Source: Tidjanibacter sp. (GTDB lineage: Bacteria > Bacteroidota > Bacteroidia > Bacteroidales > Rikenellaceae). Taken from it: DNA of 64,000 bases. The stretch spans positions 91,572-155,571 of the forward strand of contig JAZORC010000002.1 in assembly GCA_045656405.1 (NCBI GenBank), in the 5' to 3' direction. The number at the start of each line of letters is the position of its first letter. Position 1 is the stretch's first letter. Positions 1 to 64,000 of this stretch are shown in pieces. The position numbers and the translations under genes are program-made. Below the pieces are notes generated by a model. That model was not told the DNA's origin. It ran no database searches and saw nothing but the letters and a program-made list of their open reading frames with translations.

Positions 1-2
1 CA

Positions 3-1058
3 ATGAGGGAGAAACCCATTGTGGGCAAGATTGTCCGCGACGAGAATGGTAAGCCCATTATGATTCCTGGCACCTTGAAGGGTTGCAAGGCTATCGGCTG
101 GTTTATCGAGGAGTATGGCATCGCACAGGTGTCAATGAATATCACCGACATCAAGGCTACACCTCTTCACATTGCTTTCGAGGAGGTGTGTAGGGCTGCT
201 GCCGAGCGCGGTGTGAGGGTTACGGGTACCGAGATTGTGGGCCTTGTTCCTCGCAATGCATTGTTGGAGGCTGGTAAGCACTTCCTCCGCAAACAGCAAC
301 GCTCACTTGGTATCACCGACCAGGAGATTTTGGATATAGCAGTGCGCTCGATGGGCCTTTCGGAGCTCACTCCCTTCAAACCCGAGGAGAAGATTGTTGA
401 GAGCCTCATAGAGAAAGACAATAAGAAGAAAGGTCTTGTGGATTTGACCTGCGCAGGCTTTGCAGAGGAGACCTCGCGTGAGTCGCCTGCCCCTGGTGGT
501 GGTTCGATTTCGGCCTATATGGGTGCTTTGGGTGCAGCTTTGGGTACTATGGTTGCCAACCTCTCGGCACACAAACCTGGCTGGGACGAGCAGTGGGAGT
601 TCTTCTCCGATTGGGCCGAGAAGGGCAAACGTGTTATGAACGAACTGCTGGCACTTGTGGATGAGGATACCGAGGCTTTCAACTGCATTATGGCCGTATT
701 TGGTATGCCCAAAGGTACCGACGAGGAGAAGGCTGCAAGGGCCGAGGCTATGGAGAAGGCTACCCTCTATGCTACCGAGGTGCCCTTGAAGACTATGAAG
801 GCTTCGTTCCGTGCATTTGAGGTTGCGGGGGAGATGGCCGAGAAGGGTAACCCCAACTCTGTGAGCGACGCAGGTGTGGGTGCGCTCGCGGCTCGTGCGG
901 CTGTTCAGGGTGCATTCCTCAATGTGAAAATCAACGCTGCGGGTTTGAAAGACCGTGCAAAAGCCGAGGCTCTTGTTTCGGAGGCGGCCGAGATTGCAGA
1001 GGCTGCTGATGCAGAGGAGAAGAGGATTCTCGAAATCGTCAATGGTAAAATCAACTAA
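3..1058 (+). CDS. ftcD: Glutamate formimidoyltransferase-cyclodeaminase fusion, 5'-truncated by window edge
   Basis: Formiminotransferase C-subdomain (GWFIEEYGIAQVSMN, GTEIVGLVP) followed by cyclodeaminase motif SPAPGGGS; upstream of hutU/H/I. Confidence 0.9.
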   Translation: MREKPIVGKIVRDENGKPIMIPGTLKGCKAIGWFIEEYGIAQVSMNITDIKATPLHIAFEEVCRAAAERGVRVTGTEIVGLVPRNALLEAGKHFLRKQQRSLGITDQEILDIAVRSMGLSELTPFKPEEKIVESLIEKDNKKKGLVDLTCAGFAEETSRESPAPGGGSISAYMGALGAALGTMVANLSAHKPGWDEQWEFFSDWAEKGKRVMNELLALVDEDTEAFNCIMAVFGMPKGTDEEKAARAEAMEKATLYATEVPLKTMKASFRAFEVAGEMAEKGNPNSVSDAGVGALAARAAVQGAFLNVKINAAGLKDRAKAEALVSEAAEIAEAADAEEKRILEIVNGKIN

Positions 1059-1073
1059 TTTCCGATAGAAGAT

Positions 1074-3086
1074 ATGACACTCGAACAGTTTCAGGCAGAT
1101 ATAAGGGCGGGTATTCCCGATGTGCTTCCTGCCCCCAAGCCCTACGATACAACCGTCAATCACGCACCCAAGCGTAAGGAGATTCTTTCGCGCGAGGAGA
1201 AGGTGTTGGCCATTAAGAATGCACTGCGCTACTTCCCCGAGAAGCACCACGCAACCCTCGCTCCCGAGTTTGCCGAGGAGCTCGAAAAGTATGGCCGAAT
1301 CTATATGTACCGCCTTCGTCCCGACTATGAGATGTATGCACGTCCCATTGAGGAGTACCCCGCAAAGAGTCGTCAGGCAGCCGCTATGATGCTCATGATA
1401 CAGAATAACTTGGATAAGGCTGTGGCTCAACATCCTCACGAACTTATCACCTATGGTGGTAATGGTGCGGTGTTCCAGAATTGGGCGCAGTATAGGCTTG
1501 CTATGAAATACCTCTCGGAGATGACCGACGAGCAGACGCTGGTGATGTATTCGGGCCACCCTATGGGCTTGTTCCCATCGTCGCCCGATGCACCCCGTGC
1601 GGTGATTACCAATGGTATGGTTATCCCCAACTACTCCAAACCCGATGATTGGGAGAGGATGAATGCACTTGGTGTGTCGCAGTATGGCCAGATGACCGCA
1701 GGTAGCTGGATGTATATCGGTCCCCAGGGTATCGTTCACGGAACAACCATCACCGTGCTCAATGCAGGTCGCCGTCGTATGAAGGAGGGCGCAAAGGATT
1801 TGGGCGGTATGTTGTTCGTGTCGGCAGGTCTGGGCGGTATGTCTGGCGCACAGCCCAAGGCTGGTAATATTGCGGGTGTTGTGAGCATTGTTGCCGAGAT
1901 TAACCCCGCAGCAGTTCAGAAACGCTATGAGCAGGGTTGGGTGGATGAGGTTCACACATCACTCGATGAACTCCTCGCTCGTGTGGCAGAGGCTCGCAAG
2001 AATAAGGAGGTCGTTTCGATGGCATATCAGGGCAACATTGTAGACCTCTGGGAGAGGTTGGCCGATGAGGGTGTTGAGGTTGATTTGGGTAGCGACCAGA
2101 CTTCGCTCCACAACCCCTGGGCTGGTGGTTATTACCCTGTTGGCTACTCCTATGAGGAGAGCCGTGTGATGATGGCCGAGGAGCCCGAGAGGTTCAAAGA
2201 GGCTGTTCAGGAGTCGCTCCGTCGCCACGCTACGGCTGTCAATCGCTTGGCCGAGAGGGGTATGTACTTCTTCGACTACGGCAACGCCTTCCTTTTGGAG
2301 GCTTCGAGGGCTGGCGCGGATGTGGTGTTGCCCAATGGTAAATTCCGTTATCCTTCCTATGTTCAGGATATTATGGGCCCCTTGTTCTTCGACTACGGCT
2401 TTGGTCCCTTCCGTTGGGTATGTACCTCTGGCAAGGAGGAGGATTTGGATAAGAGCGATGAGATTGCAGCTCGCGTCTTGGAGGAGATTCGCAAGGAGGC
2501 TCCCGAGGAGATTTTGGGACAGCTCGACGATAATATCCACTGGATTAAGGAGGCGAAGAAAAACCGCCTTGTGGTGGGCTCTTCGGCTCGTATTCTCTAT
2601 GCCGATAGCGAGGGCCGTATTAAGATTGCGAGTGCCTTCAATGAGGCTATTGCAAGGGGCGAGATTTCGGCTCCTATTGTGCTTGGTCGTGACCACCACG
2701 ATGTGTCGGGTACCGACTCCCCCTACCGCGAAACCAGCAATATCTACGACGGCTCGGCCTATACGGCAGATATGGCTGTGCAGAATGTTGTGGGTGATGG
2801 CTTCCGCGGTGCAACCTGGGTGTCGCTCCACAATGGTGGCGGCGTAGGCTGGGGCGAGGTTATCAATGGTGGCTTCGGTATGGTTATCGATGGCTCGGCA
2901 GAGTCGCAGAGGCATATCGAAAATATGCTTTTGTGGGATACCAACAATGGTATTGCAAGGCGTAGCTGGGCACGCAACGAGGGTGCAATTAGTGCCATCC
3001 GTAGGGAGATGGAGCGCACTCCTGGCTTGAAAGTTACTCTGCCCAATATTGCCGATGAGAACCTCATTGAGAAATTTGTGAAATAA
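1074..3086 (+). CDS. hutU: Urocanate hydratase
   Basis: HPHELITYGGNG, QYGQMTAGSWMYIGPQGIVHGT, GRDHHDVSGTDSPYRETSNI motifs; 670-aa long form. Confidence 0.97.
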   Translation: MTLEQFQADIRAGIPDVLPAPKPYDTTVNHAPKRKEILSREEKVLAIKNALRYFPEKHHATLAPEFAEELEKYGRIYMYRLRPDYEMYARPIEEYPAKSRQAAAMMLMIQNNLDKAVAQHPHELITYGGNGAVFQNWAQYRLAMKYLSEMTDEQTLVMYSGHPMGLFPSSPDAPRAVITNGMVIPNYSKPDDWERMNALGVSQYGQMTAGSWMYIGPQGIVHGTTITVLNAGRRRMKEGAKDLGGMLFVSAGLGGMSGAQPKAGNIAGVVSIVAEINPAAVQKRYEQGWVDEVHTSLDELLARVAEARKNKEVVSMAYQGNIVDLWERLADEGVEVDLGSDQTSLHNPWAGGYYPVGYSYEESRVMMAEEPERFKEAVQESLRRHATAVNRLAERGMYFFDYGNAFLLEASRAGADVVLPNGKFRYPSYVQDIMGPLFFDYGFGPFRWVCTSGKEEDLDKSDEIAARVLEEIRKEAPEEILGQLDDNIHWIKEAKKNRLVVGSSARILYADSEGRIKIASAFNEAIARGEISAPIVLGRDHHDVSGTDSPYRETSNIYDGSAYTADMAVQNVVGDGFRGATWVSLHNGGGVGWGEVINGGFGMVIDGSAESQRHIENMLLWDTNNGIARRSWARNEGAISAIRREMERTPGLKVTLPNIADENLIEKFVK

Positions 3087-3107
3087 TCAAAACTACTATA
3101 AAATACT

Positions 3108-4595
3108 ATGAAACAGCATATTATTTCCCGCGCACACCTCTCGCATCAGGATGTAATCCGTGCCGTGAGGGAGAACTATACACTTGCACTCTCCAAGGAG
3201 TCGAAGGCTGCTATTGCCAAATGTCGCGAGTACCTCGATAGGAAGGCTATTGAGAGCCCAACGCCTATCTATGGTGTGACCACAGGCTTCGGCTCGCTGT
3301 GTAACATATCCATTGAGAAGGATGAGCTGTCGGCTTTGCAGAAAAACTTGGTGATGAGCCACTCGTGCGGTACGGGCGATAGGGTTCCCACCGAGATTGT
3401 GAGGATTATGATTATGCTCAAAGTGCAGTCGCTCTCCTATGGCCACTCGGGTGTTCAGGTGGCTACCGTAGAGAGGCTCATTGATATGTTCAACAACCAC
3501 TACACCCCCATTGTCTATCAGCAGGGCTCGCTCGGCGCTTCGGGTGACTTGGCACCTCTGGCCCACCTCTCGCTCCCCATCTTGGGCCTTGGCGAAGTGG
3601 AGACCAAAGAGGGTGAGATTATCACGGGCGAGGAGATGAACCGCCGCGAGGGATGGGAGCCTCTCACGCTCCAATCCAAAGAGGGCCTTGCGCTTCTGAA
3701 TGGTACGCAGTTTATGGCATCCTATGGTGTGTGGTCGCTCGATAAGGCAGAGAGGCTCTCGGAGCAGGCCGACTTGGTGGCTGCAATGTCGTTGGAGGCC
3801 TTCGATGGTAGGATTGACCCCTTTGCGGATAATGTTCATCAGGTGCGCCCCCACAACGGTCAGATTACCACCGCAAGGCGTATGAGTGAACTTTTGGAGG
3901 GTAGCGAGCTTATCGCACAGCCCAAGAAACACGTTCAGGACCCCTATTCGTTCCGTTGCATCCCCCAGGTGCACGGTGCCTCGAAGGATGCTATCGCCTA
4001 TGTTGCCAGCGTAATCGAAACCGAGATTAACTCGGCAACCGACAACCCAACCGTCTTCCCCGATGAGGATGTTGTTGTGTCGGCAGGTAACTTCCACGGT
4101 CAGCCTTTGGCCCTCGTTTTGGACTACTTGGCAATCGCTATGGCAGAGCTCGGTAACATCTCGGAGCGTAGGACCTACAAACTCATCTCGGCACAGAGGG
4201 GTTTGCCCAGCTTCTTGGTGGCAAAACCAGGTTTGAATAGTGGCTTTATGATTCCACAATATACCGCAGCATCGATTGTGAGCCAGACCAAGGGGCTCTG
4301 TATGCCCGCATCGGTAGATTCGATTCCCTCGTCGCAGGGACAGGAGGACCACGTTAGTATGGGCTCCAATGCGGCTACCAAGTCGGCCCGCGTGGCAGAT
4401 AATGTGGAGAGGGTAATTGCTATTGAGCTTCTCAATGCTGCACAGGCGTTGGAGTTCCGTCGCCCCTTGAAGTCGAGTGCGACTATCGAAAAACTATTTG
4501 CCGATTTCAGGGCTGTTGTTCCCTTTGTGGATGACGATGTGATTATGTACCCCTTGATTGCAAGGTCGGTAGAGTTTTTGCAGAATCTGAAATAG
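3108..4595 (+). CDS. hutH: Histidine ammonia-lyase
   Basis: YGVTTGFG, MIO motif GASGDLAPL, QDPYSFRC, SAGNFHG, QEDHVSMG. Confidence 0.97.
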   Translation: MKQHIISRAHLSHQDVIRAVRENYTLALSKESKAAIAKCREYLDRKAIESPTPIYGVTTGFGSLCNISIEKDELSALQKNLVMSHSCGTGDRVPTEIVRIMIMLKVQSLSYGHSGVQVATVERLIDMFNNHYTPIVYQQGSLGASGDLAPLAHLSLPILGLGEVETKEGEIITGEEMNRREGWEPLTLQSKEGLALLNGTQFMASYGVWSLDKAERLSEQADLVAAMSLEAFDGRIDPFADNVHQVRPHNGQITTARRMSELLEGSELIAQPKKHVQDPYSFRCIPQVHGASKDAIAYVASVIETEINSATDNPTVFPDEDVVVSAGNFHGQPLALVLDYLAIAMAELGNISERRTYKLISAQRGLPSFLVAKPGLNSGFMIPQYTAASIVSQTKGLCMPASVDSIPSSQGQEDHVSMGSNAATKSARVADNVERVIAIELLNAAQALEFRRPLKSSATIEKLFADFRAVVPFVDDDVIMYPLIARSVEFLQNLK

Positions 4596-4602
4596 AGCGG
4601 AT

Positions 4603-5838
4603 ATGCGATTGCTAATTAGGAATATACAAACGCTTGCAGGGATTCTTCCGCTCGATGTGGTATGTCTGCGTGGAGCGGAGATGAACTCTGCGGAGCAAAT
4701 CCATAACGCCTTCCTTGTTGCCGAAGATGGGGTGATTACTCGCTACGGCAGGATGGAGGAGTTGGGCGAAGTGGAGGCCGATGAGGTGGTGGATGCGAGC
4801 GGTAGGGTGGTATTCCCAGCCTTTTGCGACTCCCACTCCCACATCGTCTATGCAGGCTCACGCGAGGGTGAATTCCGCGACAAGATTGCGGGTATGACCT
4901 ATGAGGAGGTGGCTGCTCGCGGTGGTGGTATTCTCAACTCGGCCGATAGGTTGGCCGAGGCGAGTGAGGACGAACTTTTTGAGGCCGCACTCGCAAGGGC
5001 GTGGAGGATGATACGCACGGGAGCCGCCACCTTGGAGATTAAGAGTGGCTATGGTCTTACGACCGAAACGGAACTTAAAATGTTGCGCGTAGTTGGTCGC
5101 TTGCAGAAGGCACTGCCAGCAACCATCAAGGCTACATTCCTCGGTGCCCACGCGGTGGGTAGAGCTTTCAAAGGCCGTCAGGGGGAGTATGTAGACCACG
5201 TTTGTGAGGAGATGATTCCCGCCGTTGCCGAGCAGGGTATTGCCGAGTTTGTGGATGTCTTCTGCGATAGGGGATTCTTTACGCCCGAGCAGACGGCCCA
5301 AATCTTGGAGTGCGGTAAGCGTTATGGTTTGCGTCCCAAGATTCACGCCAATGAGCTTGCTTCGAGCGGTGGTGTGCAGGTCGGCATTGAGTATGGAGCC
5401 TTGTCGGTGGACCATTTGGAGGAGGCTAATGAGCAGGATGTTAGGGATTTGGCGGCAAGTGCAACGATACCTACGGTGCTCCCTGGTGCTTCGTTCTTCT
5501 CTAACCTCCCATTTGCACCCGCAAGGGCTATGATTGATGCGGGATTGCCGGTGGCTATTGCCAGCGACTGCAACCCTGGCTCGTCACCTTCGGGTAATAT
5601 GAAGATGCTCTGGTCGTTGGCTTGCATCAAGATGCGCCTCACGCCCGAGGAGGCTTTGAGCGCCCTCACTATCAACGGTGCTGCTGCGCTTGGTTTGAGT
5701 GCCGATAGGGGTGCAATTTCCGTAGGTCGCAGGGCCGATTTGGTGGTGTCGAAACCCGTGCCCTCGTTGGCATACTTGCCATATAGCTTTGGCGAGGAGC
5801 TTGTGGAACACACAATTATTAATGGTGTAATAGTGTAA
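4603..5838 (+). CDS. hutI: Imidazolonepropionase
   Basis: Amidohydrolase DSHSHIVY, EIKSGYGL, DVFCD, IHANEL, SVDHLE, SDCNPGSSP. Confidence 0.95.
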   Translation: MRLLIRNIQTLAGILPLDVVCLRGAEMNSAEQIHNAFLVAEDGVITRYGRMEELGEVEADEVVDASGRVVFPAFCDSHSHIVYAGSREGEFRDKIAGMTYEEVAARGGGILNSADRLAEASEDELFEAALARAWRMIRTGAATLEIKSGYGLTTETELKMLRVVGRLQKALPATIKATFLGAHAVGRAFKGRQGEYVDHVCEEMIPAVAEQGIAEFVDVFCDRGFFTPEQTAQILECGKRYGLRPKIHANELASSGGVQVGIEYGALSVDHLEEANEQDVRDLAASATIPTVLPGASFFSNLPFAPARAMIDAGLPVAIASDCNPGSSPSGNMKMLWSLACIKMRLTPEEALSALTINGAAALGLSADRGAISVGRRADLVVSKPVPSLAYLPYSFGEELVEHTIINGVIV

Positions 5839-5844
5839 TTTACA

Positions 5845-7344
5845 ATGAAAAGATTGCTCTATGCTGTTGTGGCTCTTGTTGTTGCGCTCGCAGTCGGGTG
5901 CTCCGAGGCGTATGACGATTCGCAACTTAAAAGTGAAATCGACGACCTGCGAGAGCGATTGGAGGAGGTAGAAACTCTTCTCAACGCCTCTGCTGGTAAC
6001 CTCTCGGTGACCTCTGTTGTGGAGAGTGCCGAGGGGTATGTTGTGACCTTCTCGGATGGCTCATCCATAACCGTTAGGCACGGTCGTGATGGTGCCGATG
6101 GAAAGGATGGTCAAGATGGCGCACAAGGCGACAAGGGCGAGCAGGGCGAAAAAGGCGACAAAGGCGATAAGGGTGACAATGGTGCCGATGGTGCCGATGG
6201 AGCCGATGGAGCCGATGGAAAGGATGGCGACACGCTCATAGAGTCGATTATCGTTGGCGAGAGCGATGTAACCTTCATTCTTACAAGTGGTAAGACCGTA
6301 GTTATTCCTTTGGAGGGCTACTACGACACCTCGGAGGCACCTATCAATTTCCTCGACAATACCACAAAGGTGCTTTGTGTTCTGGCTTGGGATACCGATG
6401 GCGACCAGCAACTCTCCTACAAAGAGGCGGCAGAGGTGAGCTCCATAGGTGCAACTTTCAAGGGTACGGATATTATGGCTTTCAGGGAGTTGCGCTTCTT
6501 CTCCTCGCTTGTAACCATTGAGGATGGAGCCTTCTATGGGTGCGAGAAGTTGATTGCCATAACGCTCCCCGAGGCTGTTGAAACCATTGGTAAGGAGGCT
6601 TTTAGGAACTGCTATGCGTTGAGTGAGATAAATCTCCCTAATGGCGTTAAATTGTTGGGTGAAAGGGTGTTCCAGAATTGCACCCAACTCGAAGAAGTGG
6701 TGATACCTGCTTCGGTGGAGCGAATTCCCTACTACTGTTTCTATGGTTGCGAAAAACTCACCGATATCGTTATTGAGGAGGGAGTGCAGGTGATAGGGGA
6801 GAGAGCTTTCCAGTCGTGCTATGCGCTCAAAGAGGTGGTTGTGCCCACAAGTGTGACCGAGATAGAGCGTAACGCTTTTTACTTCTGTAAGGCTTTGGAG
6901 AGTGTGACTCTACCCGAAGGGCTGACGACCATAAGTAATGAAACATTCTATAATTGTGAGAGCCTCAAAAGTATCACTCTGCCCTCGGCCTTAACATCCA
7001 TTGGTAACTACGCCTTCCGCAATTGCGAAGCCTTGTCGGAGGTTGTTGCAAATGACAAGTTGGAGCAGATTGGCGACTACGCATTCAAGAATTGCTCTTC
7101 GCTAACGGAGATAACGATTCCTACAACGGTTACCTCCATAGGTGGGTGGTCGTTTGAGGATTGCGTGACTCTTGTTTCGGTGTGGTGTGAGCCCATAGTA
7201 CCCCCTACACTCGGCACGGATGCTTTTGATTATAATGGCACCGACCGTAAGATTTATGTGCCCGAGGAGAGCGTGGAGAGCTATAAGGCGGCAAAGGTGT
7301 GGAGCGATTATGTGTTGAGCATTGAGGCACAACCTGTGGAATAA
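5845..7344 (+). CDS. Surface lipoprotein with collagen-like triplets and BspA-type (LRR_5) repeats
   Basis: Lipobox LAVG-C; coiled N-terminus; 17 Gly-X-Y triplets; repeated I-G/AF-xxC-xx-L-xx-I-x-LP units. Confidence 0.85.
   Translation: MKRLLYAVVALVVALAVGCSEAYDDSQLKSEIDDLRERLEEVETLLNASAGNLSVTSVVESAEGYVVTFSDGSSITVRHGRDGADGKDGQDGAQGDKGEQGEKGDKGDKGDNGADGADGADGADGKDGDTLIESIIVGESDVTFILTSGKTVVIPLEGYYDTSEAPINFLDNTTKVLCVLAWDTDGDQQLSYKEAAEVSSIGATFKGTDIMAFRELRFFSSLVTIEDGAFYGCEKLIAITLPEAVETIGKEAFRNCYALSEINLPNGVKLLGERVFQNCTQLEEVVIPASVERIPYYCFYGCEKLTDIVIEEGVQVIGERAFQSCYALKEVVVPTSVTEIERNAFYFCKALESVTLPEGLTTISNETFYNCESLKSITLPSALTSIGNYAFRNCEALSEVVANDKLEQIGDYAFKNCSSLTEITIPTTVTSIGGWSFEDCVTLVSVWCEPIVPPTLGTDAFDYNGTDRKIYVPEESVESYKAAKVWSDYVLSIEAQPVE
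6082..6234 (+). repeat. Collagen-like (Gly-X-Y)17 coding repeat
   Basis: GRD GAD GKD GQD GAQ GDK GEQ GEK GDK GDK GDN GAD GAD GAD GAD GKD GDT. Confidence 0.9.
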
Positions 7345-7365
7345 ATAACTAAAAGATAGAGAGAT

Positions 7366-8511
7366 ATGAACAATTTTGTATTTCAGAATCCCACAAAACT
7401 CATTTTTGGAAAGGGACAAATTGCACGACTTGCAAACGAACTTCCCAAGGGTGGGAAAATTTTGGTCACCTTTGGTGGTGGTAGTGTAAAGAAAAATGGT
7501 GTTTATCAGCAGGTTGTGGCGGCTCTCGAAGGCTTCGACTACACCGAGTTCTGGGGCATTGAGCCCAACCCAAAGGTCGAAACCTTGCGTAAGGCGGTGG
7601 AGATTTGCAAGCGCGAGGGTGTGGATTTCATTCTTGCTGTGGGCGGTGGTAGCACCCTCGATGGCACTAAACTTATCGCTGCGGCGGCAAAGATTGAGGC
7701 TGACGCCTGGGATTTGGTGCGCAACCCCTCACTCTATGGCGGCACACTCCCCTTTGCAAGTGTTATGACTCTGCCTGCTACGGGCTCCGAGATGAATCGC
7801 GGTGCGGTGATTTCCAATCTCGCAACGGGTGAGAAATACTCCTTCTACAACACCTATCCCGTATTCTCAATTTTGGACCCCGAGGCGACCTATTCGCTTC
7901 CTAAATTCCAGATAGCCTGCGGTCTGGCCGATACTTTTGTCCACGTTATGGAGCAGTATCTGACCGATACGGGTATCTCGCCCCTGATGGATAGGTGGGC
8001 AGAGGGCATTGTGCAGACCGTTGTGGAGGTGGCACCCAAGGCACTTGGCGAGCCCAAAGAGTACAACGCAATGGCAACCTTTATGCTCTCGGCAACGATG
8101 GGTCTGAATGGTTTTGTGGCTATGGGTGTGCCCCAAGATTGGGCTACACATATGATTGGCCACGAGATTACGGCCCTGACGGGGACCACCCACGGTCAAA
8201 CCCTCGTGATTGTCCTTCCCGCAGTGATGAATGTTATGAGGAGTCAAAAGGGGGCGAAGATTGTGCAGTTTGGCGAAAGAGTGTGGGGCATCAAGGATGG
8301 CTCCAACGATGAGCGCATAGACCGCACTATTGAGGCTACCGAGGCGTTCTTCCGCTCGCTCGGTCTTGCCACTCGCCTTTCGGAACTCTCTATTGGTGAG
8401 GATGTTGTGGATGAGATTGTGCGCCGCTTCCGTGAGCGTGGCACCCTTCTCGGCGAGAACGCAAATGTTGACTACGCCACCGTCGAGCGTATTCTCCGCC
8501 AAAGGTTGTAG
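7366..8511 (+). CDS. Iron-containing alcohol dehydrogenase (YqhD/BdhA family)
   Basis: FQNPTKLIFG, AVGGGSTLDGTK, TLPATGSEMN, DWATHMIGHE. Confidence 0.92.
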   Translation: MNNFVFQNPTKLIFGKGQIARLANELPKGGKILVTFGGGSVKKNGVYQQVVAALEGFDYTEFWGIEPNPKVETLRKAVEICKREGVDFILAVGGGSTLDGTKLIAAAAKIEADAWDLVRNPSLYGGTLPFASVMTLPATGSEMNRGAVISNLATGEKYSFYNTYPVFSILDPEATYSLPKFQIACGLADTFVHVMEQYLTDTGISPLMDRWAEGIVQTVVEVAPKALGEPKEYNAMATFMLSATMGLNGFVAMGVPQDWATHMIGHEITALTGTTHGQTLVIVLPAVMNVMRSQKGAKIVQFGERVWGIKDGSNDERIDRTIEATEAFFRSLGLATRLSELSIGEDVVDEIVRRFRERGTLLGENANVDYATVERILRQRL

Positions 8512-8541
8512 AATAGAGTTTGTTTTTGAAAGTACTTTACT

Positions 8542-9177
8542 ATGAGAAAGTTTGCCCTGTTTCTTCTGAAGCACAACATCCATATAATGACCCTCATCTT
8601 TGTCGGATGGGTATTGTGGGGTGTTGTGAATTGGAGTAACCTTCTCTTGGTTCAGAAGTTACTCCTTGGATTGTATGCTTTTTTGATACTACACGAATAC
8701 GAGGAAGGGTATAAGGATCGTTTCGTCCAGCTGATGGCGGGACGTCTGCTCCAGATAGATCATAGGAAACTGACACCCGGTGTTACTCACATTGCTCAGG
8801 CGGTGTACATCACCCTCTTGTTCTCCCTCGCGTTGGTCTTCCCGACCAATCTTTGGTTGGTATTCGGCGTGTTGATACTCGGCATATTCGAAGGCTTTGT
8901 CCACAATATGGGTATATTTATGTTCCAACTCAAAGGGACAAGCCCCGGCTGGTACACGGCTGTGGCAATGGCTGTCTACTCCATCTGGTCAATTGTTAAA
9001 ATCAACAAGGCAATCGACTATGATGGAATTATGTGGCTTTGGGGCTTCTTGTGGTTCTACGGTACATTCTTGTGTCTGCAAATATCCGTGCAGTTCCTAT
9101 GCGGAACCACCCCAAAAAACACCATTTCAAAGGCAAAATCCTTCCTCCAACAGCGATTTGGTGGAAGGGATAAGTAG
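8542..9177 (+). CDS. HXXEE-domain membrane protein
   Basis: Multiple hydrophobic segments; HEYEE motif; SPGWYTA. Confidence 0.7.
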   Translation: MRKFALFLLKHNIHIMTLIFVGWVLWGVVNWSNLLLVQKLLLGLYAFLILHEYEEGYKDRFVQLMAGRLLQIDHRKLTPGVTHIAQAVYITLLFSLALVFPTNLWLVFGVLILGIFEGFVHNMGIFMFQLKGTSPGWYTAVAMAVYSIWSIVKINKAIDYDGIMWLWGFLWFYGTFLCLQISVQFLCGTTPKNTISKAKSFLQQRFGGRDK

Positions 9178-9213
9178 GGTTAATTTATAGCCACTCAAAT
9201 ACTCCAAAAACAC

Positions 9214-9242
9214 AAAAGGCGCTCCTTTTTGGAACGCCTTTT
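9214..9242. terminator. Bidirectional intrinsic terminator
   Basis: AAAAGGCG-CTCC-TTTTT-GGAA-CGCCTTTT between convergent genes. Confidence 0.75.
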
Positions 9243-9295
9243 GTATTTTGGGCCGTGTGCCCAGAATACTTTGGTTAAAAAGTGGGGTAAGGGAA

Positions 9296-9454
9296 TTATT
9301 TCTTGTTGAAGAACTCCTTAACCTCCTCGGTGGGAACTACGTCAGTTTTGAAAACGTAAGCACCGGTCTTCTCCGATTTAACCATTTTGATGCATTTGGT
9401 AAAACCCTTGTTTGCACCCTCTTTTTTAAGTGTTGCAACTACTTTCTTTGCCAT
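9296..9454 (-). CDS. DUF4295 family small protein (52 aa; missing from the ORF track)
   Basis: Hand translation MAKKVVATLKKEGANKGFTKCIKMVKSEKTGAYVFKTDVVPTEEVKEFFNKK; usual Bacteroidota position after rpmG. Confidence 0.9.
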   Translation of the reverse strand: MAKKVVATLKKEGANKGFTKCIKMVKSEKTGAYVFKTDVVPTEEVKEFFNKK

Positions 9455-9468
9455 AGTTCTTTTCCTCC

Positions 9469-9657
9469 TTATTTAATCTCACGGTGGATAGTTACCCTCT
9501 TCAAGTAAGGATTGTATTTCTTACGCTCCATACGGTCGGGTGTGTTCTTTTTGTTTTTGGTAGTGATGTAACGGCTCATACCGGGAACACCGCTTGCCTT
9601 CTGCTCGGTACATTCGAGAATAACCTGTACGCGATTACCTTTACCTTTTTTTGCCAT
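9469..9657 (-). CDS. rpmG: 50S ribosomal protein L33
   Basis: [12 protein letters not shown]...[22 protein letters not shown]. Confidence 0.97.
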
Positions 9658-9679
9658 ACTTTTTTAAGTGTGTAAAAGA

Positions 9680-9916
9680 TTAGTGAATTTTTGCGGGTGC
9701 TTTTGCCTCTTTGAGTGCTGCATCCAGACCTTTTTTGTTAATTGTTTTGATACCGGCTGCGGTTACTTTGAGAGTAATCCAGCGGTTCTCCTCCTCGCTC
9801 CAAAAACGCTTTGTCTTCAAGTTAAGATTGAATTTGCGTTTGGTGCGCCTGTTCGAGTGGGAAACATTGTTACCCGACTGTGCAGTTTTACCGGTGATTT
9901 CGCAAATCTTGCTCAT
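9680..9916 (-). CDS. rpmB: 50S ribosomal protein L28
   Basis: [10 protein letters not shown]...[18 protein letters not shown]. Confidence 0.97.
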
Positions 9917-9966
9917 TTACAATAAGTTAATTAAATTATTACTATTTTCCGCCTAAAATAGGCCCG

Positions 9967-9974
9967 CAAATATA
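9967..9974 (-). promoter_or_regulatory. Bacteroidota sigma-A -7 element (TATATTTG) of rpmB operon
   Basis: Matches TAnnTTTG about 50 nt upstream of the rpmB ATG. Confidence 0.7.
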
Positions 9975-9981
9975 CGAAAAG

Positions 9982-10009
9982 AATTGAAAATTGAAAATTG
10001 AAAATTGAA
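9982..10009 (+). repeat. (AATTGAA)4 heptamer array
   Basis: Four perfect tandem copies. Confidence 0.95.
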
Positions 10010-10063
10010 AAATATTCAAAAAAACACTCCCCTCTCCAAGTGGAGAAGGGAGCTTTTCTACGG

Positions 10064-10084
10064 TCTAACGTCTAACGTCTAACG
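10064..10084 (+). repeat. (TCTAACG)3 heptamer array
   Basis: Three perfect copies; same unit at 20254 and 52437. Confidence 0.92.
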
Positions 10085-10087
10085 TCA

Positions 10088-10132
10088 AGAGTCTTAAAGT
10101 CCTTAAAGCCATCAAGGTCTTTATGGCCCTTA
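10088..10132 (+). repeat. Degenerate 9-mer array (AAGTCCTTA-like x5)
   Basis: AGAGTCTTA AAGTCCTTA AAGCCATCA AGGTCTTTA TGGCCCTTA. Confidence 0.75.
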
Positions 10133-10141
10133 ATGCCAATT

Positions 10142-12160
10142 CTACAAGATCTCTTTAACCTCGGCAGCAACGGTTACACCATTGAAGCCAAATTTCTCGT
10201 CGAGAACCTTGTAGGGAGCCGAGTAGCCGAAGTGATCCACGCCGTGAATCTTACCTCCCACGCCCACAAGACCTTCGAGGGTTACGGGCAGACCTGCGGT
10301 CATACCATAGCGGGGCAGGCCCTCGGGAAGTACCGAGCGCTGGTAGTCAACACTCTGGTCGCGGAACAAACCCTCGCTGGGAACGCTCACAATGCGCACA
10401 TCAATACCCTCTGCTTTAAGCAGTTCGGCGCCCTCTACGAGGGTGGAAACCTCACTACCGCTGGCAATCAGAACCGCCTTTGCATTGGGACTGTCACACA
10501 CAACGTAGCCACCCTTGCGCAAGCCCTCGGCCTCCTCGCGGCGGTTGCCCTCGGCGGGTAGGTCTTTGACATTCTGGCGCGAGGTGATGAGTGCCACGGG
10601 CCTCTCCTCCTCCATTGCCAACTTCCAAGCCTCCACGGTCTCGGCACCATCGGCGGGACGGAGTACAACCATACTGCGCTCGCCATTGTGATTTTTCAGG
10701 TGCTCCAAAAGGCGGATTTGCATCTCGTGCTCAATGGGCTGGTGGGTGGGGCCATCCTCACCTACGCGGAACGAGTCGTGGCTCCAAATATATACAACGT
10801 GGATGCGCATCAGGGCTGCAAGCCTTACTGCGGGTTTCATATAGTCCGAGAATACAAAGAAGGTACCACACGCGGGAATGATACCACCGTGGAGTGCCAT
10901 ACCATTCATAATACAAGCCATCGTGAGCTCCGAAACACCAGCCTGGAAGAACCTACCACTCCAATCACCCTTTGCGAAAGGTTTGGTCTTTTTGAGGAAG
11001 CCGTCGGTCTTGTCCGAGTTGCTCAAATCGGCCGATGCAACTACCATATTCTCAACCTGTTCTGCGTATGCACCAAGCACGGTTGCCGAGGCGTTGCGGG
11101 TTGCGGCACCTGCTGCAATCTCAATCTTCGAGTAGTCTATTTCAGGGGTCTTGCCACTTAAAAAGAGGTCGAGTTTCGAGGCGAGTTCGGGATTCTCCTC
11201 CCTCCATTTCCTCTCCACCTCTTTTCGCTCTGCTGCCCAAGTGCGCAACTCCTCACGACGAGCATCGTAGAGAGCCTTCACTTCGGGGAAAATCACAAAG
11301 GGATTCTCGCTGTCGCCACCCAAATTCTGGATGGTGCGTGCAGGGTCGGCACCCGCAGCCGAGATGGGCTGACCGTGGGTGGAAATCTTGTTCTCGAAGC
11401 TTCCACCATTGGCATCCATCGCGCCCAAACCCATAAGAGTTTTACCAATAATTAATGTGGGGCGCTCACCCTCTTTGAGAGCCTCTTTGAGAGCTTCTCG
11501 AATGCTGTCGGCCGAGTTGCCATTGCACTCCAAAACGTTCCAATTCCAAGCCCTGTATTTGGCTGCAACATCTTCGCTATCAACATCTTCAACGGTGGTT
11601 GAGAGCTGGATGTTATTAGCATCGTAGAACATAATCATATTGGACAAACCGAGGTGGCCCGCAATGCGACCAACACCTTGCGAAATCTCCTCCTCGACAG
11701 CACCGTCGGAGATATAAACATAGGTTTTGTGTGCGGTCCATTCGCCAAAGCGAGTAGCCAAGAAACGCTCTGCCATAGCAGCGCCAACGGCCATTGCGTG
11801 ACCCTGTCCAAGGGGACCCGAAGTGTTCTCAATGGCGTGCGAAAGGTCCCTCTCGGGGTGGCCAGGAGTTACGCTTCCCCACTGGCGGAAAACTTTCAAA
11901 TCCTCAATGTTCATAATACCTGCCAGAGCAAGTACGCTATAGAGCATAGGCGACATATGGCCGGGGTCGAGGAAGAGTCGGTCACGGAAGGGGTAGGCGT
12001 AGTTGTCGGGGTCGTAGCGGAGGAACTCCGAGTAGAGCACATTGATGAAGTCTGCGCCACCCATCGCACCACCAGGGTGTCCCGATTTGGCTTTCTCTAC
12101 CATTGAGAGTGCAAGGATGCGGATGTTGTCTGCTGCCCTGCGTGTAACTTGGTTGTTCAT
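10142..12160 (-). CDS. tkt: Transketolase
   Basis: SGHPGGAMG, TPGHPE, SGPLGQG, ThDP motif SDG...DAN, GEDGPTHQP. Confidence 0.97.
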   Translation of the reverse strand: MNNQVTRRAADNIRILALSMVEKAKSGHPGGAMGGADFINVLYSEFLRYDPDNYAYPFRDRLFLDPGHMSPMLYSVLALAGIMNIEDLKVFRQWGSVTPGHPERDLSHAIENTSGPLGQGHAMAVGAAMAERFLATRFGEWTAHKTYVYISDGAVEEEISQGVGRIAGHLGLSNMIMFYDANNIQLSTTVEDVDSEDVAAKYRAWNWNVLECNGNSADSIREALKEALKEGERPTLIIGKTLMGLGAMDANGGSFENKISTHGQPISAAGADPARTIQNLGGDSENPFVIFPEVKALYDARREELRTWAAERKEVERKWREENPELASKLDLFLSGKTPEIDYSKIEIAAGAATRNASATVLGAYAEQVENMVVASADLSNSDKTDGFLKKTKPFAKGDWSGRFFQAGVSELTMACIMNGMALHGGIIPACGTFFVFSDYMKPAVRLAALMRIHVVYIWSHDSFRVGEDGPTHQPIEHEMQIRLLEHLKNHNGERSMVVLRPADGAETVEAWKLAMEEERPVALITSRQNVKDLPAEGNRREEAEGLRKGGYVVCDSPNAKAVLIASGSEVSTLVEGAELLKAEGIDVRIVSVPSEGLFRDQSVDYQRSVLPEGLPRYGMTAGLPVTLEGLVGVGGKIHGVDHFGYSAPYKVLDEKFGFNGVTVAAEVKEIL

Positions 12161-12216
12161 AGGTCTTTGTGATTTTGAGTTATGTTTTATTTCTATTGTC
12201 TTTTCGAATCAATCCA

Positions 12217-12224
12217 CAAATATA
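12217..12224 (-). promoter_or_regulatory. -7 element (TATATTTG) of tkt
   Basis: TAnnTTTG match upstream of the tkt start. Confidence 0.7.
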
Positions 12225-12232
12225 ACTAATAA

Positions 12233-12266
12233 AATTGAGAATTGAAAATTGAGAATTGAAAATTGG
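12233..12266 (+). repeat. AATTGAR heptamer array (4 copies plus partial)
   Basis: AATTGAG AATTGAA AATTGAG AATTGAA AATTGG. Confidence 0.93.
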
Positions 12267-12575
12267 GGGGAGAGAGTTTGGGGTGTTGTCAATGTGGAGG
12301 TTTGAAATGGCTTATGAGGCCCTGTTTGTGTGATTTTGTTTGCACTTTGTGTTCTTGATAAAAAACTCCATCGTGATACCTGCTGAAATATAGGCAAAAA
12401 GCCTAATGGAGGCAGTGTGGGAGAAAAATATTTTTGTGGAATAGTTGGAAATTTCATATAGAATAACTATCTTTACAAAATAAAATGTGTCGTTTTTCGA
12501 CACAGAAATGGCGCTCCTTGATGGTAAGTGTTTGAGTACGTCATCGTTACGCGCGTTGTGCGCGTGGGGGTGATA

Positions 12576-12583
12576 TATCTTTG
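12576..12583 (+). promoter_or_regulatory. Candidate -7 element (TATCTTTG) of the susC operon
   Basis: TAnnTTTG match; an alternative match TATTTTTG lies at 12429-12436. Confidence 0.5.
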
Positions 12584-12778
12584 AGGTTCGTTGTGCCCGC
12601 CTGCGTGTGGGCGTGCGAGAGGCCCAAAGGGGGTGCAAGTGTGGAAATGATGACAAAATGTTGAAAAAAAGTCGGCAGAGAGTCCGAAGAGGGTTTTGGG
12701 CCGACCAAGATGGATAAGATAAAACTAAACAAACTACAAAAACTTAATTATTAACAACACAAACTAAAAATTAATCGT

Positions 12779-15778
12779 ATGAGAAAAATTGTACTATCAA
12801 TTTTTGCAACTTTGTTGTTCTGCGTTAGCGTAGTGGCACAAAGTCAGCGAATTACCGGTACGGTTGTGGACGGTGACGGTTATCCCGTTATTGGTGCGAC
12901 TGTTTCGGTAGTCGGTACAACAAATGCAACCATCACTGGTATCAGCGGTGAGTACGAGATTAATGCAGCCAAAGGTGCAACTTTGGAGTTCTCGTATGTA
13001 GGTTTGGCAACTCAACTTATTGCAGTGAGTGGTCGTACTACCATTGATGTTGTGATGCAGGCCGATGCAACACAGATTCAGGAAGTGGAGATTGTTGCGG
13101 GTTACGGTTCGGCGGTTGCTGCTAAATCACTTGTAGGTTCGGTTTCGAGCGTTAAGGGTGATAAGATGGCGAACACCCCCGTTGCCAACGTGGCTGACGT
13201 ATTGCAGGGTAAGATGCCTGGCTTGCAGATTTTTGCAGAGTCTGGTGAGCCTACCGCAGGCTCGATTATGAGGATGCGTGGTACCTCTTCGTTCAACGCA
13301 AGTAGCTCGCCTCTTGTAGTGCTCGATGGTACTCCCGTAGATGCAAGCATCCTTAACAACATCAACTCGAACGATATCCAGAACGTGGTACTTCTGAAAG
13401 ATGCTGCTTCGACCTCTATCTACGGTTCGCGTGCTGCCAATGGCGTTTTGTATGTGACCACCAAGAAGGGTGTTGCTGCTAAATCGACCGTTCAGATTGG
13501 TTACAAACGTGGTTTCTCGACCATCATTGAGAACTCTTCGTTTGAGCTGATGAACTCTGTTGAGCAGATGTACTTCGAGGAGTTGCTCTATCCCCAGTTG
13601 ACCTACAAGGGCCCCAAAGCAGAGGAGTGGCTCGCAAAGAAGAGGTGGGTGGCAGATGCTAACTTCAACTTCGATTGGAAGGGCTATGCATACCAGAACG
13701 ATGCTCCCGTGGAGGGCGTAGACGTTGCTGTTACTGGTTCGGCACCTGGTCTTAACTACTACATTTCGGCTGGTTACTTGAATACCGAGGGTATTGCTCC
13801 TCGTTCTGGTAACACCCGTTACACCTTCCGTACCAACGTAGATTCGCAGGTGAAACCCTGGTTGAAGATGGGTGCAAACATCGGTTTGTCCTACTCGGAG
13901 TACCAGATTTCGAGCACTGGTTGGACAACCAACTCGGTTGACGGTTTGGTTTATGGTCAGGCTCCCTACAATGCTCCCTATGAGATTCTCTTCAACGAGG
14001 ACGGTAGCTACGCAGGTTTGGGTGAGGAGTTGGATTATTTCAGCGCAGAGCACGGTTTTGCTACCGAGTTCTACAACCCCTACTACTACTATGAGAAATT
14101 CCCCTCGCAGAGCAATAGCATTTCGCTCAATGGTATCATCTATGAGGAGATTAAACCCTTCGAGGGCTTCATCTTGAAAGCTGTTCAGGCTATTGATGCT
14201 TCCGAGGGCCGTGGTTCGGCTTGGAGGATGCCTTCCTACAAACCTACCATTGGTAATGGTATCCGTCAGGAGAGCTTCTCGCGCTACTATCAGCTCACTG
14301 CTACCAATACCGCAGAGTACAAGGTAGACATCGACGACCTCCACCACTGGACACTGCTTGCAGGTCAGGAGTCGATTATTGCAACTTCGGATAGCTTTGG
14401 TGTGGGTATCGAGGGCTTGACCGATGACCGTTTGACTATGATGACCGCAGGTTTGGCAGAGACTACCTATTTGACCAGCCACTCGAAAGCTGATCAGGTA
14501 TTCAACTCGTTCTTCGGTCGTGCATCGTACAACTACGATGGTAAATACCACTTCGACGCTTCGATTCGTGCCGATGGTTCTTCGAAGTTTGCTCCCGAGA
14601 ATCGTTGGGGTACCTTCTGGTCGGTAGGTGCGATGTGGAATGTGAAGAGTGAGGAGTTTATGCTTGCATACGACTACATCAACGATATGCGATTGAGGGT
14701 TTCGTATGGTACCACCGGTAACTCGGGTATCAGCAACTACCTCTACTATGGTTTGATTGGCTCTGGTTTGCAGTACAATGGTCAGACCGGTATTGGTATC
14801 GCTTCGCCTTCGAATGAGGGTCTTACCTGGGAGGTTATGAAGACCTTCAACCTTGGTTTGTCGATGCGTATGTTCAACCGAGCAAATATTGATATTGAGC
14901 TCTACGACCGTGTTACCGACGATATGTTGATGGAGATTCCCTACTCGGCAACTACCGGTTTCTCGGCAGGTTGGGGTAACGTAGGTAAGATGCGTAACCG
15001 CGGTTTCGAGGCACAGTTCAGCTATGACCTCGTACAGGCACGCAATATGTTGTGGACCGTTTATGGTCAGATTTCGTACAACGACAACGAGATTCTCGCC
15101 CTCTATGGTGACACCGTAGACTTCGTGGATGGTTCGACTGGTTTGCGCTATGCAGTAGGTCACTCCTATGGTGAGTTTAGCGGTACTTTGTTTGCTGGTG
15201 TAGATCCTCGTGATGGTGCGCCTATGTGGTATGACAAGAATATGAACAAGACCAAAGTCTACTCGGATGCCAACGAGCACTGGTATGACAAGAGCTACAT
15301 TGCTGACTGGTCGGGTGGTTTTGGTACTTCGTTGATGTGGGGTAACCTCCAAGTTAGTGCCGATTTCAGCTGGACTGGTGAGCGTTGGATGTGGCTCAAT
15401 GAGAAGTTCTACACTGCCAACCTTAACTTCGGTACAGTAGGTGGTACTCGTTATGAGAAACGTATGTTGAATATGTGGCAGCAGCCTGGTGATGTTACCG
15501 ACATTCCTCGTGCAAACACCACCTTCCAGTTCGACGACACTGCTTACTCGAATGCGGCATTCTTGCGCTTGAAGAACGTGACCGTAGCTTACAACATCCC
15601 CGGAAACATCTTCGGTCACAACTCTTTCATACAGGGTATTAGGGTTTACGCAATTGGCCGAAACCTCTGGACCTTGACTGACTATCTCGGTTTCGACCCC
15701 GAGCACTTTGGCAACGGTTCGCAGGGTACCTACCCCGGAACTCGTCAGTACACTGCTGGTGTTGAACTTACCTTCTAA
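12779..15778 (+). CDS. SusC/RagA family TonB-dependent receptor
   Basis: Signal peptide, CarboxypepD-like N-domain, GSVSSV, plug motif LKDAASTSIYGSRAANGV, C-terminal YPGTRQYTAGVELTF. Confidence 0.95.
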   Translation: MRKIVLSIFATLLFCVSVVAQSQRITGTVVDGDGYPVIGATVSVVGTTNATITGISGEYEINAAKGATLEFSYVGLATQLIAVSGRTTIDVVMQADATQIQEVEIVAGYGSAVAAKSLVGSVSSVKGDKMANTPVANVADVLQGKMPGLQIFAESGEPTAGSIMRMRGTSSFNASSSPLVVLDGTPVDASILNNINSNDIQNVVLLKDAASTSIYGSRAANGVLYVTTKKGVAAKSTVQIGYKRGFSTIIENSSFELMNSVEQMYFEELLYPQLTYKGPKAEEWLAKKRWVADANFNFDWKGYAYQNDAPVEGVDVAVTGSAPGLNYYISAGYLNTEGIAPRSGNTRYTFRTNVDSQVKPWLKMGANIGLSYSEYQISSTGWTTNSVDGLVYGQAPYNAPYEILFNEDGSYAGLGEELDYFSAEHGFATEFYNPYYYYEKFPSQSNSISLNGIIYEEIKPFEGFILKAVQAIDASEGRGSAWRMPSYKPTIGNGIRQESFSRYYQLTATNTAEYKVDIDDLHHWTLLAGQESIIATSDSFGVGIEGLTDDRLTMMTAGLAETTYLTSHSKADQVFNSFFGRASYNYDGKYHFDASIRADGSSKFAPENRWGTFWSVGAMWNVKSEEFMLAYDYINDMRLRVSYGTTGNSGISNYLYYGLIGSGLQYNGQTGIGIASPSNEGLTWEVMKTFNLGLSMRMFNRANIDIELYDRVTDDMLMEIPYSATTGFSAGWGNVGKMRNRGFEAQFSYDLVQARNMLWTVYGQISYNDNEILALYGDTVDFVDGSTGLRYAVGHSYGEFSGTLFAGVDPRDGAPMWYDKNMNKTKVYSDANEHWYDKSYIADWSGGFGTSLMWGNLQVSADFSWTGERWMWLNEKFYTANLNFGTVGGTRYEKRMLNMWQQPGDVTDIPRANTTFQFDDTAYSNAAFLRLKNVTVAYNIPGNIFGHNSFIQGIRVYAIGRNLWTLTDYLGFDPEHFGNGSQGTYPGTRQYTAGVELTF

Positions 15779-15796
15779 ACCTCTTAAAATTGTGAT

Positions 15797-17338
15797 ATGA
15801 CTATGAAAAAGATTATATTTATTGCAATTAGCGCACTTACAGCTCTGTTTGTATCGTGCGATATGAATAAGTTGCCCTACTCCTCGATTGACGAGAGCCA
15901 GGGTATTCAGTCGATGAGCGATGCAGACCAGTTGCGCGTCTCGATTTACTCGCCCACCAAAGGTATGTTCGGTGGTGGTCGTTGGGATATTGAGGATATG
16001 CGTGGTGGTATGTTCAACGCGATGGCCGACTTTGGTAACTACTATGGTCTGTTCTATGCTTGGGATATGCAGACCAACGACTCCGATGTTGAGAGCATTT
16101 GGTATGCCGATTATAGCCTCATTGCAAGTATGAACTATGCAATTGGCGCATACACCAATCTGCTCAAAAACGGAACCGATGCTATTACAGGTAAGGCTCT
16201 TACCGATGATGAGAAGGATGCTTTGGAACTCTACATTGCAGAGGCTTATATGACTCGTATTATGGCTTACTGGGATTTGGTTACCAAGTTCTGCGTGGCT
16301 TACGATGCCGAGACCGCTGCTAACGAGTATGGTCTTCCTCTTGTGAGCGAGTATGCACCCACCTCGGATAACACCAAATATCCTGGTCGTAGCAGCCTCG
16401 AAGAGACCTACCAATTCATTCTTTCCGACCTCGAAAAGGCAAGTGAAATCACCACCAAAGGTGAGGCAAATAGCAAATATTGGACTATTGATGCTGTGAA
16501 CGCTATGCGCGCGCGTGTATTACTTAATATGAAGGACTACGCTAACGCAGCCGACGTTGCACTCGAAGTTATCAATACCAACAACTATGCACTTGCAGTT
16601 GGCGAGGATGGTCAGAAAGGTTTGTGGGAGAAAGACACCTCTTCGGAGCTTATCTTTGTGTCGGCTTGCAACTTGAATGATACTCCTACCTCGACCGGTT
16701 CGTTGTATATCTACGACAACGAGGTTGGTGATGGTTCGACTCCCGACCCCCAGTATATCCCCAGCAAGACTCTCTTGGATCTCTACAACAAAGAGTTTGA
16801 TGCTCGCTACTCCATCTACTATGCAACTCGCAAAGTGAATGTTGAGGGTGCTGGTGAGGGCAATTTGGAGCTCTTCTATAAGTTCCAGGGTAACCCCGCG
16901 TTGCGCACCAGTGACAAGCTCAACTATATGAATGCAGGTAAGCCTTTCCGTATTGCAGAGATGTACCTCACCTTGGCAGAGTGCTACGCTGCTTTGACCG
17001 ACTACGCAAATGCGGCTAAATGGGTGAATTTGTTGCGTGTTTCGCGTATTGATAGCGAGGGCAACCCCAACCTTCCTGCAACTGCTGGTATCTACAACAG
17101 CATCAAGGAGGAGTGGAACCGTGAGTATGTTGGCGAGGGCTTCCGTATGATCAATATGAAACGTTGGGGCGATACTGTTATTCGCGGTACTTCGCAGAGC
17201 TCGGCTATGACCAAGGGTGGTGAAAAGTACGATGGTTTGGTAAGGGATATTACCGACAGCCGTTGCATCTTGCCTATTCCCAAGACCGAGATTGACTCGA
17301 ATCCCCAGATTAAGAACCAGCAGAACCCTGGTTACTAA
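15797..17338 (+). CDS. SusD/RagB family lipoprotein
   Basis: Lipobox FVS-C; FRIAEMYLTLAE, EWNREYVGEGFRMINMKRW, LPIPKTEI..NP. Confidence 0.93.
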   Translation: MTMKKIIFIAISALTALFVSCDMNKLPYSSIDESQGIQSMSDADQLRVSIYSPTKGMFGGGRWDIEDMRGGMFNAMADFGNYYGLFYAWDMQTNDSDVESIWYADYSLIASMNYAIGAYTNLLKNGTDAITGKALTDDEKDALELYIAEAYMTRIMAYWDLVTKFCVAYDAETAANEYGLPLVSEYAPTSDNTKYPGRSSLEETYQFILSDLEKASEITTKGEANSKYWTIDAVNAMRARVLLNMKDYANAADVALEVINTNNYALAVGEDGQKGLWEKDTSSELIFVSACNLNDTPTSTGSLYIYDNEVGDGSTPDPQYIPSKTLLDLYNKEFDARYSIYYATRKVNVEGAGEGNLELFYKFQGNPALRTSDKLNYMNAGKPFRIAEMYLTLAECYAALTDYANAAKWVNLLRVSRIDSEGNPNLPATAGIYNSIKEEWNREYVGEGFRMINMKRWGDTVIRGTSQSSAMTKGGEKYDGLVRDITDSRCILPIPKTEIDSNPQIKNQQNPGY

Positions 17339-17373
17339 TAGATTGTGTAATCTGCTAAAAACTGAATAAGACT

Positions 17374-18513
17374 ATGAAATACATTAAATATTTAGTAGCC
17401 GTTCTGCTCTTCGGTGCTACCATTACTTCGTGTGGCTCACAGGAGTCCACAGGTACTGTTGGCCAGACCACAGTGCAGTTCAAGGAGACAGAAGTTAAGA
17501 GCGGTATCGGTGGTGGTTATGTATATGTACCCATCTCGATCTTCGGTGCCAATGCCGATGCTATGAATACCGCAGATGTTACCCTCTCGGTGAAGGTAGA
17601 TAATACCTACACCAGCAGCGAGGATAAGGTTTACATCGCAAAAGAGGACCTCACTGGTGCTCCCGATGAGAATGGCAATATGGGTGACATCCGTATTACC
17701 TCCTACGATATGGTGTTTGTGAACAACTACGTTATCGCAGATGAGGATAAGAACAAACCTTTTACAAAGGATATCGCTGTTGAGATTATGATTCTCAACA
17801 CCGAGCCCGAGATTATGGAGTTCAAGCTCGTTATCGACCAGTCGAACACCTCTATCGGTGCTGTGAAAGAGTGTATTGTACGTTTGGAGAAGGGTCCCGC
17901 AGACCGTTTGTGCGGCGAGTGGTGGGCTAACTTCGATAGCACTATCGATATTCTTGGTGGTTCTCCCGACTACACTGGCTCGTGGAAGACTGCAATGACC
18001 TTCGATATGGCTTCGAATATGCTTATGTTCTCGGATCCTGTGATGGGCTTGCCTTTCCTCTTCAACTTCAACAATAGCACAAACGCTCTTACCTATCCTA
18101 CCTTTGAGGTGGTTGCTGCATACGATGCAAGTGCTATGCAGTACATCTGCCAGTGGGCATTCGTTATTCAGGATGGTTACTTCACCCTTCCCAAAGAGAA
18201 GGAGTTTGCTTGCGAGTACGACAATGTGAACTACACCTACATCAAGAGTGAGTTGCTCAAAGAGTGGGGTACCGGTCACGCTGTATTGGTTCTCGACGCA
18301 GGTGGTAACATTTCGAGCATTCTCGGCTTCTTCCACAATGAGGCTATCGTTGGTTTGAACCTCACCCGTACCAAACCCGCAGGTAAGGCTCCCGCGTTGG
18401 CTCCTTCGAAGGAGTATGCACAGCCCGAGTACTTCACCGAGATTACCAAAGAGCAGAGCGATGCACTCTTGAAAGAGATTCTCGCAAAGCGTGGTACTCT
18501 CAAAGTTCTCTAA
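17374..18513 (+). CDS. Hypothetical surface lipoprotein, third gene of susCD operon
   Basis: Lipobox ITS-C; beta-rich N-terminal region; follows susD, followed by a terminator. Confidence 0.75.
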   Translation: MKYIKYLVAVLLFGATITSCGSQESTGTVGQTTVQFKETEVKSGIGGGYVYVPISIFGANADAMNTADVTLSVKVDNTYTSSEDKVYIAKEDLTGAPDENGNMGDIRITSYDMVFVNNYVIADEDKNKPFTKDIAVEIMILNTEPEIMEFKLVIDQSNTSIGAVKECIVRLEKGPADRLCGEWWANFDSTIDILGGSPDYTGSWKTAMTFDMASNMLMFSDPVMGLPFLFNFNNSTNALTYPTFEVVAAYDASAMQYICQWAFVIQDGYFTLPKEKEFACEYDNVNYTYIKSELLKEWGTGHAVLVLDAGGNISSILGFFHNEAIVGLNLTRTKPAGKAPALAPSKEYAQPEYFTEITKEQSDALLKEILAKRGTLKVL

Positions 18514-18544
18514 TCGCTATCTAAATCCCTTGTGGGATTCTATG

Positions 18545-18577
18545 GAGCCGAGGCACTTTTGCGCCTCGGCTCTTTTT
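18545..18577 (+). terminator. Intrinsic terminator of the susCD operon
   Basis: GAGCCGAGGC-N8-GCCTCGGCTC then TTTTT. Confidence 0.85.
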
Positions 18578-18664
18578 CTTTCCTCCCAAGAGGTGGCGCA
18601 ATGCCAAGGGGGTAATTAATTGCTTTTTTTGTGCTTGGAGAGTTGCTAATTGGCAGAAAATTAT

Positions 18665-18672
18665 TACCTTTG
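18665..18672 (+). promoter_or_regulatory. -7 element (TACCTTTG) of tig
   Basis: TAnnTTTG match 60 nt upstream of the ATG. Confidence 0.7.
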
Positions 18673-18732
18673 CATCCCGCAATTTATGCGCAAAGAAGGA
18701 GAGAAATCAGAATCAAAATATAAATAACAACT

Positions 18733-20064
18733 ATGAACATTATCAAAGAGGCTCGCGAGAATCAAACCGCGATTATCAAAATCACCGTTTCGGAGGCTGA
18801 CTATGCAGCAGAGGTGGACAAAAAACTCCGTGAGTACAAACGTAAAGCAAACATTCCTGGCTTCCGCCCTGGTATGGTGCCTATGGGTATCATCAACAAG
18901 ATGTACCGCAAAGGCGTAGTTGCCGAGACCGCCTATAAGATGGCTTCGGACAACTGCTTTGCATACATCGAGAAAGAGGGTATCGACTATATGGGCGATG
19001 TTATGCCCAGCGACGAGCAGGGTGCTTTCGACTTCGACAACAACACCGACCACGAGTTCATCTTCGAGGTAGGTTTGGCCCCCGTTGTTGATTTGGAGCT
19101 CACCGAGAAAGACAAAGTTACCCGCTACAAAATCAAAGTTGACGAGGAGATGCGCTCGGGCTACCGTAGCCAGTTCCTCCGCACCTATGGCCGCTTGGTT
19201 GATGTAGATGTTGTGGAGAAGGACGAGGCTGTTATGTGCACCCTCGACAATGGCGAGATTAAGACCGAGGATGCATACGTTGGCCTTATCAGTATGACCG
19301 ACGAGGAGCGCAAACCCTACATCGGTAAGAAGGTTGGCGACCAGATGATTGTGAATGTAAATGAGCTCTACAAGAGCGAGCAGCAGAGGGCTTCGGTTCT
19401 TGGTCTTAAAGAGAACGAGCTCGCAAGCATCAACCCCGAGTTCAACCTCACCATCACCAAAATCCGCAAATATGCCGACCCCGAGATGAACGAGGAGTTC
19501 TTCAAGATGGCTTTCCCCGCAGGTGACGTTACCACCGAGGAGCAGTTCGAGAAGATGATTGATAAGAAGATTGAGGAGGAGCTCAAAAAGGAGAGCGACT
19601 ACGTCTTCACCCAGACCTTGCGCGAGTACCTCTTGGAGAAAGCAGCTCTCACCCTCCCCGAGGACTTCCTCAAACGCTGGCTCTTGGCTATCAACGAGGG
19701 TAAGTTCACTATGGAGGAGATAGAGAAAGACTTCGCACCCTTCGCAGAGATGATGAGCTGGACCGCAATCCTCAAATTCTTCGCAAAGAAACTCTCCGTA
19801 GAGGTTAAACCCGAGGATATGGAGGCCGAGGCAAAGGCTTATGCAGCAGCACAGTTTGCACAGTATGGTATGATGAACGTGGCAGACGAGATGCTCACCA
19901 ACTACGCACAGCAGATTCTCTCGAACAAAGAGGAGTCCAACAAACTCATCGAGAAGGTCTATGAGGCAAAGGTTGTAGAGGCTGTTACTCCTTTGGTTAA
20001 GGTTTCCAATAAGAGTGTGACCATTGCAGAGCTTAACAAAATCCTCGCTAAAAAAGCAAAATAG
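18733..20064 (+). CDS. tig: Trigger factor
   Basis: Ribosome-binding signature ANIPGFRPG; Bacteroidota-type sequence; upstream of clpP-clpX. Confidence 0.93.
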   Translation: MNIIKEARENQTAIIKITVSEADYAAEVDKKLREYKRKANIPGFRPGMVPMGIINKMYRKGVVAETAYKMASDNCFAYIEKEGIDYMGDVMPSDEQGAFDFDNNTDHEFIFEVGLAPVVDLELTEKDKVTRYKIKVDEEMRSGYRSQFLRTYGRLVDVDVVEKDEAVMCTLDNGEIKTEDAYVGLISMTDEERKPYIGKKVGDQMIVNVNELYKSEQQRASVLGLKENELASINPEFNLTITKIRKYADPEMNEEFFKMAFPAGDVTTEEQFEKMIDKKIEEELKKESDYVFTQTLREYLLEKAALTLPEDFLKRWLLAINEGKFTMEEIEKDFAPFAEMMSWTAILKFFAKKLSVEVKPEDMEAEAKAYAAAQFAQYGMMNVADEMLTNYAQQILSNKEESNKLIEKVYEAKVVEAVTPLVKVSNKSVTIAELNKILAKKAK

Positions 20065-20075
20065 AAGGTAATTTC

Positions 20076-20149
20076 TTCGTTACGCTTGAAGGCGGCTTCC
20101 TCATTTACGATAAGTAAACTGCGGAGCCGCCTTCTTCGCAAGCCTTGAA
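20076..20149. repeat. Dispersed hairpin element, copy 1 (core TCCTCATTTACG-N4-GTAAACTGCGG)
   Basis: Core, flanks and spacing shared with 58727-58801. Confidence 0.8.
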
Positions 20150-20253
20150 ATTCCTCTTCTATTTTGCTTTTTGCGTTTTGGGATAGGCTGCGGGCTCGAT
20201 CCTTCTTTTGGCACAAAAATCCCTCCACAAAACCCACTCGCGGGGAAAAGATG

Positions 20254-20281
20254 TCTAACGTCCAACGTCTAACGTCTAACG
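20254..20281 (+). repeat. TCTAACG heptamer array (4 copies)
   Basis: TCTAACG TCCAACG TCTAACG TCTAACG. Confidence 0.92.
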
Positions 20282-20311
20282 ACGCGGGCAACAAGTCGCC
20301 CGAGGAATTAT

Positions 20312-20365
20312 TAAGGTCATTAAGGACTTTAAGGATATTAATGTCCCTAACTTCCCTAACTTCCC
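20312..20365. repeat. Degenerate 9-mer array (6 units)
   Basis: TAAGGTCAT TAAGGACTT TAAGGATAT TAATGTCCC TAACTTCCC TAACTTCCC. Confidence 0.8.
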
Positions 20366-20402
20366 TATTGGGTAGAGCAAAGTCTGCACTAAAAGTTTTT
20401 GG

Positions 20403-20444
20403 TGAAGCTTTTTACAAAAAGCTTCAAGAAAATTTGTACCTTTG
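20403..20444 (+). promoter_or_regulatory. clpP promoter with an 11-bp perfect palindrome over the -33 region
   Basis: TGAAGCTTTTT-AC-AAAAAGCTTCA (20403-20426) and TACCTTTG (20437-20444). Confidence 0.6.
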
Positions 20445-20508
20445 GGGTTTGATGGGTTGCATTGTGGTGTAACCTTTGCAATGACGAATTATAATAATAG
20501 GTAAGCAT

Positions 20509-21177
20509 ATGAAAAACGAATTCCAGAAGTTTGCCCTCTCGCAGGGTATCTCCTCGCTCAATTTGCACCGCTACCAATCGATAGTGGATGGCTATGTATC
20601 GCCCACCATCATCGAAGAGCGTAGCTTGAATGTGGCACAAATGGATGTCTTTTCGAGACTTATGATGGATCGCATCATCTTCCTCGGAGCCCCCATCGAC
20701 GACACCGTGGCCAACATTATTCAGGCACAACTCCTCTTCCTCGAAACTGCCAATCCCGAGCAGGATATCCAAATCTATCTCAACTCGCCTGGTGGTAGTG
20801 TATCGGCGGGTTTGGGCATCTACGACACTATGCAGCTTGTAGCCCCCGAGGTTTCGACCATCTGCACGGGTATGGCGGCAAGTATGGCCGCTGTGTTGCT
20901 TACTGCGGGTGCCAAGGGTAAGCGCTCGGCGTTGCCCCACTCGCGTGTGATGATTCACCAGCCTATGGGTGGTGTGCAGGGCCAGGCCTCGGATATTGAG
21001 ATTACTGCACGCGAGATTCTCAAATACAAGAGGGAACTCTATGAGATTCTCTCCAACCACTCGGGACAGCCCATTGAGAAGATTGAGGCCGATGCCGACC
21101 GCGACTATTGGATGCGTGCCGAGGAGGCCAAGGCCTATGGTTTGATTGACGAGGTGCTTGTGGGACGCAAAAAATAG
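20509..21177 (+). CDS. clpP: ATP-dependent Clp protease proteolytic subunit
   Basis: [34 protein letters not shown]. Confidence 0.97.
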
Positions 21178-21185
21178 TGTGAAAG

Positions 21186-22484
21186 ATGGGAAATAATAAA
21201 GATAACCGCCGAGGTGGTGGTATGGACTCCTGCTCATTCTGTGGTCGCAATGTGGCCGATGTGGGTATGCTCTTTTCGGGTATGAATGGGGCAACCATTT
21301 GTGATGAGTGTGTGGAGCGTGGCTATGAGGTTTTGCAGGAGCAGAACGCCACAAAGAAGAGAAAAGGGGCTGCGACTACCGCCATCAAACGCTCCGACTT
21401 GTTGAAGCCTGCCGAGATTAAGGCCTTTTTGGACAAGTATGTGATTGGTCAGGATGCTGCCAAGAGGACTCTCTCGGTGGCGGTCTATAACCACTACAAA
21501 CGCCTTCTGGCTGCGCAGGACAAGCAGACAATGGCCAAGAAGAACTCGCCCAACTCGGAGAGTGCAACGATTGATGATGTGGAGATTGAGAAGTCCAACA
21601 TCATTATGGTGGGTGAGACGGGTACGGGTAAAACCTTGCTGGCGAGGACTATTGCTCGATTGCTGAAAGTACCCTTCACGATTGTGGATGCTACGGTCTT
21701 GACCGAGGCTGGCTATGTTGGTGAGGATGTGGAGAGTATTCTCTCGCGCCTTTTGCAGGTTGCCGACTACAATGTGGAGCAGGCCGAGAGGGGTATTGTC
21801 TTCATTGACGAGGTGGATAAGATTGCCCGCAAGAGCGACAACCCTTCGATTACTCGTGATGTGAGTGGCGAGGGTGTGCAGCAGGCTCTGTTGAAGATTT
21901 TGGAGGGTACGGTGGTGAATGTACCTCCACAGGGAGGTCGCAAGCACCCCGAGCAGAAGTTTGTGCAGGTCAATACGAGCAACATTCTCTTCATCTGTGG
22001 CGGTGCATTCGATGGCATCGAGAAGAAGATTAGCCAGAGGCTCAATACGCGCGTTGTGGGCTACAATCAGGGTGCAGCGCAGTATGTCGATAGGAAGAAC
22101 ATTATGCAGTACATCACTCCCCAGGATTTGCGCTCCTTTGGCTTGATTCCCGAGTTGGTGGGCCGTATGCCTGTGCTGACCTACCTCCAACCCCTCGATA
22201 AGGAGATTTTGCGCCAGATTCTCACCGAGCCCAAGAACTCGATTATCAAACAGTACACCAAACTCTTTGAGTTGGATGGCGTGAAGATTTCGTTTGAGGA
22301 GGAGGTTTTGGACTTTGTTGTGGATAAGGCTGTGGAGTTCAAACTCGGTGCCCGCGGTTTGAGGAGCATCTGCGAGGCGATTGTTACGGATGCAATGTTT
22401 GAGTTGCCATCGTCGGGATTGCAGGAGTTCAAGGTGACGCTCGACTATGCCCGACCTCGCGTTGAGAAGATGAAAAAATGCTAA
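21186..22484 (+). CDS. clpX: Clp protease ATP-binding subunit
   Basis: Zn finger CSFC...ICDEC; GETGTGKT; [10 protein letters not shown]; [14 protein letters not shown]. Confidence 0.97.
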
Positions 22485-22497
22485 AAGAATGAGTATC

Positions 22498-22538
22498 AAA
22501 AGAGAGGTGTGCTCCGCAGTGGGCACACCTCTCTTTTT
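22498..22538. terminator. Bidirectional terminator
   Basis: AAAAGAGAGGTGTGC...GCACACCTCTCTTTT. Confidence 0.85.
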
Positions 22539-22560
22539 GCAACACAAACTAAAAACTCAA

Positions 22561-22941
22561 TTACTTGACGGTCAAATCCACCACCGAGCCATCTGGGCCT
22601 ACAAGGTGGGTGGCGGAGGGAATGTTGAGGACCACTCGATTGTCGGTGGCGACAACGAGTGTGTCGCCCTCAATGCGCAACATCTCGGGGGTGGGGCGAC
22701 TGTGGGTGAAGCGTATTATGCTACTGCCGTCTGCCTTGATGTCGGTGTTGCCTGCAATGTAGTTCCAATTGCCACGCTCCATACGAATAACCTTAATGTC
22801 GGTAGCGTCAATCTGCTCCACAATGGGGCGCATAGCCTCTTTGGTCTCTCTGATTTGATGCACTCCATACCACACTTGGAAGGCCGCCAGGGCGGTGAGT
22901 GTGCAGGAGGTTGCAAGGAGTATTATGTTACTTGTTTTCAT
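22561..22941 (-). CDS. Hypothetical membrane-anchored protein, last gene of GntR/ABC operon
   Basis: N-terminal hydrophobic segment; overlaps the GntR gene stop. Confidence 0.65.
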   Translation of the reverse strand: MKTSNIILLATSCTLTALAAFQVWYGVHQIRETKEAMRPIVEQIDATDIKVIRMERGNWNYIAGNTDIKADGSSIIRFTHSRPTPEMLRIEGDTLVVATDNRVVLNIPSATHLVGPDGSVVDLTVK

Positions 22942-23308
22942 CTCTTTCTCGTTTTTGATAGTTGGTGTAAAGTTCTGTTAGCTCATTGGGGGTGAATCCG
23001 AGGGTTTCCATACGGCGGAAGAGCTCCATCAGGTCGCGTTCCACAAACTCCCTACGGCTCTCGGCAAGGGCCCTCTCGCGTGCTCCCTCCGAAATGAAGT
23101 AGCCGATACCGCGCGAGGGGGTAATAATGCCACCCTGACACAGAGCGTCGTAGGCTCGCATCACGGTGTTGGGATTGACCTGCAACTCCACCGCGAGCTC
23201 CCTGACGGAGGGTGCGCGGTCGCCCTCGTGCCAAGCACCGAGGATTATGCGCTCCACGACTATGTCGTAGATGTGCAGGTAGATGGGTTTATTTGTTCCG
23301 AACTCCAT
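22928..23308 (-). CDS. GntR family (YtrA subfamily) transcriptional regulator
   Basis: PIYLHI, PSVRELAVELQVNPNTVMRAY, RGIGYFI; short C-terminus. Confidence 0.93.
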   Translation of the reverse strand: MEFGTNKPIYLHIYDIVVERIILGAWHEGDRAPSVRELAVELQVNPNTVMRAYDALCQGGIITPSRGIGYFISEGARERALAESRREFVERDLMELFRRMETLGFTPNELTELYTNYQKRERDENK

Positions 23309-23314
23309 AGTGTG

Positions 23315-24103
23315 CTACTTTGCTTGATACTCTTTGAACTTGAACCACGAGGCCACCACGAGCATTGTGGGGAGCACAAAGGTGTGCCAATGTGCGAGGG
23401 CGAAAAGACGCTCTGTCTCGAATTCGAGTTGGGTGCCACCCACGGTCAGCGAACTCTCAAAGAGCGAAGTAAAGAATGGTACGTTGAGCTGTGCAACACT
23501 CGCACCATCGCCTGCGGGAAGCAGCAACACGGGGAGAGCGTGAACGAGTATCAATACCGCCCAAATGAGAAACATAGGCTTTGCCACGTTACCTTTGTGT
23601 GCCATTGTGCAAGCGAGAACGGCGGTGGAGTAGAAGAGAATTGCGACCTCAAAGATGGGGCCCAAACCCGCAAACCACATACCTACAATAGAGTTGTTTT
23701 CTGCCCAATAGGGGATGAAGTCGGAGGCGTGGTCGTGGACAATGCTTGCGGGAATCTCAAAGAGCGACACGGCAAGTGCTGTGAGGAATATGGGGTTGAG
23801 CACTCCGAAGAGGAATTTTTCGCCCATCGTTGCGGGGATAGTGAAGGCTCTCACCTGCTCATCTGTGCGAATGTATGGGAAAAAACTATTCTTGGAGGCA
23901 ATGATGGGGGTCATAATAAAGGCAAAGATGGCACACACCTCCATCGCATCGGGCGAGGGGTATTCGCCACGCAGACAGCCCCACATTGCATAGGCAAGAA
24001 AAAGGAGGTAGATACCTGCGCAAATAAGGTAGTTCTGGCGGTTCTCGATGTAGTGCTTGCGAATCAGCAGCCAAAAACGGCGCAAAGAAAAGGTCTGTTT
24101 CAT
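23315..24103 (-). CDS. Putative ABC-2 type permease
   Basis: About 6 TM segments; FSLRRFWLLIRK start; follows the ABC ATPase. Confidence 0.7.
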   Translation of the reverse strand: MKQTFSLRRFWLLIRKHYIENRQNYLICAGIYLLFLAYAMWGCLRGEYPSPDAMEVCAIFAFIMTPIIASKNSFFPYIRTDEQVRAFTIPATMGEKFLFGVLNPIFLTALAVSLFEIPASIVHDHASDFIPYWAENNSIVGMWFAGLGPIFEVAILFYSTAVLACTMAHKGNVAKPMFLIWAVLILVHALPVLLLPAGDGASVAQLNVPFFTSLFESSLTVGGTQLEFETERLFALAHWHTFVLPTMLVVASWFKFKEYQAK

Positions 24104-24116
24104 AGTTGTATTGGGG

Positions 24117-24953
24117 TTATTTAGTTGAGGGGTTTAGGATACTCTTTATCTCTTCACGCTGGGAGGTCGCCACGCCAAAGAGCAGTTCGAGGTCAATGTT
24201 GCTCTCGGCATCGGTGGTATTGGGGCGCACCGTTGCATAGCCTCCGAGCGAGGGGGTGGAGTAGAGGGCACCATCCGCGCTACTCTCGATGGCAAAGTGC
24301 AACTTTTGGCAAATGTCGTAGGTTGAGGCATCAACAATGAGCCCTCGGTTGTCGATGATGACAATGTGGTCGAGGAGATTCTCCACATCCTTCACCTGAT
24401 GGGTGGAGATGATGGCTGTGCGCTCGGGCGTTGCCCACTCGGCCAGCAGGCGACGAAATACCCCCTTCGAGGGGATGTCAAGACCATTGGTGGGCTCGTC
24501 GAGCAACAATAGTTGTGTGCCACACGCCATCGCAAAGGCAATGAGCATCTTCTTGCGACCACCCATCGAGAGGTTTTTCAGATTGACGGCAGGGTCAACC
24601 CCGAACTCCGCCAAAGCCCTCTCAAAGAAGTCGTGGTTGAAGGTGGGGTAGAATGGGGCAGTGGTGCGGAGATACTCCGAGGTTGTGATGTTGGGAAGGT
24701 CCATCTCCTCGGGCAGGATTGCAAGCGAGCTCATCATCGCGATGTTACGCTCCGAGGATTTGTAGCCCATAACCTCCACCGAGCCTTTGTCGGGAGTGAG
24801 GACACCTGCGAGGAGTTTCAGGAGCGTACTCTTGCCCGTTCCGTTGGCACCGAGCAGGCCATAGATTCGCCCCGCCTCAATGGTGAGTGAGAAATCGCGG
24901 TAGATGTACCCCTTGCCGCGATAACGAAATGTGAGATTCTTTACGGTAATCAT
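24117..24953 (-). CDS. ABC transporter ATP-binding protein
   Basis: Start taken at MITVKNL; GANGTGKST, LSMGG, LLLLDEPTNGLD, STH. Confidence 0.93.
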   Translation of the reverse strand: MITVKNLTFRYRGKGYIYRDFSLTIEAGRIYGLLGANGTGKSTLLKLLAGVLTPDKGSVEVMGYKSSERNIAMMSSLAILPEEMDLPNITTSEYLRTTAPFYPTFNHDFFERALAEFGVDPAVNLKNLSMGGRKKMLIAFAMACGTQLLLLDEPTNGLDIPSKGVFRRLLAEWATPERTAIISTHQVKDVENLLDHIVIIDNRGLIVDASTYDICQKLHFAIESSADGALYSTPSLGGYATVRPNTTDAESNIDLELLFGVATSQREEIKSILNPSTK

Positions 24954-24963
24954 AGTGTATCGG

Positions 24964-24994
24964 TGTATTAATGTATTAGTACAGTACAAAGGTA
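24964..24994 (-). promoter_or_regulatory. Promoter (-7 TACCTTTG, 24987-24994) with YtrA-type operator TGTATTAAT-GT-ATTAGTACA
   Basis: Near-perfect palindrome 24964-24983 overlapping the predicted TSS of an operon encoding a YtrA-type GntR. Confidence 0.7.
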
Positions 24995-25046
24995 GAGAAA
25001 AAATTGTTATCTCCAAATTTTTTCCTACGAAAAAGACAAAAAAAAG

Positions 25047-25080
25047 TCGCGGGTATCAATTCCGATACCCGCGAACAAAG
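25047..25080. repeat. Palindromic repeat TCGCGGGTATC-N6-GATACCCGCGAACAAAG
   Basis: Near-identical at 61814-61847; shorter variant at 59135-59158; probably acts as a terminator. Confidence 0.8.
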
Positions 25081-25116
25081 CTGATAGTTGGTGGCTAAAA
25101 GTTGATAGCCAACCGA

Positions 25117-25770
25117 TTAGAAGCGGTAGCCAACAGTAAGGCCAATGGAGATGTAGCGAATCTCGTCGGCGATGCGTGTGTAGTGCTCCGACTTAAATTG
25201 GTTCATATACCTCACATCGAAGGTCCAATCTTTCCAGTCGGCACCCATATCTACAACCCAACCCCAATGGTTACGGTTGAGCATCTCGGCAACCTCCGTC
25301 TGGTACTTGTTGTCCACATCCTTGAAGGCGAGGTTTGCGGAGGTGTATATATTAATGGTATAGGTTGCACCACCGCCCATACGCAGGGTGAACTCGTCGC
25401 TAACTCTATAACCAGCACCCGCCATTAGAGGGAAGTTGAAGCAGCCTGCCGAGGCGTGGTTGCCCTTGCCGAGGTAGAAGTCCATAGCCCAAGAGGCCTC
25501 CAATTGTCCATAGAGCATAAGTTTGCTCTTCTTGAAGGGAATCATACCGCGCATATAGCCACCCAACTGCACGCCGAGGTTGGGGAAACCAAGCATTTGG
25601 TTGAGCGCTTCGGTGTTGCTCACGATATTCTGATAGGGGGATGCGAGTCCCACTTTGGGGCCGAAGATGAAGTTCTGCTGGCGCACCTCCTTGGCGCTCT
25701 TACCACTCTGGGCAAAGGCTGCGGTTGAGAGTATCACAACCATCAGTGCGCAAAAAATCTTTTTGGTCAT
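25117..25770 (-). CDS. Outer-membrane beta-barrel (PorT/OmpA-like porin family) protein
   Basis: Signal peptide; FGPKVG; alternating beta pattern; C-terminal TVGYRF. Confidence 0.8.
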   Translation of the reverse strand: MTKKIFCALMVVILSTAAFAQSGKSAKEVRQQNFIFGPKVGLASPYQNIVSNTEALNQMLGFPNLGVQLGGYMRGMIPFKKSKLMLYGQLEASWAMDFYLGKGNHASAGCFNFPLMAGAGYRVSDEFTLRMGGGATYTINIYTSANLAFKDVDNKYQTEVAEMLNRNHWGWVVDMGADWKDWTFDVRYMNQFKSEHYTRIADEIRYISIGLTVGYRF

Positions 25771-25820
25771 ATCTTTTTTGTTCTTCTTACTCTTGGTTAA
25801 ACTTACTCCTTGTGGGTGGC

Positions 25821-26975
25821 CTACTCAATGCTCCAACTGCCAAAGGGGAGTGGAGCATATTGGGGAGCCATACTACGGGTTTCGTCGTCGTAGTTGGTGT
25901 CGCTGAAAATCATAGAGTCACTACGCTCCATAGCGTCGTAGGTGCCAACCTTGCTACCCACCTTGTTGGTCTTGGCGTTGTATTCATAGATGTCGAAGCC
26001 ACAGGGGGTGTCGATAGAGAGGATTACTCCTCGACCATCTACATCAATCTCTTCGGTGGTCATTACAATCCTTTGACTGCCATCTGCCTCCTCTTTGCCG
26101 TAGAGTTTGAGGATTTGGCTCACCTCCTTCTGGCTGTTGTAGGCATTTGCCCAGATGGTGTCGTTCTGGAAGGCGTTGATGGGCTCAAAGAGCGTTGCAC
26201 CCTCCACCTCATTCTCCACGTCTTCCAGACTCTTCTCGTGCCATAATTTGTGGTCGTAGTCGGTACCATCGAAGACAATGGTGTTGGTCGAAGGCTCATA
26301 GAGGCCAAGCAGCCTTGGGCGCGAGAGGCCAAAGAGTTCGGAGGCTACATATTTGTACTTATCTACCTTCTGCACACGCATATAGAACTGACCCCTGCCC
26401 TCGCGAGTAGCATCGGTGGGTGCCGAGTAGGTGGTATCGTAGTAGCCAACCCTCACAAGAGGAGCATTCTCTGCGTCAATGATGGTCAGGATTGTTTCGG
26501 TCACATTGCCCATCTCGGAGCCCTCTACGCGGGTGAGGGTGAATCTAATCTCAATGGTCTCCTGTTGCAAGAGGGGCACCTTCTTGGCATTGAAATATAC
26601 CCTCTGATTATAGCCGCTATATGTCACCTCCAAACCGCTAATGGTTGCCGAGTAGTCGCCTGTGGGGGTTACGGTGTAGCTCTTGTCGGTGGTGATGAAA
26701 TCAATCACATCGTCAAGTTTGAGCCTATTGCCATTGGCATCCACACCCTTATTTTCGACCATCTCCACATTCATATCCACTACAACGGGGAATTGGTAGG
26801 GCGACTGCATAAGGTAGACCGAGATGTAGGCGTTCTCCTCGCCCTCTTCGCACTCGAATGTGGGGTAGCTAAACTCCACGTCGGTTGCTTTGGGCTCGGG
26901 GTTACACGAGGCGAGGGTGAGGGTTGTGGCGAGTGCCACAACTACCCAGCATATCTTTGAGATAAATTTCTCCAT
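25821..26975 (-). CDS. Hypothetical lipoprotein
   Basis: Start taken at MEKFISK; lipobox LAS-C; own -7 element at 27046-27053. Confidence 0.75.
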   Translation of the reverse strand: MEKFISKICWVVVALATTLTLASCNPEPKATDVEFSYPTFECEEGEENAYISVYLMQSPYQFPVVVDMNVEMVENKGVDANGNRLKLDDVIDFITTDKSYTVTPTGDYSATISGLEVTYSGYNQRVYFNAKKVPLLQQETIEIRFTLTRVEGSEMGNVTETILTIIDAENAPLVRVGYYDTTYSAPTDATREGRGQFYMRVQKVDKYKYVASELFGLSRPRLLGLYEPSTNTIVFDGTDYDHKLWHEKSLEDVENEVEGATLFEPINAFQNDTIWANAYNSQKEVSQILKLYGKEEADGSQRIVMTTEEIDVDGRGVILSIDTPCGFDIYEYNAKTNKVGSKVGTYDAMERSDSMIFSDTNYDDETRSMAPQYAPLPFGSWSIE

Positions 26976-27145
26976 ATTGAGACTCTTTGTATTTGTTTCG
27001 GACAATGTTTTTCTTCGTGTGCGCCCATAACACGCGCACATTATGCAAAGGTAACGCATTTTTGGAGAAAATAGTACAACATTCCCTCCAAATGCCAAAT
27101 TTTTGTGCAGATTTTCTCCTTTTTTTGGGCGAATGGTGGGGTTGT

Positions 27146-28498
27146 CTATTCGATAGAGTTGCGGTAGGTGTTGTAGAGCTGCATAACCGCATTGGTGTAG
27201 GCTATGGTGATGGGGGCGTCGCCAAATCGTCGCATCTTGTAGTCGCTGGTGGCTATCCACTCCGCATCGCTCATATTGGTCATCATCTGGGCAATATCAT
27301 CCCACGAAGCGCCATCTCCTCCCGCAGCCACCACCAGCCTCTGGGCTTCGAGGGTGCGGGTTATGCCACAGTTGTAGCTCGCCACAACGATTGCCGTTTG
27401 GTCGTCGGTAGTGGGCTCATCGCCAAAGCCCAGCGCGCGCGAACTTCTGCGTAGGAGTCTTGCCGCAAGCGAGATATTGGTGCTTGGGTCGGCAAGGTCG
27501 TAACCCTCCTCCAAACCAAAATCCTCGGCCACAATGGGGGTTACCTGCATCAATCCAACAGCCCCTTTGTGTGAAACCTGGTCGTTGCGGAATCTCGATT
27601 CGTAATATGCCATTGCCGACATAAGCCTCCAATCGACACCCACCTGTGAGGCGATATTTTTCAGTTGCGAGTCCCACACCGAGATGCCTTTGACTACCCT
27701 TGTAGGGCGATATTTGAGTTGTGTAAATCGTTCGGCAATAGATGTTTCGCCAAAATAGATATCGACCATTGTGGCATACTCCTCGGTGGTCGAGAATGTG
27801 CGCAGAGAGGATGCAAACTGCTCCTTTATTTGACCAGATGCAAAGACGAGTATCACCTCACAAGGCTCCTCAATGGCTGCAACCTCACACAGCGAGCGAT
27901 AGAGGAATTTCACCAACTCCGCCTCACTCCTCTCGCATATCATCGCATCGGCCCTGCCAGCCACAACCTTGCGTGCCATCTCCACGCCATCCATCTTTGT
28001 GGTGTCGCTCACAATGCCATTTCTCTCAAACTCCTTATAGGTGGCGTGGGTGCGGAAATGTGGGTCCGAGAGTACTCTCTTGCCCCTCCAAGCCTCACCA
28101 ATGGTGTGGCCCTTGGCAATAGCCATCCACGAGGGCATCAGCAGAACATAGTCGGTGGTGTAGAAACTCTCCGAGGGGAAGTCGTGGAGTGTCAAACGCT
28201 CCGAGCGAGGGACAACAGCGAGGTCAAACTTGCCACTCTTTAAGCCACGAGCTATGGAGTCGGTAGGGAGGTTGTGTGTGATTTTCAGACGGCAGCCCAA
28301 ATCTCGCGCCACGGTATCGGCTACATCAGGGGCAAAGCCATAGCGCTCACCGCTGACAACCGTACAGCCCGCCACCTCTCTCGAAATGGCAAGGTTCACC
28401 TCGCCACCAAAATCGTGCTTGCGCGGTCCATCGCAACCCACAATCATAAGGGGTGCAAGCAGGAGGGTGAGTAGTTGTCGCGGCAAGTGTTTTCTCAT
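27146..28498 (-). CDS. MltF-like lytic transglycosylase (substrate-binding plus SLT domains)
   Basis: Lipobox IVG-C; DWRLMSAMAYYESRF, GAVGLMQV, ASYNCG. Confidence 0.85.
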   Translation of the reverse strand: MRKHLPRQLLTLLLAPLMIVGCDGPRKHDFGGEVNLAISREVAGCTVVSGERYGFAPDVADTVARDLGCRLKITHNLPTDSIARGLKSGKFDLAVVPRSERLTLHDFPSESFYTTDYVLLMPSWMAIAKGHTIGEAWRGKRVLSDPHFRTHATYKEFERNGIVSDTTKMDGVEMARKVVAGRADAMICERSEAELVKFLYRSLCEVAAIEEPCEVILVFASGQIKEQFASSLRTFSTTEEYATMVDIYFGETSIAERFTQLKYRPTRVVKGISVWDSQLKNIASQVGVDWRLMSAMAYYESRFRNDQVSHKGAVGLMQVTPIVAEDFGLEEGYDLADPSTNISLAARLLRRSSRALGFGDEPTTDDQTAIVVASYNCGITRTLEAQRLVVAAGGDGASWDDIAQMMTNMSDAEWIATSDYKMRRFGDAPITIAYTNAVMQLYNTYRNSIE

Positions 28499-28501
28499 AG
28501 G

Positions 28502-30640
28502 CTAATTGTCGAAGTACCAGCACACTCCATACTTAATCAAAGCCCTATTGTAGGGGTAGAATGGAACGCTGAACGAATCATTGTAGTTATCCAAGAGGTT
28601 CTCATTGGCGTGCTGATATTGTACGAATATTCGCATCGTTTTCCACTTGGCAGTAACAAAGATATTGGCGTAGGGATAGTTGCCAATGAGTACCTTGTCT
28701 TGGTTGTGGAACATCATCGTTGCAGGGTTGTAGGACTGTGCATAATAGGGGGTGTTGGCCCAGCAGTCCAAACCAATATTGAGCGTTAGCACCCCTTTGA
28801 CAGGTTGGAATGAGTAGTAGTAGGAGATGTTGCCCGCAAGGCGAGGTACGGGGTAGATATCCTCTGCCGAACTATACTGCAACAACACCTTGTGGTCGAG
28901 GTGTAACCCCCCGAGGGTGATGTTTTGTTCGAGGTAGATACCCGTAATGCTCTCCACGCTCATACTCTGTCGGGGCATAGCATCGGTGCCATAATAGATG
29001 GGGTTGCCCATCAACGCTTGGTTGAACCCTACCCGTGTGCCTGTATGGGGAACATCGAGGGTGATGTTCAGCAGTGTGATATTCTGCTTCGCAAAGTTGT
29101 TCTTCCACGCAAAGTGGTTCGAAAAGTAGTTCTGCTCCCAATAGGAGGGGCTTTGCAGGTTGTAGGATAGGTTACCCGAAAGAGTAATCGGCTGCTCTTT
29201 TACAAAGAGACGCATTGTAGCCCCTGCGTCGAGGTCTATGTCACCTGCACGATAGCCCGCCACATTTATCCTTGCGCGCCCCTGCCAATCGAGCCACTTG
29301 CCAATGAAACCACGCGCATCTGCATAGGCGTAATATGTGTTGTATTTGTCTGTGACGTGGCCTTTTATGTAGTCCTCCAAATGGAATTGGTAGTATTCGT
29401 GGTGGTCCCAGCCGATACCGCCATCTACCGTTGCCACCACACCCTTGCGGTCGTAGGGTACAAACTGCACAAAGAGTCTATTGGTGAGCAACGACTCGGA
29501 GAGTGTGTCGCTTGTCTGGTCGGGGTCTATATACCAATTATCATAGAAGTTGAGTTTCTCAACAACGGCACCGGTGCGGTCTGTGATGTTGTAGGATGTG
29601 CCCTTTCGGGTGTCGGTATAGCGACGCCCCCAACGGTTGTAGGTTATGGCGTGTCCGAAGTGTATGGCTGTGCGGTCGGCCATTGTGAATACCGAGTCGG
29701 TGAGAGGTACGAAGGGTATGCCATAGGTCTGCACAGCATAGAAAGATGTGTTGGATGCCTTGTTTAGTGCGTCGGTCATCTTCATTGGCATACCTTGTGC
29801 AGACTCATAGAGGGTGTCGGCAACGTGCCAAGCCTCCACCAAGCCACCATTCTCTCTTTGCGAAATGGAGTTGGAGATAACTCCTGCGTGGAGTGAGTAG
29901 CGTTTGCCAGTGTGGTTCAAATTGCCCGAAAAATCGGTCACTTTACCCCTCTGCCAATTGTAGATACCACGCGAGTGGTAGCTGTTATAGCGTACATTGA
30001 AGCCCGTTGATGGGGTGACATTCTGGGCGTGGAGCACCTCCAACTTATCCTCTGCGTAGCGTTTCTGGCCACCTGTTTGGTAGGCGAGGGAGGTGTAGGG
30101 GCGCTTATTGTTGTAGTGCGAGGCGTTCTCCACCGTGAAGAGGTAGGAGTAATATCCGTTTGTGAAGTCGAAGTTGTTACCTTTGGGACGACGGAAGAAG
30201 TTGAGGGGTGTGCTCGCTCCACCGAGGATGCCCACATTGGCATCGCCCACATCCTCCCTCTGGAAAGGATAGTCGCGGGAGAAGAGCCCCAAAAGGGTGT
30301 CGACCTTCTCCATACGGATGTTGTTGGTGTAGGTGTCGGCCACCCAGCGGAAGTGTTTCTGACGGCGGATTGTGTCGTCGAAGAAATAGGACTCCAAAGG
30401 CATAATCTCTTTCACGCGGGTGGAGTCGGCCTGCTCTTCGGGAGGAATTGGGTTGCCGTTCTCGTCGAGCTCAACCTCGCCAGCGTAGGGGTTGCCATTG
30501 GAGTTCTGCATAGCAGCCGCAAGTGCAGCTCCATTGTCACGACCAAAGTCTTGTGCATCAAAACTTTGTGCGCACAGATTGGTCACGCTGCCGAGTAGCG
30601 CTACGATTGTTAGTGATAGTATGTAGAGTATCTTTTTCAC
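28502..30640 (-). CDS. Putative porin (Bacteroidota conserved outer-membrane protein)
   Basis: Signal peptide; EDKLEVLHAQN; beta-barrel pattern; C-terminal GVCWYFDN. Confidence 0.75.
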   Translation of the reverse strand: MKKILYILSLTIVALLGSVTNLCAQSFDAQDFGRDNGAALAAAMQNSNGNPYAGEVELDENGNPIPPEEQADSTRVKEIMPLESYFFDDTIRRQKHFRWVADTYTNNIRMEKVDTLLGLFSRDYPFQREDVGDANVGILGGASTPLNFFRRPKGNNFDFTNGYYSYLFTVENASHYNNKRPYTSLAYQTGGQKRYAEDKLEVLHAQNVTPSTGFNVRYNSYHSRGIYNWQRGKVTDFSGNLNHTGKRYSLHAGVISNSISQRENGGLVEAWHVADTLYESAQGMPMKMTDALNKASNTSFYAVQTYGIPFVPLTDSVFTMADRTAIHFGHAITYNRWGRRYTDTRKGTSYNITDRTGAVVEKLNFYDNWYIDPDQTSDTLSESLLTNRLFVQFVPYDRKGVVATVDGGIGWDHHEYYQFHLEDYIKGHVTDKYNTYYAYADARGFIGKWLDWQGRARINVAGYRAGDIDLDAGATMRLFVKEQPITLSGNLSYNLQSPSYWEQNYFSNHFAWKNNFAKQNITLLNITLDVPHTGTRVGFNQALMGNPIYYGTDAMPRQSMSVESITGIYLEQNITLGGLHLDHKVLLQYSSAEDIYPVPRLAGNISYYYSFQPVKGVLTLNIGLDCWANTPYYAQSYNPATMMFHNQDKVLIGNYPYANIFVTAKWKTMRIFVQYQHANENLLDNYNDSFSVPFYPYNRALIKYGVCWYFDN

Positions 30641-30644
30641 CGTC

Positions 30645-31367
30645 TTATGCTCTCTCTTTGGGGTTACGGAATGTGGAGGTAAGTTGAAGTATCAGCGAGG
30701 TGAGGATGTAGAGTAGGATGATTACCCAGAGGGTACTCAATCCGCCAACGATAAGGCAGGTGAGGGCCATTGCCAAAAAGCCGAATCTCACAGCATTCTC
30801 ACGCACTGCAAAGCTCTTGAACTTGAACGAAAACATCTTGATGGGGGAGATGAGCAGCCACGCACCAACAACACCGATGGCGAGAATCACGCTGGGTGAG
30901 AGGGTGAGTGTGCCAGCCTCCACAGCCCACGCCAAGGAGCCCACAGCAATTGCAAGCGCAGGGGTGGGGAGTCCAATGAAGCTCTCCTTCTGCTCCTCGT
31001 CAATGTTGAAGCGTGCAAGGCGCAGAGCCGAGCAGAGTACAACTCCGAGACAGAGAAGCCACCACCAACCAATACCTCCGCCATTGGAGAACATTGCAAC
31101 GAGTATCAGCGAGGGGGTGAGTCCAAAACTGACCATATCGGCAAGCGAGTCGAGTTGCACACCGAGAGCCGAGTACTGTCCTGTGAGCCTTGCTGCAAAA
31201 CCATCGAGGAAGTCGAAGATGGCCGAGGCGAGGATGAACAGAAGAGGGGCTTGGAGCGAGATGCTCTCGTCCCAGATGCTGGCAATGGTTGTGATTGTGG
31301 CGAAGACTCCGCACAAAAGATTGCAGAGAGTAAGGATATTGGGTAGTGTAAAATACTTAATTTTCAT
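30645..31367 (-). CDS. pssA: CDP-diacylglycerol--serine O-phosphatidyltransferase
   Basis: LPNILTLCNLLCG; DFLDGFAAR...LGVQLDSLADMVSFG; LRLARFN; FIGLPTPA. Confidence 0.93.
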   Translation of the reverse strand: MKIKYFTLPNILTLCNLLCGVFATITTIASIWDESISLQAPLLFILASAIFDFLDGFAARLTGQYSALGVQLDSLADMVSFGLTPSLILVAMFSNGGGIGWWWLLCLGVVLCSALRLARFNIDEEQKESFIGLPTPALAIAVGSLAWAVEAGTLTLSPSVILAIGVVGAWLLISPIKMFSFKFKSFAVRENAVRFGFLAMALTCLIVGGLSTLWVIILLYILTSLILQLTSTFRNPKERA

Positions 31368-31513
31368 CTTTTCGCGTTATAAAAGTAAATTCTTACTAAA
31401 TTAAACACCATAATAATTGGCAAAGGTAGTAAAATTTCGTACTTTTGTCCAATAGTAACCGAGGGAAGTTGTGCAAAAATAACGCTCACCATCCCAAAAA
31501 CATTGCCTAACAG

Positions 31514-32596
31514 ATGAACAATAACCAATTTTGTGTGATTATGGCGGGTGGAGTCGGCAGCCGATTCTGGCCCATTAGTCGTCGACAGCGCCCCAAACAG
31601 TTCCTCGACGTGCTCGGTACGGGCAAGTCGCTTTTGAGGGCAACCTTCGAAAGATTTGCAAATATTATCCCCACCGAGAACATCCTTGTGGCGACCAATA
31701 GCGCCTATCGAGATATGGTGCTTGCCGAAATTCCCGAGATTGGCGCAGGGCAGGTACTTTGTGAGCCAGTGGGTAAGAACACCGCCCCTTGTATTGCATA
31801 CGCGGCAATGCACATCCGTGCCATCTGCCCCGATGCAACAATGGTTGTAACCCCCTCCGACCACCTTATTCTCAACGAATACCACTTCTGTGAGGTTATC
31901 CAGCAGTGTCTTGACTTTATTGATGAGAAGGGTGATACGCTCCTGACTATCGGTCTGGAACCCACTCGTCCCGAGACGGGTTATGGCTATATTCAAGCCA
32001 ACAAACACGTCACTCACGGTAAGTTCAACAAGGTTAAGACCTTTACCGAAAAACCCAATGTGGAGTTGGCGAAGGTGTTTGTCGATAGTGGCGAATATTT
32101 CTGGAATTCGGGTATCTTTGTTTGGAGGGTGGATACGATTCTTGAAGCCTTCCGAGAGTTCCAAAATGAGACCTACGAGATTCTTAACTCCATCGCAGAA
32201 CACTACGGTAAGCCCACCGAGCAGGAGGCTCTAGATAGGGTATATCCCGAGTGTGGCGGTATCTCGGTAGACTATGGTATTATGGAACGCTCGTCGAATG
32301 TGTGGGTGCGTTGTAGCGACTTCGGATGGAGCGACTTGGGTACTTGGGGCTCACTCTATCAACACTCCGCCAAGGATGAGTTTGGCAATACAATGCGTAC
32401 CGACAACTTCACCTTTGAGACCGAAAACTGCATCATAAAACTCCCACAAGGTAAGATTGCTGTGTTGGAAGGGCTCAAAGACTACATTGTGGTCGACACG
32501 GAGGATGTTCTGATGATTTGCCCCCGCAAGGCCGAGCAGCACATCAAACGCTTTGTGGAGAATGTGAAGTTCGAATCGGGAGAGAAACATATTTAG
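31514..32596 (+). CDS. Mannose-1-phosphate guanylyltransferase
   Basis: MAGGVGSRFWPISR...PKQFL, EPVGKNTAPC, PSDH, FTEKP, WSDLGTW. Confidence 0.93.
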   Translation: MNNNQFCVIMAGGVGSRFWPISRRQRPKQFLDVLGTGKSLLRATFERFANIIPTENILVATNSAYRDMVLAEIPEIGAGQVLCEPVGKNTAPCIAYAAMHIRAICPDATMVVTPSDHLILNEYHFCEVIQQCLDFIDEKGDTLLTIGLEPTRPETGYGYIQANKHVTHGKFNKVKTFTEKPNVELAKVFVDSGEYFWNSGIFVWRVDTILEAFREFQNETYEILNSIAEHYGKPTEQEALDRVYPECGGISVDYGIMERSSNVWVRCSDFGWSDLGTWGSLYQHSAKDEFGNTMRTDNFTFETENCIIKLPQGKIAVLEGLKDYIVVDTEDVLMICPRKAEQHIKRFVENVKFESGEKHI

Positions 32597-32617
32597 TCAA
32601 CCGTCAACTGTCGCGGG
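32597..32617 (+). repeat. 7-bp periodic tract starting at the stop codon
   Basis: TCAACCG TCAACTG TCGCGGG. Confidence 0.55.
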
Positions 32618-32667
32618 CACCATGTACCCGAAAACATAAGATATATAAACGCCATAGGCCTGTAAAA

Positions 32668-33900
32668 ATGAAGAGATTGTACGAAAAATACCTTGCCTCT
32701 TCGGGGGTGGTGACCGATAGCCGAAAGATTGTCGGTGGTGAGTTGTTTTTTGCCCTACGAGGGGAGAATTTCGATGGAAATCTCTACGCTGCAAAGGCTT
32801 TGGAGGCGGGTGCAAAATGGGCCGTCGTGGATAATCCAGAGGTGGCGGTGGATGATAGATATGTGGTTGTGCCCGACACACTTGTGGCACTCCAAGAGTT
32901 GGCTCGCTACCATCGCCAAAGGCTCTCAATTCCCGTTCTGGCAATTACGGGCACCAATGGTAAGACCACGACCAAAGAACTTACCGCTGCGGTGCTTTCG
33001 CATAGGTGGCGCACCTGTTACACGCAGGGCAATCTGAATAACCATATCGGTGTGCCACTAACTCTGCTCTCCATTCCTCGTGATGCCGAAGTGGCAATCG
33101 TTGAAATGGGTGCGAGTGCGCAGGGTGAAATTGCACTCTTGGCAAGCATCGCACAGCCCAATTATGGATTAATCACCAACATCGGCAGAGCCCATTTGGA
33201 GGGCTTTGGTGGTGTTGAGGGTATCCGCAAAGGTAAGGGCGAACTCTATGACTACCTCTCGATGCACTCGGGAGTTGCCCTCTATCGTGCGGAGGATGAG
33301 GTTCTTGCGGAGATGGTCGCAGAGCGTGTTGGGTTGAAGAGTGTTGCCTATCCGACAGCCTTGTCGGAGGGGGTGAAGAGTAACCTTGTGGGCGACTACA
33401 ACCGATTCAATATTGCCGCGGCATTGGCTGTTGGCGACCTCTTGGGTGTGTCCCACGAGGATGCCTTGGTGGCTATTGCGGAGTATGTGCCCTCCAACAA
33501 CCGCTCTCAATCGACTGCCACGGAGCGTAACCTGCTGACGGTGGATTGCTATAATGCCAACCCTTCGAGTATGAGTGTGGCTATTGCCAACCACTTGAAA
33601 ACCAATCACTCTGCCTATCCACAAAAGGTGTTGATTCTGGGCGATATGCTGGAACTTGGTGAGTGGAGTGGTGGGGAGCATCAGAGGATTCTTGGAGAGG
33701 CGCTTGTGGATAATGCCGACAGGGTGCTTCTTGTGGGTGCGAACTTTATGGCGTGTGAGTGTGCCGACCCTCGCGTTGAGCGTTTTGCAGATGTGGGAGC
33801 GTTGCGAGTGTGGCTCGACGAGAGCCCCATTGAGAGGGCTTTTGTTTTGGTCAAGGGCTCGCGAGGTGTGGGACTCGAAAAAACGTTAGAAAAATTGTAG
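32668..33900 (+). CDS. murF: UDP-N-acetylmuramoyl-tripeptide--D-Ala-D-Ala ligase
   Basis: Start taken at MKRLYEK; TDSRK, ITGTNGKTTTKE, GNLNNHIGVPLTL, DCYNANPSSM, LGDMLELG, VKGSRG. Confidence 0.95.
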   Translation: MKRLYEKYLASSGVVTDSRKIVGGELFFALRGENFDGNLYAAKALEAGAKWAVVDNPEVAVDDRYVVVPDTLVALQELARYHRQRLSIPVLAITGTNGKTTTKELTAAVLSHRWRTCYTQGNLNNHIGVPLTLLSIPRDAEVAIVEMGASAQGEIALLASIAQPNYGLITNIGRAHLEGFGGVEGIRKGKGELYDYLSMHSGVALYRAEDEVLAEMVAERVGLKSVAYPTALSEGVKSNLVGDYNRFNIAAALAVGDLLGVSHEDALVAIAEYVPSNNRSQSTATERNLLTVDCYNANPSSMSVAIANHLKTNHSAYPQKVLILGDMLELGEWSGGEHQRILGEALVDNADRVLLVGANFMACECADPRVERFADVGALRVWLDESPIERAFVLVKGSRGVGLEKTLEKL

Positions 33901-33976
33901 AGGACTATTTTGAAATCAAAATAGCGTATGTAAATTTGTGGCGTCGAAGCTTTCGACTGCTAAACCAAACGGATAG

Positions 33977-36900
33977 ATGAAGAGAATAGAGAACCTTGTT
34001 GGAGATTTGTGTAACATCCTTGCAAAGGGGGTGTTGGTTCTCTGTCTTCTCATTTTTGTCCTCCCTGTGAGCGGACAAACTCAACCCTATGAACTGCGCC
34101 CATTGAAGGGTAAGAGCCTCGAAGGTACTATTAATCCCATTGAGAAGCGTGGAGTGTGGGGCTATGCCGACGAGAGGGGGCGCACGGTTATCAAGACCAT
34201 TTTCTCCCAAGTAGAGCCATTTGTAGATACCCTTGCGAGGGTTAAGTATGAGAATAAATGGGGTGTTCTGCGTCGCAACGCAGAGTATCTTTTTGTGCCT
34301 CAATACGACACCATTACACCCTTTGTTGATGGGATTGCGTGGGTTGTGAAGGAGCGACGTTGGGGTATTGTTTCACAATCGGGGAAGGTGCTTTTTGAGC
34401 CCCAATTCAGCCGAATGGAGCAGTTTGAGAATGGTATCTCTTGGGTGGAGAGGGATGAGCGTTGGGGCTTGATTTCCACCAAGGGTGAGGTTCTGTTTGA
34501 TTTTCAGATTTACAATCGCCCCGAATTTTCGGAGGGTGTCGCTTGGGCACATTGGGGCGGTGGCTGGGGAGCTATAACCCCCGAGGGTAGGGTGCTTTTT
34601 GAACCCAAACTCTTCTCGCGGCCCTCATTTTTCAATGATATTTGCTGGATAAGATGGGATGGCGCTTGGGGCGCTATAAATTCCCGTGGCGATGTGATTT
34701 TTGAGCCCACAATTGTGGAGATGGACGACTTCTCGGAGGGTGTCGCTTGGGCACGCTGGAATGAGGGGTGGGGTGTTATCTCCTCGGTGGGAGAGATTAT
34801 CTTTGAGCCTGTGTTGGAGAACCATCCAATGTTCAACGAGGCCTCTGTGTCGTGGACAAGGTGGAACGGACGTTGGGGTGCTGTTGGCCTTTATGGAGAT
34901 GTTGTGTTTGACGCAGTGCTGGACGAAAAACCCCTCTTCGATGAGAATGGCATCTCGTGGATTCGCAATGGCCTCTATTGGGGTGCAGTGAGGATGGACG
35001 GCTCGGTGGCGTTTGATTTTGTCGTTGAGGAGGAACCCGTGTTTGAGGAGGGTGTTGCTTGGGCGAAGTGGAATAATCGCTGGGGCGCAATTTCGCGCAC
35101 TACGGAGGTGTTGTTTGATGCCGTGCTGGAACAACGCCCGCTCTTCGATGCCGACAATGTAGCTTGGGCTAAATGGCAGTCGCTGTGGGGTGTGCTGAAT
35201 CACGCAGGCGAGGTTCTGCTTGCTCCAACGATAAAGGATAGGCCTCTCTTTGGCGAGGATGGCTTGGCTTGGGCGGAGTGTGCCGATGGATGGATTCTGG
35301 TCAACAACCGAGGAGCGATTCTCTCCGAGGTGGCTGTTGCTACTATGCCCGATTTTGGTGATGGTAATGTTGCTTGGGTGGAGTGGAACGATAAGTGGGG
35401 CGCTATTGGCCACAATGGTAAGGTGCTCTTCAATGCCCGCCTTGCGTCACCTCCCGAATTTGGTGACGGAAAGGTCGCTTGGGTGGAGTGGAACGATAGG
35501 TGGGGAGCACTCAATCGTGAGGGACGCATAGCGTTTGATGCGATTCTCTCCTCGCGTCCTGTCTTCCCCGAGGGTGTGGACTATTGCTGGGCAAAGTGGA
35601 ACAATAGATGGGGTGTTGTGAGTAAGGATGGCGAGGTGATTCTCGATGCTATACTTGCTGTACGCCCACAATTTGGAGAGAGAGATAGCGTGTGGGCACA
35701 GTGGAATGATGCTTGGGGTATTGTGGCCCGTGATGGCAAGATTGTTATGAACCCACTGCTACGCAATGAGCCCATCTTCGACGATAACAACTTGGCGTGG
35801 GGCGTCTGGGGTGGCAAATGGGGTGTCATCTCTCGCGATGGCAACATTGTTTTGCGTCCGACATTGTCGTATCAACCCACCTTTGCAAGTGGTGAGAATA
35901 GCACTTGGGTGAGGTGGAATGATCGCTGGGGCGTTGTTAGTAGGGATGGTCGGATTTTGTGCGATGCAACCTTTGTAGAGTGCCCCGAATTTGGTGTGAA
36001 ACAGGAGATATGGTATGAGTGGAATGGCGGTTGGGGCGTGATTACCCGCGAGGGAGAAGTGAGCGTGGAGCCCACTTTGGACCTTATGCCAAACTTCATC
36101 AACGGCTATGCTTGGGTGAGGATGAACGACAAGTGGGGCGTGATGAAGAGTGATTACCAGATGGTTATGGCTGCACACCTTGCCGAAGAGGGTGGCGGAA
36201 GAATTATCCTCGGCTCAAAGGTTGTGGATTTGGCACAACATAGGGTTGAGAATTACGACAGCATAGAGCCCCTCGATAACCACTACATTATTTCTCGTGC
36301 AGGTAAGGTGGGAGTGATGGATGCCGAGGGTGTGGAGATTATAGCTCCCGAGTGGGACGAGGTGCGCTATCGTGAGGGCCGAGCTTTGCACGAGGTGCGC
36401 GGAGGTGTTAAGTGGGGCTTTGTGGATGATACGGGCAAGAGTATTGTCGCTTGTCGCTATGACGCAACAATGGGCTTTGGAGCGCTGGATGTGGCACTTG
36501 TATCCTCTGGTGGCAAATGGGGCATTATTGGAAGTGGCGGTCAGGAGATAGCCCCTTGTAAGTATGACCACATTGAGCCGTTTAGTGAGGAGTTGGCGAT
36601 GGTTGTGAGCAATGGTCGCTATGGTTTTGTCAATGAGCAGGGCCGTGAGGTGGTGCTGTGTAAATATGAGCAGGCGAGGAGTTTCAGCCAGGGACGTGCA
36701 GCGGTGAAGTTGCGCGGAGCGTGGGGCTACCTGCGCAGGGATGGCTCAATGGTTATTGCTGCATCCTATCGCGATGCTTATCCCTTCTGTGAGGGTGTGG
36801 CTGTGGTGCAGAGCGAGAATGGCAAGTGGGGCTACATCAATGAGGATGGCGATTATACGATTTCGCCCCGATTCGATATGGCAACCTCTTTTGAGGGGGG

Positions 36901-37681
36901 CTTGGCTTTGGCAACACTCAATGGCATACAGTATTACATAGATACCAAGGGCAACTGCCTCTATGACTACCGCGGAGAGGTTATTCCCGAAACGGGCTGT
37001 GTGGTGGTGGGCTATAAGGGCCGCTATGGTGTGGTCGATAGCAAAGGACAGGTTGTCTCGCCGTGTCGCTACACCTCCATTGGTGAGTTCTCGGAGGGCT
37101 ATGCAGCCGTTCAGGTGGATGGCCGCTGGGGTTATATTGATGTGTCGGGTATGGAGGTTGTAGAACCTCGTTTCGAGAGTGCCGAACCATTTAGTTGCGG
37201 ACTCGCTCGCGTGGTACATCGCGGAGCTGTGGAGTTTGTGACACCCGCGGGAAGAGTCGCGTTTGTGAGTCGCTACGATAGTGCCCAGAGTTTTGCCGAA
37301 GGCTATTCGATTGTCACCCGTGCGGGCCGTATGGGAGCTGTGGATAGCCGCGGTGATGAGATAGTCCCCTGCCTCTATGAGCGTGTGCGCCCCATTGGCG
37401 AGGGAAGATTTGCGGTGCGTCACGATGGTAAGTGGGGCTTTGTTGGACCCGATGGTATGCCCATTATTCCTTGCATCTACGACGCTGTGAGCCGATTTAC
37501 CGATGGTGTGGCGGCTGTGAAGAAGGGCGAGAAGAGGGGCTTGGTGAATACTGCTGGCGAGATGTTGCGCGAGCCTATTTTTGACCGCATCTCCACATTT
37601 GAGAATGGTTATGCAGCTGTCGTGCAGAATGGTAAGGGTGGCTATATGCATAAGTGTGGAGAATATGTAATTGTTGAATAA
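33977..37681 (+). CDS. Secreted WG-repeat (KWG/WG_beta_rep) protein, about 34 repeats
   Basis: Signal peptide; recurring KWG-x-I-x3-G...F-SEG-x-A units; -7 element TAAATTTG at 33931-33938. Confidence 0.88.
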   Translation: MKRIENLVGDLCNILAKGVLVLCLLIFVLPVSGQTQPYELRPLKGKSLEGTINPIEKRGVWGYADERGRTVIKTIFSQVEPFVDTLARVKYENKWGVLRRNAEYLFVPQYDTITPFVDGIAWVVKERRWGIVSQSGKVLFEPQFSRMEQFENGISWVERDERWGLISTKGEVLFDFQIYNRPEFSEGVAWAHWGGGWGAITPEGRVLFEPKLFSRPSFFNDICWIRWDGAWGAINSRGDVIFEPTIVEMDDFSEGVAWARWNEGWGVISSVGEIIFEPVLENHPMFNEASVSWTRWNGRWGAVGLYGDVVFDAVLDEKPLFDENGISWIRNGLYWGAVRMDGSVAFDFVVEEEPVFEEGVAWAKWNNRWGAISRTTEVLFDAVLEQRPLFDADNVAWAKWQSLWGVLNHAGEVLLAPTIKDRPLFGEDGLAWAECADGWILVNNRGAILSEVAVATMPDFGDGNVAWVEWNDKWGAIGHNGKVLFNARLASPPEFGDGKVAWVEWNDRWGALNREGRIAFDAILSSRPVFPEGVDYCWAKWNNRWGVVSKDGEVILDAILAVRPQFGERDSVWAQWNDAWGIVARDGKIVMNPLLRNEPIFDDNNLAWGVWGGKWGVISRDGNIVLRPTLSYQPTFASGENSTWVRWNDRWGVVSRDGRILCDATFVECPEFGVKQEIWYEWNGGWGVITREGEVSVEPTLDLMPNFINGYAWVRMNDKWGVMKSDYQMVMAAHLAEEGGGRIILGSKVVDLAQHRVENYDSIEPLDNHYIISRAGKVGVMDAEGVEIIAPEWDEVRYREGRALHEVRGGVKWGFVDDTGKSIVACRYDATMGFGALDVALVSSGGKWGIIGSGGQEIAPCKYDHIEPFSEELAMVVSNGRYGFVNEQGREVVLCKYEQARSFSQGRAAVKLRGAWGYLRRDGSMVIAASYRDAYPFCEGVAVVQSENGKWGYINEDGDYTISPRFDMATSFEGGLALATLNGIQYYIDTKGNCLYDYRGEVIPETGCVVVGYKGRYGVVDSKGQVVSPCRYTSIGEFSEGYAAVQVDGRWGYIDVSGMEVVEPRFESAEPFSCGLARVVHRGAVEFVTPAGRVAFVSRYDSAQSFAEGYSIVTRAGRMGAVDSRGDEIVPCLYERVRPIGEGRFAVRHDGKWGFVGPDGMPIIPCIYDAVSRFTDGVAAVKKGEKRGLVNTAGEMLREPIFDRISTFENGYAAVVQNGKGGYMHKCGEYVIVE

Positions 37682-37700
37682 TCAAAAACTTAATATAGTT

Positions 37701-38060
37701 ATGAAGAGGATTTTGTGTGCCGCATTGTTTGCCCTTCTGCTTGTTGGGTGTGGCGGTGCTGATAAGCCCGAGAAGGTTGTTGAGGAGTGCTGGGAGAGGC
37801 TCTCGAAGGGCGATGTAAAAGGGGCAGTGGAACTTATGAATGTCCAACCCGAGGAGGTGGAAATCTACTGCGCAGCCTATGCCGAGCAGTGTGGCGAGTT
37901 GCAGGCTGCGGGTGGTATGGATGACTTTGAGGTTGTGGGTATCAGCCAGGGCGAGAGTGACGCAACGGTGGAGGCTGTTGTTACCCTCAAAGATGGACAG
38001 CAAATCACTGCGACCTACAATTTGGTGAAGAGCGGAAAGCAGTGGCTCCTTGCGGAGTAG
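37701..38060 (+). CDS. DUF4878-like (NTF2-fold) lipoprotein
   Basis: Start taken at MKRILC; lipobox LVG-C; PEKVVEE...LVKSGKQW. Confidence 0.7.
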   Translation: MKRILCAALFALLLVGCGGADKPEKVVEECWERLSKGDVKGAVELMNVQPEEVEIYCAAYAEQCGELQAAGGMDDFEVVGISQGESDATVEAVVTLKDGQQITATYNLVKSGKQWLLAE

Positions 38061-38114
38061 TCGGCCGCCATCCGTCGCAAACAGAGAGTGTCCGAATAAT
38101 AGATTACCAATATA

Positions 38115-38150
38115 AAAGTTGAGAGTGCAAAACTTTGCGCTCTCAACTTT
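38115..38150. terminator. Hairpin terminator upstream of the oxyR promoter
   Basis: AAAGTTGAGAG...CTCTCAACTTT; -7 element TAACTTTG at 38157-38164. Confidence 0.7.
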
Positions 38151-38180
38151 TATTTATAACTTTGCGAAAAATCATAGGCT

Positions 38181-39092
38181 ATGACTATAATACAACTTGA
38201 ATATCTCCTTGCGGTGGCAAACTGCGGGAGTTTCTCGAAGGCGAGTGAGATATGCTTTGTGACGCAGCCCTCGCTCTCGATGCAGATTAAAAACCTCGAA
38301 GAGGAACTTGGTGAGGTGCTCTTGGATCGCTCCAAAAAACCTGTTGTTCCCACACAGGTGGGTGCGCTGGTGATTGAGAAGGCAAGAGAGGCTCTGCTGG
38401 CATATAATAATGTGAAAGAGTGCGTTGCGGAGCTTAAAGGTAGTGTTTCGGGTAAGTTGCGATTGGGAGTTATACCCACCATTGCTCCCTATCTGCTACC
38501 TCGCTTTGTTCACACTTTTGGTGAGAGGTATCCCAATGTGGAGTTGGAAATCAGGGAGATGATAACCCCCGATATTATCCGTGCGATGGATAGCGACGAG
38601 TTGGATGCGGCACTCCTGGCGGGTGGCACCTGCCCCGATAGAATCACCGAGCAGGAACTCTTTGACGATAGATTCTACGCCTACGTTTCGCCCGAAAATC
38701 CACTCTCGGCTCGCACCAATCTGCGTATAGAGGACATCTATGGCAAGGACCTCATACTGCTCTCCGAGGGACACTGTTTGAGGGACCAAATTATTGAGAT
38801 TTGCGGTACGGGCAGACTCCACGAATTGCCCTATACGCTCCAAAGTGGTTCGCTCGAAACCGTGATGAGGATTGTGGATACCACCTCAATGATGACCATC
38901 ATCCCCGAAATGGCTCTGCCCTATATTCCAGAGGCTTTGCAGGGTAGGGTAAAGACGCTTGCAAAGGGGGCTGCTTCGCGCAAAATTGTGGTGGGCGTGC
39001 GTCGCACCTACGCCAAAGAGATGCTCATAACCGCCCTTCGTGATACGATTATGGAGTGTGTGGGTAAAAAAAGTCTATCCGAAAGGAGATAA
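38181..39092 (+). CDS. oxyR: LysR family hydrogen-peroxide-inducible regulator
   Basis: MTIIQLEYLLAV..CGSF; LGVIPTIAPYLLP; redox pair EGHCLRDQIIEIC. Confidence 0.9.
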   Translation: MTIIQLEYLLAVANCGSFSKASEICFVTQPSLSMQIKNLEEELGEVLLDRSKKPVVPTQVGALVIEKAREALLAYNNVKECVAELKGSVSGKLRLGVIPTIAPYLLPRFVHTFGERYPNVELEIREMITPDIIRAMDSDELDAALLAGGTCPDRITEQELFDDRFYAYVSPENPLSARTNLRIEDIYGKDLILLSEGHCLRDQIIEICGTGRLHELPYTLQSGSLETVMRIVDTTSMMTIIPEMALPYIPEALQGRVKTLAKGAASRKIVVGVRRTYAKEMLITALRDTIMECVGKKSLSERR

Positions 39093-39156
39093 ATCGGTGC
39101 GAAAAGTGTACATTTGTGGTTCGATTCATAAAGAATGAAATTAAACATATAGACTT

Positions 39157-39507
39157 ATGCAGAAATTGATAGACAATATTGTCGAGGCTATTCAGGACAA
39201 AAAGGGACACAATATCGTATCTCTCGACCTTCGCGCTCTGGAAGGTACGATTTGTGATGCATTTGTGGTGTGCAATGCCGACTCTACCACCCAGGTTGAT
39301 GCGATTGCCGATGGCATCGTGGAGGCTTTGGAGGAGAAGTTGGGCGAGAAACCCCGCAGGGTGGAGGGTAAGACCAACGCTGCGTGGATTGCGGTGGACT
39401 ATGTGGATGTTATTGTACACATCTTCCTCACCCCTCTGCGCGACTTCTACCGCCTCGAACAGCTCTGGGCCGATGCTCCCGCCACTCGCTACGAGTCGGA
39501 AGAGTAA
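39157..39507 (+). CDS. rsfS: Ribosome silencing factor
   Basis: AIQDKKG; WIAVDYVDVIVHIF...RDFYRLEQLWAD. Confidence 0.95.
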   Translation: MQKLIDNIVEAIQDKKGHNIVSLDLRALEGTICDAFVVCNADSTTQVDAIADGIVEALEEKLGEKPRRVEGKTNAAWIAVDYVDVIVHIFLTPLRDFYRLEQLWADAPATRYESEE

Positions 39508-39513
39508 GGGGAG

Positions 39514-39547
39514 GATTGAGAATTGAGAATTGAGAATTGAGAATTGG
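39514..39547 (+). repeat. AATTGAG heptamer array after the rsfS stop
   Basis: GATTGAG (AATTGAG)3 AATTGG, followed by 9-mers GAGTCCTTA AAGTCCCTA. Confidence 0.93.
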
Positions 39548-39621
39548 AGTCCTTAAAGTCCCTAATAAAAATTTTCGGTCACAGAGCGACCGCGACATTT
39601 GACCAGACTACGTCTGCTCTA

Positions 39622-39678
39622 AAATGCTCACGCTCGGCATAGTCTGCAAGCAGCCTCTGCTCTCGCTTACTCGCATTT
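39622..39678. repeat. Imperfect hairpin element (AAATGC...CGCTCGGCA...TGCTCTCGCTT...GCATTT)
   Basis: Nested inverted repeats; resembles dispersed Bacteroidales repeats from memory; single copy in this window. Confidence 0.45.
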
Positions 39679-39786
39679 GCGACGTTAGACTAAATTTTGA
39701 ATTTTGCATTTTGAATTCCCCCTGGGGTACTAAAATTCAAATCCCTGCGTTACTGATTGGAAAGATTAATAAATAAACCAATATAG

Positions 39787-41739
39787 ATGGAAAATAATAC
39801 AAACAATATGGGTGGCGGAAATCCCAACTCGGGAAACAATATGCCCCCACGTCAGCCTATGCCCCCAAGGCGTAGGCGTGGCCCGATGTCGTGGCTCTTT
39901 GTTTTTTGGAGCCTCTTGCTTGTCGGAATGTTCGCAATGCAGCTCATTACCGGCGAGGGTACTCCTCGCAAGATTGATTGGAAGAGCTTGGAGGAGATGA
40001 TTGTGAAGGGCGATGTGAGCAAAATAGAGGTCAATAACGACAAGGTTGCCCACATCTGGCTCAAAAAGGAGGCTGTGGAGGTGTATCGCCAGAAGCCTAC
40101 CTACAACACCTTGCCCGAGGCTAAACACCAATTTATCTACAATATCGGTAACCCCGAGATTTTCCGCTCCGACTTGGCGCAGATAGGCCAGAAGTATGGT
40201 GTGGAGGTGCCTGTGCCCGCGTGGGAATACACCAAGAGCATTTGGCGAGAGTTGGTGGGATGGTTGCCAATGATTCTCCTTGTGGTGATGATGGTCTTGA
40301 TGTTCCGCTCGGCATCGCGTGGTGCTGCGGGACAAAATGGCGTGATGAACGTGGGTAAAGCCCGCGCACAGGTCTATGATAAGAACAACGAGAACAAGGT
40401 GACCTTCAAGGATGTTGCAGGCTTGGAGGAGGCCAAGGTGGAGATTATGGAGATTGTGGACTTTCTGCGCAAGCCCGAAAAGTACCGCGAGCTCGGTGGT
40501 AAGATTCCCAAAGGCGCACTCCTTGTAGGCCCTCCCGGAACGGGTAAAACTATGTTGGCCAAGGCTGTGGCTGGTGAGGCAAATGTTCCATTCTTCTCCA
40601 TTAGCGGTAGCGATTTTGTGGAGATGTTTGTGGGTGTGGGTGCCTCGCGTGTGAGGGATTTGTTTGCACAAGCCAAGCAGAAGGCCCCCTGCATTGTCTT
40701 TATCGACGAGATTGACGCCATTGGTCGCGCAAGGGGTAAAAATGCGGGTTTTTCGGGTAATGACGAGAGGGAAAATACTCTCAACCAGCTCCTTACCGAG
40801 ATGGATGGCTTTGGCACCAACTCGGGCGTTATTGTGCTGGCTGCCACCAACCGCGTAGATATTTTGGACAAGGCACTGATGCGTGCTGGTAGGTTCGATA
40901 GGCAGATTGATGTGGGCCTTCCCGAACTCAAAGAGAGGGAGGAGATTTTCGGTGTGCATATGCGCAAACTCAAACTCGCTGACGATGTGAATGTGGAGTT
41001 TTTGGCAAAACAGACCCCTGGTTTCTCGGGTGCCGATATTGCCAATGTCTGCAACGAGGCAGCCCTCATTGCAGCCCGTAACGATAAGAAGGCTATCTCG
41101 AAAGAGGACTTCCTCGCGGCCGTAGACCGCATCATCGGTGGCTTGGAGAAGAAGAGTAAGGTGATTACCCCCAATGAGAAACGTACCATCGCCTACCACG
41201 AGGCGGGACACGCCACGGTGAGCTGGCTCTTGGAGCACGCCAACCCCCTCGTGAAAGTTACGATTATACCACGAGGTAGGGCACTTGGTGCTGCGTGGTA
41301 CTTGCCCGAGGAGAGGCAGATAACCACCACCGAGCAGATGATGCACGAGATGGCATCGCTCTTGGGTGGTAGGGCTTCGGAGTTTCTGACCTTTGGCGAA
41401 ATCTCCACAGGCGCACTCAACGATTTGGAGAGGGCTACCAAGATGTCCTATGCTATGGTTAGTTACTATGGTATGAGCGATAAGGTGGGCAACCGTTCCT
41501 ACTACGACTCTACGGGGCAGAGCGACTACTCTTTCTCGAAACCTTACAGCGAGGAGACCTCGGTGCTGATTGACAAGGAGTCGAAGGCGCTCATCGATAA
41601 GGCTTTCGATATGGCGACCACCATCCTCAAACAGAATCGCGAGGGACTTGCTACCCTTGCCGAACTCTTGCTCGAAAAAGAGGTTGTATTCTCGGAGGAT
41701 TTGGAGCGTATTTTCGGCGAGCGAAAAAAGAGGAGTTAG
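39787..41739 (+). CDS. ftsH: ATP-dependent zinc metalloprotease FtsH
   Basis: Two TM segments; GPPGTGKT; FSISGSDFVEMFVGVG; HEAGH. Confidence 0.97.
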   Translation: MENNTNNMGGGNPNSGNNMPPRQPMPPRRRRGPMSWLFVFWSLLLVGMFAMQLITGEGTPRKIDWKSLEEMIVKGDVSKIEVNNDKVAHIWLKKEAVEVYRQKPTYNTLPEAKHQFIYNIGNPEIFRSDLAQIGQKYGVEVPVPAWEYTKSIWRELVGWLPMILLVVMMVLMFRSASRGAAGQNGVMNVGKARAQVYDKNNENKVTFKDVAGLEEAKVEIMEIVDFLRKPEKYRELGGKIPKGALLVGPPGTGKTMLAKAVAGEANVPFFSISGSDFVEMFVGVGASRVRDLFAQAKQKAPCIVFIDEIDAIGRARGKNAGFSGNDERENTLNQLLTEMDGFGTNSGVIVLAATNRVDILDKALMRAGRFDRQIDVGLPELKEREEIFGVHMRKLKLADDVNVEFLAKQTPGFSGADIANVCNEAALIAARNDKKAISKEDFLAAVDRIIGGLEKKSKVITPNEKRTIAYHEAGHATVSWLLEHANPLVKVTIIPRGRALGAAWYLPEERQITTTEQMMHEMASLLGGRASEFLTFGEISTGALNDLERATKMSYAMVSYYGMSDKVGNRSYYDSTGQSDYSFSKPYSEETSVLIDKESKALIDKAFDMATTILKQNREGLATLAELLLEKEVVFSEDLERIFGERKKRS

Positions 41740-41792
41740 TTTGAGGTGATTTGAGGGCATATAGGAACAAAGTCGTTAGATAAAAATAACAA

Positions 41793-42605
41793 ATGAGTCT
41801 GAAAGGTAAAAACTTGGGATTGCGAACAGTGGCGGGAGCTGCTTTGGGGGTGATTGTTGTGGGTGCGGCCCTGCTGTCACCTTGGGCATTGGCTGTGGTT
41901 GCGGCCGCTGTTGTTGTAGTAGGGCAGGACGAACTCTTCCGTATGGCATCCTCGCGTGAGGGTGTGCGCCCAATGGGTATATTGGCGATGTGCATCGGTG
42001 TGGCTTTGGTTGCCGAGAGCGTTCTGGAACCCTCGCCCGTGGTGCTACTCACTCTGCTTCTGTTTGTGCCCTTGCTCTTTGCTGCTGAACTCTCGCGTGG
42101 CTCCCAAAGGAGTCTTGAAAATATGGCTATTACAACTTTTGGCCTGCTCTATACGGCTGTACCTATGGCACTTATGATGATGGTGGGCTTTGTTGGTAGG
42201 GAGTGGGAGCCCGCCCGAGTGCTGGCCATTATCTTCATCGTGTGGGTGAATGATATTTTTGCCTACTTGGTGGGGTGCTCCATTGGCAAACATAAGATGT
42301 GCCCCTCGATTTCGCCCAAGAAGTCGTGGGAGGGGCTCTTTGGTGGTGTGCTCTTCGCGGTGGCCTTTGCTATGGCTGTGGGCTATATGATGGAGGGTAA
42401 TATTTACGCTTGGGGAGGCCTGGGTGCTGTTGTTGCTTTGTCGGGTGTTGCCGGTGACTTGGTGGAGTCGATGATAAAGAGGGAGTACGACGTGAAGGAT
42501 TCGGGCAATGTGATACCCGGCCACGGAGGTATCCTCGATAGGTTCGATGCACTGCTGATGGCTATGCCTTTTGCATACGTTTATATGATGATTTTTGGAC
42601 TATGA
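41793..42605 (+). CDS. cdsA: Phosphatidate cytidylyltransferase
   Basis: WVNDIFAYLVG, ISPKKSWEG, GDLVESMIKR...KDSG..IPGHGGILDRFD. Confidence 0.95.
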   Translation: MSLKGKNLGLRTVAGAALGVIVVGAALLSPWALAVVAAAVVVVGQDELFRMASSREGVRPMGILAMCIGVALVAESVLEPSPVVLLTLLLFVPLLFAAELSRGSQRSLENMAITTFGLLYTAVPMALMMMVGFVGREWEPARVLAIIFIVWVNDIFAYLVGCSIGKHKMCPSISPKKSWEGLFGGVLFAVAFAMAVGYMMEGNIYAWGGLGAVVALSGVAGDLVESMIKREYDVKDSGNVIPGHGGILDRFDALLMAMPFAYVYMMIFGL

Positions 42606-43273
42606 GAATCAATCCCGAAGGATATACAGGTATAAAGATTAATACCGCAATTTTTCTGCTCATCATTGCCGTAGTCACCGCTACGGCTTTGGTCTATGAT
42701 TGGGCTTGGTGGGCATTGGCGTTGGTGGATGCCTTTTTGGTGTGGCGCATTGTCTTCTTCATAATGTTCTTCCGCGAGCCCGAGAGGAGAGTTTTGAAGG
42801 ATGAGAGTGCGGTCTTTGCCCCTGCTGATGGTAGGGTTGTGACCATCGAGGAGGTGGATGCCCCCGAGGGTATGGATTGCGAAAGGTGTGTGCAGATGTC
42901 GGTCTATATGAACTTCTACAATGTCCACGTCAATTGGCACCCAGTGTCGGGAGAGATTACCTATAAAGACCACTACAATGGGGAGTTTGTGCTTGCGTGG
43001 CAACCCAAGAGCTCGGAGTTGAACGAACATACCACCGTTGTGGTGAAGACCGAGGGTGGGGTGAAGATTGCCTACCGCCAGATTGCAGGATGGATTGCTC
43101 GCAGGATTGTCTGCTACCCCGAGGTGGGCGATAGGGTGGAGCAGAATAGCAAGTCGGGATGTATAAAGTTCGGCTCGCGTGTGGATGTTTTTCTCCCCAT
43201 TGGAAGCGAAATTTTGGTGGATATCGACCAGAAGGTCAAGGGCTCCCAGACCATTCTTGCTCGCCTGAAATAG
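42602..43273 (+). CDS. psd: Phosphatidylserine decarboxylase proenzyme
   Basis: FFREPER, APADGRV, VHVNWHP, RQIAG.IARRI, cleavage motif KFGSRVD. Confidence 0.93.
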   Translation: MRINPEGYTGIKINTAIFLLIIAVVTATALVYDWAWWALALVDAFLVWRIVFFIMFFREPERRVLKDESAVFAPADGRVVTIEEVDAPEGMDCERCVQMSVYMNFYNVHVNWHPVSGEITYKDHYNGEFVLAWQPKSSELNEHTTVVVKTEGGVKIAYRQIAGWIARRIVCYPEVGDRVEQNSKSGCIKFGSRVDVFLPIGSEILVDIDQKVKGSQTILARLK

Positions 43274-43303
43274 GGAGAGGTGCTAATCCTAAACTTGTTG
43301 ATT

Positions 43304-44401
43304 ATGAATAATATGCACAGATACTTGTTGGGTATTGTAGCGCTCGCTGCACTCGTTGCTGTCTTTTGGTTTTTTGGCGATATTGTTTTCTATATTCTCC
43401 TTGCGGGTGTGCTGGCTCTTATGTGCCAACCTTTGGTTGCGAAGGTCTCGGGCGTGAAGATTTTTGGGCGCAAACTGCCTCGCTGGGTGGGAGCCATCGT
43501 GGGTGTGGTGTCGGTATGGTTGGTTATTGTGCTCTTCTTTGTGTTGCTCATTCCTCTGATTTCGGGCAAGATGAGTGACCTTGCGCACCTCGATTACCAG
43601 AATCTGCTCTCCTCCCTGCGTGAACCAATGACCGAGTTGGGGTTGTTTCTGGAAAAATATTTCAAGATAAATATTTCGCAAACCTCTCTGATGGAGATGT
43701 TTACCTCGTGGGTAAAGGAGTTTGTTGATAGTGGTACGGCAACTTCTCTGTTCTCGTCGGTATTCTCTGTTGCAGGCAATGTTGTGGTTGCTGCGGTGAG
43801 TATCTCGTTCATCGCCTTCTATTTTATGAAGGAGGAGGGACTGTTTATGAGGATGCTGGTGGCTGTTGCCCCCACCAAATATGAGGAGAACGTAAGGCGT
43901 GCTGTGGAGTCCATCACCTCGCTCCTATCGCGCTATTTCTTGGGCGTGCTCATCCAGATTACCATAATGATGTGTGTGGTGTCGGCAATTTTGTGGGTGT
44001 GTGGCTTCGAGTTGCAGGATGCGATTTTTGTGGGCTTCATTGAGGGTGTGTTCAATATTATACCCTATGTTGGCCCCTGGATTGGGTTCATAATTAGCGC
44101 CTTGTCGGGACTTACGTTTGTGAGCGCGGGAGGTATGACTCTGGGCTATGTGGTCGTTGCCATTGCTGCAACAATCATTGTGGCACAGGTTGTGGATAAC
44201 TACTTTGTTTCCCCGAGGGTGTTCTCGCGTCAGGTCAATGCCCACCCATTGGAGATTTTCATTGTGACACTCATTGCGGGCACCTCGTCGGGTGTGCTGG
44301 GTATGCTTGTGGCAATTCCTGCCTATACAGTCTTGCGCGTTCTGGCCAAGGAGTTTTTGTACAATTACAAGTTGGTGAGGGAGCTGACCTCGAAGGTGTA
44401 G
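43304..44401 (+). CDS. AI-2E family transporter
   Basis: Multi-TM; FNIIPYVGP, QVVDNYFVSP, HPLEIF, GMLVAIP; GTG at 43280 is an alternative start. Confidence 0.9.
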   Translation: MNNMHRYLLGIVALAALVAVFWFFGDIVFYILLAGVLALMCQPLVAKVSGVKIFGRKLPRWVGAIVGVVSVWLVIVLFFVLLIPLISGKMSDLAHLDYQNLLSSLREPMTELGLFLEKYFKINISQTSLMEMFTSWVKEFVDSGTATSLFSSVFSVAGNVVVAAVSISFIAFYFMKEEGLFMRMLVAVAPTKYEENVRRAVESITSLLSRYFLGVLIQITIMMCVVSAILWVCGFELQDAIFVGFIEGVFNIIPYVGPWIGFIISALSGLTFVSAGGMTLGYVVVAIAATIIVAQVVDNYFVSPRVFSRQVNAHPLEIFIVTLIAGTSSGVLGMLVAIPAYTVLRVLAKEFLYNYKLVRELTSKV

Positions 44402-44427
44402 AGGCGAGGGTGAGTTGAAAAAAGTAT

Positions 44428-44455
44428 CGGGCTCGGCAAGTGTTTGCCGAGCCCG
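44428..44455. terminator. Bidirectional hairpin between convergent genes
   Basis: CGGGCTCGGCAA-GTGT-TTGCCGAGCCCG. Confidence 0.8.
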
Positions 44456-44476
44456 CTTAATTTTCAACTTTCAATT

Positions 44477-44851
44477 TTACAACTCTGTTTTCCAGAGGCC
44501 GTGGAGGTTGCAGTATTCATAGACAGCCACGGGTTTGCGACCGCAGATGCACACCTCTGCTACGGGTTTCTCTTTGAGGTCCACTTTCACGCCACCGTCC
44601 TCAAACTCTACATAGACAAAAGCAATGTGGTGCTCGGGGAGCATAGGGTGCTCAACGCTACCCACCTGAATACGCAGTTTGCAGTCGTCGATTTTCTCCA
44701 CAACGGGGAGGTGTTTCTCTACGCTTGCCTCTACGGTGCCGGGGATGAGTTCGGTCATCTTCTCGCCACAGCAGAAGGGGGTTACGCCGCCATCAACGGC
44801 TTTGATGATTACGTTGCCACAGTGGTTGCATTTATAGAATTTGGTTGCCAT
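44477..44851 (-). CDS. dfx: Desulfoferrodoxin (superoxide reductase)
   Basis: CNHCGN...CCG centre I; EKH, HPM..EHHI, YCNLHGLW centre II. Confidence 0.95.
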   Translation of the reverse strand: MATKFYKCNHCGNVIIKAVDGGVTPFCCGEKMTELIPGTVEASVEKHLPVVEKIDDCKLRIQVGSVEHPMLPEHHIAFVYVEFEDGGVKVDLKEKPVAEVCICGRKPVAVYEYCNLHGLWKTEL

Positions 44852-45066
44852 AATTGTTCTGTTTTTTTATCGGTTAAACTTTTCGTTGTCGTGTTTTCTT
44901 TATGCAAAGATAATACCATCGTGGCGAAAAGTCAAATCGGAAATTTTGATAGTGGTATAGGTGGAAACTATGGGAAAGAGGGGTTGGTGCAACTGCCATC
45001 CCTCGCTGAAAAGGGTGGCAAACTAACCCAAACAAAAAAGGCGGCAATCTAATGATTACCGCCTCT

Positions 45067-45143
45067 TGGTAGCGAGACCCAGGATTGAACTGGGGACCTC
45101 ATGATTATGAATCATGCGCTCTAACCAGCTGAGCTATCTCGCC
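45067..45143 (-). tRNA. tRNA with CAT anticodon (probably elongator Met)
   Basis: GGCGAGATAGCTCAGCTGGTTAGAGCGCATGATTCATAATCATGAGGTCCCCAGTTCAATCCTGGGTCTCGCTACCA; encoded CCA; -7 element at 45163-45170. Confidence 0.95.
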
Positions 45144-45242
45144 GCTTTGCTGAAAAGCGATGCAAAGATAAGTGATTATTTTTTCCTCGCAAACTTTCCG
45201 AGGTATTTTTTTTGCATATTGAGGTGAAAAAGTTGTTTTGCT

Positions 45243-45911
45243 ATGAAAAATACCTCCGAAATGCGCCTTGCGCGTCGTCTTGATGCGGTGGCAATCCTCG
45301 CCAGCATTCTCTTGTTGGTCTCTTTTACCCTCGATGTTGTCCATCGAAAAAGCTACATCCTCTCGCCAGGTGTCGAGGAGTTGCAACTTGTGGTCTGTAT
45401 GGTCTTTGTGACCGACTTTGTGGTGCAGATGATGGTAGCAAAAAGTCCGCGTCGCTATTTTGTGCGCAATTTGGTGCTCCTTGTGGTGTCGATTCCCTAC
45501 CTTAATATGTTGGAGTGGGGTGGGGTGATGCTCCCCAAGTGGCTCTACATTCTGCTCAAATGTTTGCCTCTTGTGCGTGGTGGCGCGGGAATATATGGAC
45601 TGATAAAATATATCACACCCACGCGCGTGAGTGCCATTCTGTGGAGCTATGTGGCGCTTATTGTCATTGTCACCTATCTTTCGGCCCTTGTGTTCTACGC
45701 CTACGAGGAGGTCGTAAATCACGCAGTGGATAGCTTTGGTACGGCCCTCTGGTGGGCGGGACTGAATGTTACGACCGTGGGGGCACCCCTCTTTGCCGTC
45801 ACCCCCATTGGTAAGATTCTCACCGTTCTGCTCCCAGGATTGGGTATGATACTCTTCCCCCTGCTGACGGTCTATGTCACCCACCTTGTTCAACGTAGTG
45901 TGGGGAAATAA
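45243..45911 (+). CDS. Ion channel (potassium channel family fold)
   Basis: TM segments; pore helix ALWWAGLNVTTVG; non-canonical filter TVGAP. Confidence 0.75.
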   Translation: MKNTSEMRLARRLDAVAILASILLLVSFTLDVVHRKSYILSPGVEELQLVVCMVFVTDFVVQMMVAKSPRRYFVRNLVLLVVSIPYLNMLEWGGVMLPKWLYILLKCLPLVRGGAGIYGLIKYITPTRVSAILWSYVALIVIVTYLSALVFYAYEEVVNHAVDSFGTALWWAGLNVTTVGAPLFAVTPIGKILTVLLPGLGMILFPLLTVYVTHLVQRSVGK

Positions 45912-45949
45912 AATTTCGGGCGCGGAAAATTTTTTCCACGCCCGAAATT
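45912..45949. terminator. Bidirectional hairpin
   Basis: AATTTCGGGCGCGGAAAA...TTTTCCACGCCCGAAATT between convergent genes. Confidence 0.8.
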
Positions 45950-45970
45950 TATGACATTAGACGTTGTGCC

Positions 45971-47809
45971 TTAATTGACCTGTTGAAGAGCAACAAGTTT
46001 GGCGTAAAGACCACCACGCTCGATAAGTTCAGTGTGGGTGCCCTCTTCGGCAATGTGGCCCTGCTCAATGACGATGATTCTGTCGGCATTCTTGATGGTG
46101 CTCAATCGGTGGGCGATGATTACCGAGGTGCGGCCCGAGAGGAGTTTATCCAGAGCCTCCTGTACCAATTTCTCACTCTCGGTGTCGAGGGCGCTGGTTG
46201 CCTCATCCAAGATGAGAATTTCGGGATTTTTGAGCACTGCGCGGGCGATGCTCAATCTCTGGCGCTGACCACCCGAGAGTTTGGTACCCCTATCACCAAT
46301 GTTGGTCTGGTAGCCCTCGGGACTCTCCACGATGAAGTCGTGGGCATTGGCAATGCGTGCAGCCCTCTCAATCTCCTCCATTGTTGCGGAGTCGTTTCCG
46401 AGGCGAATGTTGTTTTCGATGGTGTCGTTGAAGAGGATGGTCTCCTGCGACACGATACCCATATTCTCGCGCAGGGAGTGGAGGTTGTAGTCGCGGATAT
46501 TTTTGCCGTCAATGAGAATCTCGCCAGCCGTTACGTCGTAGAATCGGGGAATGAGGTCGGAAGTGGTCGATTTGCCACCACCCGAGGGACCTACCAATGC
46601 CACCGTTTCGCCCTTCTTGACCGTGAAATTTATGCCGCCCAAAACCTCTCTATCCTCCTCGTAGGAGAAGCGCACATTGCGGAATTCGATACCCTCCGAG
46701 AAGCTATCGAGCCTGATGCCGCCATCCTTGGGGGAGGTGATGGTGCTCTGGGTGTCGAGGAGTTCGAGAACCCTGCCACCCGCAGCAATACCCTGATTGA
46801 TATTGGCAAAAGCGTCAGTGAAGGCCCTCATTGGGCGTGTGATCTGGGTGAAGATGGCGATGTAGGCGATAAAACCACTACCATCAAGACCACCATTGCC
46901 ACTCAAAACAAGTGTGCCACCAAAGATGAGCAGTCCCGCAGCGGCCGCAATGCCGAGAAACTCACTCATAGGCGAGGCCATCTGCTGGCGGTACATCATA
47001 CGGCGTGTGATGTCGGAGTATTTCTTGTTGATGGAGGTGAACTTCTGGCGGAAGAAACCCTCGGCATTGTAGGCCTTGATAACCTTCACACCCGAGAGCG
47101 ACTCGTCGAGTACGGAGGTGAGCTCGCCAAAGTTCTGCTGTGCTTTCAGCGCAGGGTGGCGCAACTTCTTCACAACGCTACCAATGATGAGCGCAATGAT
47201 AGGAAGGTAGATTATCGAAAAGAGCGAGAGCTTCCACGAGATGGATACCATCGCGATGATGTAGCCGATGATGAGGAATGGCTCGCGGAATACCACCTGC
47301 AAGGTGTTTACAATACAGAACCTTACGGTCTGCACATCGGAGGTGATGCGCGCCATCATATCGCCCTTGCGTGCCGAGGAGAAGAATGAGAGGTTGAGCC
47401 CCATAACATTGTCAAACACAGCATTGCGGATGGTTTGCAGGGAGTTGATGCGCAGATTCTCCACGGTGCGCTGTCCGAGGTAGCGGAAGAGGTTGCTCAG
47501 TAGTGCCGAGAGGGTGACAAAGCCCGCGAGGAATACAAGGATATTCATCGTGTCGTAGTTGGTACCATAGAGGCAGTAGAGCCAATAGTTGAGCAACTCG
47601 GTGAGATACTCAATGCTCACACTGAATTGGGGTGCCTCGGTCACAGCCTCCAACATAGCCCCCTGGTCGAAGAGGGTGCGCAACAGAGGGATAATCATCA
47701 CAAAGTTGCAGGTGTTGAACACGGCATAGAAGAGCGTGTAGAAAAAATATGGTATTGCATACCTGCCAAATGGGCGGGCAAAGGATAGTAATCGCCAGTA
47801 AATTTTCAT
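45971..47809 (-). CDS. MsbA-like ABC exporter (TMD plus NBD)
   Basis: GPSGGGKST, LSGGQRQR, ILDEATSALD, IAHRLST. Confidence 0.93.
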   Translation of the reverse strand: MKIYWRLLSFARPFGRYAIPYFFYTLFYAVFNTCNFVMIIPLLRTLFDQGAMLEAVTEAPQFSVSIEYLTELLNYWLYCLYGTNYDTMNILVFLAGFVTLSALLSNLFRYLGQRTVENLRINSLQTIRNAVFDNVMGLNLSFFSSARKGDMMARITSDVQTVRFCIVNTLQVVFREPFLIIGYIIAMVSISWKLSLFSIIYLPIIALIIGSVVKKLRHPALKAQQNFGELTSVLDESLSGVKVIKAYNAEGFFRQKFTSINKKYSDITRRMMYRQQMASPMSEFLGIAAAAGLLIFGGTLVLSGNGGLDGSGFIAYIAIFTQITRPMRAFTDAFANINQGIAAGGRVLELLDTQSTITSPKDGGIRLDSFSEGIEFRNVRFSYEEDREVLGGINFTVKKGETVALVGPSGGGKSTTSDLIPRFYDVTAGEILIDGKNIRDYNLHSLRENMGIVSQETILFNDTIENNIRLGNDSATMEEIERAARIANAHDFIVESPEGYQTNIGDRGTKLSGGQRQRLSIARAVLKNPEILILDEATSALDTESEKLVQEALDKLLSGRTSVIIAHRLSTIKNADRIIVIEQGHIAEEGTHTELIERGGLYAKLVALQQVN

Positions 47810-47935
47810 ATATCTGATGTGGTTTGGTCTAAAAAACTACGCAAAAGTACGCAAATAATTGTGGATATTGGCAAAGAAAGTGTATTTTTGTAGATTAGAA
47901 ACCGAAAAATCAAAAAAAGTAATAGACAAGCATAT

Positions 47936-48931
47936 ATGAAAAAACGTGTATTGAGTGGTATCCGATCCACAGGACAACTCCATTTGGGAAACTATTTTGG
48001 CGCTCTTCGCAACTTCGTGAAGCTACAAGATGAGGCCGAATGCTACTTCTTCATCGCAGACTACCACTCCCTAACTACCCACCCCGACCCAACAATTCTC
48101 CACTCCAATGTGCGCAATATTCTCTCGGAGTACCTCGCAGCAGGTATCGACCCCGAGAAGGCCACCATCTATGTTCAGAGCGATGTGCCCGAGGTCGCAG
48201 AACTCTCTCTGTTGTTGGGTATGCACGCCTATGTTGGTGAGTTGGAGCGCACAGCATCCTTCAAAGATAAAGTGAGGAAAAATCCCAATAATGTCAATAT
48301 CGGTCTGCTCAACTACCCCGTGTTGATGGCCTCCGATATTCTGCTCCATAGGGCCGACTATGTGCCTGTGGGTAAAGACCAGGAGCAGCACTTGGAGATG
48401 ACGCGCCACTTGGCACACCGCTTCAACCAAATCTACAAGACCGATTTCTTCAACGAAAAGGTGGCCCCCTTCAACTTTGGCAAAGACCTTGTGAAGATTC
48501 CCGGATTGGATGGCTCGGGTAAGATGGGTAAGAGCGAGGGCAACGGCATCTACCTCTCGGACCCCGACAATGTAATCCGCAAGAAGGTGATGAAGGCTGT
48601 GACCGATAGTGGTCCCACCGAGCCCAACTCGCCCATTTCGGAGCCCATCCAGAATATCTTTACCATTATGGAGGCTGTATCAACTCCCGACACTATTGAG
48701 TACTTCAAGGAGAAATATGCCTCGTGTGAGATTCGTTATGGCGACCTGAAAAAGCAGTTGGCAGAGGATATTATCGCCACCGTAGCCCCCATTCGTGAGC
48801 GCATTGAAGACATCCGTGCCAACGATAAGTACCTCCACGAAGTGACCGAGATGGGTGCCGAGAAGGCGCGTAGGAGCGCTCGTGCAACGCTCGATGAGGT
48901 GCGCAGGATTATGGGTATCTACAAATTCTAA
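47936..48931 (+). CDS. trpS: Tryptophan--tRNA ligase
   Basis: SGIRSTGQLHLGNY, ADYHSLT, YPVLMASDIL, VPVGKDQEQH, KMGKS. Confidence 0.97.
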   Translation: MKKRVLSGIRSTGQLHLGNYFGALRNFVKLQDEAECYFFIADYHSLTTHPDPTILHSNVRNILSEYLAAGIDPEKATIYVQSDVPEVAELSLLLGMHAYVGELERTASFKDKVRKNPNNVNIGLLNYPVLMASDILLHRADYVPVGKDQEQHLEMTRHLAHRFNQIYKTDFFNEKVAPFNFGKDLVKIPGLDGSGKMGKSEGNGIYLSDPDNVIRKKVMKAVTDSGPTEPNSPISEPIQNIFTIMEAVSTPDTIEYFKEKYASCEIRYGDLKKQLAEDIIATVAPIRERIEDIRANDKYLHEVTEMGAEKARRSARATLDEVRRIMGIYKF

Positions 48932-48956
48932 CAATTAGCAAAATCGAAATAGACGT

Positions 48957-50756
48957 ATGAGAGGTAACACCGGGCGAATGAGTCTTTGGGAGCGCTTTGT
49001 GCTCTGGCTCAATGTGCAGACCAGGCGTATCAGCACACGACAACTGACCTTCATTTTGGCAATCGTTGTGGGTTTGGTGTCGGGAGGTGTAACCTGCATT
49101 TTCGAATGGCTCTTGGGGCTCATTAAGGATGGCTTGACGAGCTGGTTCCCCAAGGAGGAGGTGGGTTGGCTCTACCTCTTGTACCCTATGGTGGGTATCA
49201 TTCTGGCGAGCCTCTTTGTGCGCCTGATAGTCAAAGACGACATCTCGGAGGGGGTTACGAAGGTGCTCAAAGCGATGAGTACAACATCCTCGGAGATTAA
49301 GCCCCACAACTGCTACTCTTCGGTGGTGGGTGGCGCGCTGACCATTGGCTTTGGTGGTTCGGTAGGTCCCGAGGCACCTATTGTGCTGACGGGTGCCGCC
49401 ATAGGCTCCAACATCGGTAGGCTGCTCAAACTCAACTACCGCAACCTGACGCTGATGTTGGCGTGTGGTGTGGCTGCGGCCCTCTCGGCAATCTTCAAAG
49501 CCCCCATTACGGGTGTGATTTTCGTGATGGAGATTCTGCTCTTGGATATGAGTATGACGGCCATCATTCCTCTGATTATCTCCTCCGTAACGGCTGTGAC
49601 GCTCACCTTCTTTGTGCGAGGCTTTGAGCCTATGCTCTCGGCGAGCACCATTGGCGACCTCGCCTTCTCACATATTCCCATCTACCTGCTCTTGGCGCTA
49701 TTGTGTGGCCTTATGTGCTACTACTTTATGAACATCAACTTCCGCGTTAAGAAGGTTATCGACCGACTCGGAGTGCAGTGGAAGAAGTGGCTCGTGGGTG
49801 GCTTGGCATTGGGTGTTATGATTCTGCTTTTTCCCCCGCTCTATGGTGAGGGTTACGGAATCTTCCACCACTTTATGACGGGCGATGTACAGGCGGTTTT
49901 CGACAACTCGGGCTTCTACGATTATAGGGAGAACCATTGGGTTGTAGTGGGCTATATGTTGGCTATTATGTTTGTGAAGGTTGTGGCAATGGCTGTCACC
50001 AACTCTTCGGGAGGTGTGGGTGGAACCTTTGCGCCCTCACTCTTTGTGGGTGCATTCTTGGGTGCCATCACAGCCTATATGGGCAACACATTCTTTGATG
50101 CCGACCTCTCGATTGCGGCATTCTCATTGGTTGGTATGGCGGGCCTGATGTCGGGTGTTATGAAGGCACCCCTCACGGCAGTCTTCCTCATTGCCGAGAT
50201 TTCGAGTGCCTACCAACTATTTGTGCCTCTGATGCTTGTTTCGTGCGTGTCGTATGTCATCAACCGCTACCTCGAACCCGATAGTATCTACACCAAAACC
50301 CTCCGCAAGAAGGGACAACTTCTCACCCACGATAAGGACCAAGCTGTGAGCGTGGTTCTCTCGGTGCGCTCGCTCATTGAGACCAATATTTTGAGCGTCA
50401 GCGAGTATGACACGTTGGGCGATATGGTTGTGAGGGTTATTCCCCACACCACACGCAACATTTTCCCTGTGCTCGATGGTGAAAACCGACTGTTGGGAGT
50501 TGTTGAGTTCGACCGTTTGAGGAAGGATATGTTCGACCAGAGCAAGTACCCCAATTCGGTGCAACGCTATATGACACCCCCTGCGGATGTTATCTACGAG
50601 GGCGAGTCGGCATCGAGTGTGCTCGAAAAGTTCGAGACGACAGGTGCGTGGAACCTCCCCGTTGTGGATAATAATAAGCAGTACCTCGGCTTTGTTAGCA
50701 AGTCCCACATTCTCACCGCCTACCGCGATAAACTCAAAGAGATGACACAAGAGTAG
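48957..50756 (+). CDS. ClC family chloride channel/transporter with CBS domains
   Basis: GGSVGPEAPI, GGVGGTFAP; two C-terminal CBS repeats. Confidence 0.9.
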   Translation: MRGNTGRMSLWERFVLWLNVQTRRISTRQLTFILAIVVGLVSGGVTCIFEWLLGLIKDGLTSWFPKEEVGWLYLLYPMVGIILASLFVRLIVKDDISEGVTKVLKAMSTTSSEIKPHNCYSSVVGGALTIGFGGSVGPEAPIVLTGAAIGSNIGRLLKLNYRNLTLMLACGVAAALSAIFKAPITGVIFVMEILLLDMSMTAIIPLIISSVTAVTLTFFVRGFEPMLSASTIGDLAFSHIPIYLLLALLCGLMCYYFMNINFRVKKVIDRLGVQWKKWLVGGLALGVMILLFPPLYGEGYGIFHHFMTGDVQAVFDNSGFYDYRENHWVVVGYMLAIMFVKVVAMAVTNSSGGVGGTFAPSLFVGAFLGAITAYMGNTFFDADLSIAAFSLVGMAGLMSGVMKAPLTAVFLIAEISSAYQLFVPLMLVSCVSYVINRYLEPDSIYTKTLRKKGQLLTHDKDQAVSVVLSVRSLIETNILSVSEYDTLGDMVVRVIPHTTRNIFPVLDGENRLLGVVEFDRLRKDMFDQSKYPNSVQRYMTPPADVIYEGESASSVLEKFETTGAWNLPVVDNNKQYLGFVSKSHILTAYRDKLKEMTQE

Positions 50757-50791
50757 AAAGAGTGGTGATAATATAATACGAAATAAATTTT

Positions 50792-51278
50792 ACACACGCC
50801 CCCGCCCTTCGGGCACCCCCTCTAACATAGAGGGGGAATAGTTGCTATACGATGAGGAATGAGAGGATAAATAATTTGGTTGAGCAGAAGGATTTGCGTC
50901 GTAAATTGCGCCGAAAATCGACTCCCGAGGAGATTGCACTCTGGAAGGTATTGAAGGGGAAACAGGTTGCAGGATGCCAATTCCGTCGCCAATTTTCGGT
51001 GGGGGTATATGTGTTGGATTTCTATTGTCCCAAGGCTAAATTATGTGTAGAAGTGGATGGTATGATGCACCATTCGGAGGAAAATCAAAAACACGACAAG
51101 GCTCGCGATGCATTCCTCGCCACACGAGGAATAGAGGTGTTAAGGGTTGATAATCAAGCATTGTGGAGTTGTAGCGATTTGGTTGTTGCAACAATTCAAG
51201 ATAGATTAAAAGTCCGTCTTGCGGATAAAAATTCCCCCTCTAAATTAGAGGGGGTGCCCGAAGGGCGGGGGCGTGTGT
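50792..51278. mobile_element. Putative minimal element: DUF559 gene bounded by 48-bp inverted repeats
   Basis: 50792-50839 and 51231-51278 are reverse complements at 46/48 nt; no TSD seen. Confidence 0.6.
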
Positions 51279-51310
51279 CATTGAGTGAATGGAAAGAGGA
51301 ATTCCAATGA
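50852..51310 (+). CDS. DUF559 (Vsr-like PD-(D/E)xK) endonuclease-domain protein
   Basis: RKLRRKSTPEE.LW, FRRQFSVG.YVLDFYC, EVDG..H, DKARD.FL..RGIEVLR. Confidence 0.9.
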   Translation: MRNERINNLVEQKDLRRKLRRKSTPEEIALWKVLKGKQVAGCQFRRQFSVGVYVLDFYCPKAKLCVEVDGMMHHSEENQKHDKARDAFLATRGIEVLRVDNQALWSCSDLVVATIQDRLKVRLADKNSPSKLEGVPEGRGRVSLSEWKEEFQ

Positions 51311-52455
51311 AGATAAATTTTCTGGGGCCGGCGTTTCCCTATCGTGGAGGTCTGGCGACAATCATAGAGAGCCTGGCAAGGGAGTTTCAGGCGAGGGGTA
51401 ACGAGGTGACCATCGACACATTCTCGTTGCAGTACCCACGCCTATTGTTCCCTGGTAAGAGCCAATTCCGCACAGGCGAGAAGCCTCACGATATTGCTAT
51501 TGCCCGCACGGTGAGCACTGTGGGACCACTCTCGTGGTGGAGGGTGGGGCGTAGGCTCCGTAGGGAGGCCCCCGATGCTGTGGTATTGAAATATTGGACA
51601 CCACTGATGGCTCCCTGCTTCGGTACCATCTGTCGCTTGGCGCGCAAAAATGGCAAAACAAAAGTTATTGTTCATCTCGATAATATCACTCCCCACGAGC
51701 CCCACTTCTACGATAGAGTGCTGAATCGCTATTTTCTCGCCTCGTGCGATGGTTTTATCTATATGTCCGAGGCTGTCAATCGCGATTTGCGCACTTTTCT
51801 GCCAAATCCGAAGGCACTCTTCTCACCCCATCCACTCTTTGATAACTATGGCGCGAAGGTGCCCCGAGAGGAGGCGTGTGCCCGCTTGGGCCTCGATTCC
51901 AAGCAGAGCTATGTGATGTTCTTCGGCTATGTGAGGGAGTATAAGGGGCTGGATATCTTGCTCGATGCGTGGGCTCTCTTGAAGGCCGAGGGTAAGACGG
52001 TGGGTAGGAAACTGCTCGTTGTGGGCGAGGTCTATGGTAGCGATGCGAAATACCGTGAGCAGATTGAACGCTTGGGCTTGCAGGATGATGTGGTTGTGCA
52101 TAGCGACTTTGTGCCCGATGAGAAGGTGGCCGATTGGTTCTCGGTGGCCGATATGGTCGCCTTGCCATATAAGTCGGCAACCCAGAGTGGTGTCACACAG
52201 GTGGCCTATGCCTTCGATGTGCCTATGGTTGTAACCAATGTGGGTGGCTTGGCAGAGATGGTTGAGGATGATGTTGTGGGTGTGCTTGCCGAGGTGAGTG
52301 CCCGCTCGGTGGCCGATGCCATTGCCAAGGTCTATGAGGGCGACAACCTCACCCGCTACCGCGAGGGGGTGAGTCGCAATAAGGCCCGCTTCTCGTGGAG
52401 CGCCACAGCCGATAGGATAGAGGAACTTTTTAGGAGTCTAACGTCTAATGTCTAA
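51307..52455 (+). CDS. Glycosyltransferase family 4
   Basis: Start taken at MKINFLGPAFPYRGG; FFGYVREYKGLD; PYKSATQSGV. Confidence 0.92.
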   Translation: MKINFLGPAFPYRGGLATIIESLAREFQARGNEVTIDTFSLQYPRLLFPGKSQFRTGEKPHDIAIARTVSTVGPLSWWRVGRRLRREAPDAVVLKYWTPLMAPCFGTICRLARKNGKTKVIVHLDNITPHEPHFYDRVLNRYFLASCDGFIYMSEAVNRDLRTFLPNPKALFSPHPLFDNYGAKVPREEACARLGLDSKQSYVMFFGYVREYKGLDILLDAWALLKAEGKTVGRKLLVVGEVYGSDAKYREQIERLGLQDDVVVHSDFVPDEKVADWFSVADMVALPYKSATQSGVTQVAYAFDVPMVVTNVGGLAEMVEDDVVGVLAEVSARSVADAIAKVYEGDNLTRYREGVSRNKARFSWSATADRIEELFRSLTSNV

Positions 52456-52464
52456 CGTCTAATG
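52437..52464 (+). repeat. TCTAAYG heptamer array overlapping the GT4 stop
   Basis: TCTAACG TCTAATG TCTAACG TCTAATG. Confidence 0.9.
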
Positions 52465-52652
52465 TCTCGGGCTCAGTAAACCGCCGAGCCCGAGAACTTA
52501 TGGGAGTTCTATGTTTTTCAGAGTTCTTCTAACCCCTCCATCAAATAAAGACTCGGGGCACACCAAAATGGCGTGCCCCGAGTCTTTTGACTTTCGACGT
52601 TAGACTACAAAAGATAGTGGCTTGGTAATTTTACCAAGCCACTATCTTTTGT
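52465..52652. terminator. Three hairpins between convergent genes
   Basis: Stems 52465-52495, 52547-52587 (15 bp) and 52607-52652 (22-bp perfect). Confidence 0.75.
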
Positions 52653-52653
52653 C

Positions 52654-54015
52654 TTACTTCTTAATATTGGGCTCTTCCAAGCCGAAGTTTTGCTTGCGGT
52701 TTTCGCGTTTGAGCCAGAGGCTGAAAAAGAGTGCCAAGACACCAAACGACGAGAAGATAACCATAGGCAAGGTGTAGCCACCGGTTGCATCCAGCACGTT
52801 ACCAATAAGGATGGGCACTGCAAACAGACCGATGTTCTGAATCCAGAAGATGATGCAGTAGGCCGAGCCAAGGATGCGGTTGTCGATAATCTTGGGCACC
52901 GAGGGCCACAAAGCTGCGGGCACCAACGAGAACGATACACCCAAAATAACCACAATAGTCACTGCCAACCATTTGTAGGGGAAGGCGGGAAGCAAGAATG
53001 CAAACGAGAGGTGGCAGGCAATCATCACCAGCGAACCGAGCATCAGCATCGAGGCAGCCTTACCCTTGTTGTCGATGAAGGCACCGAGGAAGGGGGTGAG
53101 CACCATAGCCAAGATGGGGAAGCAGCTGAACAACTGCGCACCATTATCAACACCGAGGGTGGTGTTCAAAAAGTCGGGGGCGTAGCGCTGGAAGGGGAAG
53201 ATGGCCGAGTAGTAGAGTACGCACAAGAGTGCCACGAGCCAGAACATCTTGCTCGAAAAGATTTTGCCCAAATCTTTGAATTTGAACTCCTCCTCGCTCT
53301 CCTCGGTGGTGAGCTCGCCACAAGCTGCCAACTGTTTGTCGAACTTGCGGTCCATAACCACGAATACAACGTAGAAAATAAGGCCAATGAGGAGCAGGAT
53401 TGCACCAAAGCCTACGGGAGCCGATACCACAGCACCGAACTTCTCATAGACCATAGGCGAGAGCCACATTGCGGCAAATACGCCCAGACGTGCAATCGAC
53501 ATCTCCAAACCCATAGCCATAGCCATCTCCTTTCCATTGAACCATTTAGCAATAGCTTTCGATACGGTGGTGCCGGCCATCTCGCAGCCGCAACCGAAAA
53601 TCATAAAGCCCAAGCAGGAGAGTTTGGCAGTACCAGGGAGTGCCACCCACCACGAGTTCATCCAAGTCTCCAAGCCGCTACCAATGAACAAGTCGCTCAT
53701 TGCGTAGAACTTGATGCTTGCACCAATAACCATCAGCGAGGCCGACAATACACCCGTAAAGCGGATGCCCATCTTGTCGAGGATGATGCCTGCAAAGATG
53801 AGGAAGAAGCAGAACACGTTGAGGAAGTACTCGCTCGCAGCGTAGGTGCCGAAGGTGCCACTTGTCCAACCGAGCGATGCTTCGAGTTGGCTTTTAAGGG
53901 GCGAAAGCATATCCACGAACATATAGGCAAAGAACATCATCAATGCGATGAGAATCAAAGCCGACCAGCGTGCAAATGCCGAATCATTGAGTTTTTTTTG
54001 AATGTTTTGTACCAT
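52654..54015 (-). CDS. MFS transporter
   Basis: About 12 TM segments; GIILDKMGIR loop motif; KAIAKWFNGKEMA. Confidence 0.9.
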   Translation of the reverse strand: MVQNIQKKLNDSAFARWSALILIALMMFFAYMFVDMLSPLKSQLEASLGWTSGTFGTYAASEYFLNVFCFFLIFAGIILDKMGIRFTGVLSASLMVIGASIKFYAMSDLFIGSGLETWMNSWWVALPGTAKLSCLGFMIFGCGCEMAGTTVSKAIAKWFNGKEMAMAMGLEMSIARLGVFAAMWLSPMVYEKFGAVVSAPVGFGAILLLIGLIFYVVFVVMDRKFDKQLAACGELTTEESEEEFKFKDLGKIFSSKMFWLVALLCVLYYSAIFPFQRYAPDFLNTTLGVDNGAQLFSCFPILAMVLTPFLGAFIDNKGKAASMLMLGSLVMIACHLSFAFLLPAFPYKWLAVTIVVILGVSFSLVPAALWPSVPKIIDNRILGSAYCIIFWIQNIGLFAVPILIGNVLDATGGYTLPMVIFSSFGVLALFFSLWLKRENRKQNFGLEEPNIKK

Positions 54016-54060
54016 AAAAGTTTGCGTTTAGTATTGTGATAAAATATTGATTTTCAACAT

Positions 54061-56007
54061 TTAGTTCTTCTGATACCTCTTCAAGATACCATAGGCCTCC
54101 TTAATGCCCAACTCACCCGCCTTGCTTAAATCCATAACACCCTTCTGGGTGTCCTTCATCAGCAACTGCACCAATCCGCGATTGAAATAGGCCTCGGCAA
54201 GTTCGGGGGCCATAGTCAGCGCTCGCGAGTAGTCCTCATAGGCGGCAGGCATATCGCCCGAAAGAGCGTGGAGATTGCCCCTATTATAATATATGTATGC
54301 CACATCGGGGGCAAGCTCTGCGGCTCTATTTAGGTCGGCAATCGCCTCATCGTAGTTGTAGGTGCGCTTGGTCTGTGAGCGTAGGGTCATATCCGAATCA
54401 ATCGAAATCCTATCGCCCATACCCACCGACGATATGAACTCTATCATCTCGGCCCTCGCCACTGCGCGGTTGAGGTAGAGCATCGCATCCCGTGGCGAAA
54501 GGCTAATGGCCTCCGTGAGGATGTTGATTGCCGAGGTGTATTGCCTCATTGTGAGTTGCGAAATAGCCCAGCGGAAGAGTGATTCTACGTCGGTGTAGGC
54601 CACACCCTCGTAGCGTTCATTGACCTTTGCAACCTCCTCCTCGGTAAGTCTTGTTGGCTCATTGGAGAAGACTATGAGTGTGTCGCTCGCCACCCCCGTA
54701 GCCTCCAATATGGGGGAGTAGTAGTGGTGGGCCTCCGTTGTGCGAGGAGCCCCCAGCGACCAACGGAACATCTCGCGCAAGGTGGCATTCGTTGCGCTCT
54801 CCTCGGTGAGTTTCCTCTCCGCAAGGCGCGACTCAAACGATAGGAGTTGGTTGAAGTGCCTCGATGTGTCGGCATAGATATTCAGCCCCTCGGGGTCCTC
54901 CGCCAATCGTGCCTCATACTCGGCAATCTTCCTATCGGCAATGGCGCGGTCACGCTTTGCACCCGCACTATCGTGAATCTTATCCTTCACCACAGCCCTA
55001 TGTAGGTAGGCGTTGGCAAAGTCGGGGTAGAGTTCAATAGCCTTGGAGTAGTCACCCAGTGCCTCCAAGTCCCTATTCATCTCCATCAGCACTCCTGCGC
55101 GGTTGTAGTATCCCTTCACATTCTCGGGTGCGTGTTCCAACACCTTGTCGTACATCGCCAACGCCTGGGGAAAGTTGCCCTGAATGGAGTGGATGATAGC
55201 CAAGTCGAAGTAGGCACTCGTAACGTAGGGATTCAGCTCCAACACACGCTCAAAGTCGCGTGTGGCCTCCTCGTAGCGCTCCAAGTTGCAGAACACAATG
55301 CCACGATTGAAGATGGGTTGGAGGTAGCTGCTGTCGCACTTGATGGCCATATTGTACATCTCCAAAGCCGCCTCATTCCTACCCTCGGCCATCAGCAACA
55401 TAGCCTTCTGGTTGTAGCCCTCGGTGTAGTCGCGGTTGGTGCGGATAGCCCTGTCGAAGCTCTCGTGGGCACCGAGTGTGTCCCTCAAACCGAGCAGCGC
55501 CACACCGCGGTTGATGTAGGTCTGTGCATCCTTGTCGGTCACTCTCAAAACCCTGTCGAAATCAACTAACGACTTTACCCACTGTTTGTTACGCAGATGG
55601 GTGACACCTCTCGAATAGTAGGAACCGATGATGTCGGGGCGCAGTTCGATGGCGCTCGTTAGGTCCTTCACGGCATCCTCATAGTTGCCCAACTCGGCAT
55701 TGACAATTCCTCGGTAGTGGTAGGCCTCGGTATAGACCTCGTTTATCTCAATGGCTCGCGTGAGGTCGGCTCTGGCACCCAGCAGGTCGCCCAAGCCGAG
55801 CTTGGCATAGCCACGCAGATAGTAGGCCTCATAGGACTCCCTATCGGAGCGAATCAGTACATTGAGAATGTCAATTGCATCCTTATAGTTATCCTCGGCA
55901 AGCATATTGCGACTTGCCCACGCGATATAGCGTTTGTTGTACTGCGCGTGAGTTTCCCCAACGCACAATACAACTAACATCGCAAATATCGTGACAAGTC
56001 TTTTCAA
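54061..56007 (-). CDS. Secreted tetratricopeptide repeat protein (TTG start)
   Basis: Signal peptide ending THA-Q; many AYY.RG / A..D...AI TPR units. Confidence 0.88.
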   Translation of the reverse strand: MKRLVTIFAMLVVLCVGETHAQYNKRYIAWASRNMLAEDNYKDAIDILNVLIRSDRESYEAYYLRGYAKLGLGDLLGARADLTRAIEINEVYTEAYHYRGIVNAELGNYEDAVKDLTSAIELRPDIIGSYYSRGVTHLRNKQWVKSLVDFDRVLRVTDKDAQTYINRGVALLGLRDTLGAHESFDRAIRTNRDYTEGYNQKAMLLMAEGRNEAALEMYNMAIKCDSSYLQPIFNRGIVFCNLERYEEATRDFERVLELNPYVTSAYFDLAIIHSIQGNFPQALAMYDKVLEHAPENVKGYYNRAGVLMEMNRDLEALGDYSKAIELYPDFANAYLHRAVVKDKIHDSAGAKRDRAIADRKIAEYEARLAEDPEGLNIYADTSRHFNQLLSFESRLAERKLTEESATNATLREMFRWSLGAPRTTEAHHYYSPILEATGVASDTLIVFSNEPTRLTEEEVAKVNERYEGVAYTDVESLFRWAISQLTMRQYTSAINILTEAISLSPRDAMLYLNRAVARAEMIEFISSVGMGDRISIDSDMTLRSQTKRTYNYDEAIADLNRAAELAPDVAYIYYNRGNLHALSGDMPAAYEDYSRALTMAPELAEAYFNRGLVQLLMKDTQKGVMDLSKAGELGIKEAYGILKRYQKN

Positions 56008-56021
56008 CTCTCAACTTTCAA

Positions 56022-58649
56022 CTATTTAAGAGCCGCAATTCGTTCTTTGATTGCGGCGATTTTAGCCTCGGCATCCCTCTGTTTGTTCCTCTCGTTCTCG
56101 ACAACGGCAGCGGGGGCATTGGCCACAAACCTCTCGTTGGAGAGTTTGCCCATAACGGTGCGCAAGAAGCCCTCGAAGTAGGCGAGCTCCTTGGCCATCT
56201 TCTCCAACTCCTCCTCCACGTTGATGTTCTCACTCATAGGAACAAAATACTGCGTGGTCTTAACAATAAACGCAGCAGCGGTGGGGTTCTTCTCCTTCAC
56301 CTCTCGAATCTCCGAGAGATTTGCCATCTTCTCCACCAAGCAGTTGTAGGTGGGGTAGTAGTTCTCATCCACGATGACCTCCAATGCCACCTGCTCCTTG
56401 TTGGGGATGTTCTTCTGTGCGCGGATGTTGCGGATGCCGCTCACAACCTCACGAGCCAAATCAACCTCGGCGAGCATCTTCTCGTCCCAGGGTTTGTGCT
56501 CCTCAAACAAGTCGAGCATCACGCTCTCACCCTCCTTGCGCTCCGAAACGTGCTGCCACAACTCCTCGGTTACGAAGGGCATAAAGGGGTGGAGCAGTTT
56601 CAGCAGACGCTCAAAGAATCGCTTGGTGGCAGCAACGGTCACTGCATCAGCGGGCGAGCCATAGGCGGGCTTAATCATCTCCAAGTACCAACCGCTGAAA
56701 TCGTCCCAGAAGAGGCGGTAGAGGGTCATCATTGCATCCGAAATGCGGTATGCCTCGAAGTGCTCCTCAATCTCCTTGTAGGCCTTCTGGTAGACATTCT
56801 CAAACCACTCGACAGCCTTTGCGCAGTGCACACTCTGTGCGAGATTATCATCAACCTCCCAGCCGGTCAAGAGGCGGTAGGCGTTCCAAATCTTGTTGCA
56901 GAAGTTACGGCCCTGCTCACAGAGGCTCTCGTCGAACATCAGGTCGTTACCTGCCGAGGTGCAGAGCATCAGTGCAACCCTCACGCCATCGGCACCATAC
57001 TGTGCAATCAAATCCAGCGGGTCGGGCGAGTTGCCGAGCTGTTTGGACATCTTACGGCCCAACTTGTCGCGCACGATACCTGTGAAATAGACGTGATTGA
57101 AGGGTTTTTCGTTCCTCCACTCGTAGCCAGCCATAATCATCCTCGCTACCCAGAAGAAGATGATATCGGGACCGGTAATGAGGTCGTTGGTGGGGTAGTA
57201 GTAGCGAATCTCGGCGTTGTCGGGCTGGCGGATGCCATCAAATACGCTGATGGGCCAGAGCCACGAGCTGAACCAAGTGTCCAAAACATCCTCCTCCTGA
57301 CGAAGGTCGGCAAGAGTGAGTGTTGCATCGCCCGTCTTGGCGCGTGCAGCCTCCAATGCCTCCTGCTCTGTTTCGGCTACCACAAAGCCACCTTTGGGCA
57401 GATACCACGCGGGGATGCGGTGGCCCCACCACAACTGACGCGAGATGCACCAATCTTTGATATTCTCCATCCAGTGGCGGTAGGTATTTTTGTACTTCTC
57501 GGGCACAAACTTAATCACATCCTCCATTACGGCCTTGGTCGCGGGCTGTGCCAGCTCCTCCATCGAGAGGAACCACTGCATCGAGAGTTTGGGCTCAATA
57601 GCCACACCTGTACGCTCCGAGTAGCCCACATTGTTGGTGTATGCCTCGGTCTTCTCCAAGAGGCCTGCTGCCTCCAAGTCGCCCTCAATCACCTTACGGC
57701 ACTCAAAGCGGTCCATACCAACATACAAGCCCACCTTGTCGTTGATGGTGCCGTCGGGGTTGAAGATGTCGATGGTTTCGAGGCCATACTTCTCGCCCAA
57801 CATATAGTCATTCACATCGTGCGCGGGAGTTACTTTCAGCGCACCTGTACCAAACTCAATATCCACATACTCATCCCTGATGACGGGCACCGAGCGACCA
57901 ACGAGGGGTACGATAACCCTTGCATCGGCAGGAAGGTCGGCATAGCGGGGGTCGTTGGGATTCACACACACTGCCGAGTCGCCCAAGATGGTCTCGGGAC
58001 GTGTGGTAGCAACAATGAGTGCGCGGTCGGAGCCCTCCAACTTGTAGCGCAGGTAGTAGAACTTACCCTGCGACTCCTTGTAGATTACCTCCTCATCCGA
58101 AAGGGCTGTTTGTGCCGAGGGATCCCAATTGACCATCCTCACACCACGGTAAATCTTACCCTTGTTGTAGAGGTCTACGAATACTTTGATGACACTTTCG
58201 CTGCGGGGCTCATCCATTGTGAAGCAGGTGCGGTCCCAATCGCACGACGCACCGAGCTTGCGGAGCTGTTGGAGGATGATACCACCGTGTTTCTCCTTCC
58301 ACTCCCAAGCGTGGGCGAGGAACTCATCGCGTGTGAGGTCGCTCTTCTCGATACCCTCGGCTTTGAGTTTTGCCACAACTTTCGCCTCGGTGGCGATGGA
58401 TGCGTGGTCGGTACCGGGCACCCAGCAGGCATTCTTACCCTTCATACGAGCCCTGCGCACCAAAACATCTTGGAGTGTGTTGTTGAGCATATGGCCCATA
58501 TGCAACATACCTGTCACGTTTGGTGGGGGAATAACTATGGTGTAGGGCTCTCGGTTGTCGGGCTCGGAGTGAAACATATTGTGCTTCATCCAGTAGTCAT
58601 ACCACTTGTTCTCAATCTCTTGTGGTGTGTATTTGTCTGCAAGTTTCAT
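56022..58649 (-). CDS. valS: Valine--tRNA ligase
   Basis: [48 protein letters not shown]. Confidence 0.98.
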
Positions 58650-58692
58650 AAGTGTTATATTTTGTTTTGTTCTATTGTTGCTTATTATTTCA

Positions 58693-58917
58693 CTCCACCT
58701 TTCGGCTGTGCCTTGTGGGCGATTTCTGCGTTATGCTTTTGTTTTGTCATCCTCATTTACGCTCGGTAAACTGCGGTGCCAAAACAAAACCAAGCCTTGA
58801 ACTCCCCTCACAAAACCCAGCCGCGCTATGTGGGGAGTATCTTTGCAAAACCACCCCAAATTGTGGGGACTTTTGTCGTTTTGCTCCACCTTTCGGCTGT
58901 GCCTTGTGGGCGATTTC
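58693..58917. repeat. 34-bp exact direct repeat (58693-58726, 58884-58917) around a 157-bp segment
   Basis: CTCCACCTTTCGGCTGTGCCTTGTGGGCGATTTC twice. Confidence 0.92.
58727..58801. repeat. Dispersed hairpin element, copy 2
   Basis: TCCTCATTTACG-CTCG-GTAAACTGCGG core plus CAAGCCTTGAA 14 nt later, as at 20098-20149. Confidence 0.8.
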
Positions 58918-58951
58918 GGTCCTGTGCTTTTATTTTTGCGCATTTAACCTC

Positions 58952-58959
58952 CAAAGATA
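58952..58959 (-). promoter_or_regulatory. -7 element (TATCTTTG) of valS
   Basis: TAnnTTTG match; implies a leader of about 300 nt. Confidence 0.6.
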
Positions 58960-58967
58960 CGAAAAAG

Positions 58968-58995
58968 AATTGAGAATTGAAAATTGAGAATTGAG
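58968..58995 (+). repeat. AATTGAR heptamer array (4 copies)
   Basis: AATTGAG AATTGAA AATTGAG AATTGAG. Confidence 0.95.
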
Positions 58996-59038
58996 ATTTA
59001 TCTCCCCCAAGGGGAGATTTGGAGGGATAAATGGCCTG

Positions 59039-59110
59039 TGAGTCATATAACTTCAATAGGTCTAATAAGTCTAATAAGTCCTATAATCCCCATAGGTTCT
59101 ATACGTTCTA
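59039..59110 (+). repeat. Degenerate 9-mer array (8 units)
   Basis: TGAGTCATA TAACTTCAA TAGGTCTAA TAAGTCTAA TAAGTCCTA TAATCCCCA TAGGTTCTA TACGTTCTA. Confidence 0.8.
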
Positions 59111-59308
59111 TGAACAATTGTCTCCTCAAACTTTTCGGGTATTAAAAAAGATACCCGAGGGCAAGTGGAGGGCGGATTGTTGGCCACCGACCGAGGCTTA
59201 CTCAATTTGACTGATTGTTAATAACTTTTTTCCTTGTGAGGGAGTTTGGCGCACGAAATGTGCTATATTTGCGTGAATTTTTGTAAATATGGTATATTAC
59301 GCACGATT

Positions 59309-61741
59309 ATGAATAGAAACAACAAGAATAAAAGTGTAGAATTTGAAATAGGCGTAGGCATAGGTGAGGCCACCGAGGGTATCCATCAGGTAATTCCCAT
59401 TGTGGGTGATGAGGATGAGCTCGGAGAGAGGGTGACTATTCCCTCCGAACTTCCCATCCTTTCGTTGCGCTCTTCGGTGCTCTTCCCCGGGGCCATCACT
59501 CCCATTACGGTGGGTAGGGAGAAGTCCATCAAACTTGTGAGGGATGTGGAGCGCGAGGGTGGTATCTTGGGTGCTGTTTTGCAGCGTGAGGCCGATGTGG
59601 AGAATCCCGCAGCCGACGATATGTACCGTGTGGGTACCGCTGCCAAGATTCTCAAAATTCTCGAAATGCCCAATGGCAACCTTACGGTGATTCTCCACGG
59701 TTTGGAGAAGATTGAGGTTGTGCAATTCCTGCGCTCGGAGCCCTATATGAGGGCGGCAGTGAGTGTGTTGCAGGATGTAGCCCCCGACAAGAACAATGTT
59801 GAGTTTCAGGCTATTGTCGATTCGGTGAAGGATGTGGCATTGGACATCATCTCCATCTCGCCTGGTATTCCCAAAGAGGCAACTTTTGCTATCAAGAATA
59901 TAGACTCCAAGCGTGGAATCATCAACTTCATCTGCTCCAATATGGACTTTACGGATGCCGAGCGTCAGAAACTCTTGGAGGCCCCAGGCTTGTTGGCTCG
60001 CTCGCGTAAGTTGCTCGAATTCCTCATCAATCAGCGCCAACTCGTGGAGCTGAAAAACCAGATTCAGGGCAAGGTAAAGCAGGAGATTGACCAGCAACAG
60101 AAGGAGTATTTCATACAGCAACAGATTCGTACTCTCCAAGATGAACTTGGTCACGACGAACTGAACGATGCGGAGAGGTTGCGCGAGAGGGCTGCCCACA
60201 AGAATTGGAACGACGAGGTGGCGGCTGCTTTCGAGAAGGGTGTGCAGAAATTGGAGCGCCTGAATCCTGCGGTTGCCGAGTACTCGGTGGAGATTAACTA
60301 CCTCGAAACGATGCTCGACCTGCCTTGGAACGACATCACCGAGGATAATATGGACCTTGCGCAGGCACGAGAGAGGCTCGATGCCGACCACTTCGGATTG
60401 GAGGAGGTCAAGGAGCGCATCTTGGAGCACTTGGCGGTGATGAAACTCAAAGGCGACCTCAAATCGCCCATTCTCTGCCTCTATGGCCCTCCCGGAGTGG
60501 GTAAGACCTCGCTCGGTAAGAGTGTGGCCGCGGCTCTTGGTAGGAAGTTTGGCCGTATTTCTCTGGGTGGTCTGCACGATGAGTCGGAGATTCGTGGTCA
60601 CCGCCGTACCTACATTGGTTCGATGCCTGGTCGTATTATCGACACCATCAAGCGTTGTGGTTCGTCCAACCCTGTGATTATCCTCGACGAGGTAGATAAG
60701 GTGAGTCGCTCCAACCACGGTGACCCTTCGAGTGCCCTCTTGGAGGTCTTGGACCCCGAGCAGAACTCCACCTTCCACGACAACTATATCGACATCGACT
60801 ACGACCTCTCGAAGGTGCTCTTTATAGCCACAGCCAACAATGTTGGCAACATCTCGCAGGCCTTGCGTGACCGTATGGAGATGATAAACATTGCGGGCTA
60901 TGTGATGGACGAGAAACTCGAAATTGCCGAGCGACACCTTGTGGGCAAACAGCGTGAGGCTCACGGTATTAAGCCCGAACAGATGACCATCTCGAAGGAT
61001 GTTGTGGCGATGATTATCGACGACTATACTCGCGAGAGTGGTGTGCGCTCCCTGGATAAGCAGATTGCCAAACTCGCCCGCCATCGTGCCAAACAGATTG
61101 GCTTTGGTGAGGAGTTTGTACCCGAGATTAACGCCGAGCAGGCTCGCGAGGTGCTGGGTGCTGCGAAGTTCTCGCGCGAGAGGTACAACATTGGCGGAGT
61201 TGCAGGTGTGGTTACGGGCTTGGCTTGGACCGAGGTCGGTGGCGACATCCTCTACATTGAGTCGCTCCTCACGCCCGGTAAGGGTGCATTGAGCCTTACG
61301 GGCAACTTGGGCGATGTGATGAAGGAGTCGGCAACCATAGCTTGGGAGTGGGTGAAGGCCCACCACGCGGAGCTTGGCATTGAGGCCGAGAAGTTCGAGA
61401 AGCAGGATATCAACATTCACGTTCCCGAGGGTGCGGTGCCCAAGGATGGCCCAAGTGCGGGTATCACAATGGTGACCTCCATTGCTTCGACCTATACGGG
61501 CCGAAGGGTGAAGGAGAACTTGGCGATGACGGGCGAAACCACTTTGCGAGGCAGGGTGTTGCCTGTGGGTGGCATCAAGGAGAAGGTGTTGGCTGCCAAA
61601 CGTGCAGGAATCACCGAGATTATTATGAGCGAGGATAACTGCAAGGATATTTTGGAGATTAAGGCCGACTATCTCGAAGGAGTTACCTTCCACTATGTCA
61701 AGATGGTGGAGGAGGTGCTCGCTATCGCTCTATTGAATTAA
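59309..61741 (+). CDS. lon: ATP-dependent protease La
   Basis: Start taken at MNRNNK; [36 protein letters not shown]; -7 element TATATTTG at 59264-59271. Confidence 0.97.
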
Positions 61742-61770
61742 AAAAAAGAAAATTGAAAATGGAAAATTGC

Positions 61771-61798
61771 GATGCGCTCCCGAACTCGGGAGCGCATC
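61771..61798. terminator. Hairpin after lon
   Basis: GATGCGCTCCCGA-AC-TCGGGAGCGCATC, preceded by AATTGAA AATGGAA AATTGC. Confidence 0.75.
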
Positions 61799-61813
61799 TG
61801 TTTTATAAAAAGT

Positions 61814-61847
61814 TCGCGGGTATCAAAAAAGATACCCGCGAACAAAG
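61814..61847. repeat. Palindromic repeat TCGCGGGTATC-N6-GATACCCGCGAACAAAG
   Basis: Matches 25047-25080. Confidence 0.8.
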
Positions 61848-61898
61848 GTTAAATATATGTACTTGACGACAAGCAGTTGGCGGCTGACGGCCGACACA

Positions 61899-62075
61899 CT
61901 AACTCTCCATATGCATCTCTTCCAAATCTTCGCCCGTGAGGTGGATGATTTCGCCGTTGTGTTCCACGACCAAATCGCCATTCTCCTTGATGGTACGCTC
62001 AATCAGTCGGCGTTGTGCAAGACGCACGCCGTTGTCGATTTTCTCTTGAAGTTGTATCAAATCCATCTCACTCAT
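61899..62075 (-). CDS. Small protein (58 aa) coupled to the zeta-like ATPase; putative antitoxin/partner
   Basis: MSEMDLIQLQEKIDNGVRLAQRRL...; ATGA overlap with the upstream stop. Confidence 0.7.
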   Translation of the reverse strand: MSEMDLIQLQEKIDNGVRLAQRRLIERTIKENGDLVVEHNGEIIHLTGEDLEEMHMES

Positions 62076-62641
62076 AGTTCCATAATTTTTTTGTACGACT
62101 CGGGCTCCAACACATTCCTCACAAGGGTGCCCTGTCCCCACGCCACCTGCTTAACTCCATTGGTGCCACTATTGTCATAGATGGTCCAGAAGTCGCACGC
62201 GGGCATATAGAGAGCCCTGAAATTGCGGATACCGCTGTCGTAACGACGGCGGATGACATCCTCGGGGATGTTGTGCCCACCTTCGGCCACGCGCGTAGCA
62301 ACCCTCTCTATTGCCAATTCGGGCGAGGGGAGCCAGAAGAATAGCAGGGTTACGAAGTAGTTTTTGGCGTGTGCCCTTTCGATGAACTGTGTGTAGGAAC
62401 GCGAGGCGAGTGTGGTTTCGAAGGCGAAATCCTCATCTTGACTCAACAGGTCCTCCATCCTTTGGAGCATAATCCTGCCGGCCTCGATAGCCATACGTTC
62501 CTGATTGAAAGGCGAAAGACCCTTGGCGATTTCGTCGGCATTGACAAACTCGCGACAATCGAGCATTTCGGGCAACATTGTATAGGAGGCTGTGGTTTTT
62601 CCAGCCCCGTTGCACCCTGCTATGATGTAAAGTCTTCGCAT
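62072..62641 (-). CDS. Zeta-toxin family / AAA_33 P-loop protein
   Basis: Start taken at MRRLYIIAGCNGAGKTT; FVNADEIA, FAFETTLA, ERVATRVAEGGHNIPEDVIRRRY. Confidence 0.85.
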   Translation of the reverse strand: MRRLYIIAGCNGAGKTTASYTMLPEMLDCREFVNADEIAKGLSPFNQERMAIEAGRIMLQRMEDLLSQDEDFAFETTLASRSYTQFIERAHAKNYFVTLLFFWLPSPELAIERVATRVAEGGHNIPEDVIRRRYDSGIRNFRALYMPACDFWTIYDNSGTNGVKQVAWGQGTLVRNVLEPESYKKIMEL

Positions 62642-62756
62642 TCTAATTGCAAATATAGAAATTTTTTCTGCAAATCTCGCGCCTAATGCAAAAGAAAAAC
62701 ACCCATTCCTTGCTACGAAGCCAAATGGAATGGGTGTTGTGGGGTTGTTTTGCGCA

Positions 62757-63746
62757 TTAGTGTCTTCTCTGGGCCAGAAAATCACACATCTGTTCGAGCG
62801 AGGTGCGGTAGGGTGAGGTGGGGTAGTTGGCAAGGGCCTCCTTTGCGCGGGCGATGTAGTCGGCCATTATCTCCTCGGCACGCTCTATACCGTTGTATTT
62901 TAGAATCTTGGCCTGAATTTCGGCTATGCTCTCATCATCACCCTTGCCTACCAAACTACGGGTGTAGGCCTCCTCTTCGGCATCCATTCCTACGATTGCT
63001 TCCAAGAGTGGGAGGGTGATTTTGTGCTCTTTCAGGTCGGCACACATAGGTTTGCCCGTCTGGTCGGCCTTGGCGTAGTCGAGGATGTCGTCCTTAATCT
63101 GGAATGCCATACCAATATTTCGCCCAAACTCGTATGCGGCATCCACCTCCTTGGCCGACGCCTTCACCGCCAATGCACCCACGCCACAACTGATGGCCAA
63201 AAGTGATGCGGTCTTTTTGTCGATAATATCGTAGTATTTTTCGTGGGTCATACCGAGCGTTTTGGTCTGCTCGTCCTGAATCACCTCGCCCTCGCAGAGC
63301 CACTTGATGGAGTGAGAAACGTAGGTGAGAATGTCGAACTCCAAACTCTCCATACCAAGCTCAAAGATGCGCGAGAGGATGAAGTCGCCTGTGAGGATGG
63401 CGTTGCGCTTGCCAAACTGCTCATTGACCGACGACTTGCCGTGGCGCATATCTGCACGGTCTATAACATCGTCGTGCACGAGCGAGGCAGTGTGGATGAG
63501 TTCAATGAGCGATGCCGAGAGCAGTACTCGTTTGCCAAAAGCCTTGCCTCCCGAGAGGAGTTTGGCCCACAACATCACGAGCGTTGGGCGCACGCCCTTG
63601 CCACGATTGTCGAATATGTATTTCAGAATATCGTCGAAGTAGCGACTCTCCGAGTGGAGCGCCTCGCGCAAGAACTGCTCATAGGAGGCCATCTCATCCT
63701 TCAAGGGAGCCTTTATAGCTTCGAGTGTTGTAGGTTGTTTTTCCAT
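62757..63746 (-). CDS. Polyprenyl diphosphate synthase (IspB-like)
   Basis: GKGVRP, ELIHTASLVHDDVID (FARM), GMAFQIKDDILD (SARM). Confidence 0.93.
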   Translation of the reverse strand: MEKQPTTLEAIKAPLKDEMASYEQFLREALHSESRYFDDILKYIFDNRGKGVRPTLVMLWAKLLSGGKAFGKRVLLSASLIELIHTASLVHDDVIDRADMRHGKSSVNEQFGKRNAILTGDFILSRIFELGMESLEFDILTYVSHSIKWLCEGEVIQDEQTKTLGMTHEKYYDIIDKKTASLLAISCGVGALAVKASAKEVDAAYEFGRNIGMAFQIKDDILDYAKADQTGKPMCADLKEHKITLPLLEAIVGMDAEEEAYTRSLVGKGDDESIAEIQAKILKYNGIERAEEIMADYIARAKEALANYPTSPYRTSLEQMCDFLAQRRH

Positions 63747-63781
63747 CTCTTTATTTTATGATTTGGGTAGCAAATGCTGTG

Positions 63782-63818
63782 CAAAGATACCGATTAAAAT
63801 TGAGAATTGAGAATTGAA
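63782..63818 (-). promoter_or_regulatory. -7 element (TATCTTTG, 63782-63789) with adjacent AATTGAR x3 array (63798-63818)
   Basis: Seen directly; same geometry as rpmB, tkt and valS. Confidence 0.7.
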
Positions 63819-63853
63819 AACAGAGAAATGTCGGCAAAAAACCGACATTTCTA

Positions 63854-64000
63854 CTAATGTTTCTTCAACTCCATCCACTCATATTCGAGTCCATCACTCA
63901 AAATACGCACACACAAATACTCGGGGTTTTCAACCTCATCGCGAAGTGTGCCCACAATGGTGTAGCGAACACCACCAAAGGTGAGGTCTTCGCGATGGTG
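63854..64000 (-). CDS. C-terminal fragment of a CDS, possibly a metallophosphoesterase
   Basis: Open frame HHREDLTFGGVRYTIVGT...MELKKH*; the H-x-H...GV.Y pattern is only suggestive. Confidence 0.4.
   Translation of the reverse strand, partial: HHREDLTFGGVRYTIVGTLRDEVENPEYLCVRILSDGLEYEWMELKKH

Follow-up and report, generated by a model that had tools for sequence, protein, structure and literature searches.

Strong E. coli promoters of the rrnB P1 type carry UP elements at -40 to -60, which are A/T-rich, are not tandem repeats and are read by the alpha C-terminal domains (alpha-CTD). Putative mobile promoters were reportedly described by Matus-Garcia and colleagues in 2012. The sigma-ABfr promoter has a -7 element (TAnnTTTG) and a -33 element (TTTG) separated by an AT-rich spacer (Bayley et al. 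2000, summarised in PMC7366714); the -33 motif is weak in Bacteroides and undetectable in Flavobacterium johnsoniae (PMC7366714). As far as the published descriptions of sigma-ABfr promoters are summarised there, we found no mention of an array architecture. Heptamers repeated in tandem are known from intergenic DNA: TAACTGA direct repeats occur in Beggiatoaceae, Cyanobacteria and Bacteroidetes (MacGregor 2015, PMC4679880), and further examples are the cyanobacterial STRR and GGGAATC in Xanthomonas (PMC4692102). Upstream of hmw1A and hmw2A of H. influenzae lie (ATCTTTC)n repeats that are phase-variable (PMC12721329, PMC2651432). A literature search for the array sequence considered here returned eukaryotic primer or construct sequences only, and we found no prior description in the literature of heptamer arrays built into promoters.

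Heptamer arrays at four promoters of the window

The present analysis concerns a stretch of 64,000 nucleotides (the window) from Tidjanibacter sp., a gut member of the Bacteroidales. Arrays of the heptamer AATTGAR, which reads YTCAATT on the transcribed strand, lie just upstream of a TAnnTTTG -7 box in front of the genes for ribosomal protein L28 (rpmB), transketolase (tkt), ValS and a polyprenyl diphosphate synthase (Table 1). This layout had been claimed in the original prediction, and the sequence bears it out at every coordinate given. The gene names hold as well, including those of the OxyR-like LysR regulator, desulfoferrodoxin and trigger factor; a lone CTCAACT does lie 8 nt before the oxyR -7 element, and inspection of the tig, tRNA-Met and dfx promoters confirmed that they have no array. 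Each of the four boxes stands upstream of its gene and in the orientation of that gene, as in promoters of the sigma-ABfr type; the window has 61 copies of TAnnTTTG where 29 would be expected. The distance of the valS box from the ATG implies a long leader; an Rfam search of the window returned tRNA only, with no match for this leader or for the arrays.

Table 1. Arrays, -7 boxes and neighbouring hairpins in the window
Feature	Position	Strand	Remarks
-7 box of the rpmB-rpmG-DUF4295 operon, TATATTTG	9967-9974	-	From sequence; kept in all relatives
rpmB array, (TTTTCAA)x4 on transcribed strand (AATTGAA x4.3)	9982-10011	-	Gap 7 upstream of -7 box
tkt terminator, hairpin and T7 run	10027-10052	-	Directly distal to rpmB array; predicted fold -25.5 kcal/mol
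GTCTAAC heptamer array	10063-10086	.	Same spacer as rpmB array, outside promoter; internal control
tkt -7 box, TATATTTG	12217-12224	-	From sequence
tkt array, YTCAATT x4.6, TTCAATT and CTCAATT alternating	12233-12265	-	Gap 8 upstream of -7 box
oxyR single unit CTCAACT (38142-38148) and -7 box TAACTTTG (38157-38164)	38142-38164	+	Gap 8; from sequence
rsfS array, AATTGAR x5	39514-39548	+	Directly after rsfS stop codon; no -7 box; non-promoter comparison case
Related degenerate array	56002-56023		
valS -7 box, TATCTTTG	58952-58959	-	302 nt upstream of valS ATG; from sequence
valS array, YTCAATT x4	58968-58996	-	Gap 8 upstream of -7 box
Hairpin	58997-59031	-	Directly distal to valS array; predicted fold -17.2 kcal/mol
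Related degenerate array, CAATTTT/CCATTTT	61748-61769	-	After hairpin of convergent lon / zeta-like gene terminator; non-promoter; 3-4 units among strains
Polyprenyl diphosphate synthase -7 box, TATCTTTG	63782-63789	-	From sequence
Polyprenyl synthase array, YTCAATT x3	63798-63818	-	Gap 8 upstream of -7 box
Terminator hairpin of upstream metallophosphoesterase gene	63824-63852	-	T tract supplied by first unit of polyprenyl synthase array; predicted fold -19.7 kcal/mol

The arrays occupy the spacer and the -33 region, again as claimed: positions -24 to -20, where the TTTG of the -33 element is expected, read TTTT(C) or TTCT(C). On the transcribed strand of the four promoters there is no TTG, and hence no -33 TTTG about 19-20 nt upstream of the TA. 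The lack of the G of the TTTG consensus speaks against reading the array as part of the promoter. The association itself is not accidental. AATTGARAATTGAR, allowing at most one mismatch, has 18 matches against 0.11 expected. The window contains a fifth AATTGAR array, at rsfS, which the original prediction had not listed. A -7 box stands at a gap of 6-9 nt from no more than 0.92% of the position/strand combinations in intergenic DNA; against this background the probability that at least four of five arrays adjoin a box at that gap is 3.6e-8, which excludes chance.

The DNA and RNA runs covering the region take the form of k=31 contigs. In the metatranscriptome assemblies, whose contigs are also interrupted at repeats, the RNA contig of the rpmB operon covers 9550-9932 and those of tkt end at 12168-12188; for both genes the end falls in the interval from the -7 box to the ATG. 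The valS leader is transcribed as far as 58845 at least, its contig starting downstream of the box. High apparent depth over the arrays comes from unrelated contigs that carry the same repeat.

Register, length and distribution of the arrays

The register of the arrays is fixed, and it is general. The original prediction had called for a histogram of the distances between arrays and -7 boxes. Run on metagenome contigs, in which 118 distinct arrays have CAAANNTA within 0-30 nt, it shows a sharp peak: the gap measures 6-9 nt in 77 arrays (14 at 6, 18 at 7, 40 at the mode of 8 and 5 at 9 nt), as against about 1.3 per bin elsewhere (binomial p ~1e-39). The -7 boxes of these composites read TAYCTTTG, followed by CA. 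Only 14 pairs among them have downstream sequence in common, so that we are dealing with distinct promoters. Arrays that form composites are concentrated at lengths of 32-34 nt (46 of 80, versus 21 of 72 unselected arrays), and tandem runs upstream of -7 boxes have period 7 in 16 cases and periods 5, 6 or 8-11 in none. Units other than YTCAATT can fill the same place (TTCACTT, TTCAACT, CTTCCAT).

The genes downstream are biased towards housekeeping and tRNA genes. A tRNA gene follows 12 of 79 composites (15%), starting 14-95 nt after the box and, in 11 of the 12, no more than 34 nt after it (range 14-34 nt). Downstream of the remainder lie mostly housekeeping ORFs, of many different genes; L28, Tkt, ValS, polyprenyl synthase, S16, S21, GAPDH and the like are found alongside the tRNAs. 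A small subset of composites shares a whole module in front of unrelated genes, and most share array and box only. Thus the modules of L226 and L237 are near-identical (94% over 67 nt) and form a family with L271 and L273, and a tkt-type module in L122 drives a methyltransferase gene. When distal flanks were compared among composites, mostly array remnants and one true dispersed family were found.

The register also matches that of promoters without arrays. We used a weight matrix derived from 133 computationally called array-free promoters, which include no loci of this clade and no CAATT. Of the seven possible phases of the array, gap 8 obtains the best score (+3.8 and +2.4 bits), gap 7 comes next and the worst phase falls to -10 bits. 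The four window promoters reach 5.5-8.0 bits versus a median of 5.8 for ordinary promoters. The matrix fits none of the registers of the GTCTAAC/GACGTTA arrays, which were never found at promoters.

Arrays of this type are by no means restricted to promoters. They are found in many phyla, they also occur after stop codons and in terminator tails, and a -7 box adjoins only 1 of 73 unselected Bacteroidota arrays. Seven is the commonest tandem period in the clade, and the share of arrays just upstream of an ATG (37 of 142) is near a rough expectation.

Copy number is stable at promoters and variable elsewhere. In a comparison of strains that was anchored on neighbouring small proteins, exact Tkt and ValS proteins not being on record, the polyprenyl synthase array has three units in 10 of 10 conspecific contigs and the rpmB array four in 8 of 8 (the window and L151-L157); the promoter arrays thus lack the differences among close strains that mark phase-variable repeats. 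In the same strains, the GTCTAAC/GACGTTA array situated 60 nt from the rpmB array has 3, 4 or 6 copies, and where the RsfS protein is identical the rsfS array has 2, 2, 2, 2, 4, 4, 5, at least 5, 7 and 8 units. Orthologues of tkt keep the register, with 5.7 units including AACT variants in L151 and L152 and a decayed relic, its period of 7 still visible, in L158. Upstream of rpmB, the unit itself differs among orthologues (TTTTCAA, TTTTCCA, TTTTGCA/TTTTGAA): the T tracts hold the register across species and the other three bases change, so that a conserved unit at orthologous sites, typical of direct-repeat operators and iterons, is not found there. Since several relatives run the rpmB promoter without an array, the array is dispensable and could be merely tolerated.

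Proposed origin and role of the promoter arrays

We consider it probable that the arrays are generic heptamer microsatellites, which sigma-ABfr promoters retain as their spacer and -33 region only if the register imitates the T-rich pattern usually found there. At housekeeping and tRNA genes, what looks like an ordinary microsatellite seems to act as the promoter's upstream half. The AATTGAR arrays would form one heptanucleotide microsatellite family, growing and shrinking by slippage; repeats of this kind abound between the genes of this lineage, as they do in many other bacteria. In front of rpmB, tkt, valS and the polyprenyl synthase gene, such an array would have become the upstream half of a sigma-ABfr-type promoter. 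Counted from the T of TAnnTTTG, it extends from about -9 to about -41 and takes in the AT-rich spacer, the site of the -33 element and the start of a UP-like zone. With a gap of 7-8 nt, its T tracts and AATT cores would fall on the T-rich positions of ordinary Bacteroidales promoters, which lie about -14 to -16 and -21 to -24 from the TA. An array so placed could substitute for the usual upstream sequence; one in any other register would impair the promoter and hence would not be retained. RNA polymerase may actually use the array, through sigma region 4 and/or the alpha C-terminal domains, and selection, beyond the mode of origin, presumably holds both the register and the length of 3-5 units. 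Gain or loss of whole units leaves the promoter-proximal sequence unchanged, so that register by itself does not account for the constant number of units.

Among the roles that the original prediction had offered, a sigma-assisting element fits best, the registers seen being the two that best mimic the upstream part of array-free promoters. Its other proposals fare less well. A sequence-specific direct-repeat operator finds no support in the rpmB orthologues, nor does copy number as an expression dial in view of the invariance of promoter arrays among strains in which non-promoter arrays vary; the wide distribution of arrays away from promoters likewise gives no support to a repeat-generating process that targets promoter DNA. 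The observation has thus been upheld in full and the interpretation in part. It is tempting to go further and speculate that gut and rumen Bacteroidales possess a "heptad UP element" of about 32 bp, a module dedicated to the upstream part of promoters. Either RNA polymerase (sigma region 4 or alpha-CTD) or a factor that binds the heptads would read it. Such an element would coordinate the expression of genes for tRNAs, ribosomal proteins and central metabolism; it would spread whenever a promoter module is duplicated and be renewed by slippage without loss of register. We regard this extension as doubtful.

One could also envision the arrays as neutral by-products without a transcriptional role, born in register by slippage from an abutting terminator U tract or from the promoter's own T tracts. 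Ordinary promoters do have T-rich positions 7 nt apart (their autocorrelation is raised at lags 7 and 14), and for arrays grown from such tracts the match in register would follow too. Terminators would provide material as well: hairpins adjoin three of the four window arrays, the single oxyR unit is the 3' arm of an upstream terminator hairpin (predicted, -26.6 kcal/mol), and array-less rpmB relatives carry at the same place a terminator hairpin with a T7 run (TTTTGCA-TTTTTTT). Polymerase slippage has, moreover, been proposed as the reason why heptamer repeats are over-represented in bacteria (PMC4692102). Local seeding would, however, give differing units, and YTCAATT recurs at dozens of unrelated promoters; the gap sequences resemble the normal -8 to -1 region of a promoter and not decayed units. 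The freezing of copy number at promoters alone, the concentration of lengths and the enrichment of tRNA and housekeeping genes likewise make a purely neutral origin unlikely.

Two further explanations give the arrays a different function. A dedicated protein might bind the heptads as direct repeats and co-regulate housekeeping and tRNA promoters, for instance in growth-rate control. Recurrence of the same unit, with a preference for about 4.6 units, at a fixed position in many promoters of translation and central metabolism would suit such an operator, as would bidirectional modules in which one array is common to two -7 boxes; yet the unit is changed or the array entirely lost in rpmB orthologues, other heptamers take the same place, arrays of identical sequence abound away from promoters and in phyla whose promoters are of other types, and no candidate binding protein was found, all of which renders the idea improbable. 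It is very unlikely that the arrays chiefly benefit the gene upstream, either by lengthening the T-rich tail of its intrinsic terminator or by insulating terminator from promoter. This would account for the strong predicted hairpins (-17 to -25 kcal/mol) that directly adjoin the distal side of the arrays at rpmB, valS and the polyprenyl synthase gene, for the array at 61748 that comes after a terminator hairpin, and for the same layout in L245, but not for the fixed distance to the -7 box; nor is there a hairpin at the tkt array or a co-directional gene upstream of valS, and most metagenome composites have no stable distal hairpin. A terminator hairpin was also rejected as an obligatory part of the composite, given its absence at tkt and from most metagenome examples.

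Relation to known promoters and repeats

If microsatellites are indeed retained in register as promoter halves, they would make up a natural class of periodic promoters, with one register at dozens of housekeeping and tRNA genes. This could provide a handle on the upstream needs of the sigma-ABfr RNA polymerase, as the register, the copy number and the sequence of the unit can all be altered separately. Compact and predictable promoter parts for the engineering of gut Bacteroidales might also be obtained. A practical consequence is that the arrays break short-read assemblies exactly at promoters.

With hmw1A and hmw2A the arrays share a heptanucleotide tandem repeat in the regulatory region of a gene. 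The hmw arrays, however, are long, with 11 units or more, and hypervariable; they form part of the transcript and control surface adhesins, whereas those described here have 3-5 units, are invariant among strains, lie upstream of the predicted start site and precede housekeeping and tRNA genes, none of them a surface, virulence or restriction gene. A stable, apparently constrained microsatellite is the reverse of what promoter repeats show in their classical role, phase variation. The resemblance to TAACTGA, STRR and GGGAATC repeats lies in the 7-nt units, the 2-6 copies, the intergenic location in several phyla, the assembly breaks and the sometimes inverted pairs; short intergenic sets of tandem 7-nt units in several phyla are just what we found. 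Those repeats mostly precede start codons closely, in sense orientation, or follow no known rule of position. In other genomes an ATG does adjoin some of the arrays, but the four in the window are antisense with respect to AATTGAR, hold a fixed register upstream of a -7 box and, lying upstream of the promoter, are taken as untranscribed; none stands in sense orientation directly before a start codon.

Like the UP elements of E. coli, the arrays are A/T-rich upstream elements at tRNA, ribosomal-protein and other highly expressed genes, yet they start at about -20 and replace the -33 region, and contact with alpha-CTD is hypothetical. Near-identical modules before unrelated genes, as in L226/L237 and the tkt-type module of L122, recall mobile promoters; this holds for a small subset, whereas most composites share nothing beyond array and box. 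With the Bacteroidetes sigma-ABfr promoter these loci share a canonical -7 box at the right distance from the gene, an AT-rich upstream region and a place in front of housekeeping genes, but here a perfect tandem array of 7-bp units makes up the spacer and -33 region, and TTTT(C) or TTCT(C) replaces TTTG.

Array-box composites in the window

Four sites in the window share the layout (YTCAATT)3-5, then 7 or 8 nt, then TAnnTTTG (the -7 box of a sigma-ABfr-type promoter) on the minus, transcribed strand. The genes downstream encode L28 (rpmB-rpmG-DUF4295 operon), transketolase, ValS (ATG 302 nt from its box) and polyprenyl diphosphate synthase. The composites lie exactly where the original prediction had placed them, and the four modules align in register, box included (repeat family D1 of the window alignment). 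The single CTCAACT claimed ahead of the oxyR box is likewise present, where it forms the 3' arm of a terminator hairpin. A -7 box at a gap (box to array edge) of 6-9 nt occurs in just 0.92% of intergenic position/strand combinations, giving P = 3.6e-8 for four of five arrays carrying one; chance is therefore no explanation for the pairing. The fifth array, absent from the original prediction, has no box. AATTGAR is read on the + strand in all five arrays and in the degenerate relative at 61748, a common orientation that may reflect replication-strand bias, six being too few for testing.

Repeat and promoter features of the window
Feature	Position	-7 box	Strand	Gap (nt)
rpmB composite	9982-10011	9967-9974	minus	7
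tkt composite	12233-12265	12217-12224	minus	8
valS composite	58968-58996	58952-58959	minus	8
Polyprenyl diphosphate synthase composite	63798-63818	63782-63789	minus	8
Fifth AATTGAR array, directly after rsfS stop codon	39514-39548	none	AATTGAR on +	
Degenerate array relative	56002			
Degenerate array relative	61748		AATTGAR on +	
GTCTAAC arrays	10063-10086, 20253-20281, 52436-52467	none		
9-mer arrays (ATTAAGGAC, TCCCTAACT, AATAAGTCT, GTCCTTAAA)	20310-20367, 59055-59111, 39547-39570			
rsfS-ftsH spacer with ~95 bp unit	39575-39690			
valS leader (~300 nt)	58650-58950			
58-nt direct repeat in valS leader	58688-58745, 58879-58936			
Match, region downstream of tig to valS leader	20098-20128, 58750-58780			
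Hairpin family (AAAAAGTTCGCGGGTATC...GATACCCGCGAACAAAG)	25040-25080, 61807-61847, 59126-59166			
ORF; 9-nt coding repeat	5845-7344; 6088-6241			

Assembled metatranscriptome contigs reach 12168-12188 at tkt and 9932 at the rpmB operon, ending in both cases between ATG and box; in the valS leader their coverage extends to 58845. This agrees weakly with use of the boxes as promoters, since such contigs break at repeats too.

Other repeats are present. GTCTAAC heptamers, a second family, vary in copy number among strains and are never beside a -7 box. Similar 9-mers to those of the window occur in Tidjanibacter loci L079 and L116, 9 being the second commonest tandem period in the clade. The valS leader, which has no Rfam match, contains a direct repeat (86% identical) and short dispersed repeats common to the region downstream of tig. 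The dispersed hairpins resemble REP-like or terminator elements, and the coding repeat encodes Gly-X-Y triplets (DGADGKDGQDGAQGDKGEQGEKGDKGD...), its gene having a collagen-like repeat.

Recurrence and register of the composite

Metagenome contigs were scanned for CAAANNTA, 0-30 nt and an array, a design favoring no gap, which yielded at least 120 loci. With gaps measured from the true array edge, the 118 distinct cases among the matches listed numbered 14, 18, 40 and 5 at gaps 6, 7, 8 and 9, and about 1.3 per bin elsewhere (binomial p = 1e-39 for the 6-9 peak); the fixed spacing originally proposed is thus borne out, with a mode of 8. Minor echoes at gaps 13 and 15 come from a mutated proximal unit. 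Among the same matches, the typical box is TAYCTTTG followed by CA, and downstream sequences are mutually unrelated (similar pairs only 14). tRNA genes follow 12 of 79 composites, starting 14-95 nt past the box (no more than 34 nt in 11 cases), and the ORFs, identified from N-terminal sequences, are mostly housekeeping (S16, S21, HisS, ArgS, GAPDH, IMPDH, GuaA, PurB, dUTPase, FolP, YchF, TatA and others). Such an architecture thus recurs in gut and rumen Bacteroidales.

Weight matrices were built from promoters without period-7 signal, one from 104 promoters and another from 133, the latter without this clade's loci or even a single CAATT. When periodic TTTTCAA or TTCTCAA was scored from -45 to -9 in all seven phases, gap 8 was best (+3.8 and +2.4 bits), gap 7 second, and the worst phases reached -10 bits, a ranking in line with the gaps seen in the window (8, 8, 8, 7) and with the order of the metagenome cases, 8 > 7 > 6 > 9. 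Gaps 7-8 score best because only in that register do the T tracts of the array meet the array-free consensus (TTG at -23/-22 and TTT at -16 to -14 from TA). The window promoters score 5.5-8.0 bits; the median ordinary promoter scores 5.8. GTCTAAC/GACGTTA arrays, of which the same genomes have many, get a poor score whatever the phase, and no such array was found at promoters in the genomes examined. For the opposite orientation the predicted best gap is 6; five or six bidirectional modules, CAAAGGTA-6-AATT(GAGAATT)4-5-TAnnTTTG, have gap 5-6 on that side. Compact bidirectional promoters at five loci (L180, L196, L213, L218, L243) have one AATTGAR array common to two divergent boxes ~50 bp apart, the gaps being 6 nt on one side and 5 nt on the other. 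Tandem runs upstream of -7 boxes have period 7 only, other units including TTCACTT and TTCAACT.

Variation among strains and species

Array length appears constrained at promoters. Conspecific contigs have 3 units at the polyprenyl synthase (10/10) and 4 at rpmB (8/8), whereas a GACGTTA array that shares the rpmB spacer, at a distance of 60 nt, has 3, 4 or 6; at tkt there are two alleles (4.6 and 5.7 units), identical in their proximal register. Strains whose RsfS protein is identical (L131-L140) carry anywhere from 2 to 8 units in the non-promoter rsfS array. Among the matches listed, 46 of 80 composites have arrays of 32-34 nt, versus 21 of 72 unselected arrays. Next to the rsfS array, 9-mer arrays (GTCCTTAAA type) and AATTTTG heptamers also vary among strains, and in the rsfS-ftsH spacer they have 0 (L131), 1 or 2 (L134, L138, L139) copies of the ~95 bp unit (gacatttgaccagact...cgcatttgcgac), depending on the strain.

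Species that share an identical L28 protein keep the rpmB box, and upstream of it lie TTTTCAA x4, alternating TTTTCCA/TTTTCAA, ATTTTGC/ATTTTGA, degenerate versions or, in some species, a terminator hairpin and T7 run replacing the array; the T tracts keep register in all variants. The array itself is dispensable, because there are relatives without it, yet it can probably serve to build a working promoter. A related species (L122, 10840-10910) carries a near copy of the tkt promoter module of the window (distal flank, array, TATATTTGTGG) driving a methyltransferase gene, its tkt lying elsewhere, behind susD. A ~110-nt intergenic module (-7 box, AAGTGAA-type array, aaatttgctgccgc spacer, ATTTTCA array, -7 box) precedes unrelated genes at L226, L237, L271, L273 and L186 with up to 94% identity, and looks like promoter duplication or mobility.

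Origin and role of the arrays

A scan for (AATTGAR)3 over 185,579 species genomes found at least 120 loci, and the matches listed span Bacteroidales, Thermoanaerobaculia, Cyanobacteria, CPR bacteria, Planctomycetes, Cloacimonadota and other groups. Among them, only 1 of 73 unselected Bacteroidota arrays has a box at gap 6-9, and many form inverted pairs or have other heptamer arrays as neighbors. In the window's clade periods 7 (100 TRF rows) and 9 (72 rows) dominate. The phylum spread, rare box pairing and period-7 dominance therefore make AATTGAR arrays one family of the heptanucleotide microsatellites known to be over-represented across bacteria, for which polymerase slippage is one published hypothesis (PMC4692102). 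In other phyla the arrays are often inverted pairs around a short loop (L030, L049, L061, L070, L118, others), which would form long hairpins. Many metagenome contigs end inside or beside arrays (L133-L135, L137, L140, L157); arrays interrupt short-read assembly both at promoters and where genes end.

Such generic microsatellites probably persist in sigma-ABfr promoters, forming the spacer/-33/UP-like half, in the sole register that mimics the normal T-rich pattern. That the arrays arose neutrally, out of T tracts already present in the promoter or out of a terminator tail, is unlikely given the recurrent unit, frozen copy number and gene bias. Even less credence attaches to a dedicated heptad-binding regulator; against it stand the turnover of units between orthologous promoters and how widely arrays occur away from promoters. 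We consider a terminator or insulator role the least plausible: three of the four window arrays have a hairpin next to them, as it would have it, but there is none at tkt, and a stable distal hairpin is absent from most metagenome composites among the matches listed.

Heptamer repeats and promoter microsatellites are already known; we found no description in the open-access literature of a stable fixed-register heptamer array replacing the -33 region at Bacteroidales housekeeping/tRNA promoters. Among relatives of AATTGAR arrays, the best described are TAACTGA repeats, which occur in Beggiatoaceae, Cyanobacteria and Bacteroidetes (PMC4679880). The idea that copy number tunes expression, entertained in the original prediction, is not supported for the Bacteroidales promoter arrays, unlike the H. 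influenzae hmw (ATCTTTC)n repeat, whose copy number does tune expression (PMC12721329).

Follow-up and report, generated by a model that had tools for sequence, protein, structure and literature searches.

A multi-copy hairpin family adjoining stop codons in a Tidjanibacter-like Rikenellaceae genome

Two hairpins in the window

The window (the whole 64,000-nt stretch of DNA that was analysed) contains tig, encoding trigger factor, with clpP and clpX next downstream, as well as the spacer between the divergent genes valS and lon. A sequence-only reading had proposed that a structured element with an invariant core lies both after the tig stop and in the valS leader. Complete hairpins are present at both sites; the parts described earlier are real, but the full hairpins are larger and extend over 20051-20172 and 58703-58823. 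The following features were mapped at the first site.

18733-20064, + strand: tig (trigger factor) open reading frame; Pfam Trigger_N, E=2.5e-29; stop codon TAG at 20062-20064
20051-20172, + strand: copy 1, complete hairpin of about 122 nt with a tig-end outer stem (DNA fold)
20076-20097, + strand: inner 5' arm of copy 1; loop motif TTCGTTACGCTT at 20076-20087 and 5' strand of stem P4, GAAGGCGGCT, at 20088-20097
20098-20124, + strand: apex core of copy 1, TCCTCATTTACG-ATAA-GTAAACTGCGG; exact pattern; covariance model 71.8 bits, E=7e-21
20125-20149, + strand: inner 3' arm of copy 1; 3' strand of P4, AGCCGCCTTC, at 20125-20134, then TTCG and the conserved CAAGCCTTGAA at 20139-20149
20188-20241, + strand: right-half remnant of another (B-type) copy; CTGCGG plus GCTCGATCCTTCTTTTGGCACAAAAATCCCTCCACAAAACCCACTCGC, including CACAAAACCCA at 20226-20236

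The outermost 5' strand of the copy-1 hairpin is formed by the last codons of tig: AAAAAGCAAAATAG (20051-20064, the tig end with its stop) pairs with CTATTTTGCTTTTT (20159-20172), an exact 14-nt reverse-complement match that starts at the tig stop codon. The apex consists of a 5-bp apical stem and a 5-nt loop with a bulged C and a T.C mismatch, and the DNA fold of copy 1 reaches -33.5 kcal/mol (z -7.7) on the + strand and -36.7 kcal/mol (z -8.3) on the - strand. The 3'-arm modules of the remnant at 20188-20241 recur in full copies elsewhere, and homologous right-half stacks lie downstream of tig in sister species. The second site carries the following features.

58703-58823, + strand: copy 2, complete hairpin of 121 nt in the divergent valS-lon spacer
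58750-58776, + strand: apex core of copy 2, TCCTCATTTACG-CTCG-GTAAACTGCGG; covariance model 52.3 bits, E=2e-14
58884-58917, + strand: left-half remnant; CTCCACCTTTCGGCTGTGCCTTGTGGGCGATTTC, the 5' outer half of copy 2, stands here alone a second time, its first copy being at 58693-58726

The outer stem of copy 2 is formed by CGGCTGTGCCTTGTGGG (58703-58719) and CCCCTCACAAAACCCAGCCG (58804-58823), and its core is flanked by the P4 strands TTTTGTTTTGTCA (58737-58749) and TGCCAAAACAAAA (58777-58789). The DNA fold is far less stable on the + strand (-19.8 kcal/mol, z -2.1) than on the - strand (-32.9 kcal/mol, z -6.6). Tandem 5' outer halves, as found beside copy 2, are present at further loci too.

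All of the shared details proposed for the two copies are present in the sequence. The motif T[T/G]CGTTA[C/T]GCTT is present at 20076-20087 and 58727-58738; the core TCCTCATTTACG-N4-GTAAACTGCGG occurs at 20098-20124 and 58750-58776, both on the + strand, with none expected from 100 shuffles; the stems around it, GAAGGCGGCT/AGCCGCCTTC and TTTTGTTTTGTCA/TGCCAAAACAAAA, are unrelated to one another and yet each is complementary; and the core is separated from CAAGCCTTGAA by 14 nt in both copies (20139-20149 and 58791-58801). The downstream CACAAAACCCA is also found at both sites, but only in copy 2 (58810-58820) is it the element's own outer 3' arm, since at the tig locus it lies in the separate remnant. 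A search of the whole window against Rfam 15 at the gathering threshold returned one tRNA and nothing else, and a search with both copies at E<=10 gave only chance matches to long-hairpin models (the best being sroC, whose score of 18 bits is far below its cut-off of 45), so that the element belongs to no Rfam family. The simple promoter/terminator scan that was applied cannot see hairpins of this length. Literature searches, by topic and with the core sequence itself, returned no description of the hairpin family.

Architecture, position and strand of the family

The two copies are members of a family that numbers about 120 imperfect palindromes, each about 125 nt long, in a 1.74-Mb Rikenellaceae (Tidjanibacter-like) genome; across the whole genome, the core pattern gave 102-103 matches and the covariance model 120. 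The modal hairpin length is 120-128 nt, and 29 of 102 copies have a paralogue that is at least 95% identical over 123 nt. The 27-nt apex, made of a 5-bp stem and a 5-nt loop with one bulged base and one mismatch, is nearly invariant, while the stems are modular and covary strongly. Inner stems are specific to subfamilies and enclose a conserved asymmetric loop with CGTTR on the 5' side and GCCTW on the 3' side, a pair that is found in 55/101 copies of this genome and in 83/139 copies from other taxa. The outer stem is often specific to its locus, and the outermost stem is the most variable part of the element; conservation sits at the apex and the internal loops and not at the termini. The long hairpin with conserved asymmetric loops and exchangeable stems that had been proposed is therefore borne out, with a bulged base in addition.

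Pairing is preserved among the additional copies. In 72 distinct sequences, 84.7% of stem cells are paired, compared to 69.0 +/- 0.8% in shuffles (0/500 shuffles reach the observed value), and pairing drops to 33-47% when the partner columns are slid. Changes on both sides occur at 14 of 19 stem pairs, and each position of the variable stem shows all four Watson-Crick pairs.

The copies have a strict relation to genes. When open reading frames of at least 120 aa were counted, a co-oriented frame stops 25-70 nt before the core in 69 of 103 copies, 46 of these at 40-49 nt, and a converging frame lies at the same distance in only four. In other taxa, co-oriented upstream frames outnumber converging ones by 67 to 1, and the Proteobacterial copies show the same stop-codon polarity. 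The 5' arm adjoins the stop codon of the co-oriented gene and occupies the place of the native terminator. About 10% of the copies, copy 2 among them, lie between divergent genes, and some, again including copy 2, are in promoter regions. It should be noted that the strict gene polarity and the fixed distance of 40-49 nt are equally predicted by a function at the RNA level, in the 3' UTR.

The strand complementary to the upstream gene is the one that folds better. With RNA parameters, this antisense strand is more stable in 97/103 copies of this genome and in 114/127 copies from other taxa, and the corresponding counts with DNA parameters are 98/103 and 124/127. The antisense strand has 395 G.U pairs and the sense strand 199, and P4 mismatches on the sense strand are A.C rather than G.U (77 vs 44). 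Furthermore, the core-sense strand is the G-rich strand of its contig in 97/103 copies, compared to 54% of genes; the bias is weaker in other taxa (84/133, in 8-kb windows). A preference for highly expressed leading-strand genes could account for part of this GC-skew bias. The element had been taken for either a REP/attC-like single-stranded DNA structure or a non-coding RNA motif, and these strand data favor the former over the latter. The abutment of stop codons with polarity, the replacement of terminators, the stacks of right halves and the range across phyla were absent from that first description.

Turnover at gene ends and distribution

At several loci the gene end served as the template for the outer 3' arm, which repeats it in inverted form. 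At tig, the arm follows species-specific variants of the gene end, with the gene-end/arm pairs AAAAAGCAAAATAAGCG/CGCTTATTTTGCTTTTT in genome G003, GCAGAAATAGCAG/CTGCTATTTCGC in G007 and AAGAAAGCAAAATA/TATTTTGCTTTCTT in G014; at infB, it is complementary to some 15-40 nt within the coding region. In 8 of 49 copies, a perfect reverse-complement match runs from the stop codon and is located at the hairpin base. Pairing with the coding region is not a general rule, since it is limited to tig, infB and about 8-16 other loci: in a rough test of exact matches, those of at least 8 nt were only weakly above the flank-swap control (8.2% vs 3.5%), and at most loci pairing begins at or just past the stop codon.

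Comparison of orthologous loci revealed that the site of an element is stable across speciation and that its content turns over. Where flanking genes are 84-97% identical, A-, B-, C- and D-type inner modules interchange within a kept outer stem, and modules are swapped between paralogues as symmetric blocks. New inner modules derived from paralogues appear beside the stop codon, old left halves are lost, and old right halves accumulate downstream, where up to four are stacked at orthologous loci of sister species. Solo right halves start exactly past the apical loop. A retroelement-like polar 5' truncation was considered and rejected, as right-half motifs exceed left-half ones only moderately, and a scan for isolated core halves, which would have betrayed an autonomous, gene-bearing split copy, gave solo right halves and chance matches only.

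At empty sites in the genus, a native bidirectional terminator is found, built as TAA-AAAAACGC..stem..GCGTTTTT, and the outer module of the O1 subfamily is this native terminator base, AAAAACGC...GCGTTTTT (A-tract/GC stem/T-tract). The element at times provides a new stop codon and new last residues: where it is present, C-termini are altered from KKAK* to KKHA*, from RTESK* to RTEKGM* or RTEKAI*, and from KAN* or KAK* to KNRI*. Its hairpin and its position downstream of genes fit an intrinsic terminator; however, a T-run (at least four T at the 3' base) follows only 25 of 71 full hairpins, and a terminator role is therefore probably not general.

These products bear on how the covariation is to be read. 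Selection on pairing had been proposed, and the covariation is indeed strong; however, templated inverted gene-end arms and symmetric block exchange are other sources of it, so that maintenance of a palindrome at the DNA level can mimic compensatory evolution.

The family is patchily distributed. Among sampled Bacteroidales, 42 of 251 species are positive, in several families; in the genus of the source genome, 28 of 40 species carry 5-142 copies and 12 carry none; elsewhere in the phylum, one of 300 genomes is positive; and Proteobacteria have sporadic occurrences with 1-32 copies per genome. The 23 specified bases of the core are identical in the Bacteroidales families and in Proteobacteria. 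Searches of plasmids, phages and IMG/VR viral contigs gave no match to the element, and there is therefore no obvious vector.

A co-occurring nuclease or recombinase, which the sequence-only reading had suggested looking for, was not found among the families searched (Y1/RAYT, reverse transcriptase, DUF559 and SbcD). Y1/RAYT (PF01797) is absent from genome G000, from every one of the 28 species in the genus that carry the element, and from three more Bacteroidales genomes (Alistipes, Bacteroidaceae and Muribaculaceae MAGs), while the control searches did give hits. Reverse transcriptase (RVT_1) is absent from most carriers, including G000, G012, G014, G015 and 15 other positive species. The DUF559 nuclease was rejected as a partner, being missing from carriers with 100-142 copies (such as G003, G012 and G014), as was loss of SbcD as a permissive condition, since SbcD is missing throughout the genus, in carriers and non-carriers alike, and is present in about half of the carriers from other families. 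An all-against-all protein comparison of G000 revealed no multicopy open reading frame family or insertion sequence. Comparison of filled with empty loci, and of swapped ones, showed neither a duplicated target site nor a conserved cleavage motif at the ends, and no canonical dif site was found for comparison with Xer.

Nature and spread of the element

Altogether, we favor the view that the family is a non-autonomous, repeated DNA palindrome, an interspersed hairpin akin to REP, MITE and attC elements that spreads by hairpin-directed copying, and not a conventional non-coding RNA gene; we give this reading a probability of roughly 0.55. New copies would be written by copy-choice, either through template switching during replication or through short-homology conversion between hairpins or terminator bases, for which the shared AAAAACGC...GCGTTTTT base would offer an example of the homology required. 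A nascent strand could then snap back on the hairpin and copy the 5' flank, by which a palindrome would be created and extended; the outermost 3' arm can indeed be an inverted copy of the gene's last codons and stop. Very close relatives yielded no clean pair of an empty and a filled site that would capture an insertion, so template switching and snap-back synthesis are deduced from their products. The relevant structure would be single-stranded DNA of the gene-complementary, better-folding strand, and the near-uniform orientation relative to replication may come from strand-specific insertion or from the loss of copies that place the stabler hairpin on the lagging-strand template. The hairpin would be carried at the 3' end of the message of the upstream gene, where it probably also serves as a terminator or as an mRNA 3'-end structure, and as the stop codon lies within the hairpin, it may influence translation termination. 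Its near invariance suggests that the apex is recognized by a protein, as had been proposed, and we infer that it is the recognition site of a putative trans-acting factor.

Each known system shares some of these properties. Quasipalindrome template switching and snap-back synthesis copy mismatches across arms and extend complementarity into the flank, and the stability of the products depends on the lagging-strand template; the process is known to mutate single sites, and not as the mode by which a conserved multi-copy family propagates. It accounts for the apparent compensatory change, the complementarity to the flank and the strand dependence of the present family, but leaves the invariant apex unexplained: replication errors as the sole driver of spread would not in themselves keep the apex constant, yet it is conserved across phyla.

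The REP/BIME/REPIN elements are likewise high-copy extragenic palindromes, often directly downstream of genes, that occur in clusters or arrays, form subfamilies with compensatory differences and are thought to work as protein-recognised single-stranded hairpins. They differ in being 20-40 nt long, compared to 120-130 nt here, and in having a conserved 5' GTAG-type tetranucleotide and often an inverted-pair arrangement, whereas the present element is conserved at its apex, adjoins the stop codon with strict polarity and carries inverted gene-end copies; moreover, Y1/RAYT genes are lacking throughout the 28 carriers in the genus.

MITE-like palindromes (ERIC/IRU, Correia/NEMIS, RPE and SMAG) are also imperfect, are about 100-170 bp long, are present in tens to hundreds of copies with a patchy distribution, are co-transcribed with their neighbours and can affect mRNA stability or termination. 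The element described here, however, has no target-site duplication and no cognate insertion sequence or transposase, its termini are its least conserved part, and it shows a strict orientation to genes and replication, a fixed stop-codon position and an identical core in two phyla. An origin from IS200/IS605 (as for PATE) or from retroelements is at odds with carriers that lack TnpA(Y1) (28 species) or RVT_1 (G000, G012, G014, G015 and 15 other positive species).

Intrinsic terminators and the elements that home to them (group IIC introns and IS110-type insertions in REP or terminator hairpins) share the terminator position, and the O1 outer module has the A-tract, GC stem and T-tract of the native bidirectional terminators of the genus. 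The present hairpin differs in its length of about 125 nt, its conserved internal loops and a T-run in only 25/71 copies. It is also not inserted after the terminator stem but is located within that stem or takes its place, and no intron or insertion sequence is present.

One alternative is that the element acts in cis as RNA at the 3' ends of mRNAs, where it would terminate transcription, shield the message from 3' exonucleases or stall the terminating ribosome by way of the sequestered stop codon; its invariant apex would bind an RNA-binding protein, and its copy number would be a by-product of duplication and conversion. The strict polarity with the stop codon at the hairpin base (69 vs 4 copies, and 67 vs 1 in other taxa) speaks for this, as do the replacement of native terminators, the T-run after a third of full copies, the strong stem covariation and the report that E. 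coli REPs within 15 nt of a stop codon stall ribosomes and affect translation (PMC12306157). However, the sense RNA folds worse in 97/103 copies and has A.C mismatches, whereas selection acting on this RNA would predict the reverse; the orientation of 97/103 copies follows replication; and copy 2 and the other copies between divergent genes, about 10% in all, do not fit. The inverted coding copies, right-half stacks and near-identical paralogues are products of events at the DNA level, and the distribution is patchy and crosses phyla. We consider this alternative unlikely.

About equally improbable, in our judgement, is that the element is the recombination site of a dedicated site-specific enzyme, encoded by a single-copy host gene, which reads the folded strand in the manner of attC/IntI or REP/RAYT; the apex and loops would be the putative binding or cleavage site, and modules would be exchanged by cut-and-paste between hairpins. 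The attC sites, such as the ~125-bp repeats of Vibrio cholerae, are imperfect palindromes of about 60-140 nt in which sequence varies and structure is kept; they have extrahelical bases, are active as the folded bottom strand, begin at the stop of the upstream open reading frame or overlap it, and are oriented relative to replication. In both attC bottom strands and the ends of IS200/IS605, one folded strand is used and orientation is related to replication. The present family resembles them in its conserved extrahelical and mismatched bases and in having one better-folding strand (RNA parameters make the antisense strand stabler in 97/103 copies, DNA parameters in 98/103) and a fixed orientation (97/103 by GC skew), and the O1 subfamily starts with ...ATAAC and ends with GTT.., resembling the R''/R' boxes. 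The near invariance of the apex from Bacteroidales to Proteobacteria, the solo-half breakpoints exactly at the apical loop and the symmetric block exchange also fit such a site, and the core, read as a duplex, has a candidate 11-5-11 layout like that of a tyrosine-recombinase core site. On the other hand, a base of the ..YTAAC/GTT.. type, as in the attC boxes (R'' RYYYAAC / R' GTTRRRY), occurs only in the O1 and Alistipes subfamilies and not in O2 or O3. The base (R/L boxes) of attC is conserved and its apex variable, whereas the present family has a nearly invariant apex and a locus-specific base; furthermore, the copies follow scattered chromosomal housekeeping genes (tig, infB) rather than forming cassette arrays, and lineages in which integrons would not be expected carry the family as well. 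None of the 28 positive species in the genus encodes Y1/RAYT, nor did a reverse transcriptase or an association with DUF559 turn up; G000 has no multicopy gene; the loci compared show neither a duplicated target site nor a conserved cleavage motif at the ends; and cut-and-paste leaves the locus-specific inverted gene-end copies unexplained.

It is highly improbable that the copies are non-mobile native intrinsic terminators which evolve in concert by gene conversion, with the apex as the ancestral loop of one successful terminator: the O1 outer module does equal the native terminator base and loci are kept between species, but orthologous empty sites with unrelated native terminators exist in the genus, copy number in its 40 species ranges from none (in 12 of them) to 142, several Bacteroidales families and Proteobacteria share all 23 specified core bases, two thirds of the copies lack a T-run, and some, such as copy 2, are in promoter regions.

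Within the preferred reading of a non-autonomous DNA palindrome, a bolder and more tentative proposal is that the family represents an unrecognised class of selfish hairpin element without a transposase of its own. Such an element would home to the first bases past a stop codon, overwriting the native terminator and at times the last codons, and would make its inverted gene-end copy by snap-back DNA synthesis. The polar, chronologically ordered stack of right halves would then amount to a CRISPR-like historical record at gene ends, and a conserved host protein of replication or recombination would recognise the apex, so that the 27-nt core could work in both Bacteroidota and Proteobacteria.

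If the reading of the family as a DNA-level palindrome is correct, striking "compensatory" covariation can be obtained from DNA-level palindrome maintenance and block exchange, and is not proof of a functional RNA. A core shared across phyla without a transposase, reverse transcriptase or RAYT would point to a new hairpin-recognising enzyme or to replication-coupled spread, either of which would add to the known routes of DNA mobility. The stacked remnants would provide a relative chronology usable for strain tracking in metagenomes. For the organisms themselves, the family would be an unannotated share of the genome, with about 7% of genes in these small Rikenellaceae genomes ending in an element; because the element replaces terminators and occasionally rewrites C-termini, it would shape operon boundaries (e.g., between tig and clpP-clpX) and protein ends in abundant gut bacteria.

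A covarying hairpin family

The sequence-only reading had described a 27-nt core, TCCTCATTTACG-N4-GTAAACTGCGG, at two sites of the window, and it was found exactly at 20098-20124, among tig-clpP-clpX, and at 58750-58776, between the divergent genes valS and lon, where chance predicts none. The exchanged stems were also borne out, as GAAGGCGGCT/AGCCGCCTTC is unrelated to TTTTGTTTTGTCA/TGCCAAAACAAAA and each pair is complementary, and the core is followed in both copies by 14 nt and then CAAGCCTTGAA. Both elements exceed their earlier description, and CACAAAACCCA, reported downstream of each, is present at both sites but differs in nature, being the outer 3' arm of copy 2 itself and part of a separate remnant at the first site.

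Hairpins and remnant in the window
20051-20172: copy 1, hairpin at the end of tig; outermost pairs join AAAAAGCAAAATAG (last tig codons plus the TAG stop) with CTATTTTGCTTTTT
20188-20241: right-half remnant at the first site, separate from copy 1; contains CACAAAACCCA
58703-58823: copy 2, hairpin in the valS-lon spacer; outer 3' arm includes CACAAAACCCA

A fuzzy search with the core recovered 102-103 copies in the genome holding the window (G000; 1.74 Mb, 96% complete), and a covariance model of the core and adjacent stem recovered 120, two of them inside the window; further copies therefore exist. In 72 distinct sequences from G000 and other genomes, 84.7% of cells pair, compared to 69.0 ± 0.8% in shuffles (0 of 500 reached the observed value) and only 33-47% when partner columns were slid. 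Changes on both sides were seen in 14 of 19 pairs, and all four Watson-Crick pairs occur at each position of the variable stem (P4). The apical stem also covaries (TTTAC/GTAAA, TTTGC/GCAAA, CCTAC/GTAGG, CTTAC/GTAAG, and CATAC/GTATG in more distant species). The full element is a modular hairpin of ~120-128 nt, comprising the apex, P4, an internal loop and outer stems. The loop is CGTTR (5') with GCCTW (3') in 55/101 own and 83/139 foreign copies, and a second class has GCACC/GGCAM. Three outer stems recur, O1 (AAAAACGCATATAAC/GTTCTATGCGTTTTT), O2 (GCGAGCACATCTCGTGGG/CCTCACGATATGCACTCGC) and O3 (GCGAGTGTGCCTTGTGGG/CCTCACAAAACCCACTCGC), and all others are unique to their locus. These data demonstrate a hairpin family with a defined structure and covarying stems.

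Other repeats accompany the family. A second repeat (..TTTCTGTCGAAACTTTCGGGAGCACCACCAGCACAAAAGTGCCGTTACGGC), bearing its own small hairpin GTGCCGTTACGGCAC, takes the position of the usual left arm and is joined straight to the core, which has the variant ACCTCA...; outside the window such chimeras recur in tandem every ~128-132 bp (e.g., contigs C6 15609-15741, C20 73981-74239 and C3 31752-31882 of G000). The 444-bp tig-clpP spacer (window 20065-20508) consists almost wholly of repeats, namely one full hairpin, one right-half remnant, a heptamer array and a 9-mer array, and thus leaves little space for a conventional clpP promoter. The heptamers (TCTAACG/TCCAACG) and the 9-mers after them (TTAAGGNCN) occupy 20254-20365, and the same arrays follow many other copies in the genome (e.g., on C2, C11 and C20), starting a few bases 3' of hairpins or remnants, frequently with G runs (GGGGGGG) at the junction with the hairpin 3' end.

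Distribution and the search for a partner enzyme

No family in Rfam 15 matched the hairpin, a literature text search found no paper that prints the core, topic searches gave no description, and plasmid, phage and viral-contig collections gave no match; the repeat is not a described family. Of 40 species of the genus, 12 lack the element and the other 28 have between 5 and 142 copies. Within the order, 42/251 species (34/183 genera) are positive, many with copy counts that are lower bounds, and the rest of the phylum yielded a single weak match in 1 of 300 genomes. The exact core occurs at >117 loci of public genomes, and proteobacterial genomes have 1-32 copies each. Patchy and spanning phyla, the distribution is characteristic of an element that moves horizontally. 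The Proteobacteria share the 27-nt core, the GGCGTTA/GCCTTG loop motifs and a position 43-70 nt past a co-oriented stop codon; a Moraxellaceae MAG (L198, L199) holds 32 copies, and in Pseudoalteromonas sp. T1lg48 (L087, NZ_PQCC01000006.1) the core lies at 2657-2683.

None of the nucleases or recombinases tried (Y1/RAYT, DUF559, SbcD) tracks the family. Y1/RAYT transposase was found in no carrier species of the genus, and reverse transcriptase was not found in most carriers. The presence of the DUF559 nuclease does not follow that of the hairpins; its gene is one of few two-copy genes (window 50852-51310 and C7 68084-68512). The presence or absence of SbcD, a hairpin/palindrome nuclease, likewise bears no relation to the family. 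An SbcD homologue is present in B. thetaiotaomicron and many other Bacteroidales, and none was detected in G000 or any of the 40 sampled species of the genus, a condition that could favour the persistence of long palindromes and in which carriers and non-carriers are alike. G000 holds no multicopy protein family and no IS, only nine two-member families, and a search for single halves of the core turned up no hint of a split element with a gene inside. The usual mobilising genes are absent.

Stop codons, terminators and turnover

Using our own crude calls of ORFs of >=120 aa, a co-oriented stop codon was found to end 25-70 nt before the core in 69 of 103 copies, 46 of them at 40-49 nt, which places the stop codon at the hairpin base; a converging ORF at 25-70 nt on the opposite side was found in only four copies. 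In the first 49 cases examined the stop was always TAA or TAG, against genome usage of TAA 52%, TAG 39% and TGA 10%. Stop usage is itself unusual (TAA 539, TAG 403 and TGA 104 in ORFs of >=200 aa). The polarity is the same in Alistipes, Tidjanibacter, 'Bacteroidaceae' and Muribaculaceae MAGs (67 vs 1) and in Proteobacteria, for example after tesB (Pseudoalteromonas isolate). The elements thus abut stop codons with strict polarity.

Among MAGs labelled Tidjanibacter, the post-tig site is filled in nine species (tig DNA 84-95% identical) by differing subfamilies, and is empty in more distant species of the genus. In each filled case the end of the tig gene of the species itself, with its stop codon and private substitutions, recurs in reverse complement as the outer 3' arm, and one to four right halves follow, each ending in a complement of the tig end. 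This pattern is repeated at yajC-like, infB (arm complementary to ~15-40 nt of coding sequence) and other genes, and in a 362-kb sample of the related species G014. The locus is retained while inner modules are swapped as symmetric blocks within a kept outer stem; old left halves vanish and old right halves pile up, the solo ones beginning exactly after the apical loop. These data demonstrate locus conservation with module turnover and, at a subset of loci only, inverted copies of gene ends. Furthermore, for 29 of 102 G000 copies a paralogue matches at >=95% identity over 123 nt, whereas the genome-wide difference between the two species compared is ~9%, indicating that spread or homogenisation was recent.

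Empty sites carry native bidirectional terminators (TAA-AAAAACGC..stem..GCGTTTTT) that start at the stop codon, so terminators abutting the stop seem standard in genomes as compact as these, and the base of O1 is the same as the native terminator base. At the empty orthologous sites L189 and L164 (G004), L191 (G007) and L165 (G010), the bidirectional design begins directly at the stop and reads TAA-AAAAACGCGGGCTAC...GTAGCCCGCGTTTTTTT. The element provides the stop codon and alters the last residues in several cases, such that Tig ends in KKHA rather than KKAK, and other C-termini read RTEKGM or RTEKAI rather than RTESK, or KNRI rather than KAN or KAK. The element replaces terminators and in some cases rewrites C-termini.

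Strand asymmetry and a proposed copying mechanism

The complement of the upstream gene is the better-folding strand, with a mean sense-minus-antisense energy of +7.4 kcal/mol; with RNA parameters the sense strand has the better fold in only 6/103 copies (13/127 in other taxa), and with DNA parameters in only 5/103 (3/127). Copy 2 is extreme, at -19.8 (sense) versus -32.9 kcal/mol (antisense). G.U pairs number 395 antisense against 199 sense, and on the sense strand P4 has 77 A.C mismatches versus 44 G.U. Moreover, the core-sense strand is the G-rich strand of the contig in 97 of 103 copies (90 with local 30-kb and 83 with 8-kb windows), compared to 54% of genes, and this orientation holds for 64/70 stop-adjacent copies and 26/33 others. 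Other taxa are biased in the same direction, less strongly (84/133, 8-kb windows). The G-rich strand is the leading strand by the usual convention; with replication direction taken from the GC skew of contigs, the elements would thus lie almost only behind leading-strand genes. Both the strand asymmetry and the orientation relative to GC skew are evident, and both are marks of a process acting on the DNA.

The strict gene polarity could stem from selection for an RNA-level role as an mRNA 3' end, from the way in which copies insert, or from both. An explanation by RNA alone is disfavoured, since of the two strands the sense RNA folds less well. New copies would be written in next to the stop codon, through copy-choice involving hairpins or terminator bases, and the apex, which is invariant and carries a bulged base and a mismatch, would be bound by a putative protein. 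Copies in the opposite orientation relative to replication may never be made or may be lost, in line with the known effect of the lagging-strand template on how stable a palindrome is. The nascent strand would snap back on the hairpin and copy the 5' flank, and such copying may make and lengthen the palindrome and imitate compensatory evolution.

Follow-up and report, generated by a model that had tools for sequence, protein, structure and literature searches.

A nuclease gene between two hairpin units

The 64-kb stretch of DNA analysed here (the window) carries a short open reading frame (ORF) of the DUF559 family between the genes for a CLC chloride channel and a GT4 glycosyltransferase, with an inverted 48-nt arm on either side (Table 1). 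A repeat finder and the sequence itself bear out the original prediction that these arms, spaced 391 nt apart, are complementary at 46 of 48 positions (96%) and differ only in the 3-nt loop (ACA versus AAT) of a hairpin, CCCCCTCTA-nnn-TAGAGGGGG (hairpin 1). Listed from hairpin 1 outward, each arm comprises (A/T)(A/T)T, hairpin 1, a T, a second hairpin (hairpin 2, GCCC-GAA-GGGC) and the tail GGGGGCGTGTGT; the small GCCC-TTC-GGGC hairpin and G-rich tail that had been described at each end are present in either arm (GCCC-TTC/GAA-GGGC followed by GGGGGCGTGTGT). The hairpin core occurs exactly twice in the 64-kb window, as does the 33-nt outer part of the arm, against an expectation of 0 from shuffling. 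Folded as single-stranded DNA (ssDNA), the arms form two hairpins each (-13.5 and -12.9 kcal/mol; z = -3.8 and -4.3), with 0 of 200 shuffles equalling these energies. The arms are referred to below as units.

Table 1. Features at the clc/GT4 site and one further repeat-like feature of the window
Feature	Position	Strand	Details
CLC chloride channel with CBS domains	48957..50756	+	upstream host gene, left border of the insertion site
Whole inserted block (unit, DUF559, unit), 487 bp	50792..51278	+	missing from the clc/GT4 gap in four relatives
Left repeat unit	50792..50839	-	tail outward; tail ACACACGCCCCC 50792-50803, hairpin 2 GCCCTTCGGGC 50804-50814
Left repeat unit, inner part		-	hairpin 1 CCCCCTCTAACATAGAGGGGG 50816-50836, then AAT
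DUF559 / Vsr-like PD-(D/E)xK nuclease ORF, 152 aa	50852..51310	+
Right repeat unit	51231..51278	+	tail outward; ATT, hairpin 1 51234-51254, T
Right repeat unit, outer part		+	hairpin 2 GCCCGAAGGGC 51256-51266, tail GGGGGCGTGTGT 51267-51278
GT4 glycosyltransferase	51307..52455	+	downstream host gene; ATG overlaps the DUF559 stop (ATGA)
Possible solo short unit, related family	59000..59028	+	hairpin ATCTCCCC-CAA-GGGGAGAT, then TT GGAGGGAT; likeness judged by eye

The ORF scores 97.9 bits with the DUF559 (PF04480) profile, whose curated cut-off is 20.6 (E = 4e-28; residues 12-119), and five residues of catalytic type (D56, E67, D69, H73 and D82) are invariant in 28 of 28 homologues. A folded core spanning approximately residues 10-126 was predicted by AF2 with a pLDDT of ~90. 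The DUF559 structural-genomics entry 3HRL in the PDB aligns with this core by sequence (E = 2.5e-12) and was matched by the predicted model in Foldseek (3.5e-6), the second-best match being 3R3P, the catalytic domain of I-Bth0305I (2e-4), with 1VSR at rank 12; further structural matches of the model include the nuclease domains of PvuRts1I and AbaSI, and E. coli Vsr. Profile score and predicted fold agree with the family that had been proposed, Vsr-like PD-(D/E)xK, and the window protein is a DUF559 member with a predicted Vsr-like fold and a putative endonuclease. Vsr, DUF559 and I-Bth0305I were grouped in one clade in a survey of PD-(D/E)XK proteins (PMC3424549). The sole functional study of a DUF559 protein that we found concerns Caulobacter VsrA, which is DNA-damaging and was interpreted as a mismatch-repair nuclease (PMC12907096).

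The composition of the gene is foreign to its surroundings. Four of its 153 codons are TTA, a codon that is absent from TrpRS, CLC and GT4 and reaches 1.28 per 1000 codons in 46 long ORFs, and its GC3 is 0.45 as compared with 0.63-0.67 in TrpRS, CLC and GT4; the gene is thus, as first described, intact and rich in a codon that its neighbours nearly lack. The space between the left unit and the DUF559 ATG is too short for a promoter of its own. At the other end, the ORF does run through the right unit, where it encodes NSPSKLEGVPEGRGRV, and its TGA stop shares bases with the GT4 ATG at 51307. Residues 127-152, encoded by this unit and the spacer, are predicted to be disordered (pLDDT <50 for 128-152), and an orthologue in Tidjanibacter SGB_4438 (L087) ends with its own TAA just upstream of the unit, so that read-through of the right arm is incidental.

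Neither a transposase nor a target-site duplication had been noticed at this locus, and the present data concur. The neighbours of DUF559 in the window (ABC transporter, TrpRS, CLC, GT4, MFS and a TPR protein) include no transposase; the bases that border the block are AATTTT on the left and CATTGA on the right, and no target-site duplication was found at five independent junction pairs, that of the window included. The genes called within ~5 kb of the window DUF559 include no cytosine methyltransferase. A search of the locus against Rfam gave no match beyond one sub-threshold chance hit. A role as intrinsic terminator was considered and rejected, the units being devoid of a T-tract and the lone terminator-like call (51254-51234, minus strand) depending on local A-rich codons.

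The unit-gene-unit block is present or absent between clc and GT4

An identical DUF559 protein was found in the same clc-DUF559-GT4 order on six metagenome or MAG contigs, and the CLC and DUF559 homologues are labelled Tidjanibacter (Rikenellaceae) in their sources. Comparison with relatives, which the original prediction had called for, did reveal empty sites: in four relatives, with CLC identities of 94% (L207), 90% (L208-210), 87% (L211-212) and 79% (L213), clc and GT4 are separated by a gap of only 21-72 nt with no unit inside. Because the empty sites hold no unit, the two units and the gene were gained or lost as one entity. The 487-bp block is an insertion, namely a single-gene cassette in which a Vsr-like nuclease gene lies between two two-hairpin units of ~48 nt. 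Alignment of filled with empty sites failed to give its exact boundaries, since even the 94% relative has diverged too far between the two genes, the lone match being the 8-nt TGTGTCAT.

The site is also filled in L087 (CLC 78.5%), in the order unit (-), DUF559, two units (+). The DUF559 protein encoded there is 66% identical to that of the window (tblastn), and the orthologues P0005 and P0006 are 73-74% identical over the core. In a CLC tree of six sequences, the sister of the window is L207, whose site is empty, and the most distant is L087, the sole other filled genome; this placement implies that the site was either filled twice or emptied cleanly three to four times. A unit is present elsewhere in the sister genome (L101 and L207 belong to the same assembly).

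The units are members of a dispersed REP-like family

An exact search for hairpin 1 with one genome per species, in which match counts are lower bounds, gave at least 155 copies at no fewer than 120 loci in at least 56 species-level genomes. Among the matches listed, 52 of 56 genomes are labelled Bacteroidales and two are unlabelled (RUG12478 and UBP6_UBA1177), the families represented being Prevotellaceae, Tidjanibacter/Rikenellaceae, Muribaculaceae, Porphyromonadaceae, Bacteroidaceae and Paludibacteraceae; rumen, omasum, caecum or rectum appear in the names of many isolates, and the two non-Bacteroidales matches lack the tail. Also among the matches listed, single genomes hold up to at least nine loci, and 130 of 140 units are intergenic. 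Thus, the 48-mer, for which a search for further copies had been suggested, is a member of a multi-copy REP-like repeat family dispersed through related genomes and not a private terminal repeat.

The unit stem is 9 bp long and C/G-rich, and the second hairpin is optional. Long units consist of hairpin 1, TG, hairpin 2 and then GGGGGCGTGTGT, and short units of hairpin 1, two to three variable bases and then GGGGGGAGTATGA or GGGGGAGTGTGT; CGTC is found in 8 of 142 unit tails. Hairpin 1 and the tail are conserved across the family, whereas hairpin 2 is hypervariable yet always palindromic, with 50 different sequences in 89 long units and a fold of at least 4 bp in 98% of them, as against 20% of shuffles. 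In 23 distinct 49-nt units, both partners vary in all five of its base pairs, and 99.1% of cells are paired; the covariation score of 0.254 (0.065 in shuffles) was exceeded by 0 of 500 shuffles, and slid registers are only ~50% paired. What is conserved in hairpin 2 is its structure alone. Such covariation could alternatively stem from selection at the RNA level. The commonest hairpin-2 loops are GAA, GTA, GCA and GGA, that is, GNA triloops closed by C:G, which are a mark of very stable DNA mini-hairpins and less typical of RNA. The units at 20 other loci matched no Rfam family.

Most sampled units are solo, and 10 of 155 adjoin a DUF559 gene. Relative to neighbouring genes their orientation is only weakly biased (66 versus 43 on the 5' side), units downstream of a gene being somewhat more often in sense. 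Neighbouring units form 14 direct pairs, seven with tails out and four with tails in, and gene-free inverted pairs 60-300 nt apart were also seen. A second hairpin family (CTCCCCTA-nnn-TAGGGGAG, with an GGAGGAGTGTG tail) co-occurs with the first and makes mixed doublets with it. The family was also considered as a phage-borne element, which was rejected given just three hairpin matches and six DUF559 relatives among all viral contigs. In the window itself, the possible solo short unit of Table 1 is intergenic and lies beside tandem repeats of a GAATTGA heptamer (~58967-58996).

Units and DUF559 genes are associated in both directions

DUF559 is the largest family among 209 distinct unit-adjacent ORFs, with five loci in five species and at least three labelled families (L037 being unlabelled); the next clusters, of BspA-type LRR proteins and of large unannotated proteins, have three members each, neighbour calls being ORF-based and hence crude. 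Pfam searches with 130 neighbour ORFs likewise placed DUF559 at the top with four, every other family having two or fewer, and no recurrent transposase family or other recurrent enzyme was found among the 209 ORFs. Viewed from the gene, units flank both ends of the gene in 10 of 10 Bacteroidales DUF559 loci examined, which represent four different host sites. Close homologues (57-70% identity) reside between dNK and RsmF, between M13 peptidase and RelA, and between two Mfa genes, all of them flanked on both sides; the dNK/RsmF and M13/RelA sites were sought in the 64-kb window as further empty sites and are absent from it.

The association extends to distant relatives (39-52% identity; 69 testable loci on contigs whose names include marine, human-gut and Hainich). 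Flank-to-flank similarity (score >=14) was detected at 44 of 69 loci but at only 2 of 152 displaced controls, the 44 comprising 23 inverted, 14 direct and 7 palindrome-only cases. Perfect C/G-rich hairpins are found no more than 180 nt from the gene on both flanks at 40 of the 69 loci (0 of 153 controls), on one side at 14 (5 of 153 controls) and on neither at 15, a human-gut lineage included; chance would account for ~3 loci flanked on both sides, even if all background hairpins (0.146 per kb) were intergenic. Both comparisons reveal the strong enrichment of repeats around DUF559 homologues that the original prediction had proposed to look for. Units of the distant lineages are typically built as TCCCCTCCT-loop-AGGAGGGG, an optional second hairpin and then GGGGTGGT, so that the architecture is kept and the sequence is different, and like hairpins also occur >400 nt from DUF559 on the same contigs. 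The unit variant differs from one DUF559 lineage to the next, which argues for co-evolution.

Taken together, these observations suggest a selfish system of nuclease plus repeat that is comparable to REP/RAYT. In the literature on DUF559, Vsr-like nucleases and REP/RAYT, we found no description of a link between DUF559 and repeats. DUF559 is a very large family without an accepted function, and its link across lineages to a defined DNA structure provides a concrete candidate substrate.

DUF559 could instead be an ordinary host Vsr-like repair nuclease, with hairpins that act on RNA or regulation, insulating or stabilising a potentially toxic gene or slowing its translation, and that are reused genome-wide as generic stem-loops. 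The co-orientation of DUF559 with both neighbours in most Bacteroidales loci and the weak sense bias of units downstream of genes would fit this explanation, which we nevertheless consider quite improbable. The C:G-closed GNA triloops are typical of DNA, not RNA, hairpins; the units match no Rfam family and, lacking a T-tract, are not intrinsic terminators; they flank the gene on both sides and in both orientations, and most of them are remote from any DUF559. Moreover, a conserved site has the gene in some genomes and lacks it in others, and four unrelated sites are occupied by close homologues. Literature precedent does exist for a host role, in that Caulobacter VsrA acts as a DNA-damaging, repair-type nuclease (PMC12907096) and 5'-UTR hairpins, read as translational control, have been reported for 15 of 16 free-standing Vsr-like endonuclease genes (PMC2677866). 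The missing cytosine methyltransferase among the genes called within ~5 kb also speaks against a repair nuclease, but weakly, because Caulobacter VsrA is unlinked to one as well (PMC12907096).

It is very unlikely that the units are the ends of a conventional MITE or IS family that an unlinked transposase moves in trans, with DUF559 as passenger or preferred target. The 48-nt inverted ends of the window element and the gene-free inverted pairs, which resemble MITEs, are what such a family would leave, yet target-site duplications are missing, the units are mostly solo, their pairs are direct more often than inverted (14 versus 11), no transposase family recurs among the 209 neighbouring ORFs, and the association with DUF559 holds across lineages whose unit sequences are unrelated.

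Unit orientation varies and one locus is found in three states

The units around DUF559 are not arranged in one way. Their tails point outward in the window and at L087, L215 and L217, and inward at L013, and the units are direct at L037 and L220; a direct arrangement is also evident from the repeat peptide present at either end of proteins P0025, P0026 and P0028. At five loci (L218, L023, L130, L146 and L197), a whole doublet or triplet of units, 100-150 nt long, is repeated in direct orientation on the two sides of the gene. A fixed terminal-inverted-repeat transposon was rejected on account of this variation.

The site between the M13 peptidase and RelA genes is found in three states: with no unit (L232 and L233), with one mixed doublet and no gene (L231), and as doublet-DUF559-doublet (L218), where the sequence past the second doublet matches that past the single doublet of L231. 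A circle of gene plus doublet that integrated into a resident doublet would give this pattern, and loss of the gene by doublet-doublet recombination would give it alike. Given these three states, solo units and doublets can be remnants where the gene is absent, and, together with the variable orientation, they make a simple model of a transposon with terminal inverted repeats too narrow. The analogy with RAYT/REP drawn in the original prediction hence stands as a pattern, and is apt because DUF559 is the sole recurrent neighbour of the units and no transposase family recurs beside them; its view of the arms as the structured ends of an element is not supported as stated, the arms not being fixed terminal inverted repeats of a discrete transposon, as units elsewhere are tails-out, tails-in or direct.

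The doublet-only and doublet-gene-doublet states would also be expected if DUF559 were a free-standing homing-type cassette that lands in pre-existing units or doublets, as insertion sequences (IS) that target REPs do, the units having spread otherwise or being old and inert. The gene-free units and doublets in all orientations, and the unit elsewhere in the sister genome that is empty at clc/GT4, are compatible with this, and I-Bth0305I, a Vsr-like homing endonuclease, is among the closest solved structures (PMC3424549). We nonetheless judge a homing cassette unlikely: empty clc/GT4 sites hold no unit at all, unit, gene and unit having moved together there; no other candidate enzyme recurs beside units; and lineage-specific unit variants argue for co-evolution.

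Comparison with known mobile systems

With REP/REPIN and RAYT (TnpA-REP), the present system shares short intergenic palindromes as singlets and doublets, a small nuclease-type gene flanked by them, covarying stems and the absence of a target-site duplication. It differs in its enzyme, which is Vsr-like PD-(D/E)xK and not an HUH Y1 transposase, in its unit, which has two hairpins and a G-rich 3' tail and is without a GTAG/CGTC head (PMC3733652), and in its variable orientation; furthermore, the gene is polymorphic between close relatives, whereas RAYT is a stable single-copy resident. The REP/RAYT pattern is therefore present without the features that define REP/RAYT, namely the Y1 transposase and the GTAG/CGTC head. 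CGTC-tagged REPs, those of Bacteroidetes included, are likewise dispersed palindromic repeats for which no dedicated transposase has been found (Di Nocera et al. 2013, PMC3733652); here, by contrast, there is a poly-C/poly-G stem, a second hairpin, a G-rich tail and a candidate partner gene, DUF559.

Vsr-like homing endonuclease genes of the I-Bth0305I type resemble DUF559 in fold and in being small free-standing genes between host genes that are present or absent, and hairpins adjoining free-standing Vsr-like ORFs have been noted before (PMC2677866). As with homing genes, presence of the nuclease gene varies at an otherwise conserved site, here at both clc/GT4 and M13/RelA. The I-Bth0305I-type genes, however, are found in introns, split inteins or phage genes and home to one specific gene, whereas DUF559 here is intergenic between copies of a dispersed repeat and almost absent from viral contigs. 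Vsr and Caulobacter VsrA have the Pfam clan, the fold and the conserved acidic and histidine residues in common with the window protein; unlike them, DUF559 here has no methyltransferase gene called within ~5 kb and is mobile or patchy and bracketed by repeats.

Elements of the IS200/IS605 type are alike in their terminal hairpins, in lacking a target-site duplication and in features that fit an ssDNA substrate. By contrast, the present system has no TnpA (Y1) or TnpB, its hairpin orientation is not fixed and solo units far outnumber gene-bearing copies. Of the marks of a classical IS or MITE, only the inverted repeats are present; there is no duplication and no transposase, and orientation varies elsewhere.

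A candidate nuclease-plus-hairpin system

We give about an even chance to a REP/RAYT-like system of nuclease plus hairpins in which the gene is gained and lost via the repeats. The DUF559 nuclease, which we infer to act on the hairpins, would recognise the folded unit as ssDNA or as a cruciform and nick it at or near the hypervariable junction of hairpin 1 and the G-rich tail, a palindromic, hypervariable linker between conserved segments being, speculatively, the likeliest place for breakage and rejoining. Repair, by copying or by recombination between units, could then spread the units and move the gene between unit pairs, and recombination between flanking units might drop the gene and leave solo units or doublets. 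Several points count against this mechanism. A PD-(D/E)xK nuclease by itself is incapable of strand transfer, and the unfixed orientation of the units is unlike that of defined transposon ends. Only 10 of 155 sampled units adjoin a DUF559 gene, and 15 of 69 distant relatives are without flanking hairpins. In addition, Caulobacter VsrA is read as a mismatch-repair nuclease (PMC12907096), and covariation in hairpin 2 may be due to selection on RNA.

A broader version, which is tentative and on balance doubtful, is a transposase-free selfish system in which the Vsr-like nuclease is the partner of a superfamily of poly-C/poly-G hairpins across several phyla. In this version, folded units would be cut by the nuclease and repaired with the hairpin as template, so that hairpin 2 would stay palindromic as its sequence drifts, and the gene would be moved by recombination at units. 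If this is true, DUF559 would be the missing enzyme for RAYT-less REP-like families. The nuclease-plus-hairpin system in general could account for REP-like families in which no transposase has been found, and would be a second, unrelated case of a nuclease gene nested in its own dispersed palindromes, so far known mainly from REP/RAYT.

The units also leave a trace in annotation: peptides encoded by the repeat, such as NSPSKLEGVPEGRGRV, are fused onto predicted proteins as an artefact.

DUF559 genes and their flanks

Flanking hairpins are absent in one DUF559 lineage, represented by 10 loci (L164, L167, L171, L174, L182–L186 and L191), three contigs of which (L164, L167 and L171) are named human-gut metagenome. 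Eight of these 10 loci have in common a 15-nt inverted repeat, AGAGGGGTTGAGAAA, located ~175 nt either side of the gene; L164 and L167 carry a weak, different motif. This lineage may represent a decayed or a domesticated state.

Gene calls let DUF559 ORFs run through the flanking units, giving homologues of 211–254 aa (P0025, P0026 and P0028) with repeat-encoded extensions (NSPSKLEGVPERRGRV, SPNLGEQ) at both the N and the C terminus. Such unit-derived extension of DUF559 proteins is an annotation artefact, perhaps a widespread one.

Repeats associated with the units

Four units in L044 form a tandem array with a spacing of 99–116 nt, ~340 nt away from a tRNA gene. Several families have, in the 30 nt upstream of hairpin 1, a conserved stretch (approximately TTTGAAAATCATTGCGTTAGCAACT) that precedes the unit; in Prevotellaceae, Porphyromonadaceae and Muribaculaceae, this points to a composite repeat of greater length. 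A second hairpin family shares loci with the first, including mixed doublets of both; in its unit, CTCCCCTA-nnn-TAGGGGAG is followed by a second, variable hairpin and then by GGAGGAGTGTG, and the unit encodes the peptide SPNLGE.

Short tandem repeats with a period of 7–9 nt very often adjoin units, their sequence differing from locus to locus (GAAAATT, GAATTGA, GTTAGTG, CTTAAAGCC, GCTAATG), and may reflect a preference for such targets or a side effect of insertion. Similar heptamer repeats are found at the empty clc–GT4 sites (the host site of the window insertion) of L208 and L213, which hold no unit. In L207, the sister genome, the empty site contains TGTGTCAT; in the window, the same sequence is made up of the final 5 nt of the unit tail and 3 nt of the right flank. 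This could be either a footprint or a chance match.

Coordinates of repeat features in the window and in loci of other genomes or metagenomes
Feature	Locus	Position
Four-unit array	L044	2561-2912
tRNA gene	L044	2147-2220
TTTGAAAATCATTGCGTTAGCAACT-type upstream sequence	L014, L017, L025, L031, L055, L080, L107, L118, L120	
Second hairpin family	L218	2845-2990, 3375-3565
Second hairpin family	L231	5595-5690
Second hairpin family	L037, L023, L220	
Tandem repeats at unit	L087	2081-2125
Tandem repeats at unit	L012, L015, L019, L029, L046, L052, L059, L066, L091	flanks
Empty site with TGTGTCAT	L207	5800-5858
Unit tail and right flank compared	window	51270-51285
Intergenic repeats and hairpin	window	58967-59100
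Palindrome	window	52607-52652

Further features of the window

One intergenic stretch of the window holds GAATTGA heptamer tandem repeats, followed by a hairpin, ATCTCCCC-CAA-GGGGAGAT, with TTGGAGGGAT, and then by 9-nt tandem repeats (TAATAAGTC). Compared by eye, this hairpin with TTGGAGGGAT resembles the short units, but of a related family. Elsewhere, where the GT4 and MFS genes converge, a perfect 46-nt palindrome (stem of 21 bp) lies between them, with a T-rich run after it; the palindrome is probably a bidirectional terminator.
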